In this document: piece after piece, positions 1 to 64,000 of the stretch
Numbering within the stretch: the stretch's first letter is position 1
Layout of the letters: the number at the start of each line of letters is the position of its first letter
Source: Chiloscyllium plagiosum
Taxonomy: Eukaryota
Length of the DNA stretch: 64,000 bases
NCBI RefSeq assembly: GCF_004010195.1
Contig: NC_057718.1
Location: 70,515,025 to 70,579,024, forward strand
Direction of reading: 5' to 3'
The notes under the pieces: model-generated
Databases searched by the model: none
Told to the model about the DNA's origin: nothing
The model's input: only the letters and a program-made list of their open reading frames with translations
Position numbers and translations under genes: made by a program

Positions 1-527
1 TTAGCATACAAATGAAAAAATCAACCGAGGCTGTAATCACGTAGAATGTGTGCAGGGATGGTGCTTAAGGAAATAATTGGAGCAAAGACTCATCATGCAA
101 GATTTAGTGAGAATCTCAAGATATTTGAGAATATCAAGGGCAAGAGAATAACCAGGGAAAGAATTGAGCAAATTAGCTGTCCTCCGGTCCTCTGTCTGAT
201 GTGGTTTCATTTACTTTTTAATAAAAGGATGGTAGAGAATCCAAGGAAATAAAAGGCAGCAAGTCTCTCGTTAGTGATAGGAAAGCTGTTGGGGGAAAAA
301 AGAATTCTGAAAGAGAATTGAATTTCTAACTTAGAAATGCTAGATGTACAGCACAGAAACTGACCCTTCAGTCCACCTCATCCATGCTGACTGCGTATCC
401 TAATCTATTCTAGTCCTATTTGCCAGCACTTGGCCCATATATCCCTCCAAACCCTTCCTATTCATATACCTATCCAGATGCCTTTTTAAATATTGCCATT
501 GTACTAGCCTCCACTAAATCCTCTGGG

Positions 528-746
528 ATTCTGGATCAGTGGTGCTGGAAGAGCACAGCAATTCAGGCAGCATTCGAGGACAGGCAAAATTGACGTTTTG
601 GGCAAAAGTCCTTTTTATTCCTGATGAAGGGCTTTTGCCCGAAACGTCGATTTTTGCCTGTCCTCGGATGCTGCCTGAATTGCTGTGCTCTTCCAGCACC
701 ACTGATCCAGAATCTGGTTTCCAGCATCTGCAGTCATTGTTTTTAC
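528..746. mobile_element. Short Penelope-like terminal-repeat insertion; fold-back structure with hammerhead core and 14-bp TSD
   Basis: 527-612 is the reverse complement of ~628-714. Flanked by ctaaatcctctggg (514-527) and ctaaatccactggg (747-760). Same sequence as the tail of the GIY-YIG element at 2010-2105. Confidence 0.85.
621..648 (+). ncRNA. Minimal type I hammerhead ribozyme core (PLE-associated)
   Basis: CTGATGA-A-GGGC-TTTT-GCCC-GAAACGTC: both conserved boxes, stem II, ACGU palindrome in place of stem III, GUC cleavage triplet. Stem I is weak (2-3 bp). Confidence 0.7.
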
Positions 747-1236
747 CTAAATCCACTGGGAGCTCATTCCATACACGCACCACCCTCTGTGTGAAAAAGT
801 TGCCCTTATCTAAATTAAACTCCATCTGCCACTCCTCAGCCCATTGGCCTAGCTGATCAAATCCCGATGTACTCGGGTATCCTTCGCTGTCCACTACACT
901 TCCAATTTTGGTGTCATCTGCAAATTAACTAACATTTCCTCCTATGTTCACGCCCAAATCACACTCACTGATCCTTGTGGCACACCACTGGTCACAGACC
1001 TCCAGTCTGAAAAGCAATCTTCCATCACTATGCTGTCTTCTATCTTTTTTGAGCTAGTTCTGTATCCAAATGGTTAGTTCTCCCTGTATGCCATGAAATC
1101 TAACCTTGCTAACCAGTCTCCCATGAGGAACTTTGTCGGACACCTTACTGAAGTCCATATAGATGACGTCCATCGCTCTACCTTCATCAATCCTCTTTGT
1201 TACTTCGAAAAGCTCAAGCAAGTTTGATACATGAAT

Positions 1237-2105
1237 ATGGAAAGTAATGGGTGGGTGTCCTGGAGATGTTCCCTAAAGCGCTCCACCACCAGGGATATAT
1301 TTCCCTCCCCACCCCTTTCTGCCTTCTGCAAAGACCGTTCCCTCCGTGACTACCTGGTCAGGTTCACGCCCCCCCGCCCCCAAAACCCACCCTCCCATCC
1401 TGGCACCTTGCCCTTCCACCGCAGGAACTGCAAAACCTGTGCCCACACCTCCTCCCTCGCCTCCATCCAAGGCCTTAAAGGAGCCTTCCACATCCATCAG
1501 TTTTACCTGCACATCCACTAATATCACTTATTGTATCCGTTGCTCCCGATGTGGTCTCTACGTTGGGGAGACTGGAGACCTCCTGTCAGAGCGCTTTTGG
1601 GAACGTCTCCGGGACACCCGCACCAATCAACCACACCGCCCTGTGGCCCAACATTTCAACTCCCCCTCCCACCCTGCCGAGGATATGGAGGTCCTGGGCC
1701 TCCTTCACTGCTGCTCCGTTACCACCAGACACCTGGAGGAAGAACGCCTCATCTTCCGCCTCGGAACACTTCAACCCCAGGGCATCAATGTGGACTTCAA
1801 CAGTTTCCTCATTTTCCCCTTCCCCCACCTCACCCTAGTTCTAAACTTCCAGCTCAGCACTGACCTACCTGCCACCTATCTTTTCCACCTATCCCCTCCA
1901 CCCTCCCCCGACCTATCACCTTCATCCCCTCCCCCAATCACCTATTGTACTCTATGCTACTTTCTCCACCCCCACCCTCTAGCTTATCTCTCCACGCTTC
2001 AGGCTCTCTGCCTTTATTCCTGATGAAGGGCTTTTGCCTGAAACGTCGATTTTTACTGCTCCTCGGATGCTGCCTGAACTGCTGTGCTCTTCCAGCACCA
2101 CTAAT
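1237..2105 (+). mobile_element. Penelope-like element 3' portion: GIY-YIG endonuclease plus terminal repeat, with short inverted 5' piece
   Basis: ORF 1346-2023 contains FTCTSTNITYCIRCSRCGLYVGETG...VAQHFNSPSH...EERLIFRLGTLQPQGINVDF; upstream CKTC Zn-knuckle suggests a Neptune-like PLE. 1249-1282 is an inverted copy of ~1590-1620. Confidence 0.9.
2020..2047 (+). ncRNA. Minimal hammerhead ribozyme core in PLE terminal repeat
   Basis: CTGATGA-A-GGGC-TTTT-GCCT-GAAACGTC. Confidence 0.65.
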
Positions 2106-2425
2106 CAAGGTATGTAGATAAGGCTAATGCAGTTGATGTGGTTTATATGGATTTCAGGAATGTCTTTGACAACGTTGCACATAAGTGATAGGGTAACTTG
2201 GCAAGTCAGATTCAAATTAGACTTGGGAGACTGGGTGGCAGTGGAAGAGTTTGTGCAGCTGGAGGCCACTGTTATGTGATGTACAGCAGGGATCAATATT
2301 GGGACCTTTTTTTATTGTTTGTGATCTGTATAACTGCTATAGGTGAGAATATTGTTCCCTTCTGAAATTTCAAAGAACAACTGTTTAAACTGAGCAAAGG
2401 GCATTAATTAGCAGGATGACTATTG

Positions 2426-3907
2426 GTAAAGTTAAAAATCTCAACACCAGGTTATAGTCCGACAGGTTTATTTGGGAGTGCTGCTCCTTAAGTAACTGTG
2501 GACCAGGGTCATGAGGCACAGAATTTATAGCACAAGATCAGCATCATGCATGCAACAAATGCAATATATTGAACAAACGTAGATTGCTGTAAAGTCTTTC
2601 ATCTTTAGAATGGGTTGCAGGTTTTGGTTCATTAATGTGTAAATCCCAAACTACTTTCTAATACATTCTCTAACTTAAGGCTTTAGAAAAAAAGTGACAT
2701 CTCAGCTCAGTGCATTAAAGGTGTGAGGTTAGAGTCTGTCTGTATCCCAATTTTGAGTCAGACTGGTTCTAAATCTAAAAGTAGGAATTTATAAAATGTT
2801 ACATTGGTTGACTGCCTGTGGATTGTGCTTTTTGAACAAAATACAATGTATCTGCGAATGTAAATTTACCTGTACACTTTTGTGTAAGCATGTGCCTCTT
2901 GTTGGGGGGGTAGTGACAGAGGGTATGCATGAGTGTATAGTGTAATGGGGTAACCTGTTGTGTGACATGAACCCAAGGTCCTGGTTGAGGCCATCCTCCT
3001 GAGTACTGAACTTGGCTATCAGCCTCTACTCGGCCACTTGGTGGTGGTGTTGTGTATCTTTGAAATCCGCCTTGGAGGATAGTCACTCAGAAATCTGAAG
3101 CCAAATGTCCTTAACTGCTGAAGTATTCCCCAACTATGAGGGAACATCCCTGTCTGATGTATGGATGCTAAGCAGATGCTGTGACAATTTTTGGTCTCAC
3201 CAATGTAACATGACTTGAGGCTTCCTTGCCTGCAGCGTATGAGACAACATTGGCTGAGTCACATGAGTACCTGCTGTTACATGGTGAGTGGTGTCATCAG
3301 GTGTAATGGTAATATCCATGTCATGTCTTGCAGTAGTTGCCCTGAGTGCTGTGTGGAGGTAGTGTTAATGTGACCCTACAGGTGACCCCACTACACTATA
3401 TATGGGGTGAATTTGCAGCATTGTAATTGAAGGTACGTTCTACTGTGCATTTTTGAACAAAATCTGTAGGTAGTCAATCTGTGATTCTATAATTTAAATT
3501 CCTACTTTGGAAATAGAACCAGTCTGACTCAAGATTGGGATACAGACAGACTCTAATCTCTCCTTTTTTTTTAATATATTGAGCTGAGATGTCACTTTTA
3601 TAAAACCTCCAAGTTATTATGTGAATATGATTTGAAAGATGTTCTGGGATTTACTTATTAATGAACTGAAACCTGCAACCCATTCTAAAGACTTAACAGC
3701 AATCTAGGTTTGTTCATTATATCTATTAGTTGCATGCGTGACACTGATCTTTTGCTATAAATTGTCTTACGACCCAATTCCACTCCTTACCTGATGAAGG
3801 AGCAGCACTCCAAAAGCTAGTGCTTCAAAATTAAACATGCTGGACTATAACCTAGTGTTGTGATTTTAACTTTGTCCACGCCAGTCTAATACTTGCTCCT
3901 CCACATC
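2426..3907. mobile_element. Second PLE family; ~1.5 kb inverted (fold-back) insertion with degenerate GIY-YIG on the minus arm
   Basis: ~2426-2870 is the reverse complement of ~3440-3875. Tail ctgatgaaggagcagcactccaaaagctagtg...ggactataacctagtgttgtg is shared with 54070-54195. atgactattg is repeated at 2416-2425 and 3908-3917. Confidence 0.75.
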
Positions 3908-4011
3908 ATGACTATTGTCAAGTCATTGCACTTTGCATTCCATATGGCAATACATGTTTGGTTTTGTTTGCAGAGGGCAGGTCATTGTGTATCAATGTGT
4001 AAGTGAACTAT

Positions 4012-4413
4012 GCTTAATGTGTTGCATTTTGCATTTCTTGCGGTTGCAGGGGAAGGTGGAGGGAGTGGTTTTTCCAGAACGCTGATGGGGGTGGGGAGGG
4101 AAATATATCCTTGGTGGTGGGGTCTGTTTGGAACACTTTAACTCCCACTCCGCCACGGACATGCAGGTCCTTGGCCGCTTCCATCGCCAGACCATGGCAA
4201 CACGACGCCTGGAGGAAGAGCGCCTCACCTTCCGCCTAGGAACCCTCCAATTACAAGGGATGAATGCAGATTTCTCCAGCTTTCTAATTTCCCCTTCCCC
4301 CACCTTTTCTCAGTCCCAACCCTCAGACTCAGCTGCTGCCTGACCCGCTGCGCTTTTCCAGCAACACATTTTTAAGCTCTGATCTCCAGCATCTGCAGTC
4401 CTCACTTTCTCCA
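4012..4413. mobile_element. Truncated PLE with inverted 5' segment and 14-bp TSD
   Basis: Peptide EHFNSHS...RRLEEERLTFRLGTLQLQGMNADF. tgtaagtgaactat at 3998-4011 and 4414-4427. Confidence 0.85.
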
Positions 4414-4702
4414 TGTAAGTGAACTATACCGAACCTGCCTGATTTTGGTTTTACACTTTTTTTGTGAATCCTAGCACTTGCAAGTGTAGATTATTTAAAT
4501 CCTTCACTTAAGTTGTCACGACTAAACAAGAGCCCACCCGCTCAGACATGGTCTTAAAAGAAGAATACACAAGTGTGTGTTGATATTTTTAAACAGGGTT
4601 CATTTAGGTGAGGGTGGATGGTGGTGGTCCTGGCCCAAAACATTGACTTTTCTTGCTTGATGCTGTCTGACCTGTAATCCTCCAGCCTCAAATATTGATT
4701 AT

Positions 4703-4993
4703 ATTAGATTACTTACAGTGTGGAAACGGCCCTTCGGCCCAACAAGTCCACACCGACCCGCCGAAGCGCGACCCACCCATACCCTACATTTACCCCTTTA
4801 ACTTAACACTACGGGCAATTTAGCATGGCCAATTCACCTGACCCGCACATCTTTGGACTGTGGGAGGAAACCGGAGCACCCGGAGGAAACCCACGCGCAG
4901 ACGTGGAGAATGTGCAAACTCCACACAGTCAGTCGCCTGAGTCGGGAATTGAACCCGGGTCTCTGGCGCTGTGAGGCAGCAGTGCTAACCACT
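4703..4993 (-). mobile_element. tRNA-derived V-SINE (HE1-like)
   Basis: On the minus strand: A/B-box-like head (cagtggttagcactgctgcctcacagcgccagagacccgggttcaattcc), V-domain gtgggtttcctccgggtgctccggtttcctcccaca, (taatc)n tail. Confidence 0.85.
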
Positions 4994-7422
4994 GGTTCTG
5001 TATTCAATGAGATATTAGGAGTTTAGTAGTGTTTTCTGAGCTCCATACATTAATGTCCTTTATCATTGCCTGATTATTGTAGTGAAGTTCTTTCATAAGA
5101 ACTAGGAGCAGGTGTAGGCCATCTGGCCCTTCAAGCCTGCTCAGCCACAATCTTATTGAATTGCGGATCATTTTGTGGCCTCAGCTCTGCTAACCCACCC
5201 TCTCACCATAACCCTTAATTGCTTTACTGTTCCTATATTTCAGAATAATGCTTCATCTGACTGCACCTTCACCTTCAATCACCTTCCTAACCCTCTTTAT
5301 TGAGTTAGTGAAGTATATTTTGAAATCTTCTGTGGAATTCAGTCCACTTGGATCTCTCCCTGCCTCCTCAGCCTATCCTTGTTAGATCTTTAATAGGAAT
5401 GCTAGTATGATGTCCATCTCCATTTGTTAACTCTGACTCAGTCTAATGAATTTACCTGAGTGTAGCATTCATTTCTCCAGTTGAACATTGATATTAAATA
5501 TGTTTGTGATGATTTCCCATACCGCTACCGATATGGCCATTTCTGGAGATCTTCCCTTCAAGACTAACCACCTTTGCTGATTCTACCTTCACATGATCAC
5601 ATCAAGACTAAACAAATCCATCCCGTCAGCTTATTCACAAAGATTTGTCTTTTTTCCCGTCCAATTTCTTCTTATCCACTTATACAACATTTTACGATGC
5701 CCTCCTGCATTTTCTGACCCTAACTGTCCCCTTTTTTCCACAAGCAAATATAAATTGGATGATGGTTCTGTGGATTCTGTCCAGTCTGCAAGTGTGACCC
5801 TAAGTTTCCTGTTGCTTCTAATTTTAATGCAATGCTCCCACATTAAACACTCCGCTTCCTACATTCATCCTGTGAAGCTGAGGATGAGCTCCTAATTTCT
5901 TTACAGTATTCTCGGCTCTATATTAAATTTGACAACTTAGACTATCTCTATCATTTCCTTTTTCGAACAGCAACTGTTGATTTTTCTCCTACTGCTGTTT
6001 AAATAGCCTCCAGTTCTTCATTCCTCCTGAATGCTGTCCCTCATTCACTTTCCTTTTTCTTCACACAACCCCCCCCCCCCCCCAAACTCCCAGAGCATTA
6101 GCTTGTATCTAACCTGTTAATCTTGAATTCTTCCATTTTGATGGAAAACCTGGAGAGTCGAGCTTCTGTTTTCCACAGATTTGCTCAATCAGAATTAAAG
6201 CCACTGAATAAGTATTGATTGTTACTTTTGACCTTTTTTAAAATCAATACTGAAACTCCCTCTATACAGTGCAAGTGGACCTCATAGAGGCAAATTTTTA
6301 TTTTTGAAATTCTAGTAGTTTAACTTTTTTTGAGTATCTTGATGAAAACAATTCATAGTGTCACCTTTTGGAATTGAATAAATGCTAACTGAGGTTTTTT
6401 TTGAGGTACAAATGTATTCTGCAGCTAACTTACTAAACAAAACCTGAGCTATTTATATATTGTCCATTACCATTTTCCCACCTCTTTAGAGTGGTCATCT
6501 TGCATTCAACAGGTGTCATTGTCTGGTTGTCATTGTATATTTTTGGCATTGGCAAGTTGTCAAACTACTTTACTGGATTGGCTGCCAGACCTGCTGAGTT
6601 CCTGCACTTTGTTTTGATTTCGATCCCCAGCATCGCAGTACTTTGTTTATGTAACTTGGAGTTTGGCGCAGTGATGCGTATTTTGGGATTTAATTTAATG
6701 CAAGGATGCACAAGTTAAAATCCCATGATATTTTCCACAGTTTGTTTGTTTTTTGCTGAGGTGGAATCCTTTTGAGTCTATTTTGAGCTTTTAGATGGAG
6801 GAAAACGTGATTCAGGACAGATTTTTAAGTTTAGTTCCTTTTGTTCAACTTTTTAAAAAAGTATCGTCATTGCTGCTTTTTATAAAAAAAACCATGACAT
6901 TGCATGTCGTGGATTCCATTTTAATATCTCTGGGCTCCTTTCTGTGATCATATTCAAAATTGATTTAAAGTGAAAGATGCTGTATAGAAAATGGAAGGAA
7001 TATGTTAAATTTACAGAATGGACATTTGACAAACTAGCTTCAATATAAGTAAAAGCAAGAATATCCCCATCTCATGCTTTCTAATAAGCATCTTCGGGTG
7101 AGAGGGACAGAGGAATCTGGGGGAATAAATCACTAAACATAGCACTACAGGGCAATGAAGATAATTTAAAACACAACAGGAGCAGGAGTGAACTACGTGG
7201 AATTTGTCTTTGGTGTCATTCAATAAAATCAGTGACCTCCATCTATTTTCCAGAATTGTTTCCTGACAATCAGCAACAGGACCACTTGCTTAACACTTCA
7301 ATACTGAAAGTGGAAGGAATATGTTCCCTCACAAATACATCCCTCACTGATGTATTTGTGCTAAATCCTGTTGAGCACTGCTTGAAGTGCCTAAAGAATA
7401 ATAAGAGTATGTACTCTGGATA

Positions 7423-7619
7423 GAGTCAGTGGTGCTGGAAAAGCACAGCCAGTCAGGAGAGTTGATGTCTCGAGCATAAGCTCCTGATGAAGAGCTTATG
7501 CTCAAAACATCAACTGTCTTGCTCCTCTGCTGCCTGACTGGCTGGCTGTGTTTTTCCAGCACCACTTTTTTTTTTTACTCTGACTCTGATCGCCAGCATT
7601 TGTAGTCCTCACTTTCTCC
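7423..7619. mobile_element. Short PLE fold-back insertion with decayed hammerhead and 13-bp TSD
   Basis: tgtactctggata at 7410-7422 and 7620-7632; inversion centre immediately 5' of CTGATGA (7484-7490). Confidence 0.8.
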
Positions 7620-8399
7620 TGTACTCTGGATAATCACTTGCAGTGCCTATCACCAAGAGGGACTTGACACTAAACTGGCCATGTCCTGGAGGACATCACT
7701 TGTGGCAGGACTTATCCAGCAGTTATGAGGGAGAACCCACTTGTAACAATTTGTCACAGATATCTGGACATGACGGTATTGATATGTGACCACCGTAAAG
7801 TCCTTGTGAAGTTGTCCTCTCTTTGCACTCTGGGTATAGATCTAACAGCTCAGTATTAGACATCCCAGATCTGTTGTGTGCCGTCACCAGAATTGCGTTA
7901 ATCAATTAGTAATTTCAAGGCCTGGGTATAAGTACCCATTTTAAGTTTTTTTTTGTTAATTTTGAAGTCATGATTTCTAGGACTGGAATTCCAATTTAAG
8001 TTCAGCTCTAAGTAATTTTGATTGTTCTACATTTTGCGTTGAATTGACTCCTGGTCCTGTGACTTTGGCACCATTCTGAATCTGTTGCGAGGATAAGGAT
8101 TTGATCACCGTCAGGTTGATGGTTTTGTTTGAAAGATTTGAGGGAGGGGGTGTTATGGAACTTTTTTTTCAAGAAGATTAAGTGAATCAGCTTTTTGTTT
8201 TGAGGAAGGTGGGGCTTGGGTCACTGAAATCTGCAAGCTGATATTTAAACTTTGGAACTCCAGCTGTGCCCGTGGTGAAACTCCATGTCAGTTGAGGCAA
8301 AGGCCATTTTCAAGTCTTTTGAAGGAGCTGGAGCAGTTGCTACCGTACCATAAACATGTTGGGACTGAAAAATACAGGGTTCTCTCAGAAGTTTAATTC

Positions 8400-8810
8400 T
8401 GCAATGTTCTGATTTTAATTTGGAGCTCCAAGTCTGGCCCTGGTTCAACTCAGCATTAGTTGAAGGCAAGAGCCCTGCAGGAATGCTAATCACTTTGTCA
8501 TTCCAACTGAATATTTTAGGAATGTCCTCCAAAAGGACCCTGAATAGGTTGGATATCTCCACTGACTCTGGGATCAAAATGGGAAAAGCTTTTGTGGAAG
8601 GCACCAAATAGACGACTTCAAGAGCATGCAGAGTCAGTTGTGGTACTGGTGAGAGTACAAACACCTTTCAAGTAACTTGCTTGATTGACCTTCTCAACAT
8701 CTACCTAATATGGTAATCAGCCAATCATGCATTAATTTAGCACCCATCTTGGAATTCATTTAAACTTAATGTGGGAGTAAGTCATCCTTGATCTTTTGAG
8801 GGCAAGAAAC
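8400..8810 (+). mobile_element. Highly decayed RTE-clade LINE 3' end
   Basis: Tail gtgggagtaagtcatccttgatc resembles the RTE tail at 10235-10265; remnant atctccactgactctggg. Confidence 0.4.
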
Positions 8811-9639
8811 TGGTGATTATCTAATTTGAAGTTGTATAATGTTTCTCTTTATATGTAGTATTTTCCAAATATTTTAGCTGGGCATGCACAATATTGTACC
8901 TTTTTGGTGTAATTTTTTTTCCAGTGAGATTACTGAAGGAACCTATTCACTTTAAAGTTGTTTCACTAAACGAAGTGAGAACATAATGTACCATAACCAT
9001 CTTTTTCAGGAATTCACCCCAGATTCAAAAAAGTGCTGGCAAGGCATCCCATAGTTGATTTCCATCTATTCTTCAGCATTTGTTTGACTTAAAAAAAAAA
9101 AAGTAGCAGTTACTTCCCCTGCGGTTTACTAGGGTAATGGTCTAATTTACACTATATTGTTATTAATCTGAGGACCTGAGTTTGAATCCCATCCTTGCAG
9201 ATGGTGGACTTTTAATTTCTGAAATTATTAAATTAGAGTCTAAAGATAACTGTCCAAAATGGTGTTATCCACAGTATGCAGGAGAAATTCAACCTGGTGC
9301 TTTGCTGTCCCATTAGTCTATGTCCAGCAATAAAGCATTGTCAACAGCAAAATTATTAAACCAGAGTTTGGAGACTGTCATGGTCACCTTCCAAACTGTA
9401 TGTTTTAAGATTAGGAAACTTGCGCACTTGTCATTAAAAGAAGGAATTTTGTAAATCAGTTGATTTATCTTAAGGAACAGATTTTGACTGGGACTGTCAA
9501 ATACATTAAGGATATTGAAGTGACTATTGGATAGGCACATGGATGATAGTAATATGTAGGTTAGTTTGACCGTTAGTAGGATAAAAGGTCAAGATAAAGG
9601 CACAACAGAGGGCCAAAGGGCCTGAACTAGGCTGTACTA

Positions 9640-10279
9640 GTCTGAAATCCAAGACCTCCAATCTAACACAAAGCTTACTGTCTACTGAGCAGCTGGGGTC
9701 CCCACTCTCCTGCATGCATCAGAAGCGTACACCATGTCAAATTCCCAGAGGGTTATCACCCAGTGCTGCCTTCATGTTCTGCAACTTCACTGACTGGTTA
9801 GGTGTGACAATGTGAGCATCCTCCCACAGGACAATACTCCTAGTATCAAGTCACATATGTGACCAGCTGCAATTGGTGGGCCACATTGTTTGCATGCCTA
9901 ACACACGCCCCTAACCAAGAGCTGTACTCCAACCTCTATAATGCTAAGCAGTCACTAGGACAGCAGGAGAAACTCTGACACCCTGTGAGCGTCTCTAAAC
10001 AAATGCAACTTTCCCAGTAATGTGTGAATCACTTCTCCTAGAACACGCAAATTGGAGAAGCAGCATCCACTAAGATATCGATCATTTTGTGTGTCACTAA
10101 GTGAAGCATGGGGAGACCTAGCACAAGCAGCAGTGATCAGAATTCAGTGCCCAATCCGTCTGCCTTATCAAACATCACCTATAGCAGGGATCTGCAGCTC
10201 CAGGGTTGGACTATTCAACCACTACAATTCTCCAGTATGGAAGCAAATCAGCCTTGACCATGAGGAACAGCCAAAGAAG
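9640..10279 (+). mobile_element. RTE-clade LINE 3' end
   Basis: Degenerate QLQLVGHIVCMPNTR (cf. QLRWAGHVVRMPD.R) and C-terminal ICSSRVGLFNH zinc-finger remnant. Confidence 0.7.
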
Positions 10280-10899
10280 GTAAGTTTGTTTTAAAAGTTC
10301 CTTCATGGGATGTGGGCAAGGTCAGAATTTTACTGCCTATCCATAACTGTTCTAAGTGTGCTCAATGCTTTTGAGATAAATTTTCTAAGATCTTGACCAG
10401 CAACTGTCCTGTGAAAAAAGTTCTCTCCAATTTTAGCAATAAGGTAGACTTGCAGGAGTGACAAGGCTGTATTTAATTCACGGAAATCCCAGATCCACTG
10501 AACACACTTAAACTTTTAAACCATTGCTTGTACATATTATTCCTTGCATTTGAACAAAAAGGCAGTTGTGTCCAAACACAATCCACACTCTGTAAAATTT
10601 GTCTTAAACTGATAGATGTAACTTGAGGGCAGAAATGAGAAATCCTAAAAATTTTGGAAGCTGATTTTTGAAAAGCCAGATTAAATGGAGTGACAGCAAG
10701 GACCAGTGGACGGTCAGGAGGGTAAATTTAAAAATTATATAAACTTACCCAGCAGTTCTGTGTCTGCTCCTGTTCAGCATATGCTCCAGCTATTAGAGGT
10801 AAGTGAGGTAATATATTTGGGTGGTTGCTTTACCCAAAATGCTATTTAGTTTCTCCCACCCATCCTTCTCCTAACGAAAAGAAAGGGTTGTGTGCACCA

Positions 10900-13800
10900 G
10901 ATTGGTAAGGTAACGGGTTTGCTTTTATTTTTTCAATAGCCTCTGTGGAAATTCAGAATAGTGGGAATGGAGGTTAAGGCAGTTGAATGTTCCTCCTGCA
11001 GAATGTGAGGGGTAAGGGTCACTCCTAGTAACCCTGCTGACTTCATTTGTGGGAAGTGCACCCAACTCCAGATTCTCAAATAGGGTTGGGGAACTGGAGC
11101 TGGATGAACTTTGGATCATTCGGGAGGCAGAAGGGAGTTGTAGGGAGGTAGTCACACCTAGAGTACAAGAAAAAGGCAGACTGTCAGGAGACAGAAAGGG
11201 AAATGACAGACATTGAGGGGAATGGCCAGAGGATCCCTGCAGTAACAAGTATACCATTTTGGGTACTGTTTGGGGGAGGAGGGGTGGTGGGGGTTGGGTG
11301 CTGACTTGCCTGTGGAAAGTCATGGTGGTACAGGTCTATGGCAAAGAGTCTGTCCCTGTTATTCAGAAGTGGGGGTGGGGGAGCAGAACATTTTAGTCAT
11401 TGGGGACTCCATAGTTAGAAGTTCTGTGGGAAGAGAGAGACTCTCGGTTGGTATGTTGTCTCACCGGGTTCTTGATGTCTCTATTCATGTTTTCGGGATC
11501 CTTAGGGGGAGGGGAGTTAGCCCCAAGTCGTATTCCAAGTAGGTACTAATGACATAGGTAAGAAAAGGATGGGGATTTCAGGCAGAAATTCAGAGCTAGG
11601 GTAGAAGCTTAAAGCTGGAACAAAGTTGTTATCTCTGGTTTGTTACCTGTGCCACATGCTAGCAAGGTGAGGAATAGAAAGAGAGATGGAATACTGCAGG
11701 AGGGAGGGTTTTAGATACCTGGATAGTGGGGGCTCCTTCTGGGGTAGTTTGGACCTCCTATAAACAGGATGATCTATTCCTGAACCAGAGGGGTACCAAT
11801 ATCCAGGGTGGAAACTTGCTTATGCTCTTTTGAGAGGGTTTAAACTAATTTAGATTAGATTCCCTACATGTATGGAAACAGGCCCTTAGGTCCAACAAGT
11901 CCACACTAACCCTCCAAAGAGTAACCCATCCAGATCCATTCTCCTACCCTATATTTACCCCTGACTAATGTACCTGACACTGTGGGTGATTTTAGCATGG
12001 CCAATTCACCTGACCTGCACATCTTTGGATTGTGGGAGGAAACCCACGCAGACACTGGGAGAATGTGCAAACTCCACCTCCCAGGTTAACCAGTGAGGCA
12101 CCATGCTGCCCACCAGGGCGATGTGAATCTAACCCATAGTGCCAATATCCAGGAGTTTGAGAGTTGTGATGTCAGAAATAAGGTGGTTTCAAGGTCACCA
12201 GACTGCATCAGCAAGCTGGAAGGTGATTTGAAGTGTGTCTACTTCAATGCCAGGAGCATCCAGAATTAAGGTGGGTGAACATGCAGCATGTGTGAGTACG
12301 TGGGACTTCAATTGTGTGGCCATTTCAGAGACATGGATAGAGCAGGGACAGGAATGATTGCTGCAGGTTCTAGGATTTAGATTTTTCAGTAAGAACAGAG
12401 AAGATAGTAAAAGAGATGGTGAGGTGTGGACCGTGGCAGAATGGATGTTTTGAGGCCTTGTCTACGGAAGTATGGGCTGAGGTTAGAAATAGGAAAGGAG
12501 AGGTCACTCTGGGAGTTTTCTATAGGCCTCTGAATAGTTCGCGAGATGTAGAGGAAAGGATAGCAAAGATGACTGTGGATAGGAGCAAGAGTAACCTGGT
12601 AGTTATGGGAGACTTCAACTAACTTCCCCAATATTGACTGGAATACTATAGTTTGAGTACTTTAGATTGGACAAAAAACGGACCCATGTGTGCAGGAGGG
12701 TTTTCTGACATACACAGGCCAACAAGGGATGAGGCCACATTCGACTTAGTACTGGGTAATGAACCCGGCCAAGTGTGAGATTTTGGAGGTAGATGAGCAC
12801 TTTGGTGATAGTGACCACAATGTTTACTTTAGTGATGGAAAGGGATAGGTATATACTGCAGGGCAAGAGTTATTGCTGGGGAAAAAGGCAATTATATCAT
12901 TAGGCAAGATTTAGGATGGGGAAGGAAACTACAGGGGATGAGCTCAATTGAAATGTGTAGTTTTATTCAAGGAACAGCTACTGCGGGTCCTTAAGTATGT
13001 ACCTGTCGAGCACGGAAGCTTTGGCTTACTAAAGAAGTTGAATGTCTTGTCAAGAGGAAGAAGGCGTATGAGATGAGACATGAAGGCTCAGTTAGGGTGC
13101 TTGAGAGTTGCACATTAGCCAGAAAAGACCTAAAGAGTGCTAAGAATAGCCAGGAGGAGAGATGAGAAATCATTGGCAGGTAGGATCAAGGAAAACCCGA
13201 AAGCTTTATAGAAGTATGTCAGGATTAAAAGAATGGCCCTAATCTTTTCTGTAGTTAATCAAGGATAGTAGTGGGAAGTTGTGCGTGGAATCTGAAGAAA
13301 TAGGGGAAGTGCTAAATGAATGTCTTCAGTGTGAATACTGACAAAAGCCAGAGAATACTGGGATACAGGCAACGCGTCTAGATGGGATTGAGGCTCACAA
13401 GCAGGTGTTAGCAATTCTGGAAAGTGTGAAAATAAGCCCCTGTGCCAGACTGGATTTGTCCTAGGATTCTCTGGGAAGTCAGGGAGGAGATTATATAGCC
13501 TTTAGCTTTGATCTTTGTTGTCATTGTTGACAGGAATAATGCCAGAAGACTGGAGGATAGGCAATGTTGTCCACTTGTTCAAGGAGGAGAGTAGGGACAA
13601 CCCTGGTAATTATAGACCAGTGAGCCTTACTTCGGTTGTGGGTAAAGTGTTGGGTAAAGAGAGGATTTATAATCATCTAGAGAGGAATAAGTTGATTAGG
13701 GATAGACAATACGGTTTTGTGAAGAGTACGTCATGCCTTAAACCTTTATTGGGTTCTTTGAGAAGGTGCCCAAATAGGTGGATGAGGGTAAAGCGGTTGA

Positions 13801-14955
13801 TGTGATGTATATGGATTTCAACAGTAAGGCATTTGATAAGGTTTCCCATCGTAGGCTATTACACAAAATATGAAGGCAAGGGATTGAGGGTGATTTAGCA
13901 GTTTGGATGAGAAATTGGCTAGCTGAAAGAAGTCAGGGTGGTGGTTGATGGGAAATGTTTATCCTGGAGTTCAGTTACTAGTGTATACCACAAGGATCTT
14001 TTTTGGGGTCCACTGCTATTTTGTCTTTTTTTTTAATCAATGATCTGGATGAGTGTGTAGAAGGATGGATTAGTAAATTTGCAGGTGAAACCTAAGCTCA
14101 GTGGAGTTGTGGATTATACTGAAGGTGCAAATTACAGAGGGACATGGATAAGCTGCAGAGCTGGGCTGAGGGGTGGCAAATGGAGTTTAATTGTGGAAAA
14201 GTGAGGTGATTCACTTTGGAAGAAGTAACAGGAATGCAGAGTATTGGGCTAATGGTAAGATTCTTGGTAGTGTAGGTGAGCAGAGAGATCTTGGTGTTCA
14301 TGTACGTAGATCCTTGAAAATTGCGACCCAGGTTGATAGGGTTGTTAAGAAGGCATAAGGTGTATTAGCTTTTATTGGTAGAGGGATTGAATTTTCGTGC
14401 CATGAGATCACGCTGTAGCTGTACAAAACTCTGGTGCAGCCGCACTTGAAGTATTGTGTACAGTTCTGGTCACCGCTTTATAATAAGGATGTGGAAGCTT
14501 TGGAAAGGCTTCAGAGGAGATTTAACAGGATGTTGCCTGGTATGGAGGGAAGGTCTTATGCGGAAGGGCTGAGGTACCTGAGGTTGTTTTTGTTCGAGAG
14601 AAGTGACTTAATTGAGACATAAGGTAACCGGGAGTTCGAGGAGGTAGATAGCGAGAGCCTTTTTCCTCTGATCATGATGGCTAGAATGAGGCGACCTAGA
14701 TTTAACTTGAAGGGTGATAGGTATAGGACAGATGTCAGAGGGAGTTTCTTTACTCAGTAGTAGGGGTGTGGAAGCCATAGTCGCAACAGTAGACTCTCCA
14801 ACTTTAAAGGCATTTAAATGGTCATTGGATAAACGTGGATGAAAATAGAATAATGTAGGATAGATGGGCTTCAGATTGCAGACCTGTAGAACTACAACAT
14901 CCAGGGCCGAAGGGCCTGTACTGTGCTGTAATATTCTATAATGTTCTATGTTCTA
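10900..14955 (+). mobile_element. Near full-length decayed CR1 LINE (ORF1 Zn-finger/SGNH esterase, ORF2 APE-RT), interrupted by a SINE
   Basis: CSSCRM/FICGKC, ILVIGDSIVR, GVFYRP..VVMGDFN, PGNYRPVSLTSVVGK, YCVQFWSP; (ttctatg)n-type tail at 14934-14955; many frameshifts and stops. Confidence 0.9.
11851..12112 (-). mobile_element. HE1-like V-SINE nested in CR1
   Basis: Similar to 4703-4993; tagattagatt tail. Confidence 0.8.
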
Positions 14956-14989
14956 ACCGGAGAAGTGAGCCGAGAAGTGAGCTGAGAAA

Positions 14990-15580
14990 TGGCACGTGGA
15001 ATTGAATATAGATAAGTGTAGCTGTTGCATTTTGGAAAGTCAAATGCAGGTGGGAGTTTCTGGTAGGGCATTAAGGAGTGTAGTGGAATAGAAAGACCTT
15101 TTGGTGTTCAGGTACACATTTCTCTGAAAGTGGAGTCACAGACAAGGCAGTGAAGGCAGCTTTTGGCACACTGGCCTTCAGCCAGGACACTGAGTATAGA
15201 AGTTGGGAATTTGTTGCAGTAATACAGAATGTTGGTGTTCAGTTTTGATCGCTTTGCTATAGAAAGGATGTTACTAAACTGGAAAGAATGCAGAAGAAAT
15301 TTACAAGGATGTTGCCAGGGCTCGACAATCTGAGGTTGAAGTTGGTCAAGCGAACATTACTTTTCTTTTAAAGCCTAGGAGACTGAGGGGAGGATCTTTT
15401 TATTAGTGGCAGATAAGATCATGAGGTATGGATAGGGTGATTGCACTTATTAACCACCCGACCCCACACTCAACACTGCACTCTGTCTTTTCCCCCAGGT
15501 TGGGGAGCCAAGGGGGAGGGGAAAATACATGGGAACCTGAGGGACAAGTATTTTTAAGCAGGATGGTATCCAAGTGGAAT
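14990..15580 (+). mobile_element. CR1 LINE 3' fragment
   Basis: Homologous to the CR1 ORF2 C-terminal region (ttgcattttggaaag...aaagtggagtcacag...tttacaaggatgttgccagg). Confidence 0.7.
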
Positions 15581-15583
15581 GAG

Positions 15584-16016
15584 TAGGTGAAAGTGAGGAC
15601 TCTAGATCCTGGAGATTTAGAGTCAAGGTTAGTGTGGTGCTGGAAATGCATAGGTCAGGCAGCATCAGAGGAATAGAAAAATTGACATTTCGGGCAGGAG
15701 CACTTCATCAGGAATGAGGCTGGAAGCCTCTGAGGTAGAGAGATAAATGGAGGGGTGGGGCTGGGGAGAAGGTAGCTGGGAGTGCAATATAGCTGGATGG
15801 AAGAAGGGGTAAAGCTGATAGGTCGGAAAGGAGGGTGGAGCGGATAGGTGGGACATGTCATGAGGATGGTGCTGAGCTGGAAGTTTGGAACTGGGGTAAG
15901 GTGTGGGGAGGGGAAATGATGCCCTGGGGTTGAAGGGTCCTGAGGTGGAAGCGCTTTTGCCCGAAATGTCGAGTCTCTGGACTCTAATCTCCAGCATCTG
16001 CGGTCCTCACCTTTTG
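15584..16016. mobile_element. PLE insertion with element 3' termini at both ends (inverted); minus-strand hammerhead remnant at 15684-15711
   Basis: aaagtgaggact...ggagat at the left end, atctccagcatctgcggtcctcacctttt at the right end; body is the reverse complement of 1780-2100. Confidence 0.75.
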
Positions 16017-16159
16017 CCCTGTTTAGGTGCATTAGTCAGGAGTAAATATAAGGTATGGGAATGGGTCTGGGTAGGTTATTCTTCGGAGGGTTGGTGTGAA
16101 CTTGTTGGGCTGAAGGAAGTGTTTCCATACTGTAGGGAATCTAATCTAAACCTCACTTG

Positions 16160-16750
16160 ATACTAAACTACCCTGGTTCCTGTTTAATTATAGGACCACC
16201 CCTCAAGGGAATGGTGGTGGTTCAGCTGTTTGAAATGGCAGCAGGAGCACCTGTGCAGGCCATGTGCTTCAGAGTTGGTGCTAGAACCAAGGAAATGGCC
16301 CAGTATGGGTATAATGCGTGATCAAGTTCTGGTAGTTGAGGTAGTCTTGAGCAAACATATAGATCATCTGAAAGCTGCTGCTGCACAAACAGAGCAGGAG
16401 CAAAACATTCCTGACCCCTCTAAACAGCCAGAAAAGCTGTCCAAAACCATGGGTTCACACCACCTCTTATCTTGCATAGAAGAAACCTCTAGAGGCTGAA
16501 ATGGATGCAGCCTCGATTTGCTCAAGCGCATGCTTGCTAAACGTGTCCCAGGACACACTGAGAGAGAGCAGGCCTATATCTCAGGCTTTGGCAGGTCAGG
16601 ATGTAATGATTGGAACCAGGGCCATGTGAATCTCATTGACTGAGACCCTTGATTTTGACTCAGGTTAACATCCCCAATTGGGGAGCCCTGCCTGCTAGAA
16701 ACAGGAGGTGCAGAGGGTTGTCTCATTCTAGGGAATTCTGGGTAATCCAA
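16160..16750 (+). mobile_element. Gypsy/Ty3 relic: integrase C-terminal region followed by partial 3' LTR (from ~16602)
   Basis: Peptide remnants WC*NQGNGPVW and VVLSKHIDHLKA. tgtaatgattg start is shared with the putative solo LTR at 59505-59709. Confidence 0.55.
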
Positions 16751-19673
16751 GACAGAGGATGGAGAAAAATTTCTGACTAACAGGCAATTTCTTTTGAGGT
16801 ATTTTAGGTGTTTGAGGTGGTTTTCTCTAATTCCAGGAGCAGCAATTACTGTTTTGTATACTATTGTATTGCATTGTTTTGGAACTTTTGGAGGAAAAAA
16901 AAGTCAAAACAACAGCACTTGTAAAAGGGAGAGGCACAGACAAAAGCAGCACATGGTCAATCAGTGCACGGGAGAGAGAGAGAGAAAGAAACCCACATTG
17001 CTTCCTGACACAGCTGTGAACCTGCACAGTTACTACCTTTTTTGCTCTTTTGAATTAATGTGTTGCTGGACAACTGAGTGTCTGGGAAAATTTAACAACA
17101 TGAAATTCTTAACTGATCTTGGAGGAACCTGTTTGGGAGAGGTGACAGCACAAAACCAGATGTGAATAGTTTGGTATGGTCTTAAAGTCTGCAGTAGTGA
17201 GTAGAATGGGTTCTTTCTTGATTATGTTTTATGGAGGTATCTCATGGCAATTTTAAGTTAGCCTGGAGCAGTGTTTTGTAGAGGAATAAGACAGTGCTAT
17301 TTTCTGTGTCTATAGATTGAAAGAAGCAAAAGTGGCCTTTAGTAGAGTGATTTGCTTTTGTATGATGTGGGAGTTTCGAGAGTTTGTGATACTAAGGATT
17401 ATATCTGCATAAATGCCGTTGGTTGAGAATCCTATCAGATCGAATGGATTGGTTGGAGAGACTGAGAGAAGCAATGAGGAATTTACAAGAGCAAGGGGGT
17501 GTGATGGATAGTGGTTATAGGAAGGGAGAAAAGCTGCAGATACAGTCACCCAGGTAGATTAACTCCAAAAAAGGTAAGAGGTAGGCAGGTAGTGCAGACA
17601 TCTTCTGTTGTTATACCCATTTCAAACAAGTATGTTGTGCTGGAAAATGTGATGGTTTCTCCGGGGAATGTAGCATGAACAGCCAAGTTTCTGGTATCAA
17701 GACTGGCTCTAATGCAATGCGGGGTATGTCGGGTTCAAAGAGATTAATTGCATTAGGGGACTGTCGTCTGAGACACAGATGTTTCTGTGGCCAGCAGCGA
17801 AAGATAAGAATGGTGCGTTGTCTCCCTGGTGCCAGGATTAAGGATGTCTGAGGGTGCAGAATGCCTTCAAAAGAGGAGGGGGCTCAGCAGGTGGTCACTG
17901 TATACCTTGGAACCAATGAAGGGGAAAGGATTAGATTCTGAAGGGCGACTATAGTGTTAGGCAGGAATTTTAAAAAGGTCTTCCAATTTGGATTACTCCT
18001 GGTGCTGCAAGCTAGTGAAGGTAGGAATAGGAGGATAGAGCAGATAAATGCCTGGCTGAGGAGCTGGTGTATGGGAGAAGGATTCAATTTTTGGATCATT
18101 GGAATCTGTTCTGGGGTAGAACTGACCTGTACAAGAAGGACAGATTGCATCTGAATTGGAAGGAGACTAATATACTGGCAAAGAGATTAGCTGGAGCTGT
18201 TCAGGAGGGCTTAAACTAGTAAGGCGGTGGGGGGTGGGACCCAAGGAGATAGTGAGGGAAGAGATTAATCTGAGACTGGTACATTTTCAGAAAGGAATAG
18301 TGAAACCGTCGACTGGTACATTTTCAGAAAGGAATAGAGTGAAACCGTCTGGGCAAGCAGGGACAGAGCAGATAACAAGGTAGGATTGATGAATTAAACT
18401 GCATTTATTTCAATGCAAGAGACCTAATTGGGAAGGAAGATGAACTCAGGGCATAGTTAGAACATTGGGACTGAGATATCATAGCAATTACAGAATGTGG
18501 CTCAGGAATGGACAGGACTGGCAGCTTAATGTTCCAGGATATAAATGCTCCAAGAAGGACTGAAAGGGGACAAGAGCGGAAGGGAAGTGGTGTTTTTGAT
18601 CAGGGATACCATTACGACTGTACTGAGGGAGAATATTCCTGGTAATACATCCAGGGAAGTTATTTGAGTGGAAGTGAGATACATAGGGATGATCACCTTT
18701 ATTGGGATTGTATCGTAGACCCCCCTAATAGTCAGCAGGAAATTGAGAAACAAATTTGAGGAGATCTGTTATCTGTAAGAATAATAGGATGGTTATGGTG
18801 GAGGATTCTCTACCTCTATGGTAGAGGACAGAGAGAGAGAGAGATTTTAGTTTTAGAATAGCGATTAGAAAAGGATGGACCAGATCTAAATGTTGACGTT
18901 CTAAATTGGAGGAAGGCTAATTTTGATGGTATTAGGCAAGAACTTTCGAAAGCTGATTGGGGGCAGATGTTCACAGGTAAAGGGACGACTGGAAAATGGG
19001 TAGCCTTCAGGCATGACATAACGAGAGTCCAGAGAAAGTATATTCCTGTTAGGGTGAAAGGAAAGGCTGGTAGGTGTCGGGAATGCTGGATGACTAAAGA
19101 AATTAAGGGTTTGGTTAAGAAAAAGGAGTCCTTTTAAAGTATAAAGGTGGTAAGAGTATACTCTAGGGAATTCAGGAGAGCAAAAAGGGGACATGAGATA
19201 GCTTTGGCAAATAGGGTTAAGGAGAATCCAAAGGGTTTTTACAAATACATTAAAGACAAACTGGTGAATAGGGCTCCTCAAAGATCAGCAAGGCGTCCTT
19301 TGTGTGGAGCTGCAGGAGATACTAAACAAGTATTTTGCATCAGTGTTTTCTGTGAAGGACATGAAAACATAGAATGGAGGGAAATAGATGGTGACATCTT
19401 GGGGGAAAAAAATGTCCAGTATTACAGAAGAGGAGATGATGGATGTCTTGAAATTCTTAAGTGGATAAATCCCCAGAACCTGATCAGGCATACCCTAGAA
19501 CTCTGTGGGAAGCTCGGGTAGTGATTAGGCTCCTTGCTGAGATATTTGTATCATCGATAGTCACAAGTGAAGTGCCAGAATACTGGAGGTTGGCTAATGT
19601 GATGCCACTATTTCAGCAAGGTGGTAAGCATAAACCAGGGAATTGTAGACCAGTGAGCCTGATGTCAGTGGTG

Positions 19674-19813
19674 AGAAAGTGAGGTCTACAGATGCTGGAG
19701 ATCAGAGCTGGAAATGTGTTGCTGGAAAAGCGCAGCAGGTCAGGCAGCATCCAGGGAACAGGAGAATCGACGTTTCGGGTATAAGCCCTTCTTCAGGAAG
19801 GTCAGTGGCAAAG
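19674..19813 (-). mobile_element. Short PLE terminal-repeat insertion with hammerhead core (19769-19796, minus)
   Basis: Reverse complement reads CTGAAGA-A-GGGC-TTAT-ACCC-GAAACGTC. gtcagtggtg at 19664-19673 and 19814-19823. Confidence 0.8.
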
Positions 19814-21004
19814 GTCAGTGGTGGGCAAATTGTTAGAGGGAATCCTGAAGGACAGGGTTAGGGATAGTCGTCATGGCTTTGAGTGGGAAATCATGTCAAG
19901 AGGATTGATATGGGCAGAGCAGTAGACTTATCTATATGGACTTCAGTAAGGTGTTTGACAAGGGTACCCATGAGAGACTGGTTAGAAAGGTTAAATCTCA
20001 TTGAATACAGGGAGAGCTAGCCATTTGGATACAGAACTGGCTTGAAGGTAGAAGACAGAGGGTGGAGGATTGTCTTTCAGACTGGAGGCCTGTGACCAGT
20101 GAAGTGCCACAAGAATCGGTGTTGGGTCCACTACTTTTCGTTATTTATACAAATGACTTGGATGTGAGCATAAGAGTTATAGTTAGTAAGTTTGCAGATG
20201 ACACCAAAATTGGAGGTATGGTGGACAGCAAAGAAGGTTACCTCTGATTACGATGGGATCTTAATCAAATGGGCCAATTGACTGAGTGGCAGATGGAGTT
20301 TAATTTAGATATTCATGAGGTGCTGCATTTTGGGAAAGCAAATCTTAGCAGGACTTATACACTTAATGGTAAGGTCCTGGGGAGTGTTGCTGAACAAAGA
20401 GACCTTGGAGTGCAGGTTCATAGCTCCTTGAAAGTGGAGTCACAGGTAGATTGCAAACACTCTTCACTATCCTATCCTATCCTATGCTTTCCTTTATCAG
20501 TCAGAGTTTTGAGTACAGGCGTTTGGGTGGTCATGTGGCTGTACAGGACATTGGTTAGGCCACCGTTGGAATATTGCGTGCAATTATGGTCGTCTTTCTA
20601 TCAGAAAGATGTTGTGAAACTTGGAAGGGTTCAGAAAAGATTTACAAGGATTTTGCCAGAGTTGGAGGATTTGAGCTACAGGGAGAAGTGAAAGGCGGAG
20701 CTGTTTTTCCCTGGACCGTCAGGCTGAGGGCTGACCTCCTAGAGGTTTATAAAAACACCAAAGGGCATGGAGTGGGGAGTCCAGAACTAGAGGGCATAGG
20801 TTTAGAGTGAGGGGAAAGATATGAGCGACCCAAAGGGGCAACGTTTTCACTCAGGGTGGTACGTGTATGGAATGAGCTGCCAGGGGAAGTGTTGGAGGCT
20901 AGTACAATTGCAACACTTATAAGGCATCTGGATGGGTATATCAATAAGAATGTTTTGGAGAGATATGCGACGGGTGCTGGCAGATGGGTTGGGATATTTG
21001 GTCG

Positions 21005-21089
21005 AAACTTTATTGCTGGAACAGCACAGCAGGTCAGGCAGCATTCAGGGAACAGGAGATTCGAGGTTTCGGGCACAGGCCCTTCTTCA
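21005..21089 (-). mobile_element. 85-bp PLE terminal-repeat insertion starting at the hammerhead CUGAAGA, perfect 14-bp TSD
   Basis: gggatatttggtcg at 20991-21004 and 21090-21103. Confidence 0.85.
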
Positions 21090-21209
21090 GGGATATTTGG
21101 TCGGCATGGACGAGCTGAACTGAAGGGTCTGTTTCCATGCAGTTTCTGACTCTATATACGTTTCAAAGCCTACCCAATAAAGTCACTTTGGGATTACCCA
21201 ATTTTTTTT

Positions 21210-21480
21210 CAGTTGTGGGATGAATATGTCACTGGCCGGGCAGTATTACTGCTCAATGCCCAATCACCTGTTGCTGTAGGTCTAGAGTCACCTGTAGACC
21301 GGGCCAAGGATGGCAGCATTCTCCACTAAAGGAAATTAATGAACCAATGGATTCATTGTCATCATATGACTCTTAATTGAATTTTTTAAAAATCTAAATT
21401 CAGTTCCATTATGTGCTGTGGCAGGATTCAAACCCACGTCTCCAGCACTTTATCTAGGTTAACAGTCCAGTGATAATGGC
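21210..21480 (-). mobile_element. Old DeuSINE/SacSINE1-like element
   Basis: ggccaaggatggcagcattctccactaaagg...aatgaacca and B-box-like caggattcaaaccc; reverse complement resembles 29440-29620 and 9130-9250. Confidence 0.5.
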
Positions 21481-21496
21481 CTCCCTTATATTGTTC

Positions 21497-21528
<32 letters not shown>
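21497..21528. repeat. (TG)n(TA)n microsatellite
   Basis: Seen directly. Confidence 0.9.
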
Positions 21529-21896
21529 GATTATCTGGTTTTTTTTTTAAAAGTTTCACATGGAACATTTGAAGCATTGAGCAGAATTATTAAATTGACT
21601 TCAGGTGGCAGACTTGGTGATTTCATTAAAAACCCAAATCTTGTACCTGGGCAATATCATTGGACATGGACAGGATGGTCCCACAGGATGTGAAAAGACA
21701 AGTTACTGGGGGGTTTCTCATACTGCTGATTAAGAGGGAAATACTACCATAACTGGTATGAGTGTTTATTGTTTTGACTTTGAGCAGTGAGGTTGCTGCA
21801 CTGCTCTGAAGTGCAGAAAAGTTTAGTGGACAGGAGTGTCAGAAGATATTTGGCAACCTGAAAGCTGTGATGACCACTGCTCTAATGTTAGCAACA

Positions 21897-23200
21897 ATGG
21901 AATCTAGGGAGAGCTAGCCACTTGGATACAAAAATCTCTCCAAGATTGGAGACAGGATGGTAGCAGAAAGTTGTCTTTTTTTTTCAGTCGCGGGCCTGTG
22001 ACCCAGCGATGGTCAATCAGGATTGGTGTTGGGTCTACTGCTCTGTCAATTAAATGTGTAATTTGGATGTGAATACAGGAGGAATGTTAATAAGTTTGCA
22101 GGTGACACCAAAATTGGAGTTACCTCCAAAAGAGGTTATCTCATAGCCCTTTGATCAAATGGGCCAATGAGCTTGGAGTGCCAGACACCGTTTAATTTTG
22201 AATGTGAGGTGCTGCATTCTGGAAAGACAAACCCAGGGTAGGGCTTACACCTTTTTTTTAATGGTAAGGTCCTGAAAGTGTTGTCTAACAGAGTTAATGA
22301 TTGAAGTTGGAGTTACAGATGGGATAATGAAGACAATATTTGGTACCCTTGCCTTTGTCAGTGTGGCATGCAGGAATTGGGAGGTTATGTTGTGGCAGTA
22401 CAGAACATTGGTTAGGCCACTTTTGGAATAAATGTATAATTTCTGGCCTCCCTGCTATGGAAGCATGTTGTGAAACTTGAAAGGGTTCAGAAAAGATGTT
22501 GCCAGGGTTGGAAGATTTGAGCTATAGGAATAGGCTAGGGCTATTTTCCCTGGAAGGTTGGAGGCTGAGCAATGACCTTTGATCTTTTTTAATAGAGGCT
22601 TATAAAATCTTGAGGGGGCATGGCTAGAATGAATAGCCAAGGTCTCGTCTCTTTCCACACAACACCACCTCCTCCCGTCCCCTCCCCGTTCCCCCACTGC
22701 AGGGTAGAGGAGACCAAAATGAGAGACATAGAGCTTGTGACTCTGTTTGACACTGTCTCGTTTTGGTCTCCTCTTCCCTGGGGGAAAACAAAAAGACCTT
22801 GGCTATTCATTCTATGCGTGCCCCCCCATTCTTTTTATAAAAAGATCATCCCTCAGCCTCTAATGTTCTAGGCGAAATAGCCCCAGCCTATCCCTATAGC
22901 TCAAACCCTCCTTTTAAATCTTTCTCCTCCACCTTTGAAAAGGGATACAAGGTGTCCCTCTTTTTTTCCAAAGGGCAGTGCCCGTATGGAGTAAATCGGC
23001 AGAGGAAGTGGGGGAGGCTTGTACAATCAAACCTTTTTTTTTAAAAAGGCATCTGAATATGGGTATATTAATAGGAAAGGTTTAGAGGGATATGGCCAGA
23101 TGCTAGTAAATGGGACTCGATTTAATTTAAGATACCTTGTTTGCATGGAATAGCTGAATTGAAAGGGGTCAATTCTATGCTGTACAAGTCCATGACTCTG
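21897..23200 (+). mobile_element. CR1 3' fragment inserted in the Gypsy pol, with internal inverted duplication
   Basis: CR1 RT C-terminal homology; ~22755-22910 is the reverse complement of ~22510-22725. Confidence 0.8.
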
Positions 23201-24088
23201 GCTCTTAACTATGCAAGGCAGTTCAAAGTGACGATCGATGTGAGTGACGTATATGTCAGTGATGTACTTCTATGAGAAGATAGAGACCTATTCAACAAAC
23301 ACAATATTACACCATTTGACAGACCTTGCATTTGATGTTGGTGTTGCAGAATTTCAACATTACTGGCAACATATGTATCTGAGACAAATTTAGATACTGA
23401 TCATAACCTGTTAACATTTTGGAAAAAATTAAAAATAAAATACCAGACTCTCTAGTGTTTGTTATACCATTCAATTTGAAAATTTAAACATGTGGCAGGA
23501 CAAGAGAAGTGTAATTGCTGAGATGTCACTACTTTTGAAGGAAGCAGGTGTTCAGTAACTGAGGAAATTGACTCTGGACTGTAGTATTGAATGTTTGCAT
23601 GCTTCAGTTTGGTGAAATACATCTATATTGGTTCTAAGAGAGTGAGACTGGAGGCTTTGAAAATGAAGTTATCTTTTCTTTACTGGAATTCTTTTTAGCA
23701 GGGTAAGTTGTGACCGTCGGTGCCTTTTTAAGGATTTGTTCCATCCTATTTCTCCTTGAGGGGTATTTTTCAAACTGGTGCCACAATTTCTATTCCATTG
23801 AAAGCAGAAGAAATAGCTTTTGGGTTTTGTTTTTAAATTTTAGACCAAAGAAGCATGATTTGGGTCAAGTCGGACTCTTCCAGACCCAGGGTTTTAGTTT
23901 GGCTTTTATTTGAAGTTGGGGTTTTGAGGTTGGAGTTGCTAGTTTGCGCTCTCGAGCGATTCATTCTTTTGGGGTTTTGTTTCTCTTTAGACTGGAAGAG
24001 ATAGCAAGTGAGCAAATCGGTTAGCTGAATTTGCTTTTGTCAAGGGTCTGTTTTATTGGATGCTACTGTATTGAAACAGTTGAGTAGC

Positions 24089-24300
24089 ATAGTGAGCCCT
24101 GTATCCACAGAATCGTTTTCCACAGTTTGTTACCTGTGGTTTGCTGCAGCCCAATCATCTTATAGGGAACCTTCAAGAACCAGGAGGCTGCCGGAAGATA
24201 AATTTCCCACGAAACGAATGGGTTCACTCCTATCTGCGGTTTCGGGATTTTGCAGTAGGTCATAGAATGTATCCCCTGCAGGTATGGGGGATCTACTGTA
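24089..24300. mobile_element. Tigger/pogo-type MITE (MER44/Tigger7-like ends) inside the LTR
   Basis: ttttccacagtttgttacctgtggtt near the left end and gaatgtatcccctgcaggtatgggggatctactgTA at the right end; second copy at 63095-63308. Confidence 0.65.
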
Positions 24301-27019
24301 ATTAATACTTTAAAGTTTTTTAATAGTTATGCCAATTATCTTGTATTTTAACAGGTGTAAGAATAAAGTGTGTCTTGCTTAAAGCAGAGTAGTTTGACCA
24401 ATCAAATCATATCACACCTGAACATAGCTAAGACCCTAACTTTTTTTTTATCGGTGACTTATATTTTGAGGGGGTTTGGTCTGGTCCATAACACCTTGCA
24501 AGGTCTCGTGATAACCTAATCTTTGGTCATGCTTGTTGAGATGTAAGGCTACTGAGTGAAGCTATTTGCTTCTCTTCAAACTACTAGGGTGCTGTCATTT
24601 AATGACAGCACCTCTTGACAATATAGTACTGTTGCCCAAAATGGCACCATAGCTGGGATGGTGGAATTAGAAAAATTATCTCCCAATTCACTTGCTTGCA
24701 AAATCCTTATTTCCACCATTTGATCCTCCTTCTTGTCACTTTTCTGCAATGACTTATTTGCTCAACTGTACTTGACTGTTATGCCCTTTTTATCTGAAAT
24801 AAAAACCATTATTTTCTTTCACCTGTTCATCATCTTCTCCCTGAATTCTGTTTTCCTCAAGTCACTTCAAGAAACTCCTCCAGCAAATACAATGACTGCT
24901 TTAGCTCTTCAGTGTTAGATCTGGTACGACTTAGACTCATCAGCCAAAACTCTAACATTTGAGACCATCCAGTTAACTGCCTCTTCTAAATTCCTCTCTT
25001 CACAGGCCCATTGAGTCATACTTGAGTTACTCTCCTTGGACTGTGTTCTAGTGCAATATAATGTGATGATCAGAACTCTGTGCAGTACTCTGGCTGATGC
25101 TGAACAAATTAAGAACCTCTAATAAATGTACACTGTCACTTCAGAACCTGGTTAATGGATTGTATGAATCCAATTGTCCAATTTTTTTTCTCACAATATT
25201 GGACAACAACTGAATGCATTTTTCAATAACAGCATATATCTCCTTAATGACAAAGTTATGAACTCTTCTAGAAGTTCTTGTGCTTTTCATTAAAACTGGT
25301 GTATTATTGCTCTGAAGGTTTGTCACAGAGATCCTGCTTTTGTAAAAGTGAAACAATACTTTTTTTTTTGGAGAAAAAGTGACTATAAACCTAACTATGT
25401 AATTAAAAGTATAATATGGAACTTTGAAAATGAAGTTTGTGGCATGAAAGCAATCTTTCAATGTTGCTATGTGCTTCAAGATGTCCCTATAAACCTCTTT
25501 TGTAGGGGATGCGCAACTGTTGTCCTCGTGTTGCATCCAAAACAAATCCATGATAATTAATTCACATGTCAATCCCAGAATTTGTACACTTTTTGATGAA
25601 GGCATGCTACATCACCTGTATGTGGTTTGAGTTATTGATATAATCCAGTGAGCGCTTGGAATTGTGCCCCAATATTTAGCTAAAAGAAACAAAGTTTATT
25701 ACTGTGAGATGAAAAGTATCGTCACATGGTCCTGAACTTTTCAAAGTTGTTAAATTTAACTTTAATATTGCAGTAGAGAATATTTGATCTCAACACAAGC
25801 CTTCCTCTAATTTTGATCAGAACCATAGACTTTTGCTGCAGAGCATGAAGTCACTTGGTGGATCATGACACTCCCTACAGTTTGCTAGAATAATCCGAAA
25901 ACTAATCTTTACCTTGCTGCCCTAAAGGTTTGTATTTTTTGCTTCCAATATTTATCTAACCTTCCAAAAGATGAAGTTGTTTCAGAATCGGCTATTAATG
26001 TGATAAAACCATTTTCTGCTCTATCTATTAATGTTATCCTTGGGTTTTCTTTTCTGTATGCTCTCCCCTCAAAAACCTTACTGGTTAGTCCAAGTTGCTG
26101 ACGTCTCCTCACTCAGGTGAAAAACCTTTTTTTTTCCTTAATGACCTTTTCATAACTTTTAAAAAAAAAATCAAATAATGGTACTGCTGCTGTACTTTCT
26201 ATGCAGTATGTCTCCACTCATCTGAGCATCAAAGTATGGGACAATAAGCTACGGTCCCTGTTTCTGGTTAAAAATACCTGAATGTTTAGTTACCAGGTTA
26301 GCAGATGATTTTGTTACATCATGATACCTGCTAGGGATGGGTCTTGACAATGTGGTGCATTCTATTTAAAATTGCAAAATTCCTGGGTAAGGAGGGATAA
26401 GCTGATCCCTTTTTTCTTTTCCCCCCCCATTCTTTGCCCTCCACACCGAGGTTAATCTTGCAAATGGTCTCCTCTCTTCAAAACCAAACACTACTTTGTT
26501 TTATGGAGGAACCAATTTTAACCAGGCTGTTTTGAGTTAACAAGTGTGTTAGTAATAAATGCAAATAATAATACAAACAGACACACAAGAGGTTAGACCA
26601 GGGTTGAAGCTTGCTTTTAACATCTGCCCTGTGTATTTTTGAAGCAATGATTGTGTCTCTTCCCAGGCTGATCCATATTTTTAACCATATCCACAATCTT
26701 GGGTTAAGTATTTTTGACTGAAAAATCACATTAGGAGTAGCCGCTGTTTTGAGATTTGGATTTAAATTTCATCAATAGTAAATCAATCTTGCAGAGTTTT
26801 TGGATGATTCATCCAGTCACAAGAAAACTGCTTTCAGCATTGTCTACATGAACTTGCAGGCCCAGAAAATTTCAAGTGACTAACCAATATGCAATCTGTC
26901 AGGCCACCTGTGATAATTTCAATGCAAAAGGTCAGTTGAGGATTTGGTGAGCTGTTGGCTCTACAGACTTAATCCTGTTTCCTTTTTTTATTGACCACCC
27001 AATGTTATTCATTATGTTT

Positions 27020-27310
27020 CATAGAAACATAGAAATTAAGAGCCTCATAGTGAATGATCTATGATCACAGCTGATCCCCTCCCTCAAAGCTATATTTTGC
27101 ATTTCTTCCCATATTCCTTGATTCCTTCTAATGTCTTAACAAAACTCGATCTTGAATATGTTCAGTGACTTGGCCTTCACAACCTTCTGTGGTAGAGATT
27201 TCCACAGGTTTATTACAGAGTGAAAATGGTCTACCCTGTATCCTGACATTGTATCCCATGGCTCCAGACTCCCAACCAAGGGAAATGTCCTCCTTGCATC
27301 CTAGCCTCCT
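27020..27310 (-). mobile_element. CR1 3' end fragment
   Basis: catagaaacatagaa tail; cttctgtggtagagatttccacaggttt (V.LWNSLP region on the minus strand). Confidence 0.65.
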
Positions 27311-29167
27311 CGACCTCTCCTTGCACCTGAGGCATGTTGATCCTCTGGTTAAACCACTGGCGTTTTTCCCCCAAGGAGGCAGTACTATGGTCTGGTAGGC
27401 CGATGGCAACTTTAGCTCTTTCACTTCATCTGAGTTGCATTAACTCCTGGATTTTCATTGGGAAGCACTGAGATTTTTAAATTATGATTTGATTCATCTA
27501 ATAACAATAAATCTTTAGGAGAAAATTTAAAGATTTCAAATTGAAATATCAATAGGAGACCATTTTGGAGACAGCAGTTTTAGTTACGTTACATTTGTTA
27601 TGGAAAATTGAGCCTGAAAATTCTCAACAGGGGAAAGCTCATTTTAATAAAATGACTTGGTCAGAGTGGACTAAAAGCAGAGTTTCAGGTAAATCTGTCT
27701 CTGAATAGTGAGATGCATTTAAGCCAGGAATTTGTGTAGGGCTAACCTCTTTTAATAAAGAATTCTTTATATTCTATGAACTCTGAATATCAATTGATAT
27801 GTATGCATTAGAAAAAGGGGAAAAAGTAAGACTTGTGGCAGGTACTGTGGGGTCAAAACAGCAGATTCTGAGAAGTGTAATGTATCCAGGAGGAAGCTTC
27901 AAAAGGGAGAATATGGAGAGCTAATAAAGGAAATGAAAGGGTACCGGTAGGGAAAATAAAGGAAGATCTGAGAGTAGGGCTCACTATAGAACATAGTGCA
28001 TGGAGCCAGAGGATCTTAGGGTTCCAAACTAATTCTTAGGTCAGTATCACTCAAGAGGGACAATATGGGTACAGAAGTCTGAAATCTGTGTAATAACTAG
28101 CCCAATTACTGAGTTACACTTGGCCATGGCCAGTCAGGACAATGCTCAGTGTTCTAAAAGTTTTTTGCTTTGTGTTCTCAATATGGCTCCAAAATGGGTA
28201 GTCCACTTCTTTCATGCAATTGATATTCTCTTCGCTACTTCTGCGAGGGAGCTTGTGACTCAAACTGCTGGTTTTGCAACCCTAACTGGAATTGAAGCCC
28301 ACTGTTTAGAGTTTGTGCTCTGCATCAGTGATGTCCAAAGTTTCCTCCCTGCAGCTCTCCACCTTTTTTTTTTCTCCTTTTTTAAGACACACACTCCTTT
28401 AAAACGTTGACATTTTTGGCACAGTTTAATGATTTGCCATATCTCAATTTGAGTCCTGTCTCTTGAAATACTTTATTAAAGGTGCCACATAAATCTAATT
28501 GTCTAACAACACTTCCATTTGGCATCACATTTTAAATGGTGAAAGTCAATCTAGTTTAACAGCTCCAACTTCAAATTTGTAACATAGGGCCTGTGGAATT
28601 GTTCAATGTGGCAGGAATTGTTTTTTTTCATCTACCTAAAGGGTGTGCACTTCTGATGTTTCTTCATTGTGACCTATCAATGATATAATCATTATATCCA
28701 CTGAGCCATTTTGTGGATACAGAAAATATAGCAGGATAACAACAGCAAGAAAATTAGTGACTGTTTAATCTGTTTCAATGATTGGTCAAGGTGGGAATGT
28801 TGGGCAGGATGAAAACTCAAGAATGCTTGTGCCAGGAACTCTGTAGTACACATGAATAGGCATAAAAGACTTTTTTATTTTGATTTTATTCTGTTTTCAA
28901 TGATCCTGATGCCTGTTGCTAAAGCCAAGCTCCTTTTTGGAGCATACTGTAATTCCTTGGGATTCCAGTTGTTTTTGTGTCCATTTTCACTTGGTATATG
29001 GATAACTCTCTCTTCCTTTCTTAATACCTATTGGACTTATTATCTTAAGACACATCTGAACCTTCAAACCTTGGAGGCAGCTAGAGGACAGATCTTGATA
29101 TCTAGCTTTTAAATGATTTCTAGGAAGGCACTGGTGTACTGGTATTAATGCTGGACAAGGTGACCAT

Positions 29168-29440
29168 AGAATCCCTACAGTGTGGAAAGTGGCCATTGGG
29201 CCCAACAAGTCCACACTGACCCTTTTGAAGAGTAATCCACCTAGACTCGTTCTCCTACCCTATTATTCTACACTTACCCCTGACAAATGCACCTAACCTA
29301 CACATCCCTGAACACTGGGGCAATTTAGCATGGATAATTCACCTAACCTGCACATCTTTGAATATTGGGAGGAAACCGGAGGTTACCTGAGGCTAGAATC
29401 GAACCTGGATCTCTGGTGTTGTGAGCCACCATCCCACCAC
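29168..29440 (-). mobile_element. HE1-like V-SINE
   Basis: Homologous to 4703-4993. Confidence 0.8.
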
Positions 29441-31500
29441 AGCAGTTTGTGGAAGTTGAAATCAATAATCATGATATCTGGAATTTAAGTCTACATTAAA
29501 TCATTTAGACAAACAAATCAACATTATCTTTTTTTTTTAGGGTAGGTAATTCTTACCTGGTCTGACCTACATGTGACTTCAGACCCACAGCAATGGTGAC
29601 TCTTAACTGCCCTGTTGAAATGGTGTAGCAAGCTACTCCAATGTTTCAATTGCTATAAAGTCTCTCAAAACTGGATGCTCAGCCTAGGCAGTGGAAACAA
29701 TAGCACCGCTGTGAAATCATCTTAATTTTGGCACTAGCCATTAAATATTAATAGAGTTGTCACAAACTAGTTGTAGTCATTTGGAATCATACCTTAAGAC
29801 ACTACCCAGAGATGGTGATAGTAGTATCTCCTGTCCCACCAGCAGAACAAATGCAGCAGATGATACAGAGTCAGATGGGAACTGCCCTTTCAATCCTCAG
29901 CATGGTATTAGGACAAACTTGGGCAAGACAGCCTCCTGCTGATCACAATGTTCTGTCTTCCTGGAGCTGATTGTTTCCTCCAAGCAACATGCAATAATTA
30001 GGAGCATCAATACAGAGGATGGCATGGGCATAGGATGTACTTTTGGGTTAGGGATTTCAACATCCACTAGGAATGCCTCAGCAGCATCACTATCGATCAC
30101 ACTGGCTTTTAAAAGACTAAACTGGTTGCTGTGGTTCTGTTTGCCGAGCTGGAAGTTTTTGTTGCAATAAACACCAGAGGAAACATCAAAGAAGCGCTTC
30201 GCAGGAGGCTCCCAAGCACTGATGTCGCCTAGCCAGGGGACGAAACATTTGCAACAAAAACTTCCAGCTCGGCGAACAGAACCACAGCAACGAACACCCA
30301 AGCTACAAATCTTCGCACAAACTTTGAAGACTAGATTGGACTAAACCTCTAGACTGGATCTGTGGCAGGTGGTATGGGGATAATCCATATTTGAACTCAT
30401 TGCTTTCAATCTGCCAATAGCAGATACGGCTATATGTGACAGTACCAGTAAGACTGACCATCTCTCACTCTTGTGGAGACAAAAGTTTGTCTTTGTGTTG
30501 ACAATACCTTGCATTATTTTATGTGGCACTTTTTCAATTATATAAAAATGGGATAGATTCCAAACCTGTCTGGTAATCTGATGTGCCAAGAACCACTAGC
30601 AGCAGCAGAAGAATCATACTCCAACACAATCTACAACCTCATGGCCTGTTAATTTTCCCACTCTACCATTGTCATTGAGTCAGGGTTGATTACCATTGCC
30701 ATCAAGCCAGGAGGAGTTCAGGAGGGCATGCTCGGAACAGCAGCAAACATTCCTAAAAATGAGTGGTCAACCTGGTGAAACTACACCATGTTTAACAAAA
30801 ACCGAAAAGGAGACATAAGCAATTTTCTCCGTCAACTAATCTAATCTAAATTCTGTAGTCCTGCTACGTCCAGTTGTGAATGGTAGTGAACGGTTAAGCA
30901 ACTTGCTGGAGGAAGACTCTCTACAATGATGGAGTCCAGTGTGTCAGTGTAAAATTTACAATTCCTTTTTAACCAGGAGTGTTGTGGGCTCCACCAGAGC
31001 TCCCTGCAACACAGATGCCAGCCCTCAGCCAATTTGATTCATTCCATCTGATGTCAAGAAACAGCTGTGGGTACGGACAATAGTACTGAAGATGCGCCAA
31101 ACTTCCTGCACCCTGAGCCAAGCTGTTACAGTAAAACTACAATGTGACATCTACTTAACAATCTAGATTGTTTTTACAGGAGATACCGGACAACTACCAT
31201 CCATCTACTCTTGATTATCAGTGATGGAAGATCTAATCAACAGTGCTATCATGCAGCACTTGCTTAGTAACCTGTTCTCACACCCACTCGCATGGTTTGG
31301 GTTCTAGCATAGCCACTCCGCTCCCAACCTCATTTACAGCAATGATTCAAATATAGACTGAATTTGAGCAGCACTAAGAATGCTGTCCTAGCCATCAAAG
31401 CCACATTTGACAGTGGTATCTGAGAGCTGTAGCAAATTCTGGCACTAAGGAAGAAGGTTGGCATTGTTGTAGGTCAGTCGCCTCCAATTATAGGACAAGT
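29440..31500 (+). mobile_element. Old LINE relic (CR1/L2 group) preceded by a DeuSINE-like domain
   Basis: cttacctggtctgacctacatgtgacttcagacccacagcaatg (Deu-like). LGISTS/GDFN-like endonuclease remnant near 30045; catcaaagccacatttgacagt (DIKAAFD-like) near 31392; related fragment at 7650-7890. Confidence 0.5.
30126..30326. mobile_element. Poseidon-type PLE terminal repeat, fold-back, imperfect 13-bp TSD
   Basis: 30125-30167 is the reverse complement of ~30249-30291. aagactaaactgg (30113-30125) and aagactagattgg (30327-30339). Tail agctacaaatctt is shared with 32215-32230. Confidence 0.75.
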
Positions 31501-31724
31501 CAGGATTATGATGGAAACCCTTCACCATCCCCACCTCCACCCCACCATTGCTTTTCCTGCTTTGAAAACATGAATGTTCCTAGCTTTTGCTTGAATTTTT
31601 TTTTTAAAACCTGCTTAGAACCACCAGTCCTGATCTATTCTTAGACCTTTTTTAAAACACCTGGTGATCTGCAAGAATTCTTGCATCGAAGTTATCAAGG
31701 GTAATTAACTTGTCTTTTGTCTCT

Positions 31725-32240
31725 TCTGACTGACGTCATTTACAAAATACCGTGCAAGGACTGTAGCAAACACTATGTTGGACAAACAGGCAGAAAACTA
31801 GCCATCAGGATACATGAACACCAACTCGCCACAAAAAGACATGATCTTCACTCAATAGTATCCTCACATACAGATGAGAAAGGACACTGCTTCGACTGGG
31901 ACGACATATCCATCCTAGGACAAGCCAAACAAGGACACGCACAAGAATTCCTAGAAGCATGGCATTTCAACCAGAACTCTATCAACAAATGCATCGTGTT
32001 AGACACCATCTACCACCCCCTGAGAAAAGGAACAAATGACTTCACCACAGGAAATGACATCAACCCAAAGAAACCCAAACACAAATAGAAAGCAGGAATT
32101 TTCGGCATTGCTTCGCATGAGGCCCACTGAAGATGTTACCTAGTAAGGTAATGAAACGTCTGAAAATGAACCTCCAAGCTCAGCGAGCAAACTTGCATCC
32201 AAGACCTCAACCTGAGCTACAAATCTTCTCAAAACTCACT
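31725..32240 (+). mobile_element. Penelope/Poseidon-type PLE 3' part: GIY-YIG endonuclease plus terminal repeat
   Basis: VIYKIPCKDCSKHYVGQTGRKLAIRIHEHQ...EFLEAWH..NSINK. Confidence 0.9.
32127..32160 (+). ncRNA. Minimal hammerhead ribozyme core in Poseidon-type terminal repeat
   Basis: ca-CTGAAGA-T-GTTACC-tagtaa-GGTAAT-GAAACGTC-tg: 6-bp stem II, ACGU palindrome, GUC triplet, 2-bp stem I. Confidence 0.7.
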
Positions 32241-32454
32241 AATCTATAAGATGTATTGCAGAAATTTACCAAAGATCCTCAGACAGCACTTTCCAGACCC
32301 ACAGCCACTTCCACTTAGAAGGACAAGGGCAGTAGATATATGGAAACGCCACTGCCTACAACCTTGCTCCATGCTGCTTGCTGTTCTGACTCTGAAATAC
32401 ATAATTTCTTTAGTGTCTACCTACAGTACCCATTCTTCAAAATACCCATGTATT

Positions 32455-33140
32455 TAAAAAGAATGGATACCCAATGAACACAGTCCACAGATTTCTCAGC
32501 AACAAACCCAAACAAGCAGACAAAACTCATCCAGAAACCCTAGCCACTCTCCCCTACATCAAAGGCACCTCAGAAATGACTGCCAGACTACTCCGATCCC
32601 TTGGCATCATGGTAGCCCACAAACCCACCAACACTCTAAAATAGCAGCTATTGAACTTGAAAGATCCTACACAGACAACAAGCAAAACTAACGTCACTTA
32701 CAAAATACCGTGCAAGGAATGTAACAAACACTACATTGGACAAACGGGCAGAAAGCTAGCCACCAGGATACATGAACATCAACTAGCCACAAAATGTGGC
32801 TTTTCTCACGAGTATCCTTATGTACAGATGAGGAAAGAACCACTTCGACTGGGACAACACATCTATTCTAGGACAAGCCCAACAGAGACACTCTCGAATT
32901 CCTAGAAGCATGGCATTCCAACTGGAGCTCTATCAACAAGCAGAGTTGAACCCCGACCACCACCCCTAAGAAAAAAAAACAGGAAATGATGTCACCACAG
33001 GAAATGACATCAACCCAAAGAAACCCAAACATTTGAATAGAAAGCAGGAATTATCAGCAGTGCTTCGTCCAGAGGTCCAATGAAGATGTTACTTAGTGGG
33101 CAATGAAACATCTGAAAATGAACCTTCCAGCTCAGTGAAA
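32455..33140 (+). mobile_element. Second Poseidon-type PLE copy (RT thumb/linker, GIY-YIG, decayed terminal repeat)
   Basis: LPYIKGTSE..RLLRSLGI.VAHKP; TNVTYKIPCKECNKHYIGQTGRKLATRIHEHQ; hammerhead decayed at ~33079-33112. Confidence 0.85.
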
Positions 33141-33204
33141 TTGAAGTATTAAGTTACCCCCTCCTTTTGATTATTGACTCCAATTTCCTCCCCACTAATG
33201 TTAG

Positions 33205-36200
33205 ACTAATTGTTGTCATACAGCATGGAAATCAACCCTTCGGTCCCAGCCATGTTCCCAAACGAAACTACTCCCACTGTCCTGTACTTGGCCCATTTCC
33301 CTAAACCTGTCCTTTTCATGAAGTTATCCATATGTCTTTTAAATATTGTAACTGTATCTGCATTCACTAAATTCTCTGGCAGTACATTCTGCACACAAAC
33401 CATTTTTTTAAAAAGAAAGTTGCTACTCTGTCCTCTTTCAACCTTTCATCTTAAAATTATATACAGTCATAGAGATGTACAGCACAGAAACAGACCCTTT
33501 GATCCCCAACCCGTCCATGCTGACAAGATATCCCAACCCAAACTAGTCCCACCTGCCAGCACCGGGCCATATCCCTTCAAACCCTTCCTATTCATATACC
33601 CATCCAAATGCCTCTTAAATGTTGCAATTGTAATAGCCTCCTCCACTTCCTCTGGCAGCTCATTCCATAAACATGCCACCCTCTGTGAAAAGGTTGCCCC
33701 ATAGGTCCCTTTATATCTTTCCCCTCTCGCCCTAAACCTGTGCCCTCTAGTTCCGGACTTTATCCTCTAGTATTGAGTTCCCCTACTTGAGGGAAAAGAC
33801 CTTAAACTGTGCCCCTCATGATTTTATAAGCCTCCATAGGGAATCTCTCCACTTCCTATGCTCCAGCAGGAAACAAAGTCCCAGATATCCAGTGTTTTTA
33901 TATCTCAAATCCTCCATTCCTTGCAACATTCCAGTAAATCTTTTTTGAACCCCCCTCCAGTTTAAAAACATCCTTCCTATGACAGGGTGACGAGGGTTGG
34001 CCTTGCCAACCTTGCCTGGTTTTCCTCTTTCGTACTGTTTAAAAAGCAGCATGTGCAATTTTGTAATCTAGAAGGGTGTCTCCTGAACCTAGGGATTTTT
34101 GAAAGATTGTAGCTAGGGTATCTAAAATGTGATCTCTTTCTTTCTTTAGTGCCTCTTTTGGATGCAAACCATCAGGTTCTGGAGATTTGTCAATTTTTTT
34201 TTCAGTTTTATTAATTTTCTCAATGTTTTCCTTAGTTTTAACTTCTTCAGTCCCTGTCCCTAATCCACTATTGAATTCCTCAGGACTTCTCCAAGCTCTC
34301 CTCTTTTCTACTGTAAATACTGAAGCAAAGCAATTATTCAACACATCTGCTATTTTCCCCATAGTCATTAACAATATTCCCTTTTAGTGGGCCAACATTG
34401 TTCCTGATTACTTAAAATTACTTATTAATTTTGTCCCTTGCAAGTTCCCGATTGTAATCTGTTTTCAGTAGCTCTTGTTAGCTTCTTTGTGACCCTATGA
34501 TTTTTATCTTTTTCATTCGGCAATATCTGTGCTGGCTGCTTTTTTTGCTTTTAAGCTCTTTAGGTTTCTGCTTTGCCTATCTCTTTAGTTGTCTGTAGCT
34601 TTTTTCCTCTGGTAAGTGAAACTTTTTTTTCATTATGAACTGGTTTTGTATTGGTTTATATGTTTTATGATTTTAGAGGTACCAGTGTTGGACTGGGGTA
34701 GATAAAGTTACCTGGTGGAGTATAATCTGGTGTTATGCAAATTTTTGCTTGTAAATGTTTTAAGTGTCCATCTTGGTTCTTCAGTTTTAACCATTTACAG
34801 ATTTTCCCAGTTTACTGTAGACAGTCTTTGTCTCATTACTGAAGTTGGCCAAAATCTAAAATTCTGGTAGTTGATTCATGCTTTTTGCATTCAAACACTA
34901 CATTGAACTCTATCAAATTATGATCACAGTTTGATAGATTATTCATGTGCAGTTAGGTTACTAAGTAAATCTGGTTCATGACTCATTAGGAGATCCAATA
35001 TGTCATTTGTCCCCTTGCGTCCAGGACACATTGCTGTTGGAAAATATCCCAAATGTACTCTTAAAAATTCACTACCTTTTACTGACCGGTGCTTAACTGC
35101 CTCTCCCTATCTATCAAAGTTAGAATCCCCCATTAATACTACTCTGCCTTTGCACATAACTAACTTCTACATTTGTGCTATTAAGCACTTAATGCTGCTA
35201 CCAGGGGTTTATACACATTATTTTATCCTTCCTCAGTTCCACCCGTAAGGTCTCTACTGGACGCTTCCGTTATATCCTCTCTCACTATTTGAAGTGATTT
35301 TGTTTCTGAATCTTTCATTTTTGAATTAGTAAGGCCATTGTTTTTACCTAGGGAGGATGCAATGACTGCAGATGCTGGAAACCATATTCTGGATTAGTGT
35401 TGCTTGCTGAGCACAGCAGTTCAGGCAGCATCCGAGGAGCAGTAAAATCAATGTTTCGGGCAAAAGCCCTGCATCCTCCTTGCCTTTTTTCCCCCGTCCC
35501 TCCTATACACTTTATCTGGTGTATTTAGTTCCCAGTCCTGACTATAAAGCAGCCATGTCTCTGCAATGGCTACAATATCATAGCTTCCGATTTGAATTTG
35601 TGTCTGCAGCTCAATTAATTTATTCTTGTACTCCATGCTTGTGGGGTACTGTTTTTTGGGTCATATCCTCTAACCTGTCCCTCGGCACCTGATGATGCTT
35701 TCAACTATTTTATTATTAAAAAATGTTATTTAATTTTGCCATTCTATTCCATACCTGAAGTTGGATTCCTGTCTGTTTCTTTAATCTGTTCTATTTTCTT
35801 TTGAAGCTATATAGACTTGCCTCAAGTCTACCCCCATTATACTAGGTTTGAAGTTCTTGTGACCACTGTATCTGTCTTTTCCACTAGGACACTGGTCCCA
35901 GATCAGTTCAGGTGAAGCCTGTCCCAAATAGTTCCTACTTGTCCCAATACTGAGGCCAGTATGCCATGCAATAGAACACCTCCTACCTGTACCACTCCTT
36001 TTAGCCACATACTTGCCTAATTTTCTTGTGTCAATTTTCACATTGGCTCAGGTAAGAATAGAGATTATAAGCCTTGAGGTCCAGTTCTCAAATTTTGTTC
36101 CTAATTATTGATATTCCACAAACTGACCTCTTGCCTACTCTTCCCTATGTTATTAGTGCCAACTTGGGACCTAACATCCCCAAAAACTAGATATTCCCCC

Positions 36201-36770
36201 TTCTACTCCAGTATCTTTTAAGGCCATTGAAATATTCCTTACCTTGGCATTAGGTAGGCAACACCATACAGATACTCAGTCCTGTTTTACAAAGGTTGCT
36301 ATTTGAACCCTTAATTATAGAATCCCTTGGTATTGTCACTTTTTTTTTCTTTTTGCTCCCCTGCTTCAGTGGCCTCCTGTACCCAGGTGCATGTTGAGTT
36401 TGCTCATCCTCCCTATAAACTTGTTCCTCATCCACACAGGGAGCAAGTACACTACATGTTAGACAAGGTTAAAGCTGAGGTTCTCCCAATGTTAATTTCA
36501 GGATCCCTCTACTCTCATCGCTCATTGTCACTATTTCCTGTCCCTGACTACTGGCTACATTTGACTTACTTAACCTATGAGAGGTGACTACCTGAACACT
36601 ATCAGGCAACTCTCCTCTGCATGATGTGTTCCAGGGTCTGAAGCTCCGTTTCCAACTCGTCAGTTCTGAATCCGCGTTCTTCAAGCAACCAAAGCTTGCT
36701 ACAGTTGTGTAACTAAGAGCTACAATAGGGTCCTGCAGGTACAACACCTCACCTGGCCCTGCATCTGTAC
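33205..36770 (-). mobile_element. Decayed CR1 LINE (ORF1-ORF2) with a younger CR1 3' end nested at ~33465-33780
   Basis: Minus peptides LWNELPEEVEEA, IADVLNNCFASVFT, DKSPEPDGLHP, YDIVAIAETWL, TIPRDSIIKG. Confidence 0.8.
35336..35480 (-). mobile_element. Short PLE terminal-repeat piece with rearranged ends
   Basis: Reverse complement of 628-740; ggaggatgca (35352-35361) and tgcatcctcc (35470-35479) bracket it as an inverted pair. Confidence 0.7.
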
Positions 36771-37279
36771 TTTTCCAATTGTATGTGTATATGTGTTTAT
36801 TTATTTGTATTTCCCTCCTAGTTTTTTTTTATTTGGAAGAAAGTACTCTCTCTGCACCTGCGTACTAACTTTTGTGATCTGTGCACCAGAACACCTAGAT
36901 CTCTCTACAACTGTTATCTCCATTTTAGCTATACTCCACACTTTCATTCTTGCTGCCAAAAGAAGCAATATTCAGCTTTTCCTACACTATCCTTCTGCTA
37001 TATTTTACTCACTCACTTTTTTTCTCAAAGTATATCTGCAACTACCATCCATAATCATCTTCATTAATTTCTACATCAGTTGTTAACCAAAAATTTAGCT
37101 ACTATGTCATCTCTTCCAATTCACTAAATTTTAAAGCAAAACATTAGAGACCTCCCTACAGACATCTGTGGAACTCCTCATATCCTGCCAATCGGGTAAT
37201 AACTCCTGATTTCAATCAGCCATCCAGCTTTCTATCAGTGCTAATGTTGTTCACTACATTTTACGAGCAAAGACTGGTA

Positions 37280-38295
37280 CAATGCCAAGACTGACATGTT
37301 GTCTTTCTAAACTAAAATCCTTTTACATCTGCACGGTCTGTATTACTGTTCCCTGACTCTTCACGTATCTGTTAACGTGCATCTTAAATTTGCTATTAAT
37401 CTGCCTCCACCACCTCTGGCACATTCCAGGAACTTGCCACTTTTTTATGAAGAAACCACTTGCCCCTCTCATCATTTTAAACTGACTGTTTCTTTTTAAC
37501 TTTAAACCTACATCCCCTCGTATTTGACATTTCTACCCTGGTGGAAAAAGGCTCTTGACTTATCCATTCTATCCATGCCCCTCAATTTTGTAAAATTCTA
37601 TCGGGTCATCACTCCTTCAATGCTTAAGTGAAAACTAACCAAGTTTGTCTAATCTCTCAAAAAAATACCCTCCAAATCAGGCAGCATCCAGGTAAACCAT
37701 TTCTGTAGCTTTTGCAAAGCCTCTCGATCCTTCTGGTAATGTGGTAACGAGAACTCTGCATAATATTCCAAATGTGACCTAACTGAAGTTATAAACAGCT
37801 GCGACATGACTTGCCATGATTTTATACTCTGCCCTGACTAAGGCTGTATACCTTTTGACCACCTTACCTATTTGTGTTGCCACTTCCAGGGAACTGTGGA
37901 CTTGCATACCAATGTTACTTTATATGTAAATACTTCTTAGTGTTCAACCATTTACTGAAGAAGGGCTTATGCCTGAAACGTCGATTCTCCTGCTCCTTGG
38001 ATGCTGCCTGACCTGCGCTTTTCCAGCAACACATTTTTTTTTTCTCTGTTCTACCATTTTACTGCATACTTCCCTCCTGCATTTAGATCTTGCAAAATGC
38101 ATTGTGGTGCATTTGGCTGGACTAAACTGCCCAAGGCTCCAGCCTATGTACTTCCTGCTGTATCCTCTGGCAATCTTCATTTTCTGCAACTTGCTCAATC
38201 TTTGTGTTGTCTGCAGCCTTATTAACCAGGCCACTAGCATTCTTCAAATTATGTGTCAACGGGATCACAGTGGATCACAATCCCTGTGGAACACC
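37280..38295 (-). mobile_element. CR1-like LINE 3' fragment, continuing at ~39405-39660 beyond the Tx1 insert
   Basis: gagaactctgcataatattcca (EY.VQFW-like) and WSLGQFSPAKCTTMHF on the minus strand. Confidence 0.65.
37955..38046 (+). mobile_element. Short PLE insertion starting exactly at an intact hammerhead core (37955-37982)
   Basis: CTGAAGA-A-GGGC-TTAT-GCCT-GAAACGTC. Imperfect TSD tgttcaaccatttactg (37941-37957) and tgttctaccattttactg (38047-38064). Confidence 0.8.
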
Positions 38296-38299
38296 ATGT

Positions 38300-39405
38300 A
38301 TTTTTATTTCAAATATCCTTTTATTCATAAAGGATATCTAATGTATATACATAATCACAAATTCAAACTGGTCTGTATCATAGCATATCAAGAAAACAAA
38401 CATTAGAGTTTGACTATCCAAAAATAACCAAAGGCATTTCTTTCTTGAACCAGGCTATATTTGTGTATTTGAGGTGCTAAGAGTCTGATAACTGAATAGA
38501 CCCCATTTAACTTCAGAAAGACCTCAGGTAGTTGCCTTTCCCTGCTGCACCTTGGCGACAGCTGCCCTAAGCTTTCGTGCCTCAGCATGTAGTCCTGGAC
38601 CTTTGGAACATGCTGGTCTGCAACACTCGGTCAGGGTCAACTCCTTATTCTGGAACACCAAGTTTCAGGCAGACCAATGAACATCTCTTAGAGTTGATGA
38701 TCCTCCCAGGCATTTAATGTTTGTTTGTAGTGGTGTGTCCCAGAGACCAGATCAGAGCACAAAGTCCAGTCATGGAGCTGCTTGGGGGAAAAACCTCAAC
38801 AAAAACTGTATCTTTCTCCAGGCTGTGTTTGCAAAGGCGTGTTCCAAAAGGAGATGTGTGACAGTCTCTAACAACATTCACCACCCCAACCCCAAAAAGG
38901 GGCCCAAGCATGTGTGAAGGATCTCTGTGTCCTGCTCACCACCTGCCAAGCAATGTTGTGGTGTTTGTTGGAAAGTTCTGTTAAGTCATTCTTTCAAATT
39001 CATTTGGCAGTTTGCTCAGGGAACGGCACTATATGACCCACACTCTCCTTTTTCCTGTGGCGTTTTAACACTGCTTGTTGACCACTTTCTAATAGACTTG
39101 TGGTCAAAGGTGTTCTTTGCAAATTTCTCCATGAAGGGCAGGTGATAGTGGTCCAACTGCTTGCAGTGTTCCATGGCAATGAGGCCAGTCCCATCATTTG
39201 CAACAATCGGGTCAAACAGAACCTCAGCACGTAGTGACAGTGTGTGCGTGTACCAAGGATTTATACACAGCTTGATGCAGCTGCACACAAAGGTGACCAT
39301 CAGGGTGAAGGCAGTGTTGGGTGCGTTCGTACCCTGCCCCTTTATCCAGCACTTTGTGCAAGGCATTCCTGTGGTCACAGGCCATCTTAGATTTCCAGAT
39401 GAATA
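38300..39405 (-). mobile_element. Tx1/L1-clade LINE 3' fragment
   Basis: Minus peptides LFIWKSKM...LDKGAG, APNTAFTLMVTFVCSCIKLC, HSLEKDTVF; aataaa and A-rich tail at 38300-38330 on the minus strand. Confidence 0.7.
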
Positions 39406-39790
39406 ACCTTTTTATGTGGCACCTTGTCAAATGTCTTCTGGAGATCCAAGCACAGTGCGCCAACAGATTCCCCTTATCCACAGTGTGATTTCCTTTCAAA
39501 GGATTCCAATAAATAGGTTAAATGTCTTTTCTTTCCACAAACTAGGTTCTTGCTTTCTCTTTCCCTTTCTGAATTTTTCCAAGTGCTCAGCTACATCTTC
39601 TATGATTCTAGCACCTATCCCAAAGCAGACATCAAGATGGCCAAGAGTTTCCTATTTTTCAGTCCTCTAATGGCAAAAGCCTGTGTAAGTAAATAAGTGA
39701 TGTTAAATTTAATTGTTTGCCGTCTAACTAAGAAGGCACTCAAAGTATGGGAGCTAACTTTCTATGGTTAATGTAAAATTGCTTTTTTAA

Positions 39791-39973
<183 letters not shown>

Positions 39974-40269
39974 TAATGGTAAGCTGTGGATCACTAGGTA
40001 CTTGCCAGGGAAGGAAAATAAAAGCTTTCATTGGGCAATGATGGGATTAAGATAAATTGGAGAAGCAGTGAATTAATTATCCCTCTTTCAATACAAAATG
40101 GATAAGAGGTTCTGAAAGAGCCTCCAGTGTTTGGGTTGAAACACAATATTCAATGTGATGCATTGAAGAATCTTAACCAAAACATCTCTTTAACAGGTTA
40201 GAACTGAGAAAACAATGCCTGTCTAAGTCTTTTTCCCCTTTATTTGAAGCCATCTGTAGTGGTGATTAT

Positions 40270-40660
40270 TAATAGCACCAATTGGTATTAATGCATTTCA
40301 ATGTAATAAATCGTGGTGCACTTCAGAGGGACATTATAAAGCAGAATTTGACATCCAGCCACAACAAAACACTGAGTACTTGACCAAAAACCATGGTTGA
40401 TGAGGCAGATTTTAAGATGACAAACCTTTTTGAGAAGTCACAAGTGATAGAGGTCGAAGCTAGACTGGCAGCTAGCTTCAGTACATTATTAAACAATAGT
40501 AATGGTGAGGAAGAAAATTTGGGCAATGAAGGGAAAGAAACTGTCTTTAGTCCTTATACAGGACAAGGCATGGACCATGAAAGGGAACAGGGAATCATAA
40601 GAGCTGAAATCCAGAAGGAGGTGGGTGAGTTTAAACATTTTTCTGAAATTGGGCCAATAA
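40270..40660 (-). mobile_element. Old L2-like LINE 3' end
   Basis: aatttgacatccagccaca...tgaccaaaaaccatggttgatgaggcagattttaag resembles fish L2 tails; reverse complement resembles 28370-28500. Confidence 0.4.
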
Positions 40661-40979
40661 TTTAAACAACTTCTGGGGTGATGAAGTACTGTGATTTAAT
40701 AGTTTAAATGCTTAAATTATTTAATTTTGCATGACTGTAACTGTTTCCAAACATTAAACCCTAATAATTTGAACAAATTACAATAAAGATGGCAGGGCAG
40801 TTGGGGGATACCAGAGTGATATTTAGCAACCACATCTCTAGTTTGAGTTTGAAGTTCAAGAAACTTTGGCGCAATAGTTGAGCAAGATTGAAAACTCTGC
40901 ATTTAAATAGGGAGAAAGGTTCCTGGAACTTTATTTTTGAAAAAGTTTTATATCCCATGAATTGGGTGTTTCAAGTAAT

Positions 40980-41290
40980 AGCATGCTGAGCATGAAGGTT
41001 TGTTTTCAGACATTTTGTCACCACACTAGTAACATAATCAGTGAGAGCCTCTGGTGAAGCGCTGGTTGTATGTTCTGCCTCTTTATTTATAGGTCTTGTT
41101 GTTTTAAGGTGGGTGATGTCATTTCCAGTTCTTGCTTTCCCAAGGGAAGGTAGATAGGATCTAAATCAATGTGTTTATTGATGGAGTTCTGGTTAGGATG
41201 CCATGCCTCTAAGAATTCTCGTGTGTGCCAGGTGAAACAAAGACACAGTCTGAAAACAAACCAAGCTCAGCGAGCTAACTTACATATCTA
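40980..41290. mobile_element. Poseidon-type PLE fragment, fold-back
   Basis: Minus arm 40985-41225 (gatgccatgcctctaagaattc = EFLEAWH); plus arm 41248-41287 repeats the tail. Confidence 0.7.
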
Positions 41291-41510
41291 CCTTTTTTTT
41301 TCCTCCGCTACATTGATGACTGCATCGGTGCCACCTTGTGCTCCCACGAGGAGGTTGAACAGTTCAACTTCAACACATTCCACCCCAACATAATTCATCT
41401 GGACCATCTTTGACACCTCCCTTCACTTCCTGGACCTCTCTATCTCCATCAATGGTGACTGACTCAACACTGACATTTTCTACAAACCCACCGACTCCCA
41501 CAGTGGATTA

Positions 41511-42440
41511 GGTCAGGCAGCATCCAGGGAACAGGAGAATCGACGTTTCGGGCATAAGCCCTTCTTCAGGAATGAGGAAAGTTTGTCCAGCAGGCTAAGA
41601 TAAAAAGGTAGGGAGGAGGGACTTGGGGAGGGGCATTGGAAATGGGATAGGTGAAAGGAGGGCAAGGTGAAGGTGATAGGCCGGAGTGGGGGTGGGCACG
41701 GAGAGGTCAGTAAGAAGACTGGAGGTTAGGAAGGCAGTGCTGAGTTCGANNNNNNNNNNNNNNNNNNNNNNNNNNNNNNNNNNNNNNNNNNNNNNNNNNN
41801 NNNNNNNNNNNNNNNNNNNNNNNNNNNNNNNNNNNNNNNNNNNNNNNNNNNNNNNNNNNNNNNNNNNNNNNNNNNNNNNNNNNNNNNNNNNNNNNNNNNN
41901 NNNNNNNNNNNNNNNNNNNNNNNNNNNNNNNNNNNNNNNNNNNNNNNNNNNNNNNNNNNNNNNNNNNNNNNNNNNNNNNNNNNNNNNNNNNNNNNNNNNN
42001 NNNNNNNNNNNNNNNNNNNNNNNNNNNNNNNNNNNNNNNNNNNNNNNNNNNNNNNNNNNNNNNNNNNNNNNNNNNNNNNNNNNNNNNNNNNNNNNNNNNN
42101 NNNNNNNNNNNNNNNNNNNNNNNNNNNNNNNNNNNNNNNNNNNNNNNNNNNNNNNNNNNNNNNNNNNNNNNNNNNNNNGACCTCTCCGCCCCCACCCCCG
42201 TCTGACCTATCACCCTCACCTTGACCTCTTTCCACCTATCACATTTCCGACGCCCCTCCCCCAAGTCCCTCCCTCCTACCTTTTATCTTAGCCTGCTGGA
42301 CAAACTTTCCTCATTCCTGAAGAAGGGCTTATGCCCAAAACATCGATTCTCCTGTTCCCTGGATGCTACCTGACCTACTGCGCTTTTCCAGCAACACATC
42401 TCCGGCTCTGATCTCCAGCATCTGCAGACCTCACTTTCTC
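41511..42440. mobile_element. Young PLE fold-back insertion spanning the gap, 14-bp TSD
   Basis: cccacagtggatta at 41497-41510 and 42441-42454; 41511-41707 is the reverse complement of 42179-42374. Hammerhead intact on minus 41542-41569, decayed on plus 42317-42344. Confidence 0.85.
41750..42178. other. Assembly gap (429 N)
   Basis: Run of N characters. Confidence 1.
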
Positions 42441-45041
42441 CCCACAGTGGATTACCCAACCTCCTGCAAAAATGCTATCCTTTATTCCCAATTCCTCTAC
42501 CTCCACCGCATCTGCTCCCAGGAGGACCTGTTCCACCACAGAACACGCCAGATGGCCTCCTTCTTTAAAGACCAATTTCCCCTCCCACGTGGGGGTTGAT
42601 ACCCTCCAGCGCATCTCATCCACTTCCTACACTTCTGCCCTTGAACCCCCACCCCTCCAACCGCGATGACAGAACCCCCTACTCCTCACCATCATCCTTT
42701 GTCCTCTTTATCATCCTCCACCATTTCCACAACCTACTCCAGCACCAGAGATATTTCCCTCCCCACCCCACCTGCTTTCCATAAAGACAGAAGTTAAGTT
42801 CCCTCCACAACTGCATCGTCAGGTCCACGCCCCCCCACCCCAACTTCATCCTAAGCCCCAAAGAAGCCATCAAAGTTTCACCTGCACTTCCATACATCTC
42901 ACTTACTGTATCCATTGCTGCTGATGCAGTCTCCTCTGCGTTGAGGAGATAGGATACCTACTCACCGAGCGTTTCAACGAATGTCTCTAAAACACCCGGA
43001 CCAACCAACTCCACCAGCCCGTGGCTGAACACATCAACTTCCCCTCCTGCTTTGCTGAGGGCATGCAGGTCCTGGGCCGCCTCCACTGCCACTCCTTATC
43101 ACCCAATGCCTGGAGGAAGAATGCCTCATCCTCTGCTTCGGGACTCCAACTCTGATATCAATGTGGATTTCACCAGTTTCATCATTTTTCTTTCCCCCCC
43201 CTGCCCCACCTTATCCCAGTTCCAACCTTCCAGCTTAGCACCGCCTTCATGACCTGTCCCATCTGTCTATCTTCCTTACAACCTATCACCTTTTAACCCC
43301 ACCTATTGTACTCTCCAATACCGTTCTCCCCCAGCCCCACCGTCCTCCCGTTTCCACCCGAGGCTCCCAGCCTCATGCCTGATGAAGGGCTTTTGCCTGA
43401 AACGTCAATTTTCCTGCTCCTTGGATGCTGCCTGAGCTGTGTTTTTCCAGCACCACACTCTCTTGACCCTTGCATGTCATCAACCTGAGCTACAAATATT
43501 CTCAAATCGTTAGGTGTATCAATTTTAGGCTGTGGCCAACCGCTGGAAGATGTGAAAAGGAATAGGCCATCTGGCCCCTTGAGGCTGCTTTGCTGTTCAA
43601 CAGGTTCTTGGTTGATCTTTTTGTGGACTCACTCCACTTACCCACCTGCTCACTATAATCTTCAATTCCTTTACTATTCAAAACTCTGTCTACCTTTTGC
43701 CTTAAATACATTCAACAACATAACTTCAGTTGCTTTACTGGATAGAGAATTCCACAGATTCACAACCTTTTGGGAGAAGAAGTTTCTCCTCAACTCATTC
43801 CTAAATCCGCTCCCCCTTTTTATTTTTGAGGCTGTGACCCTTAGTTCTAGTTTCACCTGGTAGTGGAAACAACCTCTCTGTTTCTATCTTATCTATTCTC
43901 TTCATAATTATAAGTTTCTACAAGCTTCCCCACCATTCTAAATTCCAATGTGTATAGTCCCAGTCTACTCTCTCTCCTCATAAGCCAACTATCCCCATTC
44001 CAGAATCAACGTAGTGATCTCTTCAACACCCCTTCCAGTGCTAATATATCCTTTTTCAAGTAAGGAGATCAAAACTGTATGCAATATTCCAGGTGTGATT
44101 TCACTAGCTGCAGCGTAACCACCTTGTTTTTAAACTCTTGCCCTCTAGCAATGAAGGACAGTATTCCATTTGCCTCCTTAATTGATCTGCAGGCACAGAT
44201 AATGTTGTGTGATTCATGCACAAGGACACCCAGGTCCCTCTGCACAGCAGCATGCTGTAATTTCTTTTTACCGGTCCCTCTGCACAGCAGCATGCTGTAA
44301 TTTTTTTTTTACCACTTTATATTCCATTTTGCTGTTTATTCCAACCAAAGTGGATGACCTCCCATTTATTGAATTTGTACTCCATCTGCCAGACCCATTC
44401 TATAATTCTACTGCAGACTTTCAATGTCCTCTGTACACTTCACTGGACTACTCATTTTAGTGTCATCTGTGAATTTTGACACATTACACTTGATCCACAA
44501 CTCCAAATCATCTCTAAATTGTAAACAATTGCAGCCCAAACACTCAGCTCCATATAGAAAAGCACCTGTTTGTCCCCACTCTTGTGCTGTTAACCAATCC
44601 TCTATACATCCTTATACATTACCTGAAATGCTGTGTCTTACACAGCAGCCTTGTGTGCAGGACTTAGTTGAATTCTTTCTGAAAATCCACAAAACACCCC
44701 ATCCACTGGTTCCCATTGTCCACTGCACTCATAATGTCCTCAAAGAATTTGAATAAATTAGTTCAACGTGACCAATCTTTTCATGAACCAGTGCTGCTTG
44801 AATAGTTTGTCTGAATGTCTCACTATTTATTCCTTAATAGATTCACGCATTTTCCCCACTACAAAAATTAGGTTAACTATAGAACTGTTAGCTTATCTTT
44901 TGTCTACCTCCATTTTTCTAAACAGTGGTGTTGCTTGCTAGTTTCCAATCTGCTGTAACTGCCCCCAAAGTCCATCAAATTTAGTGAATTACCATGAGCG
45001 CATTTGCTATTTTCCCCTACCCTGGGATGCATTTCATCAGG

Positions 45042-45174
45042 TTCTGAATCAGTGGTGCTGGAAGAGCACAGCAATTCAGGCAGCATCCGAGGACAGGCAG
45101 CCTGAATTGTTGTGCTCTTCCAGCACCACTGATCCAGAATCTGGTTTCCAGCATCTGCAGTCATTGTTTTTACC
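45042..45174. mobile_element. 133-bp PLE fold-back insertion (no hammerhead core), perfect 14-bp TSD
   Basis: tgcatttcatcagg at 45028-45041 and 45175-45188. Confidence 0.85.
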
Positions 45175-46288
45175 TGCATTTCATCAGGGCCAGGCGATGT
45201 CTGTCTTTAGTCTCATTAGCTTGCCTAACGTTACCTGATTAGTGACAATGATCGATCCTCTGTCCTCACCTTCCATAGCCTCCTTGTCACCAATTATTGG
45301 CATGTTTATTGTCTTCAAATGTGAAGACTGATACAAAACACCTGTTCAATGCATCAGCCATTTCCTCACATCCATTATTAAATGCGCCTTCAAATCCTCT
45401 AAAGGACCAATGTTTATCTTAGCCTCTATTTTTGGCTTTATATATTTATAAACATTTTTGCTATCTGTTTTTATATTATGAGCTAATTTACCCTCAATCC
45501 ATCTTGCCTTTCTTTAGTGTTTTTTTTTGTGTGGCTTTCCTTTTTACCACTTAAAGATTTCCCAATCCTTTAGTTTCTACTCATCTTTGCAACTCTGTAT
45601 TTGCTTCCAATTTTATACCCTCCTTTTCTTTCCTTTAGTTATCTATGGCTAATTATCCCTTTCCTAGTCTTTCCTTTTTCAGTGGTAGAATATTTTTGCT
45701 GAACAATGAAAAATTTTGAAAGTTTTTTTTTAGATTTGATTAGATTAGATTACTTACAGGGTGGAAACAGGCCCTTCGGCCCAACAAGTCCACACTGACC
45801 CGTCGAAGCGCAACCCACCTATGCCCCACCCCCAAACCATCCCACTGTAGTCTCCTCTGTTTAAGCGCAAAACATTGGTATTGGATTTTTGCTTCTCTCC
45901 CACCATCTGTATTTTAAATTCAACCCTACTGTTATTGCTCCTTCAGAGAAGGTCCTTAACTGAGACATTAATTATTCCTGTCACTTTTTTATACGGGACC
46001 AGATCTAGGATAGCTTATTCCCTCGTAGGTTCCTCGAACAATGGGTAATGGAACCTATCGTGGATACATTCTCGAGGAACTTCTCCTCAAGGCTGCCTTG
46101 ACTGACCTTGTTTTGACCAATCAATATGTAGATTAAAATTCCCCATAATAATTGTTGTACCATTTTCACATCAATTGTTTTCTTTTATTGCCTGTTCCAC
46201 CGTGGTATTTGGTGGCCTATAGACTACATCTATCGATGACATTTTCTCCTTTTTATTATTTCTAATTTCCACCCACATAGTTCTGTAG

Positions 46289-46582
46289 AGGGTGGCATGG
46301 TGGCTCAGTGGTTAGCACTGCTGTCTCTCAGTGCCAGGGACCTGGGTTCAATTCCTGCCTCTGGCAACTGTCTGTGTGGAGTTTGCACATTCTGTGTCTG
46401 TGTGGGTTTCCTCTCACAATCCAAAGATGTACAGGTTAGGTGAATTGGCTATTCTAAATTGCCTGTAGTGTTAGGTGGATTAGTCAGGGCAATGGGTCTT
46501 GGTGGGTTGCTCTTTGGAGGGTCGGTGTGGACTGGTTGGGCCGAAGGGCCTGTTTCCACACTAAGAGAATCTAATCTAATCT
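46289..46582 (+). mobile_element. HE1-like V-SINE
   Basis: gggtggcatggtggctcagtggttagcactgctg head; aatctaatctaatct tail. Confidence 0.85.
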
Positions 46583-47519
46583 GTAAGGAATCAATGTCAT
46601 CTCTCACTGCCATCCTGATGTGTTCCTTAAATATTAGAACTGCTTTGTGATTTGTACTGTCAACTCATTTGCTTTGTTTTAAATGCTACAAGCATTCCAG
46701 TAAAGTGCCCTTATGCTCATTTTAATTCCTTTTTAGCTTCTTCTGGTAGAATTAAGATTCATTGTCCTTAAACATTCTCACTTTTCTGTCACTACCTGGT
46801 TTCCACTCCTCTTAATGCTACATTGCTCAGCTGCTTCTTGCTTTTTATGTACTATCTTAATTCTTTTCTCAAGCTCTCACCCACTCTTGCTAACTCAGAG
46901 CCTTAGGTTCCCATTCCTCTGCCAAACTAGTTTAAAGTCCACCCAACAGTGATGACACCAATATTCTTGCAGGTGGTTTTGCTACACTGGGCGAAGACCG
47001 TCTCTCTTCAACAGGTCCCATCTTTCCTAGAAACTGACCCAATTATTCAGAAATCTAAAGCCCCCTCCTACCCCACTTCCCAGCTACCAAATCTACCAAT
47101 TCCTAGCCTCGCCAGATGGCGCAAGTAACAATCAGGAGATTACTACCTTTTTTGAGAACCTAGTTTTCCATCTAGCTCCTAATTTCTCCAAGTTTAGCTC
47201 TCTGGATCACCATGCCTCGTTTTTAACCTAGGTCATTGATACCAATGTGTAACACAACTGATGGTTGTCTCCCTTCCACACCCCCAAACCACCCTCACTT
47301 ATCACTACAGTCCTAACAGCCTTTTTCTACCTGGTTGGTGCAGTTGAGCATCCTGTGATACTGCAGGTTTTGGTTTGCTGCAATTCCTTAAGGCATTATC
47401 ACCATCACCAGAATTCAGCACAGAGTACCGATTGGCTATTGGAATGGCCTTGGGGTTGGGGTCTGCTGGATTACTTACCTCACCTTTTGTGTGTGTGACA
47501 GTTACCCATTCTCCATCCT

Positions 47520-47945
47520 GCCACGCTTACCAGGATGTTACATAGTATGGAGGGAAGGCCTTATGAGGATTTGAGGCTGTTTTTGTAAGAGAGAAGGAGG
47601 TTGAGAGGTGACTTAATTGAAACATCAGATAATCAGAGGGTGAGGTAGGATGCACAGTGAGAGCCTTTTTTTCCTTTGGTGACGGTTAGCACAAAGGGAC
47701 CTTGCTTAAAATTGAGGGGTAATAGATATTGGACAGATGTCAGAGGTAGGTTCTGTAGGGATGTGGAATGCCCTGCCTACAACAATAATAGATTTGTCGT
47801 CATTAAAGGCATTTAAATGGTCATTGGATAACCGTATGGATGATGATGAAATAGTGTAGGTTAGATGGGCTTCAGATTGGTTTCACAGGTTAGCGTGACA
47901 TCAAGGGCCAAAGTGCCTGTACTGCACTGCAATGTTCTACATTCT
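47520..47945 (+). mobile_element. CR1 3' end (same subfamily as 14520-14955)
   Basis: Direct similarity, including the gatgggcttcagattg...gcctgtactg...gttcta tail. Confidence 0.8.
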
Positions 47946-47949
47946 GTTG

Positions 47950-50110
47950 TCTGAGACAATCCTCCTCACTTTCAACAACATCGCCAAGCTGTGTCTTCTG
48001 CAAACTTTGACTATAGAGGGTATAATCCCATTCAAGTCATTAATGATCATCATAAACAAGGATACTAGCACTGATCCCTGTCGTACATCACTAGTTAGAC
48101 TTACATTCACACAAACCAGCTGCATCCATCAGCCTTTTGCCTTCTATTTGCAAACCAGTTTTACATCCACTTTGCCAACTTGTCTTGGGTCCCATGGGCT
48201 CTACCTTTTCTTTTTGGCCCAGCCTTCCATGTGGGACCTTTTCAAAAGCCTTAATGAAGTCCATGTAGACATCAAATGCACTGCCCTTATCAAAATATTT
48301 AATCACCTTATCAAAAAAACTTGTCAAGCAAAATCTCCCTCTAACAAAACCATGCTGACTATCCTGTCTCTCAAAATCTCTTCCAATAATTCCCCTGTAA
48401 CTGTCATACTACCAGGTCTGTAATGACCTGGCATAAGCCTGCTGTCCGTCCTGAACAAAGGTACTAAATAGCCAGCCTTCAGCCATCTGGCACTTCACCT
48501 ATGGCCAGCAAAGTATTAAATATCTCGGCAAGCTCAGCACCTCAGCAAGCTACTCCCTTGCCTCTTGTTGCAGCAGGGATGCATCTTCTCAGGCCTTTTG
48601 GATTTATTCACTTTTTTATTTGCCTGCTAGGTCATCTAATATATTTTATTAATCTTAACATATTCCAGGATCTCAATACACCAACTGAAATCCCCAGCTT
48701 CAATGTCTTCCTACTTCGTGAATACAGATAAGAAATATTTATTTAAGACCTCACCCACATCCATGCTCAGTTTGCCCCTTTAGTTTGTAATAGTCCCCTT
48801 GGTAATCATCTTTGACTCAATATACTTGCTAAACCCCAAGGCATTTTCCTTAACCCTATGTGCCAAGGGTATTACATCACCTCTTTTTGCCATCCTCCTT
48901 TTAAGCACCCCTCATCCTCCTGAAGGCTATGCTGTTTTAAGTACTGTACCAAACATTTCTTCCTCCTTTATCAAACTGTCTATCCCCTGACATCTAAGGT
49001 TTCCCGCACTTGCTACTCTTGCCCTTCGCTCTTAGAGGAACACCTTGGCTCTTAGAGGAACACCTTGCTTTTCCAAATGTAGACTTGCTTGCAAATAGCT
49101 GCTCCCGATCTGTTTGCCAGATCCTATATATCTATTCTTAGAGGAGAAAGTGAGGTCTGCAGATGCTGGAGATCAGAGCTGAAAATGTGTTGCTGGAAAA
49201 GCGCAGCGCTGTGCTTTTCATATCTATTCTTAGCCCTTTCATAATGACTTTGAAACTCCCCAAAATGCTCACTCACTTGACTGGTTCATTCCCCTAAAAT
49301 TAGGTCTATCTATATACAGGCACAAAAAGCTCTTGTGATTGCACTTTAAAAATTCCAGCCCATCTTATTCTTTCACACTAAAGCAATCCTAGATAATGTT
49401 GGTGCATTTGAATTTCCCCTAAGAGTTTGTCTCACTACTTGTGATTTGCGTACATATTTGCTCCTTTCATTCCTTCTGGAAGGCCAGCAGTATAATACCA
49501 ACAAAGCAATTGAATGCTTTTTTTTGCTTTCTTTCTAAGCTGCTTCGAGCACTGCCTCATCCGCAGAGCCTGTTAGGACATCATCTCTCACATCATTGAT
49601 GGTTTCCTTTTTAATCAATAATGCAGTGCCTCCACTACCTTTTCTCTCATCCATATCCACCCCCAACTAACCAATCACACCTGAGCTTTTATACCCTGGA
49701 AAGTTTGAGGTGCTAGCCTGCCCTTCAACTATGTCTCATTTGATTGCAACAATATACAGATCAATGTTTAACGTTAGTCTTACCAGTCAGGCTCCAAGCA
49801 TTAAAATAGATGCAGTTCAGCTCTTACTTCCACATGCCTTTATCATGCCTAGGTCTCTTCCACTTGCTAGACTGTCCTACTATGTGTCCTACATCTGAAT
49901 GGTCTTTGATCCTGACGTTGCCTCTACTCTGTGCACCATCCCCTCCCAAAGTAATTAAATCTCTTCAACAGCAGGAGAAACTGTTCCAGCCAAGATATTG
50001 GCCCATTCCAGTTCACCAGCCCAGCTTGTACAGGCCCCACCTCCACCATAAATATGCCAGTGATCCAAAAGGCAAAAACTCCCTCCTACATAACCCTTTT
50101 AACCAGGCAT
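47950..50110 (-). mobile_element. Old CR1 LINE body
   Basis: VYMDFIKAFEKVPHGRL and VRQGSVLVSLFMMIINDL on the minus strand. Confidence 0.75.
49142..49219 (-). mobile_element. 78-bp PLE tail insertion with micro-inversion, perfect 14-bp TSD
   Basis: atatctattcttag at 49128-49141 and 49220-49233; gaaaagcgcagcgctgtgcttttc hairpin at the element 5' end. Confidence 0.85.
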
Positions 50111-50329
50111 TCATGTGACATTTGCTATTCCTATAAGAAGCATGAGGCACCAAAAGCAATCTGGAGATTACAACTTTATTACTCGTCGTCTTCAGTCTAC
50201 CATTTCTCGCTCCAATCGTGTTGCAGGATCTTACTCTTTTTGTATCATGTCTTACTTAATAATATTCATTAGCAATCATTGGCTAACGAGTATGATTATC
50301 CATCTAGAAATTGTCACTAATCATGGGTT

Positions 50330-52960
50330 CTGTGGATCCTTCCACAGCTGATGAGCTCCATTCTAGAGCAACATCTTCAACCACACATGTAGGCAGGTGT
50401 TTTTGGGAGGCAAATGTGGCCCTTGGCCTTGAGATTATTGGCATTCCTTTCTCTGGTCCCTTTTCCATGCTTCCTCTTTCTAATGGGTGTTGTGAAAGAA
50501 TTGTGCCCTTTCGTACAGGGGTTTCCTCCGAGCATGTTCCATGCATTGATATTTAAGTTGCATTTCTTGAGAAGCCTTCAGGGAGTTTTGAAGTGCTTCC
50601 TTTGTCCTCTTGTTTGAGTACCTGGAGTTGGATGAAGATGATTTGTTTTGGCAATTGAAACTCTAGCAACCTAAATGTATGGCTGGCCTAGCAGAATTTG
50701 CTTCAGATGATTCACTTCAATGCTGATAGCTGCTTCAAGAATGTTGACGTTAGTATGTTTTGTTCGCCCAACGAATGTAGAGAATCTGTCTCAACAGTAT
50801 TCGTGGTACTTCCCAAGGGCCTTAAGGTGTTGTCCATATGTTTTCTAAGTTTCAGAGCCATATAGAAGAGTCAGGATAATGACTGCCTTATACACAAGGA
50901 TCTTGGTATCAGTACCAAGGTCATGTTTGGCAAAGACTTTCATCCTTTGGGCATCCAAAGAAAGTGCTCATAAATGGATGCCTCATTAAATCTCTGCATT
51001 GATGTCAGCCTTAGCTTCCCAAGTAAGGGGCATGTTCCATGTTTTGGGAGGATTTTCCATTGATCTTTAATGGATAGATGAGGCAAAATTTGACTGGGGT
51101 GAGGTTGGTAAAGGAGTTGTCTTAAGATTGAGGCTGAGACTGACCAGTATGCTTCCATGTAATCATTAAGTGAGGCTTGAAGATTTGAGAACAGAGTTGA
51201 CATTTCCTGGCTACTGAAGTTGAGTGACGTTGGTGTCATTTTCTTCTTGGATTTTAACTAGTTAAGGTTGAAAGTTTTTCATTAATCCTGGAGAGTGACT
51301 ACACCACTAGAAGTTTCATCTTGACAAGATGACGAATGGTGGCAATGAAGATGGAGAAAAGGGTGGGGTGATGACTCCTTTCTGCTTGACCTCCTGACTC
51401 AACATCAGAATTGTGATATTGCTGTCTGTGAGGACCATTGCTGTCATCTGGCTGTGGATGAGACGGGATCTGATTGAATTTGACTGGGGACAGCCAGCAT
51501 TTGACAGTGCTGTCATTAGCCCTTTTTTTTTTTGATTTAGCTCTGTCAAATTGGAGGCCATGTAGCATGGATGGTGTTGATCCTGGTATTCCTTTGGAGT
51601 AGCTAAGCAGTGAAAATCATATCTGTGGTTTGATTGGAAGCCACATTGACTTTCAAGCAGAATTTCCTCAGACTAGGAGACTAGCAAGGATTTGGGCAAT
51701 GGAAAGTAGAGAGATCCCTTGACAGTTCCCACAATCCACTTTGCCTCCTTTCTTGGCAATGGCAGCATCCCTGAGATCAGCTTGGCTTTCTTCTTTGTCC
51801 CAGATTTTCAGGTACAGTTGATGGAGGTGTTCAGTAAGTCCTGATGTCCCAAGTTTAAAAATATCCCATTTATTCCTATGGCTTTTCCAATCTTCTTGTG
51901 TATTTAATGGCAGTTTCAACTTCCACCATGCTAGAGGGGAGTCCAAGACCACCATTGGAGAGTTGAGGGATTTCCCCAGACATGTTCTTGTCAACGATTG
52001 TATTGTAGTTTAGAAATTATATTAAGTGTTCCTTCTGTTTTGGAGGCTGATGCTTTTCCCCCACAAAAAGCTTCCATCCTTACTGCATATCAGTTTGAGG
52101 CCAAGGATGTTGAGTCTGTATATTTCCTTAGCACTGAAGAAATTCCAGGTGTTCTTGTCAGCAAAGAGTTACAACTCCTTTTAGCCTTCTCGGTATTGTA
52201 TTTTATTCTGGATTTCTCTCGTTCTCCTTCATAATTCCACCTTTTGTTTCAGGAGTTCTCCTCTGCCTCACTGGCAATGTTTTTTCCAGGATGGAAAGCT
52301 TTCCTCTTGTCAGTGAGGTCTTTGAGATCATTCTTTTCAAACCAGTCTTAGAGCGTCCTTGTCTTAGCTGATGGTTTCTTCACAGTATGATATGATGGCT
52401 ATCTTCAGCTCTTTCCAGGTTTCCTATGCTCTGTTACGATGGAGATTTTGGTGAAGACATTGGATGTTCGCTCTTGAAGCCACTCAACCTTGAGATTTTT
52501 CTCAACTGTTTCTTTAGCTGCTTTTAGTGGTATTTGATGGGCACTAAAAGGTTGATGAACCAGTGGTCTGGCCAGTGGTCATCTGCACTGTTGTTGCTTT
52601 GGTTAAGTCAATTTTGTGCCAGTAGTTTTGATTGTGGAGGACTCCAAGAAATCTTGAACTTGTCTTTTTGGCAGGACAGTGTTGGTGATGACTGGCTGAT
52701 GTTCCACACATGTGGTAAGCAGGAGAGTCCTGTTGCAGTTGCAATTCCTCACTGCTTTGTTCTCTAGTCCTTTCCAGAATTGTCCTTTCCAACCCTGGTG
52801 CTCAAGTATTCAATGGTGATTTTTATCATCTTTAGGAAGCTTCCTTTTGGGCTCATGGCATCAAAGCGTGGAGTGGAGGCAGCCATTTCCATGGCAATTT
52901 CTCAATGGAGAATCCTGACATAATAGTTGCTGCTGAGAGTCAGTTGACCAGTTTGTTCTT
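50330..52960 (-). mobile_element. RTE-clade LINE, long decayed APE-RT ORF
   Basis: Minus peptides IWDKEESQADLRDAAI..KKG.KVDCGNCQGISLLSIA, VKQKGVITP/PTLFSIF, TKILVYKAVIILTLLYGSET. Confidence 0.85.
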
Positions 52961-52989
52961 GATGATTAATCCAATTCTATTCATCCTGG

Positions 52990-53630
52990 GTTGCTCCTCC
53001 AGTAGATCCCTAAAGGTGTCAGCACAGGTTGGTAGGGTGATAAAAGCATGCAGATGTTTTCCTTCACTAGCTGGAGCATAAAATATAGCAGCAGGTCCTG
53101 TTGCACCTTGATAGAACATTGGTTCAATCTCAGATGGAATGCTGTGTGCGCCATCATATTGAAAGGATGTGATTGTACTGGGGAGGGTGCAGGGGAGGTT
53201 CGCCAGGATGCTGGCTGAGTTGAAAAGATCGTGTTATGAGGAGAGGTTAGGTTTGTTTTCCTGGAGCAGAGGAGGCGGAGGTAATATCTAGTCAAAATCC
53301 TCAAAATTGAGGCATGTATAGGTTGGGTCATGAGACAGGTCTGCCATGGGGAGAGGATTCCAAAACTATAGGGCAAACTTTGGAAGGTGAGGATTAAGTA
53401 ATTTTAGTGGAGGTCTGAGGAAACCTTTTTTCATTTCATCTACAAGACGGTAGAAATATAGAATGTGCTGCCTGAGGGGGTAGTGGAGGCAGGTACTGAA
53501 TGTTTTAAGAAGCATCTGGATGAACACTTAAGATAAAGTGTGAGTGAAGGTGATTAGTATAGTTTGATGTCTATTTGGTGTATACATAGGAGGCTAAAGG
53601 ACCTTTTTTTTTCTAAGCTGTATGACTGAG
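52990..53630 (+). mobile_element. CR1 3' fragment
   Basis: aggttcgccaggatgctg...ctggagcagaggagg...aatgtgctgcctgagggggtagtggaggcagg. Confidence 0.7.
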
Positions 53631-54054
53631 TATGAAATAGAATATGATTGTATATTTTGTTTTTGTAATTATAATTGAAGTGGCTCTCTCTTATTAAGAG
53701 AAGACCTGAGTACATCGCAAACAGTTTAAAGAAGGTATACCTGACTGATTCATGGGATGAAGGGACACTTACAAACATGATCCTGCTTGAAGTTGACAAG
53801 AATGGTGAAAGAATGCTATTGCTGGAGGGGAAACTAGAACTAAGCAAAGCAGTTTCAAAAGGGATCTGGAAGCTTAAAATAGAGGTGAAATAGATAAGCG
53901 ATGAATGTCACAAAGGGAACCGTTTTTAACTGCCTCTAGTCTACATCTTAATTAACCTATTGGCATCTTCCTATTTGTCTTGGTAGTTCCTTTTGTTTTC
54001 AATAGCTTTTATTTTGCTCTCAGCATTGCTGACTGTCAAACCTAGTCTTAGACT

Positions 54055-54196
54055 TTGTGGAGTACTCCACAATCACCTGATGAAGGAGCAGCGCTCCAAA
54101 AGCTAGCGCTTCCAATTAAACCTGTTGGACTATAACCTGGTGTTGTGATTTTTAACTTTGTACACCCTAGTCCAACACCGGCGTCTCCAAATCATT
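54055..54196 (+). mobile_element. PLE family-2 terminal repeat with hammerhead-like motif (54077-54105)
   Basis: cac-CTGATGA-A-GGAGC-agc-GCTCC-AAAAGCTA-gcg; the G of GAAA is replaced by A; same tail as 3790-3907. Confidence 0.7.
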
Positions 54197-54671
54197 TTCT
54201 ATAAAATAATTCCATTTTTTTGGTGCACCATATTCATAAGGAAGTCCAGGGGATATATATTCCCTAACTATCCATTATGTATCGTGAACAAATTTGAATG
54301 CTTTTCTTTTGCCATCCTGTTGACATCAAAATTTTTTCCCTAATTTTTTTTCAGACACTGCATGTCATTTGTGTATGTAAAGTACTTCATGGATAACTTG
54401 GTGATTAGTATCAACTCACAGCTCTGAAGTTGTGCTGCCTGTAAGGGTGATGAGTCGACTCTCCTGCTGCAGAACCAGCAAGAGTGATTTCTATTCAAGG
54501 AGAAGTTTTTATCCTGCAGCTGCTATTGTACCTGAGTTAAATGTAGGTCAGAGAGCAGGTAATGAATGCGCAAGTCTTTTGGCAAGTTAGCATCAGTCCA
54601 GAGTTTATGTACACATAGCATGGAAAGATAAAGTGGCCAGAATTTATTTAAAATTTATTCAAATTTATTTC

Positions 54672-55165
54672 TAAATTGCCCATAGTGTTAGGTGCATTAG
54701 TCAGAGGGAATTGGGTCTGGATGGGTTAGTGTTCGGAGGGTTGGTGTGGACTTGTTGGGCTAAAGGGCCTGTTTCCATACTGTAGGGAATCTAATATTAT
54801 CTAATCTAAATAGTCAAGTCCTGAGACTTGAGAGTTTTGGAAAGAAATGAGCTAAGGCACAGTGGTTAGCACTGCTGCCTCACAGCGCCAGAGACCCGGG
54901 TACAATTCCCGCCTCAGGCGACTGACTGACTGTGTGGAGTTTGCACATTCTCCCCGTGTCTGCGTGGGTTTCCTCCGGGTGCTCCGGTTTCCTCCCACAA
55001 TCCAAAAATGTGCAGGTTAGGTGAATTGGCCATGCTAAATTGCCCGTAGTGTTATGTGAAGGGGTATATGTAGGAGAATGGGTATGGTGGGTTACGCTTC
55101 GGTGGGTCGGTGTGGACTTGTTGGGCCAAAGGGCCTGTTTCCACACTAAGTAATCTAATCTAATC
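54672..55165 (+). mobile_element. Two tandem HE1-like SINEs (partial 54672-54808; near complete and young 54857-55165)
   Basis: ggcacagtggttagcactgctgcctcacagcgccagagacccggg...; taatctaatctaatc tails. Confidence 0.85.
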
Positions 55166-55984
55166 AATATTACATGAAGATAGGCTTGACAGAGGAGAGA
55201 GGTTGGTTGATCAGAAAGTTACCTTAGGATCAATAAGACAATAACTTGGGAACTGTCTATTTCAGCTAGTCAAGGAAACAAATGGAATGTGAGCCAATCA
55301 AATGACTGCGAGATGATCGTGGAGAGAGACAGCTGGCTGCAGTTAATTTACAATGTATAGGTTGACCCCATGCTGGCACAAGAGGCAACAAGAGATCCTC
55401 TGGATAATTCTCAATTAACTGATGGCATCGAGAGATGCCATTGTTGAGGATATTCTGACCATAACTGGATAGTTAAATCTAGGTCTAACTGAATGTCGTT
55501 TCATCAAGATGGATAATGAAGATAATGCTGTGAATAGTTGTGTTGAAAGCTACAAACTGGTTGACGAGGATAATGCTGTATTGTAACAATTGTAGAATGT
55601 GCCCTCAGTGACTTGGCTGAATCTGAAATTTTACATTTTATTTCTTATTCAAAGAACACAAGCTTAATGTGGAAATAAATTTTTGCTCAGGTAAAAGTTT
55701 CTGAAGCTGAGCTCAGCTTCAATCAGTAAACTGCTTCCTTAAGTTCTTCAGAGCTGCGTTATTGAACCTGGGAATGGTTGCAAATATTGAATTCCGCTAA
55801 TTCTCTCCACTGCTATGTTTCTACCCACACATCAGTGACCTCTGTAATTTAGAACAACTTGTGTCAATACTGCCCAAACATTTAATCATATCTGTGTTAC
55901 CCGAGACCAGAACAAGTGGATCCCCGTGACCCAAACTGCATGTTGCCTTTCCTGTGCTATCTTGTTCTTTGATCTTTCGAGAGT

Positions 55985-56840
55985 AATCGAGTCATAGAGA
56001 TGTACAGCATGGAATCAGACCCTTCGGTCCAACCCGTCCATGCCGACCAGATATCCCAACCCAAATGTGTGCCACCTGCCAGCATCTGGCCCATATCCCT
56101 CCAAACCCTTCCTATTCATATACCCATCCAAATGCCTCTTAAATGTTGCAATTGTATCAGCCTCCTCCACTTCCTCTGGCAGCTCATTCCAAACACATAC
56201 TATTCTCTGTGTGAAAACGTTGCCCCTTAGGTCTCTCTGACTTTGTCTATTTATCCTATCCATGCCCCTCACAATTTTGTAAACCTCTATAAGGTCACCC
56301 CTCAGCCTCCGACGCTCCAGGGAAAACAGCCCGAGCCTGTTCAGCCTCTCCCTGTAGTTCAGATCCTCCAACCCTGGCAACATCCTTGTAAATCTTTTCT
56401 GAACCCTTTCAAGTTTCACAACATCTTTCCGATAGGAAGGAGACCAGAATTGCACGCAATATTCCAACAGTGGCCTGACCAATGTCCTGTACAGCCGCAA
56501 CATGACCTCCCAACTCCTGTACTCTATACGTTGTCCAATAAAGGAAAGCATACACTGCCTTCACTATCCTATCTACCTGTGACTCCACTTTCAAGGAGCT
56601 ATGAACCTGCACTCCAAGGTCTCTTTGTTTAGCAACACTCCCTAGGACCTTACCATTAAGTGTATAAGTCCTGCTAAGATGTGCTTTCCCAAAATGCAAT
56701 GCCTCACACTTATCTGAATTAAACTCCATCTGCCACTTCTCAGCCCATTGGCCCATCTGGTAACTCTCTTCGCTGTCCACTACCCCTCCAAGTTTGGTGT
56801 CATCTGCAAACTTACTAACTGTACCTCTTATGCTCACATC
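55985..56840 (-). mobile_element. Young CR1 LINE 3' fragment
   Basis: SKFADDTKLGG, WAEKWQMEFNSDKCE, YRTLVRPLLEYCVQFWSP, LERVQKRFTRMLPGL, VWNELP. Confidence 0.92.
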
Positions 56841-57759
56841 ATTGGCTGAGTTCATCCTTCTAGTCCTCCTTAAATGTGGATGTATCTCCAGCTATTGTCC
56901 AACTCCATTGTACTTGCATAACTGAGGACTGAATGGGCCCAAACCAGTGCTCTCTCCTTTACGGTAACAATTGGAATGCAAGCATTAGACTCTAGATTCA
57001 CTTCATGAAATTTTCTACTTTACAGAACTTCTATTCTCTGATTATTCTTAAAAAAAAAAAAATCATTCCCTCAAAAAAACCTATTGTACATGTAGGATAG
57101 AAAGCATTGATTTTTGAAAACATCCTGAACTAGTTTTAGATTTTTCATGACCTCAGCTGGCACATGACTGCAACATAGACTCTTACTATGGCTTGGTGTG
57201 TCAATATTTCCAGTTCCTAGATCTTACAATAAGGCAGTTTGGCATGGTTGATGGCTGCCATGGTAGCATCTACATTTATGACTTTGAAACCTAGCTTGGC
57301 TGACCTGGCCTGAGTCTTGTGATATCCAGTCGGTCTCCCTGCCAGCTCAGGAAAATATCTCCCTTGAAAGTTGCAACTGTCCTTTCTGCCATTTCCATGA
57401 CTGTGGTCTCAACATTGCACCTTCTTCCATGTCAAGTTCCTTTGGTCAAAATCTTGGTTGTTCTTTAAGTCTCCTATAGACTTTTCTTGTAAAAGTCATT
57501 TATCTTAATTTAAATCATGCCCACCATGCCAAGTTTTTTAATTAAGAGTATAATCTGCAAATATTTCTTGGCAACAGCTTCCTTTAATGGACTATAAGAA
57601 CCCTCAGTGAAATTTCACTGTTAGTCATGATGAGTCTAGGATGTTATTAATTTCAACATATTTCATAGTACTGCAATTTCTTAGACAACTTGGCTACAGA
57701 AAAATCAAATCCCATCTTGGTGAGGAAAATGTTTGCTTCATCTTCTCTTTGTTCATGTA

Positions 57760-57957
57760 ACCCTGCATATCCCTGGATACTAAGGGAATTTAGTATAGCC
57801 AATCCATCTGATAGACACATCTCTGAATTGAGAGAGAAAACCATGTAGAAATAGGAGAACATGCAAACTCCACACATGCTATCACTCGAGGTTTGAATCA
57901 AACCTGGGTTTCTGATGCTGTGAGGCAGAGCTAGCCACAGTACCATCGTGCTGCCCA
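57760..57957 (-). mobile_element. Decayed HE1-like SINE
   Basis: gagaacatgcaaactccacac...aatcaaacctggg...gctgtgaggcag. Confidence 0.7.
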
Positions 57958-58557
57958 AATATTTCTTCTTAGCCATTTTTACCATTGTGTGATGTGTTGA
58001 ACCACTAAAACTGAATATGAAGTTCACACAGAACAATCTTTAAGTTACTTAAAATTCCTTCAAATAAATTTTAGAAGCTTCAATAATGTTAATGTTTCTT
58101 CCCTCTTATTCTTTTCCCCAAAAGCTTGTATTGTTAACCATCATATTAGTGGTACTTTTAACAAATGCTTTCTTAAAATTCATAAACCAAATCCATTACA
58201 TTCCTGTCTGGTCTTGTATTCTTTGCACCTTGGAGTGGGGTTTCTGTGGGACAGGGCGTGCTGTTGATCTACACTGGATGTATTTAGTTCAATTTTAACT
58301 TGGCCCAACATTCTCCTCCATTCCAAACCATAAAAGTTAAGCATCTGGCTATGTGACATCAAACAATGTTAAGATTGCTGTATCTTATTGTACATTATAC
58401 CATTGACTGCAGATGACATCTTATTTATCAAAGAGTGTCATCATGATGCCAATAGTAATAGCATCCAAGATAACCAGATGTATTTAAACGCTTTTTTTAT
58501 ATATGCAGTGCTGCTAATAAACTGCATTATGTATCTTACAAGAAACTAACTGTACTT

Positions 58558-58897
58558 GGGGCGGCACGGTAGCTCAGTGGTTAGCACTGCTGCCTCACAG
58601 CTCCAAGGACCTGGGTTCGATCCCAACCTTGGGTGACTGTCTGTGTGGGGTTTGTCTATTCTTCTCGTGTGTGTGTGTGTGTGTGTGTGGATTTCCTCTG
58701 GGTGCTTTGGTTTCCTCCCAGAAGTATTGGCCTTGCTAAATTGCCCATAGCTTTCAAGAAGCTGTAGGTTAGGTGCATTAGTCAGGGGTAAATATGGAGT
58801 AATCAGGTAGGGGAATGGGTTTGGGTGGGATAACTCATCAGAGGGTGGTTGCGGGCTTCTTGGGCCTCAGGGCCTGTTTCCACACTGTAGGGATTCT
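58558..58897 (+). mobile_element. HE1-like V-SINE with internal (GT)n expansion
   Basis: ggggcggcacggtagctcagtggttagcactgctgcc head; (GT)n at 58667-58689. Confidence 0.85.
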
Positions 58898-59504
58898 AAG
58901 AAAACATCTATAGAATCAGCATGATTAAATATAGACCACTAAATTAAAGAGATACGAATTCTCATTGTAACCATGTACACTGACCTTATTTCAATCTAAT
59001 ATTTTATTTCTGTGCCAAGCGTTTAGTTTTTAAAAAAAAACCTGGCCTTGTCTCCTTTTTAATTGTGTACCCTGTGGTGAATGGGGAGGCCAACAAAGCT
59101 GGCAAACTTTTTAATGAGAGAGGCTGTATACGAAGGACAAAAACAGCTGTAGTAAATAATTGTTTTTCAGACCAGAGGATTGCCTTTTGCAGACAAATCA
59201 ACATTTTAATTTTGAATCCGTTGAGACTGCTTGTTTGTTTTTCCATTGAACCATAGCTAACAAAGGGCTGGGATATAAAATATTTCCAAGCAGCAATGCA
59301 CAGCCTTTCCATCTTCGGTGGTCTTGATGAAGACATTCCTCTGCCAAACCAATTTATTTATTCCCTTACTGCCTACATAAAACTGAGTGCAATATTGATA
59401 TTTATTAAAGGAGTCTTCAAAAGCACTGTTGCTTTAGGCTGTCTATCAGCCCAATAACACATTTTGCTTCAAAATTGGTTGATTCCATTTAATTAGGTTC
59501 CAAT

Positions 59505-59709
59505 GGAAATAACTCCACAGAGCCCAGTACCCTTCACCAAGTAACACTTTATGTACACATGCATGGTACTTGACACTGGCCTGGCTTCCTTGGAGCCAGC
59601 TCCGAGAGGACAAAACCTCTAATAGTCCTCTAACAGAACCAGGTTAACTACCCTAATCAGGAAACTCATTTTGAGGTTCACCTGGCTGACCCTTGTTACA
59701 ATCATTACT
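59505..59709 (-). mobile_element. Putative short solo LTR (Gypsy family of 16602-16750)
   Basis: Reverse complement begins gtaatgattgtaacaagggtcagcc and ends gtggagttatttcc; start resembles tgtaatgattggaaccagggcc at 16602. Confidence 0.5.
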
Positions 59710-59875
59710 CTTCTACTCCAAGTTTCAGTTGTGAACTTTTGTTCTGATGCTGTTTTCCTATCCCATGGAAAGCTCAAAGCTGAATGTAATATATAGTTCG
59801 AAAAGACTCCTGTGAACAACTCAAATAATCCTGCAGGCTTAAAATTGATGTTTTATACTTTTTTTTTCTCTACAG

Positions 59876-59971
59876 GTAGTTAAAACAGTTGGCCTACGAG
59901 AGATCTGGTATTTTGGACTCCAGTATATAGACAACAAAGGATATCCCAACTGGTTAAAGCTTGAGAAAAAG
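59876..59971 (+). CDS. ezr: ERM-family (ezrin-like) next coding exon, 96 nt, phase 0/0: [32 protein letters not shown]
   Basis: T-tract + TACAG acceptor (59871-59875), GTAAAT donor at 59972; splices in frame to 39907. WYFG, DNKG and P-x-WLKL resemble ezrin ([22 protein letters not shown]) more than radixin or moesin (WFFG...STWLKLNKK). Confidence 0.93.
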
Positions 59972-60337
59972 GTAAATGCACTTTTAAGTCTTGATTATGA
60001 TCAGAGTAGTTCTTTTTCATTTCAAGCAGGTGATCTTGGGGTTCCCCCCCCATCTAATTTTAATTTCATTTTTCTTTTCTCAATGGCAGGGATAAAAGTA
60101 ACTTATTCAAAACTACCCTCCTTGTTTTTGCCATCAAAGTAGAATGTGATTTAATGCTCTTCTACAGGATGTTACAGTTTAGTACTTTCATACAAAGTAT
60201 GATGTTGGCTTTTGCATGCCAAGGAATGGTTGTCATTGTGGATGTGGATTTTTCAGGTCCAGAGTACCAGGTGTAATGTAAACTTTGTGTTTGCAATATT
60301 GGTGGTAAACTGAATTGTGCAAATTGAAAGAAGCTGG

Positions 60338-60448
60338 AGACGGTCAGGACTACAAATGCTGGAAACCAAAGTATGTCAGTGTGAAGCTGGAAAAGCACAG
60401 CAGGTTAGACAGCATCTAAGACTACTGTGTTTTTCCAGATTCACAGCT
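60338..60448. mobile_element. PLE tail fold-back insertion, perfect 15-bp TSD
   Basis: attgaaagaagctgg at 60323-60337 and 60449-60463; gtgaagctggaaaagcacagcag and ctactgtgtttttccagattcac form an inverted pair. Confidence 0.8.
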
Positions 60449-61779
60449 ATTGAAAGAAGCTGGCCACTTGCTTTCTATATTTAAAGCATAGAAATCAAGA
60501 GGAAAAACTTGTTCATTACTCAAGTTTTCAGTTTATAAATATTTTTCAAAGTTCTCAACCTCCTTGCTTTTGGGTTAATTCGACTAAAATATAGTTGCTG
60601 ATTGAGGGATATAACCATGAAAGTCTTGCATTGACGCACGTGATCAATCACCCAGTTCTATGCACATTAGCTTGTTGCTAAAACAATCCAATAATATTCA
60701 GTCTGTTACCCCTGGTTGTACCATAACTTTCCTGTGGTGAGTATTCCATATGCTAACAAAGCTTTGCTATTTTTCGTCGGTGCAGAAAAGAAGCTAATTA
60801 TTTAGCCTGTTGTTCCTGTGCCAGCAATCTGAAAGATTTGTCCACTGAGTACCATTTCTACAATATCCTCAAACTTTGTAAATTTTCCTTCAACTTTTTA
60901 TCAAGTTCTTGATTCTGCTCCCACTGCCTCTTTTAGATCCTAGATCATGGTTGGAAAAAACTGTATGTCACGAAGTCCTCTGAATTGTCACACGGCTGTC
61001 ATGCTGATTTGTGTAGAGTGTTGTGACCAAATAGATGCTTGGCGTTTTAATGTTTACGACAACAGCATATTGCATTAATTGCATTCTTTAATTTTAAAAT
61101 GTTTAAAAGGAGTTAAAATTGTGTTGATCATTTTCTTTAAAGATCAAAATTCAACTTTGTGAACCACTTCTGACAATATAATTTAAACCAATATTCAATT
61201 TAAAGCTGCCTAATTGAAAATCCATCTTGTGTATTGATCTTGAACAGCTGCATCAAGTCTCTCCAACTGGGCTTTGCCATCCCTAGTACTGTCCTAGTCC
61301 ATCTCTTCTGTCCCCTTTCTCAGGCAATGAAATCATTCTTAAAATGTGCCTAGAATTGAATGCAGCACAGTAACTTAAATCTAAAATATATTTTTGGAAA
61401 GGTTTAGCATAACTTTGTACTGTGCTTCTATAAAGCCAAGAGCTTATGTTTCACACTAACTTCAAATATTTGTGTGCACATTTCTCCTCCTCACAGACAG
61501 CTACCATACTCCCTTAGTAAAACTGTATTAGTACTTGTTACAGAAATGCACCACATGGTGCTTTCCAGAGCCCTTGTTTGTCCTGTCCAATTGCATCCTA
61601 CGTCATTTATCTGGATTGCATTCTGTTTGACTTTTGGTAAAAGGGAGTAAGTTTTTAAAGGTGATATAAAACAAATCTTTGCAAGAAGACTGAGCTTCTG
61701 GTTGCCTACCATTTCAATGCAGCACCATGTTTCCTGACCAATATTCCTGTCTTGGGCTTGATAAGTGCTTCAGCAAAGC

Positions 61780-62365
61780 TCTGTGCAAGCTGAAAGAACA
61801 GCATCTTATTTTTCAGCTTTGACAAAGGGTCAGTTAGACTTGAAATGTCAGCTCTTTTCTCTCCTTGCAGATGCTGCCAGACCTGCTGAGATTTTCCAGC
61901 ATTTTCTCTTTGGTTTCAGATTCCAACATCTGCAGTAATTTGCTTTTATCTTATTTTTCTACTTGGGAACTCCGCAACCTTCTTGACTCAAATATAGGGC
62001 CCTACAACTTGGTGCCTGTGCACTTTCTCCCACATCCTCGGTAGAACCAGGCACTGCCATCATGTGGACTGCGAGCATAAACAATCCATTGTCAGCCACT
62101 AATGGTCACCATTAGCAGCAATCCATTATCCCAGGCTGACCTTTTATCCATTCCTTAGCTCAACTGGTTTTCTCTCTGAGCTTCATCTCTACTTATCACT
62201 GAATCCCCTAATTGCCACAAGCACGTGCGCACCTTCTCTAGCATGTATGCCAACTTTTCCCAGCCACAATCAGCTCTGAAGAGGGGTCACAGGATCAATG
62301 TAAATCCTGCTTTCTCTTCACTGATGCTGCCAGATCAAGTTTTTTTCCAGCAATTTGATTTTGTT
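61780..62365 (+). mobile_element. Old PLE 3' end with a nested PLE tail (61815-61947, 12-bp TSD)
   Basis: KEQHLIF.LGTPQP remnant split by the insert; atcttatttttc at 61803-61814 and 61948-61959; decayed ctgaagaggggtc core at ~62276. Confidence 0.65.
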
Positions 62366-62396
62366 TACAATTTGTAAACTGCATAACATATTTTTT

Positions 62397-62650
62397 CAAA
62401 CCAGTCTTGCTATTGCTTATGCAACCTTTAAAGATTTATGATAGGAGCAACAATACAGATCAGAAGAGAGAGACACTTCAAAATGCTGCCATTCGGCCCA
62501 AGAAGTCCACACCTGACCCTTCGAAGAGTAACCCACCCAGACTCATTTCCCTCCAAACCAGTCTTGCTATTGCTTATGCAACCTTTAAAGATTTATGATA
62601 GGAGCAACAATACAGATCAGAAGAGAGAGACACTTCAAAATGCTGCCATT
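62397..62650. repeat. Perfect 97-bp direct repeat flanking a 60-bp SINE fragment
   Basis: 62397-62493 is identical to 62554-62650; spacer 62494-62553 matches the HE1-like SINE 3' region on the minus strand. Confidence 0.9.
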
Positions 62651-63094
62651 TTATAGGGTGCCATCTTTCCACATTAGTCCCTTCAAAGTTCATTACATGT
62701 AACTTCTATTTGGTTAACCTCCATCTGCTGTTACGTTCACAATCTTTTGTCATCATGTAATCTGGTAATTATCTTCACTCAGTTTACTGCTTTGTCAACT
62801 TTCATACAGTTTTAAAGCTTTGTTTTTCGTTTGTTCATGTGTTTGCTACTCTTATGGCAAAGTTAAGAAAAAGGGAGATTTAATGAGCCCAGTATTGACC
62901 ATTGGTAGATCGAGCATTTGGTGTCCATGCAAATGCAAACTATTTTCCAATCGGGGAAGGGGGGGAAATCACTGCCACCATTTTTTTTTTGATTGCTGTC
63001 ATTCAAGTCAATTTATTCATTCATGCCATTACTTCTATTTCAATTGTTTCCTTCTGTTTGGTACTTCCTTAAATACCTTCCGAAGCTGCATAAT

Positions 63095-63308
63095 TTTTCC
63101 GCGGTTTCAGTTACCTGTGGTTTCCCGTGGCCCGAACATATCTGGAACCTTCTGGAATCAGGAGGCTGCCGGAAAGGTATGTTTCCCATTTTAAATAAAT
63201 GGGCTTGCCCCTGTCTGCGGTTTTGGACTTCCATAGTAGATCGTGCAACGTATCACCGGGGGGGGGGGGGGGGGGAGGTGGTGGTGGAGGTGGAGAGAAA
63301 CTAATGTA
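63095..63308. mobile_element. Second Tigger/MER44-like MITE copy with poly-G run
   Basis: ttttccgcggtttcagttacctgtgg...caggaggctgccggaa shared with 24089-24300. Confidence 0.65.
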
Positions 63309-63446
63309 CTATTACATCAATGTTTATGTTGATTTTAACTTTTTATTTCCTTTTGTAATTCCATTTGTTTGTTTGAACTACAAACTTTGAAATTCTCCTA
63401 GAAAGCCAAGTCCTCATCCTCTAATGTTGTTTGAAAATATTATGAT

Positions 63447-63715
63447 AGCTCAGTGGTTAGCATTGTTGCCTCACAGTAACAGGTACCTGGGATTGATTCC
63501 ACCCTTGAATCACTGTGCCTTTGTAGAGTTTGAACATTTTTTTTTCCCCCGTGCTTTTCCTCCAAAGATCATAGATGCGTAGGTTAGGTTGATTGGCTGT
63601 GCTAACTCGCCTCTTGGTATCCAAGGAAGTCCTAGGCTAGGTGGATTAGCCATGGTAAGTGTGAGGTTACGGGATATGGTAGAGTGGGTGGGATGCTGTT
63701 CAATAGAGTTTGTAT
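63447..63715 (+). mobile_element. Decayed HE1-like SINE
   Basis: agctcagtggttagcattgttgcctcacag head. Confidence 0.7.
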
Positions 63716-63726
63716 CAGTCTTGAAA

Positions 63727-63839
63727 CAACAATCAAATTGCGTCTGGAACACATCTAGCACTTGCATTTAAAATAAGAAAAAGTAAAGATCTAAGCTATC
63801 CTCTTAATATTTTGAGGGGGTTTGGTCTGATCCATAACA
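63727..63839 (+). mobile_element. LTR 3'-end fragment of the Gypsy family at 23709-24493
   Basis: atattttgagggggtttggtctgatccataaca versus atattttgagggggtttggtctggtccataaca (24461-24493). Confidence 0.7.
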
Positions 63840-64000
63840 CACACTAGGGGCTCTTGGCTTGAATTAAAAAATCTCACTTTATAGGTTGGATTTAAGGTTG
63901 TTGGACTCAAAGGCAGTGAGTGGTGAGATTTGTTTTCTTTTAATTTCAAGTATTGCATTTGGTTGGTTTAAACCGGGTGTGCCTTGTGCTTACCAGTAAG

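What the first reader, a model, noticed from the sequence alone, without database searches (positions are those of the whole stretch)
514..61959. PLE insertions share a target-site duplication length centred on 14 bp
Seen: 514-527/747-760 (14, one mismatch), 3998-4011/4414-4427 (14), 7410-7422/7620-7632 (13), 20991-21004/21090-21103 (14), 41497-41510/42441-42454 (14), 45028-45041/45175-45188 (14), 49128-49141/49220-49233 (14), 60323-60337/60449-60463 (15), 61803-61814/61948-61959 (12), 30113-30125/30327-30339 (13, two mismatches), plus shorter or imperfect cases at 2416/3908, 19664/19814 and 37941/38047. The targets share no obvious sequence. Established: PLE TSDs are usually described as variable or absent. 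Inference: the GIY-YIG endonuclease/RT of these elements makes a fixed ~14-nt staggered cut, a mechanistic signature I do not know to be described for these families.
Basis: partly seen in the sequence, partly recalled or inferred. Interest (0 to 1): 0.7.

Follow-up and report, generated by a model that had tools for sequence, protein, structure and literature searches.

The report
Penelope insertions duplicate 13-14 target bases
In this stretch of a shark-like genome, Penelope-type jumping genes usually duplicate about 13-14 bases of the spot where they land and were not seen to duplicate more than 15, a preferred cut spacing like that already known for LINE jumping genes but shown here on only about a dozen copies.

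Summary
The repeats are real: all 13 listed pairs are present. 12 of 23 PLE remnants give a called TSD, against 0.8% of null pairs. Lengths are 10, 10, 12, 13x3, 14x5 and 15x2. Long TSDs would have been seen, so the ceiling near 15 is robust; TSDs of 9 bp or less mostly would not. Flat 7-20 or 10-20 models lose about 8 log-likelihood units to a 13-14 peak. 'Fixed 14', 'peak plus short tail' and 'flat 8-15' cannot be told apart. Uninterrupted host-repeat copies support a single target copy at 3 sites; 2 sites are ambiguous and 8 untestable. 11 of 13 cases belong to one Neptune-like lineage. Best reading: target-primed reverse transcription with a preferred second nick 13-14 nt away, sometimes trimmed. 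Clade-specific TSD peaks are established for LINEs (L1 13-15 bp, PMC4245944). PLE papers say 'variable' (PMC8557442), and ten searches showed no PLE histogram. No genome or reads were available, so the genome-wide test is still open. The scan noted these elements on other DNA before, but no note on TSD length surfaced.

The parts
514..761 (+). Fold-back Neptune-like stub (tail type A); TSD 514-528/747-761, 15 bp with 1 mismatch (about 11-15 after junction microhomology); inserted in the 3' end of a CR1-type LINE
2416..3917 (+). Fold-back copy of a separate PLE family with a GIY-YIG-like remnant on the minus arm; TSD 10 bp exact (2416-2425/3908-3917), ambiguous extension
3998..4427 (+). Neptune-like copy (tail type B) with a 5' inversion; TSD 14 bp exact
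7410..7632 (+). Fold-back stub (type B); TSD 13 bp exact
19664..19823 (-). Simple stub (type B) in a CR1-type RT region; TSD 10 bp exact plus about 13 nt of target-like filler at the 5' junction
20991..21103 (-). Tail-less stub in a CR1-type 3' end; TSD 14 bp exact
30113..30339 (+). Fold-back stub related to the Poseidon-like family; TSD 13 bp with 2 mismatches, not recovered by the automatic caller
35336..35482 (-).
37941..38059 (+). Tail-less stub; TSD 13 bp with 1 mismatch
41497..42454 (+). Fold-back copy (type B, with an N gap inside) nested in the RT region of an older Neptune-like copy; TSD 14 bp exact
45028..45188 (+). Fold-back stub (type A) in a minus-strand CR1-type RT region; TSD 14 bp exact
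49128..49233 (-). Stub (type B) with an 11-bp inverted 5' piece; TSD 14 bp exact
60323..60463 (-). Old fold-back stub; TSD 15 bp exact (about 13 after microhomology with the tail end)
61803..61959 (+). Simple stub (tail type C); TSD 12 bp exact
1240..2110 (+). Neptune-like 3' body: Cys linker, GIY-YIG endonuclease, pLTR with hammerhead-like core; no TSD found
41290..43465 (+). Decayed Neptune-like host copy in the order RT (YIDD), endonuclease, pLTR; no TSD found
31700..33140 (+). Two Poseidon-like 3' bodies with CCHH GIY-YIG; no TSD found
15569..16016 (-). PLE remnant with tails at both ends, lying between a LINE and a SINE fragment; no TSD found
34657..34762 (.). Degraded fold-back of the 2416 family; weak candidate TSD 11 bp with 1 mismatch (score 8, within the null range)
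59876..59971 (+). Host exon with a FERM N-terminal domain; a second likely exon lies at 39824-39907; the insertions lie in its introns or upstream
   Evidence: FERM_N E=7.4e-10; the ezrin/radixin/moesin label is recalled

Best explanation
These are true target-site duplications made by endonuclease-bearing Penelope-like retroelements, mostly one Neptune-like lineage, through target-primed reverse transcription with a preferred but not invariant nick spacing. Step 1 (inferred from PMC11167929): the GIY-YIG domain nicks one strand with little sequence preference, and RT starts at a fixed internal site of the RNA, the tail end, often with 0-2 matching bases. Step 2 (inferred): the other strand is nicked about 13-14 nt away, leaving 3' overhangs; the geometry of the protein-DNA complex caps this distance near 15. 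Step 3 (inferred): the second 3' end either joins the cDNA (simple stubs) or primes a second cDNA (fold-back copies, 9 of 13). Step 4 (inferred): fill-in copies the overhang. Trimming before joining gives the 10-12 bp cases, one of them with templated filler. Shown here: the repeats, their lengths, the ceiling, the shared tail ends and single-copy empty hosts at 3 sites. Not shown: the nicks themselves or what measures the distance.
For: Repeats far above null. 10 of 13 lengths fall in 13-15: p=1.3e-4 against flat 9-20, scan-adjusted 1.3e-3. None exceeds 15 although true TSDs of 16-25 bp are detected 78-100% of the time; p=3.8e-4 against flat 10-20. No long repeat was found in 250-bp flanks in 12 of 12 checks on remnants without a TSD. 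A '13/14 peak plus short tail' model is best at 1.5% and 3% divergence and within 1 unit of the best at 5%. Insert lengths run from 78 to 1482 bp with the same TSD range. Empty-host test: at 514 the one-copy junction aligns to 6 paralogs and outscores the two-copy form (140/137/131 against 113/110/104 bits); at 19664 it scores 49.1 against 41.0; the one-copy form keeps the host frame open at 19664 and 45028. Controls: 0 of 9 CR1-type stubs and 1 of 12 SINE copies gave a score >=10, the one being a 97-bp duplication. Precedent for LINE clades: PMC4245944.
Against: TSDs of 9 bp or less are missed (48% or less detected at 9 bp, 5% or less at 7 bp), so the true mode could lie lower or there could be a second short class. 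Flat 8-15 fits within 1-2 log units (p=0.046). At 20991 the two-copy form scored slightly higher against 2 of 3 paralogs because of an adjacent 11-nt deletion. At 41497 the two-copy form, not the one-copy form, restores the host frame; that has a 1-in-3 chance. 10 of 13 sites had no spanning DNA paralog. Rotifer Penelope TSDs are 8, 9 and 10 bp (PMC3846280), so 13-14 is not PLE-wide. The control limits were set by hand and have less power.
Confidence: 0.6

Rival explanations
1. Strictly fixed stagger: a dimeric RT-EN complex or a rigid ruler nicks both strands exactly 14 (or 13) nt apart, and all other lengths come from mutation, chance extension and microhomology.
For: Five exact 14-mers. A simulated fixed 14 at 3-6% divergence spreads over 10-17 and ranks second at 5%. 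An Anolis PLE protein cleaves and extends both strands in vitro and is predicted to be a dimer (PMC11167929).
Against: The TSD pairs show only 4 mismatches in 171 bases, which favours low divergence, where fixed 14 loses 3-6 log units. 19664 has an exact 10-mer bounded by the tail on one side and by filler on the other.
Confidence: 0.15
2. Variable spacing with only an upper limit: the second nick falls anywhere up to about 15 nt away, and the apparent peak comes from the detection floor plus selection by eye.
For: Flat 8-15 lies within 1-2 log units of the best model. 11 of 23 remnants have no called TSD. PMC8557442 describes the distance as variable; rotifer cases are 8-10 bp (PMC3846280).
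Against: TSDs of 10-12 bp are detectable (59-100% at 0-3% divergence), yet only 3 of 13 are that short. The remnants without a TSD are mostly old or lie between unrelated host pieces.
Confidence: 0.18
3. The stubs were mobilised in trans by an L1-clade LINE, whose TSD peak is 13-15 bp, so the length is a signature of L1 and not of the PLE.
For: The length range is the same as the L1 clade peak (PMC4245944).
Against: None of 13 targets matches TT/AAAA at more than 3 of 6 positions, and no element ends in a poly(A) run. The ends fall at shared PLE tail positions, as expected from the PLE's own internal start sites (PMC11167929).
Confidence: 0.04
4. Chance matches or pre-existing tandem repeats at the targets.
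For: 20991 and 41497 are ambiguous in the empty-host test.
Against: The null rate is 0.8% against 12 of 23. No uninterrupted paralog of 7 examined held the target twice.
Confidence: 0.02

Closest known systems
Clade-specific TSD peaks of LINEs and the 'specific-cleavage model' (Yamaguchi, Kajikawa and Okada 2014, PMC4245944)
   Same: TPRT elements have characteristic TSD peaks (L1 13-15, RTE 10-12, Nimb-2 about 12, L2/CR1 3-5 bp); shorter cases are explained by processing of the 3' overhang; L1 5' inversions keep long TSDs.
   Different: Here the element is a PLE with a GIY-YIG nuclease and a telomerase-like RT, with no poly(A) tail and no target motif.
Human L1 TPRT (Ghanim et al. 2025, PMC7617806; Kojima 2010, PMC2912911)
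   Same: The same protein nicks the second strand at a distance limited by its geometry; full-length L1 peaks at 14-16 bp; twin priming gives inversions.
   Different: L1 spans 7-20 nt and uses an unrelated nuclease with a TT/AAAA preference; the ceiling seen here is about 15.
Canonical EN+ PLE insertions (Craig et al. 2021, PMC8557442; Arkhipova et al. 2013, PMC3846280)
   Same: pLTR, optional 30-40 bp tail, adjacent inverted copy, short TSDs, hammerhead motif.
   Different: There the TSD is called variable, with examples of 8, 9 and 10 bp; no length distribution appears in the passages I saw.
Anolis Poseidon PAc in vitro (Frangieh et al. 2024, PMC11167929)
   Same: Internal RT start sites explain the tail; both strands are cleaved and extended.
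   Different: Nick spacing and TSDs are not mentioned (0 hits in the text and in 3 supplement files). Its ATT preference is not seen here: 6 of 26 nick zones against a 24% background.

Membership tests
EN+ Penelope-like elements | C-terminal GIY-YIG endonuclease | tested here: met
   Atlas first hits are GIY-YIG clusters at 0.95 for 1496-1828 and 31735-32037. Pfam GIY-YIG E=0.18 and 0.003, both below the cut-off.
EN+ Penelope-like elements | CCHH motif with two Cys between GIY and YIG | tested here: met
   Complete in the 31735 copy; both Cys and one His in the 1496 copy.
EN+ Penelope-like elements | RT upstream of EN in one ORF, in the PLE/TERT clade | tested here: inconclusive
   A YIDD-bearing fragment lies upstream of the EN in 41290-43465, but it has no Pfam RT hit and no tree was built.
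EN+ Penelope-like elements | pLTR with minimal hammerhead core | tested here: inconclusive
   A core-like motif around a short stem is seen in several copies; only 1 of 6 folds beats shuffles (z=-3.2). No Rfam hammerhead hit. Minimal forms are expected (PMC4209133).
EN+ Penelope-like elements | Optional 30-40 bp tail and adjacent inverted copy | tested here: met
   Shared tail ends in 12 aligned ends; inverted arms in 9 of 13 TSD-bearing copies.
Neptune clade | CX2-5CxxC linker upstream of EN | tested here: inconclusive
   CxxC with a mutated first Cys in the 1253 copy; the first two Cys in the inverted piece of 3998. The motif is shared with Nematis (PMC8557442); no RT phylogeny was done.
Element-specific second-strand cleavage (LINE-type) | Narrow TSD peak with an upper limit | tested here: met
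   one window, n=12-13.
Element-specific second-strand cleavage (LINE-type) | Peak travels with the element across hosts or in de novo insertions | not testable with these tools
   No genome, no reads laid, no relatives among 115 loci fetched.
L1-clade trans-mobilised retrocopies | TT/AAAA target and poly(A) tail | tested here: not met
   0 of 13 above 3 of 6 matches; at most 3 A in the last 8 nt.

The most novel reading that the evidence does not exclude
The PLE protein works as a two-headed complex that nicks both strands together, 13-14 nt apart. That distance equals about one helical turn plus the offset across the minor groove, so both nicks lie on one face of the helix (inference). Both 3' ends then prime reverse transcription at the element's internal start sites. 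One event would give both the constant TSD and the fold-back structure. The same spacing as L1, reached with an unrelated nuclease, would point to a DNA- or RT-imposed ruler common to target-primed reverse transcription. It predicts minor classes near 2-4 and 24 nt, and a tighter peak in fold-back than in simple copies.
Probability: 0.2. Interest if true: 0.65.

Novelty: new member of a known kind. Interest (0 to 1): 0.38.

Why it matters
How PLEs make and use the second nick is unresolved; PMC11167929 leaves the steps after first-strand synthesis unvalidated. A modal 13-14 nt stagger with a ceiling near 15 gives a number that the existing in vitro system and structure models can test. It would extend the LINE 'specific-cleavage' rule to a class with a different nuclease and RT, and it gives annotators a boundary signal. 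It would not be a new kind of system.

Tried and rejected
Whole-genome histogram: no genome is held. Public copies: the exact tail pattern found 0 matches in metagenome and viral contigs. A gapped pattern found 2 viral and 113 metagenome stretches, but none of the 115 loci aligned to the window at E<=1e-5, so they were treated as chance. Empty sites from reads: 22 runs of three coded organisms were listed, but no reads were laid, so orthologous empty sites remain untested. Rfam gave no hammerhead match. Pfam gave no RT hit on 4 short fragments. Target motif: none. The lean to purine at -1 (9 of 13) and the absence of G at +1 are confounded by microhomology with the tail ends. An element-blind scan for exact repeats 50-1600 bp apart also showed a 15-mer at 6992/7311 and a 14-mer at 2829/3450; the second lies within the 2416 fold-back and the first has no PLE between its copies, so neither was counted. 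34682 (score 8) was left out as within the null range, and 35360 was left out of all statistics. No structure or complex prediction was run, since the window holds no intact ORF. Look-ups in earlier findings for TSD length or stagger returned nothing relevant.
Full report
Setting. The window is repeat-rich intron DNA of a FERM-domain gene (exon 59876-59971, FERM_N E=7.4e-10; a second likely exon at 39824-39907). 'Shark-like' comes from earlier scan notes and from my recall of the SINE family; the labels CR1, HE1 and ezrin/radixin/moesin are recalled and come from no call. No whole genome is held, so every count below is from this 64-kb window.

Observation. All ten main pairs and the three imperfect ones are in the sequence. 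I mapped PLE remnants by BLAST of element pieces against the window and ran one caller on 50-bp zones at both ends of 23 remnants. 12 of 23 gave a repeat of score >=10, against 4 of 506 mismatched flank pairs and 16 of 1980 random positions. None of the 10 remnants I added was called. One of these, at 35360, has a 13-bp TSD with two mismatches, hidden because a 29-bp inversion flipped the left copy with the tail end; it is not in the statistics.

What the elements are. Two endonuclease remnants give GIY-YIG clusters as first Atlas hits (0.95), with weak Pfam support. The 31735 copy has the full CCHH motif. The 1253 copy has a CxxC linker before the nuclease. A decayed copy at 41290-43465 shows the order RT fragment, nuclease, pLTR. 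By the definitions in PMC8557442 these are Poseidon-like and Neptune- or Nematis-like PLEs; no RT tree was made. Nine of the TSD-bearing copies end at the tail shared by types A, B and C, and two more are tail-less stubs of that lineage, so 11 of 13 belong to one lineage. 9 of 13 have an inverted 5' arm. Hammerhead-like cores are present, but the folds are mostly not significant and Rfam has no hit.

Are they duplications made at insertion? Five sites lie in host repeats that can be checked. At 514 the one-copy junction aligns to six uninterrupted paralogs and outscores the two-copy form in the three direct comparisons. At 19664 the one-copy form scores 49.1 against 41.0 bits. The one-copy form keeps the host reading frame open at 19664 and 45028, and the two-copy form breaks it. 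Against this, at 20991 the two-copy form scores 3 bits higher against 2 of 3 paralogs, because the host has an 11-nt deletion beside the target; each paralog still holds one match only. At 41497 it is the two-copy form that restores a frame, which one case in three would do by chance. The other eight sites could not be tested. Public runs of three coded organisms exist, but no reads were laid.

Length distribution. The 13 lengths are 10, 10, 12, 13, 13, 13, 14, 14, 14, 14, 14, 15, 15 (mean 13.2, SD 1.6). Ten fall in 13-15: p=1.3e-4 against a flat 9-20, 1.3e-3 after allowing any 3-wide window, but only 0.046 against a flat 10-15. Simulation shows that TSDs of 16-25 bp would be found 78-100% of the time, while 9-bp ones are found at most 48% of the time and 7-bp ones at most 5%. 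Alignment of 250-bp flanks found no long repeat in 12 of 12 checks on remnants without a TSD. On the 12 called lengths, flat 7-20 and 10-20 models lose about 8 log-likelihood units at all three divergences tried. A 13/14 peak with a short tail is best at 1.5% and 3%. Fixed 14 loses about 6 and 3 units there but ranks second at 5%. Flat 8-15 stays within 1-2 units. The ceiling near 15 is therefore the firm result, the 13-14 mode is probable, and a fixed cut is unproven. Junction microhomology of 0-2 bases adds about one base of uncertainty to each value.

Controls and target. With the same caller, 0 of 9 CR1-type stubs and 1 of 12 SINE copies scored >=10; the one lies in an exact 97-bp duplication. 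This fits the 3-5 bp peak reported for CR1/L2 (PMC4245944), although these limits were set by hand. The targets are not AT-rich (p=0.35), do not match the L1 site, and have no poly(A) beside them; the ATT motif preferred by the Anolis protein is at background (6 of 26 zones against 24%). Mobilisation by L1 in trans is therefore rejected.

Mechanism. The best reading is target-primed reverse transcription from the fixed tail end, with a second nick preferred 13-14 nt away and occasional trimming. 19664 shows an exact 10-mer with target-like filler at its 5' joint, as the processing step in PMC4245944 would give. Fold-back copies have 10, 13, 13, 14, 14, 14, 14, 15 and 15 bp, and simple copies have 10, 12, 13 and 14 bp; these are too few to compare. 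Whether a dimer or a single protein measures the distance is open. PMC11167929 reports cleavage and extension of both strands and a predicted dimer, while PMC7617806 shows that L1 ORF2p nicks the second strand with its own endonuclease domain at +7, +11 and +19 in vitro. The helical-face argument in the novel case is my inference.

Literature seen. Ten searches were answered, and none showed a PLE TSD histogram or a 13-15 bp statement for PLEs. Most subscription papers, Repbase and Dfam are outside the library, so absence from print is not established. PMC11167929: parts 1-2 of 4 of the text, passages and a term search of 3 supplement files. PMC8557442: passages and a term search of 1 supplement file, with one Naiad entry listing a 4-base TSD; its preprint, passages. 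Passages only: PMC3846280, PMC4245944, PMC7617806, PMC2912911, PMC8969392, PMC13565253, PMC2377424, PMC12910113, PMC6765202, PMC4209133 and bioRxiv 10.64898/2026.07.22.740005. Figures were not visible, and the supplements of the preprints are closed; either could hold TSD lengths. Ichiyanagi and Okada 2008 is known to me only as cited in PMC4245944.

Verdict. This is a real and probably unreported quantitative trait of a known process: a LINE-like, element-specific TSD peak in a vertebrate PLE lineage. It is supported by about a dozen copies in one window. Interest 0.38.

Noticed in passing
window 35336-35364: A 29-bp micro-inversion bounded by 5-bp inverted repeats flips the tail end of a PLE stub together with its left TSD.
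   Followed up: yes
window 62397-62493 and 62554-62650: An exact 97-bp direct repeat flanks a 60-bp SINE fragment: a very long TSD, a tandem duplication or an assembly artefact.
   Followed up: partly
window 19800-19813: About 13 nt of filler resembling the target sit at the 5' joint of the PLE stub, as in templated insertions made during end joining.
   Followed up: partly
window 15569-16016: PLE remnant with a tail at both ends, joining a LINE fragment to a SINE 3' half without a TSD; possibly an insertion with a target deletion.
   Followed up: partly
window 528-746 and 45042-45174: Two fold-back copies begin their inverted arm at the same base, about 35 nt before the tail end, matching the two-start-site model of PMC11167929.
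   Followed up: partly
window 41750-42178: A 429-base N gap lies at the centre of a fold-back copy, so its interior is unresolved.
   Followed up: no
window 38400-39400, minus strand: A decayed coding remnant with Cys/His-rich stretches, possibly the 3' part of an L1/Tx1-type LINE (label recalled).
   Followed up: no
window 18271-18350, 44230-44310, 49030-49070: Short local tandem duplications of roughly 15-45 bp (read by eye).
   Followed up: no

What the first reader, a model, noticed from the sequence alone, without database searches (positions are those of the whole stretch)
621..54105. Dispersed minimal hammerhead ribozymes from at least three Penelope-like families
Seen: the motif CTGA(T/A)GA-[hairpin]-GAAA-[palindrome]-T(C/A) recurs with three unrelated stem II sequences. 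(1) GGGC-TTTT/TTAT-GCCC at +621, +2020, +37955, +43379, -19769, -41542, with decayed copies at +7484, +42317, -15684, -21063. (2) GTTACC-tagtaa-GGTAAT at +32127, decayed at ~30229 and ~33079. (3) GGAGC-agc-GCTCC with an AGCU palindrome at +54077, and a variant with a shorter stem at +3791. The catalytic boxes are conserved while stem II changes completely but stays paired, which is covariation-type evidence. Each motif lies in the terminal repeat that follows a GIY-YIG region in the longer copies. Established: PLE terminal repeats carry minimal type I hammerheads with a palindromic stem III, thought to act as dimers. Inference: these are ribozymes; stem I is only 2-3 bp here, so individual copies may be inactive.
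Basis: partly seen in the sequence, partly recalled or inferred. Interest (0 to 1): 0.7.

Follow-up and report, generated by a model that had tools for sequence, protein, structure and literature searches.

The report
Shark Penelope retrotransposon hammerhead relics
These short repeats match the minimal self-cutting RNA motif already known from the ends of Penelope-like jumping genes and are mostly decayed and likely inactive copies in shark-like DNA, so the finding is real but ordinary; the one extra is that in one family a polyadenylation signal, used in a related shark's RNA, lies ten bases behind the predicted cut.

Summary
Real, but a known class. Seven copies keep every core position of the published minimal hammerhead (0 in 100 shuffles); only four also keep helix II of 4 bp or more and helix I of 2 bp or more. 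Family 1 follows Neptune-type and family 2 Poseidon-type GIY-YIG remnants. Family 3's endonuclease is only suggested. Both family-3 copies lack G12, but the family majority has it. Decay is mostly at CpG sites (17 of 78 against 8 of 265 positions). Six short copies start 0-15 nt before the core and none at the cut, so their templates were likely uncut. Corrections: minus-strand coordinates are 27 nt off; +3791 is damaged, not a shorter-stem variant; a fourth family lies at +61819. Extra: in a relative's poly(A) RNA, 1473 of 3259 reads laid on family 3 end in A-tails 27-30 nt after the predicted cut, behind AWTAAA. The class is described (PMC4209133). This scan found it many times in this and other shark genomes, and the poly(A) signal twice.

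The parts
619..650 (+). Family 1 minimal hammerhead, all core positions kept, helix I 2 bp, predicted cut after 648; predicted to be folded shut in a ~95-bp hairpin with its inverted partner
514..760 (.). Head-to-head family 1 insertion (inverted arm 527-614, direct copy about 614-746) between 14-bp target duplications 514-527 / 747-760, inside a LINE-like RT remnant
   Evidence: (I15)
1279..1807 (+). Neptune-type linker (CxxxxCxxC) and GIY-YIG endonuclease remnant of family 1, frameshifted
2018..2049 (+). Family 1 hammerhead in the terminal repeat behind that endonuclease; core kept, 10.1-11.1 is G-U after a CpG change
2416..3921 (.). Family 3 insertion: terminal repeat on minus (2428-2827, hammerhead partly deleted), possible endonuclease remnant on minus (about 2960-3430), inverted repeat on plus (3458-3907), candidate target duplication at 2416 / 3908
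3788..3822 (+). Family 3 hammerhead, G12>A and one helix II G>A, helix I 3 bp; ATTAAA 11 nt after the predicted cut
4131..4415 (+). Family 1 endonuclease end plus terminal repeat whose hammerhead is deleted
7482..7513 (+). Decayed family 1 hammerhead (5 changes) in a short insertion with 13-bp target duplication 7410-7422 / 7620-7632
15682..15713 (-). Decayed family 1 hammerhead (C3 at 15711), with an inverted truncated partner at +15943
19767..19798 (-). Family 1 hammerhead (C3 at 19796), solo copy, one helix II mismatch
21061..21092 (-). Family 1 hammerhead (C3 at 21090), palindrome broken; solo copy that starts at C3, 14-bp target duplication
30217..30251 (+). Decayed copy of a second family-2 subfamily (3-nt deletion in box 1), part of an inverted pair 30125-30323
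31732..32031 (+). Poseidon-type GIY-YIG endonuclease remnant of family 2
32125..32162 (+). Family 2 hammerhead, core kept, helix II 6-7 bp, helix I 2 bp, predicted cut after 32160
32453..33140 (+). Second Poseidon-type remnant (RT thumb and endonuclease) with a decayed hammerhead at 33080 (C3>A, palindrome broken); 81.5% like the first copy
35389..35477 (-). Family 1 copy truncated inside box 1
37953..37984 (+). Family 1 hammerhead, solo copy that starts 1 nt before C3, no helix I; 13-bp target duplication
41005..41043 (-).
41540..41571 (-). Family 1 hammerhead, fully intact (C3 at 41569); left arm of an inverted pair across an assembly gap
   Evidence: (I1)
42315..42346 (+). Family 1 hammerhead, G12>A and palindrome broken; right arm of that pair, which is inserted in a family-1-type RT frame with a 14-bp duplication 41497 / 42441
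42453..43225 (+). Neptune-type RT thumb, linker and endonuclease remnant
43377..43408 (+). Family 1 hammerhead behind that remnant; core kept, helix I lost
54074..54108 (+). Family 3 hammerhead, G12>A (family majority G) and 1.2 C (family majority T); predicted cut after 54105; 18-nt palindrome 54055-54072 at its 5' end
54115..54155 (+). Family 3 polyadenylation cassette: ATTAAA/AATAAA 54115-54120, A-tails added after 54132 and 54135 in a relative's RNA, GU/U-rich stretch behind
61815..61853 (+). Fourth family: decayed hammerhead with its own helix II and a 4-bp helix I, core reads U3 and A8; directly behind a weak endonuclease end at 61727-61825

Best explanation
These are genomic copies of the minimal type I hammerhead motif carried in the terminal repeats of at least four repeat families, two shown and two likely to be Penelope-like retrotransposons, and the dispersed copies are likely inactive relics that are decaying at CpG sites. 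Shown here: the motif, its between-family covariation, the endonuclease context of families 1 and 2, head-to-head structures with 13-14-bp target duplications, CpG-biased decay, and A-tails added behind the family 3 motif in a relative's RNA. Inferred from the published lizard element (PMC11167929): the element's protein nicks DNA and starts reverse transcription at an internal 'tail' site 80-125 nt downstream of the motif on uncut RNA, and copying stops at or near the RNA's 5' end just upstream of the core. That would give the short copies that begin 0-15 nt before C3. In the active parent the motif would cut after GUC or CUA only as a double hammerhead of two repeats paired through the 4-nt palindrome, and probably only with protein help. 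Its likely job is to trim precursor RNA to unit length, not to enable insertion. Odds: identity about 0.9; most copies inactive about 0.85; the copying route about 0.6; cutting in vivo by the parent elements about 0.55.
For: 7 strict matches against 0 in 100 shuffles. The match to the published consensus includes the extra nucleotide after A9, G10.1 and the palindrome. Helix I covaries across four families, and pairs in 8 of 8 outside loci although it was not in the search pattern (about 6 distinct sequences). Family 1 ORF end: best hits are carpet-shark and other RT+GIY-YIG proteins, E 9e-45. Family 2: E 1e-48. Family 3 majority is G at position 12 in 60-66% of contig depth in three DNA runs and 75% of RNA read depth, although the reference carries A. 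CpG positions changed 17 of 78 against 8 of 265 (Fisher p 6e-7, 13 family-1 copies), and these CpGs fall on 11.1/G12, the palindrome and the cut site. The double-hammerhead fold is 11-30 kcal/mol above the best two-strand fold for 5 of 5 copies tested. +621 folds shut at -176.7 kcal/mol.
Against: No cleavage was measured. The family 3 endonuclease is not confirmed: frameshift-tolerant score 36.7 against a maximum of 33.4 in 220 background tiles, but 39.5 among 60 shuffles; no homologue; no Pfam GIY-YIG match. Rfam found no hammerhead in the window or in 6 of the 8 loci searched. In ten family-1 copies the non-CpG core had 0 changes in 100 positions against 4 in 70 in helix II. That could hint at selection after insertion, but the copies were partly chosen by the motif. 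No whole genome was held, so counts rest on one window. Energy models ignore the tertiary core. Earlier scan notes report U6 fusions at the cut site (not tested here), which would argue for more cutting in vivo than I infer.
Confidence: 0.85

Rival explanations
1. The hammerhead and the poly(A) signal form one 3'-end module. The transcript is polyadenylated about 30 nt behind the ribozyme, and cutting removes the tail. This would switch the RNA from message to tail-less or circular template, and host RNAs that end in a family 3 repeat would carry the same switch.
For: 1473 of 3259 laid reads end in A-tails after 54132 or 54135. Depth on that strand falls from 2194 to 361 there, while the other strand (431 to 396) and DNA contigs (about 20% lower) do not. 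ATTAAA follows the cut by 12-20 nt in 4 of 8 outside loci (two of the four are near-identical). By eye, 11 of 56 printed flanks in PMC4209133 Fig. S3 hold AAUAAA or AUUAAA, against roughly 3 by a rough hand estimate. The Clec2 hammerhead is a precedent (PMC6765202).
Against: Families 1, 2 and 4 have no such hexamer within 120 nt in 6 of 6 copies checked. The tailed reads run through the predicted cut without a step, so they are uncut. The run is from a relative, about 2% of it was read, and duplicates were not removed. Whether the RNAs are element or host transcripts is unknown. A ribozyme that starts a repeat with its own terminator would sit near a poly(A) signal without any coupling.
Confidence: 0.12
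2. The motif is mainly a structural or protein-binding signal of the element, or a passenger, and cutting plays no part in its spread.
For: In the lizard element, ribozyme mutants insert normally in vitro and no RNA-seq reads end at the cut (PMC11167929). Naiad elements spread without it (PMC8557442). All six short copies with a definable start contain the whole motif.
Against: Catalytic boxes, NUH and helix I stay intact while the helices change in four families and in outside loci, as expected of selection on catalysis. The lizard motif does cut when the protein is added. This rival is partly compatible with the best explanation.
Confidence: 0.25
3. The short copies are an independent non-autonomous retrozyme or SINE family that spreads through self-cleaved circular RNA.
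For: Most copies are 90-140 nt with no ORF. A preprint reports tandem retrozymes in one chondrichthyan (10.64898/2026.07.22.740005).
Against: No head-to-tail tandem of intact motifs was seen in the window. The nearest same-strand pairs are 953 and 1399 nt apart, each with a different element context. The same sequence ends longer endonuclease-bearing copies. 5' ends do not fall at the cut.
Confidence: 0.05
4. Chance matches to short boxes inside repeats.
For: Single copies fold weakly (6 of 7 not clearly beyond shuffles), and Rfam finds none.
Against: 0 strict matches in 100 shuffles, and covariation in helices I, II and III across unrelated families.
Confidence: 0.01

Closest known systems
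Minimal hammerheads (min-HHR) in the pseudo-LTRs of metazoan Penelope-like elements (Cervera and De la Pena 2014, PMC4209133; main text parts 1-2 of 4, supplement parts 1-2 of 3)
   Same: CUGANGA-H, G10.1, helix II of 4-7 bp, GAAA, loop-less palindromic helix III, UH, short helix I; several families per genome, mostly solo copies, some opposite-strand pairs. Family 1's core is close to the Acropora Neptune and Nematostella entries.
   Different: No chondrichthyan is in their table or alignment, and 'shark' does not occur in the text. Helix I is at the short end (2-4 bp). They call the 3' flank AU-rich but name no poly(A) signal.
Poseidon element of Anolis carolinensis (Frangieh et al. 2024, PMC11167929; parts 1-2 of 4)
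   Same: Family 2 has a Poseidon-type endonuclease. Copies made from uncut RNA, and ends in a downstream tail, fit the short copies here.
   Different: That element is intact and was assayed; every ORF in this window is broken. Protein-assisted cutting is not tested for these families.
Neptune-clade EN+ Penelope-like elements and their inverted pLTR structures (Craig et al. 2021, PMC8557442; Arkhipova et al. 2013, PMC3846280; passages of both)
   Same: Cysteine linker before the GIY-YIG domain (family 1); inverted 5'-truncated copy next to a direct repeat; palindrome at a 5' end; target duplications.
   Different: Target duplications here are 13-14 bp, against 8-10 bp in the rotifer passages read. 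The clade is assigned from motifs and profile scores, not from an RT tree.
Animal non-LTR retrozymes (bioRxiv 10.64898/2026.07.22.740005; part 1 of 5 and passages; supplements closed)
   Same: Type I hammerheads related to Penelope terminal repeats; reported in one chondrichthyan.
   Different: Retrozymes are defined by head-to-tail tandems with a ribozyme in each unit; none was seen here. Their shark families could overlap with these; the tables could not be read.
Clec2 3' UTR hammerhead of rodents (as reviewed in PMC6765202, passage)
   Same: The cut lies upstream of a poly(A) signal, so cleavage would remove the tail (family 3 layout).
   Different: Clec2's is a single-gene, discontinuous type III motif (type recalled) with shown activity. 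Here it is a repeat-borne minimal motif with no shown activity.

Membership tests
Minimal type I hammerhead of metazoan PLEs | CUGANGA and GAAA boxes with UH at the cut | tested here: met
   7 copies of families 1 and 2; family 3 only by its majority letter; family 4 copy reads U3/A8
Minimal type I hammerhead of metazoan PLEs | Extra nucleotide between A9 and 10.1; G10.1 pairing with 11.1 | tested here: met
   11 of 11 listed hits have both; the pair is G-U in 5 of them
Minimal type I hammerhead of metazoan PLEs | Palindromic 15.2/16.2 with no stable helix III | tested here: met
   ACGU in families 1 and 2, AGCU in family 3
Minimal type I hammerhead of metazoan PLEs | Short helix I closing the motif | tested here: met
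   2, 2, 3 and 4 bp in families 1-4 with changed pairs; lost in +37955 and +43379
Minimal type I hammerhead of metazoan PLEs | Self-cleavage as a dimer or with protein | not testable with these tools
   The fold energy disfavours the dimer; random-fragment RNA reads cannot show a cut
EN+ Penelope-like element | RT plus C-terminal GIY-YIG endonuclease ahead of the repeat (families 1 and 2) | tested here: met
   remnants only
EN+ Penelope-like element | The same for families 3 and 4 | tested here: inconclusive
   Family 3: motif-like pieces in three frames, score 36.7 against 33.4 background and 39.5 shuffle maxima; no database hit. Family 4: score 46 against 33.4, profile E 0.059
EN+ Penelope-like element | Direct or inverted pseudo-LTRs, with an inverted truncated copy at the 5' side | tested here: met
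   527-746, 41500-42440, 30125-30323, 2428-3907
Neptune clade (family 1) | CX2-5CxxC linker between RT and endonuclease | tested here: met
   Window 1279-1506 aligns to that linker in P0001/P0002; definition from PMC8557442
Penelope/Poseidon clade (family 2) | No cysteine linker; Poseidon-type endonuclease | tested here: met
   32453-32794 aligns from RT thumb to endonuclease with P0010, which lacks the linker; scores 324 against 107 on the two profiles
Neptune or Poseidon clade | Placement in an RT tree with reference elements | not tested
   No named reference sequences were fetched
Non-LTR retrozyme | Head-to-tail tandem units, each with an intact hammerhead | tested here: not met
   None among the copies mapped in the window; the genome was not available
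Rfam hammerhead families | Match to a curated model | tested here: not met
   No hammerhead match at E up to 1

The most novel reading that the evidence does not exclude
In family 3, and perhaps in many Penelope lineages across animals, the hammerhead is paired with a poly(A) signal 10-20 nt behind its cut. The pair would be a built-in de-tailing switch that turns the capped, tailed message into a tail-less or circular template, and the many dispersed copies would hand shark host transcripts a poly(A) site with a conditional cut in front of it.
Probability: 0.12. Interest if true: 0.6.

Novelty: new member of a known kind. Interest (0 to 1): 0.2.

Why it matters
As it stands, it extends a class described in 2014 to cartilaginous fish and shows that such motifs are a dense, mostly dead layer of this genome (about 20 whole or partial copies in 64 kb). 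That warns against reading genomic hammerhead hits as host regulators. The poly(A) site fixes one end of a Penelope transcript relative to its ribozyme. What these ribozymes do is still open (PMC8557442, PMC11167929), and this layout gives a direct test: whether cutting removes the tail in vivo.

Tried and rejected
Whole genome: none held, so no genome-wide consensus, copy number or selection test.

Rfam: only chance hairpin matches in the window, and none in 6 of the 8 loci given.

Family 3 endonuclease: local tblastn with 33 proteins gave no convincing hit, the database search none, Pfam none.

Family 3 motif: 0 loci in viral and prokaryotic collections.

Run search: no RNA holder listed. 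Run X22 laid 0 reads and is no test. No pile-up of read starts or ends was listed at any place, the predicted cuts included; these libraries cannot show a cut, so this is not evidence. For family 1 no A-tail was among the loose ends shown, but 3543 rows were not shown.

The higher share of G12 in RNA (75%) than in DNA (60-66%) was not taken as selection: few loci may dominate, and the reference biases the lay.

Single-copy folding is uninformative.

Literature: searches for Penelope with hammerhead and polyadenylation signal, with pLTR and polyadenylation, with HHR and poly A, and with shark, plus word searches in five PLE papers, found no statement on a poly(A) signal behind the ribozyme or on shark motifs. 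The library lacks most subscription papers. Lunse et al. 2017 was not held and is known only as cited in PMC6765202.


Full report
Setting. The window is repeat-dense vertebrate DNA (41% G+C, one 429-base gap). The closest proteins to its broken ORFs are named from carpet sharks, so I call it shark-like. No whole genome was held.

Observation. All 15 listed sites hold a copy. A descriptor with the published features passes 7 copies with no core error (+621, +2020, +32127, +37955, +43379, -19796, -41569); 100 local dinucleotide shuffles gave 0. Four of the seven also keep helix II of at least 4 bp and helix I of at least 2 bp. Both family 3 copies read AAAA in place of GAAA, and +3791 is a damaged member, not a shorter-stem variant. 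Further copies were missed at -41041, -619, +15943 and -35477, and a fourth family at +61819. Rfam gave no hammerhead match.

Covariation. Helix I also covaries: 2.1-1.1 is C-G, A-U, C-G, U-A and 2.2-1.2 is U-A, C-G, A-U, C-G in families 1 to 4, family 3 being read from its majority letter (T at 54107 in about 97% of contig depth). A metagenome scan with a pattern that held the boxes and helix II but not helix I returned 8 loci, about 6 of them distinct. All 8 pair at 2.1-1.1 and 7 at 2.2-1.2, with 1-6 bp in all. One of the 8 has a Penelope-type RT upstream. Within family 1 the differences are decay: 17 of 78 CpG positions against 8 of 265 others in 13 copies, two polymorphic columns left out. 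The three CpGs cover 11.1/G12, the palindrome and the cut site, so methylation decay hits the ribozyme where it matters. In family 3, G12 is kept in 60-66% of contig depth in three DNA runs of related organisms. Against my reading, the non-CpG core showed 0 changes in 100 positions against 4 in 70 in helix II; the set is small and partly chosen by the motif.

Context. Family 1 ends Neptune-type remnants at 1279-1807 and 42453-43225, and one at 4131-4283 whose motif is deleted. Family 2 ends Poseidon-type remnants at 31732-32031, 32453-32943 and 41108-41230 (clade features from PMC8557442). Family 3 has the same architecture: a repeat on minus, about 470 nt with endonuclease-like pieces in three frames, an inverted repeat and a candidate target duplication. 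Its protein link did not reach significance. The other copies are solo or head-to-head pieces. Six have clear 13-14-bp target duplications (around 621, 7484, 21090, 37955, 41569/42317, 45093) out of 12 structures examined; two more gave 10-bp candidates and four none. The six short copies whose start can be placed (+621, +7484, -19796, -21090, +37955, +54077) begin 0-15 nt before C3 and none at the cut, so their RNA templates likely held the whole uncut motif.

Activity. The double-hammerhead fold lies 11-30 kcal/mol above the best two-strand fold for all 5 copies tested, though such models ignore the tertiary core. +621, with a perfect core, is predicted to be locked in a hairpin of about 95 bp by its inverted partner. 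The only close same-strand family 2 pair has a dead second copy. Published minimal motifs do not cut as monomers and cut weakly as dimers (PMC4209133). The lizard Poseidon motif cuts only with the element's protein and is not needed for insertion in vitro (PMC11167929). I therefore take the window's copies as likely inactive and place any function in the parent elements.

Poly(A) site. Laying a single-cell poly(A) run of a related organism (X21, about 2% read) on 54062-54185 gave 3259 reads. 667 and 806 of them continue as A-runs after 54132 and 54135. Depth on that strand drops from 2194 to 361, the other strand hardly changes, and three DNA runs list no A-run there among the rows shown (623 rows not shown). 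The site lies 12-15 nt after ATTAAA/AATAAA (54115-54120; about half the reads have each form), is followed by a GU/U-rich stretch, and is 27-30 nt after the predicted cut. Many variants at 4-50% indicate several loci. The reads cross the cut without a step, so these molecules are uncut; short cut fragments would not be seen. Priming on rare genomic A-tailed copies, and duplicate reads, are not excluded. Families 1, 2 and 4 lack the hexamer within 120 nt. Four of 8 outside loci have ATTAAA 12-20 nt after the cut, and by eye 11 of 56 flanks in the 2014 alignment hold AAUAAA or AUUAAA. I found this in no paper searched. Two earlier notes of this scan record the same signal; I saw them.

Mechanism, most likely. 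Inferred steps: the repeat starts a transcript just upstream of the motif; in family 3 the downstream repeat ends it about 30 nt past the second motif, so that one unit-length RNA holds two whole motifs; these could pair through the palindrome, with protein help, and trim the RNA to unit length. Insertion starts from an internal tail site on mostly uncut RNA, which leaves the short and inverted copies. Once inserted, copies decay.

What was read. PMC4209133: main text parts 1-2 of 4, supplement parts 1-2 of 3. PMC11167929: parts 1-2 of 4. bioRxiv 10.64898/2026.07.22.740005: part 1 of 5 and passages; its supplements are closed and may list shark families. PMC8557442, PMC3846280, PMC2377424 and PMC6765202: passages. 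Lunse et al. 2017: not held. Hammerhead numbering, poly(A) signal rules, the read orientation of single-cell 3' libraries and the labels CR1 and SINE are from general knowledge.

Verdict. It is a new member of a known kind, already found many times by this scan. Interest 0.2.

Noticed in passing
window 61815-61853 +: A fourth hammerhead family whose core reads U3 and A8 instead of C3 and G8. This is either the compensatory variant reported in Schistosoma (PMC4209133) or two chance changes, one at a CpG; one copy cannot tell.
   Followed up: partly
window 41291-43225: An inverted pair of family 1 repeats, with an assembly gap between the arms, is inserted in the RT frame of another family-1-type element with a 14-bp duplication.
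   Followed up: partly
window 45028-45188: A head-to-head family 1 insertion with a 14-bp duplication in which both arms stop short of the hammerhead.
   Followed up: partly
window 54055-54072: A perfect 18-nt palindrome at the 5' end of the family 3 solo copy, like the 5' palindromes described for rotifer Penelope repeats (PMC3846280).
   Followed up: no
window 3755-3765 + and about 2525-2535 -: A TATAAAT sequence about 30 nt upstream of the family 3 core, also seen in the loose read ends; a candidate promoter that would start RNA just before the motif.
   Followed up: no
window 34655-34760: A small inverted pair of family 3 repeat ends without the hammerhead.
   Followed up: no
window 514-1200, 20248-20691, 56015-56891, 10925-11440: Fragments of a CR1-like LINE (RT end; a possible ORF1 piece at 10925-11440); the label is from recall and Pfam gave no hit.
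   Followed up: no
window 46290-46576, 54844-55161, 58559-58900, 63446-63625: A tRNA-like SINE family whose tail is shared with a LINE-like end (families D2, D6, D7, D19).
   Followed up: no
L005 1501-1528, L007 1501-1528: Two metagenome loci with identical flanks whose motif and helix I closely resemble the Acropora Neptune entry of the 2014 alignment; animal DNA in metagenome collections.
   Followed up: no
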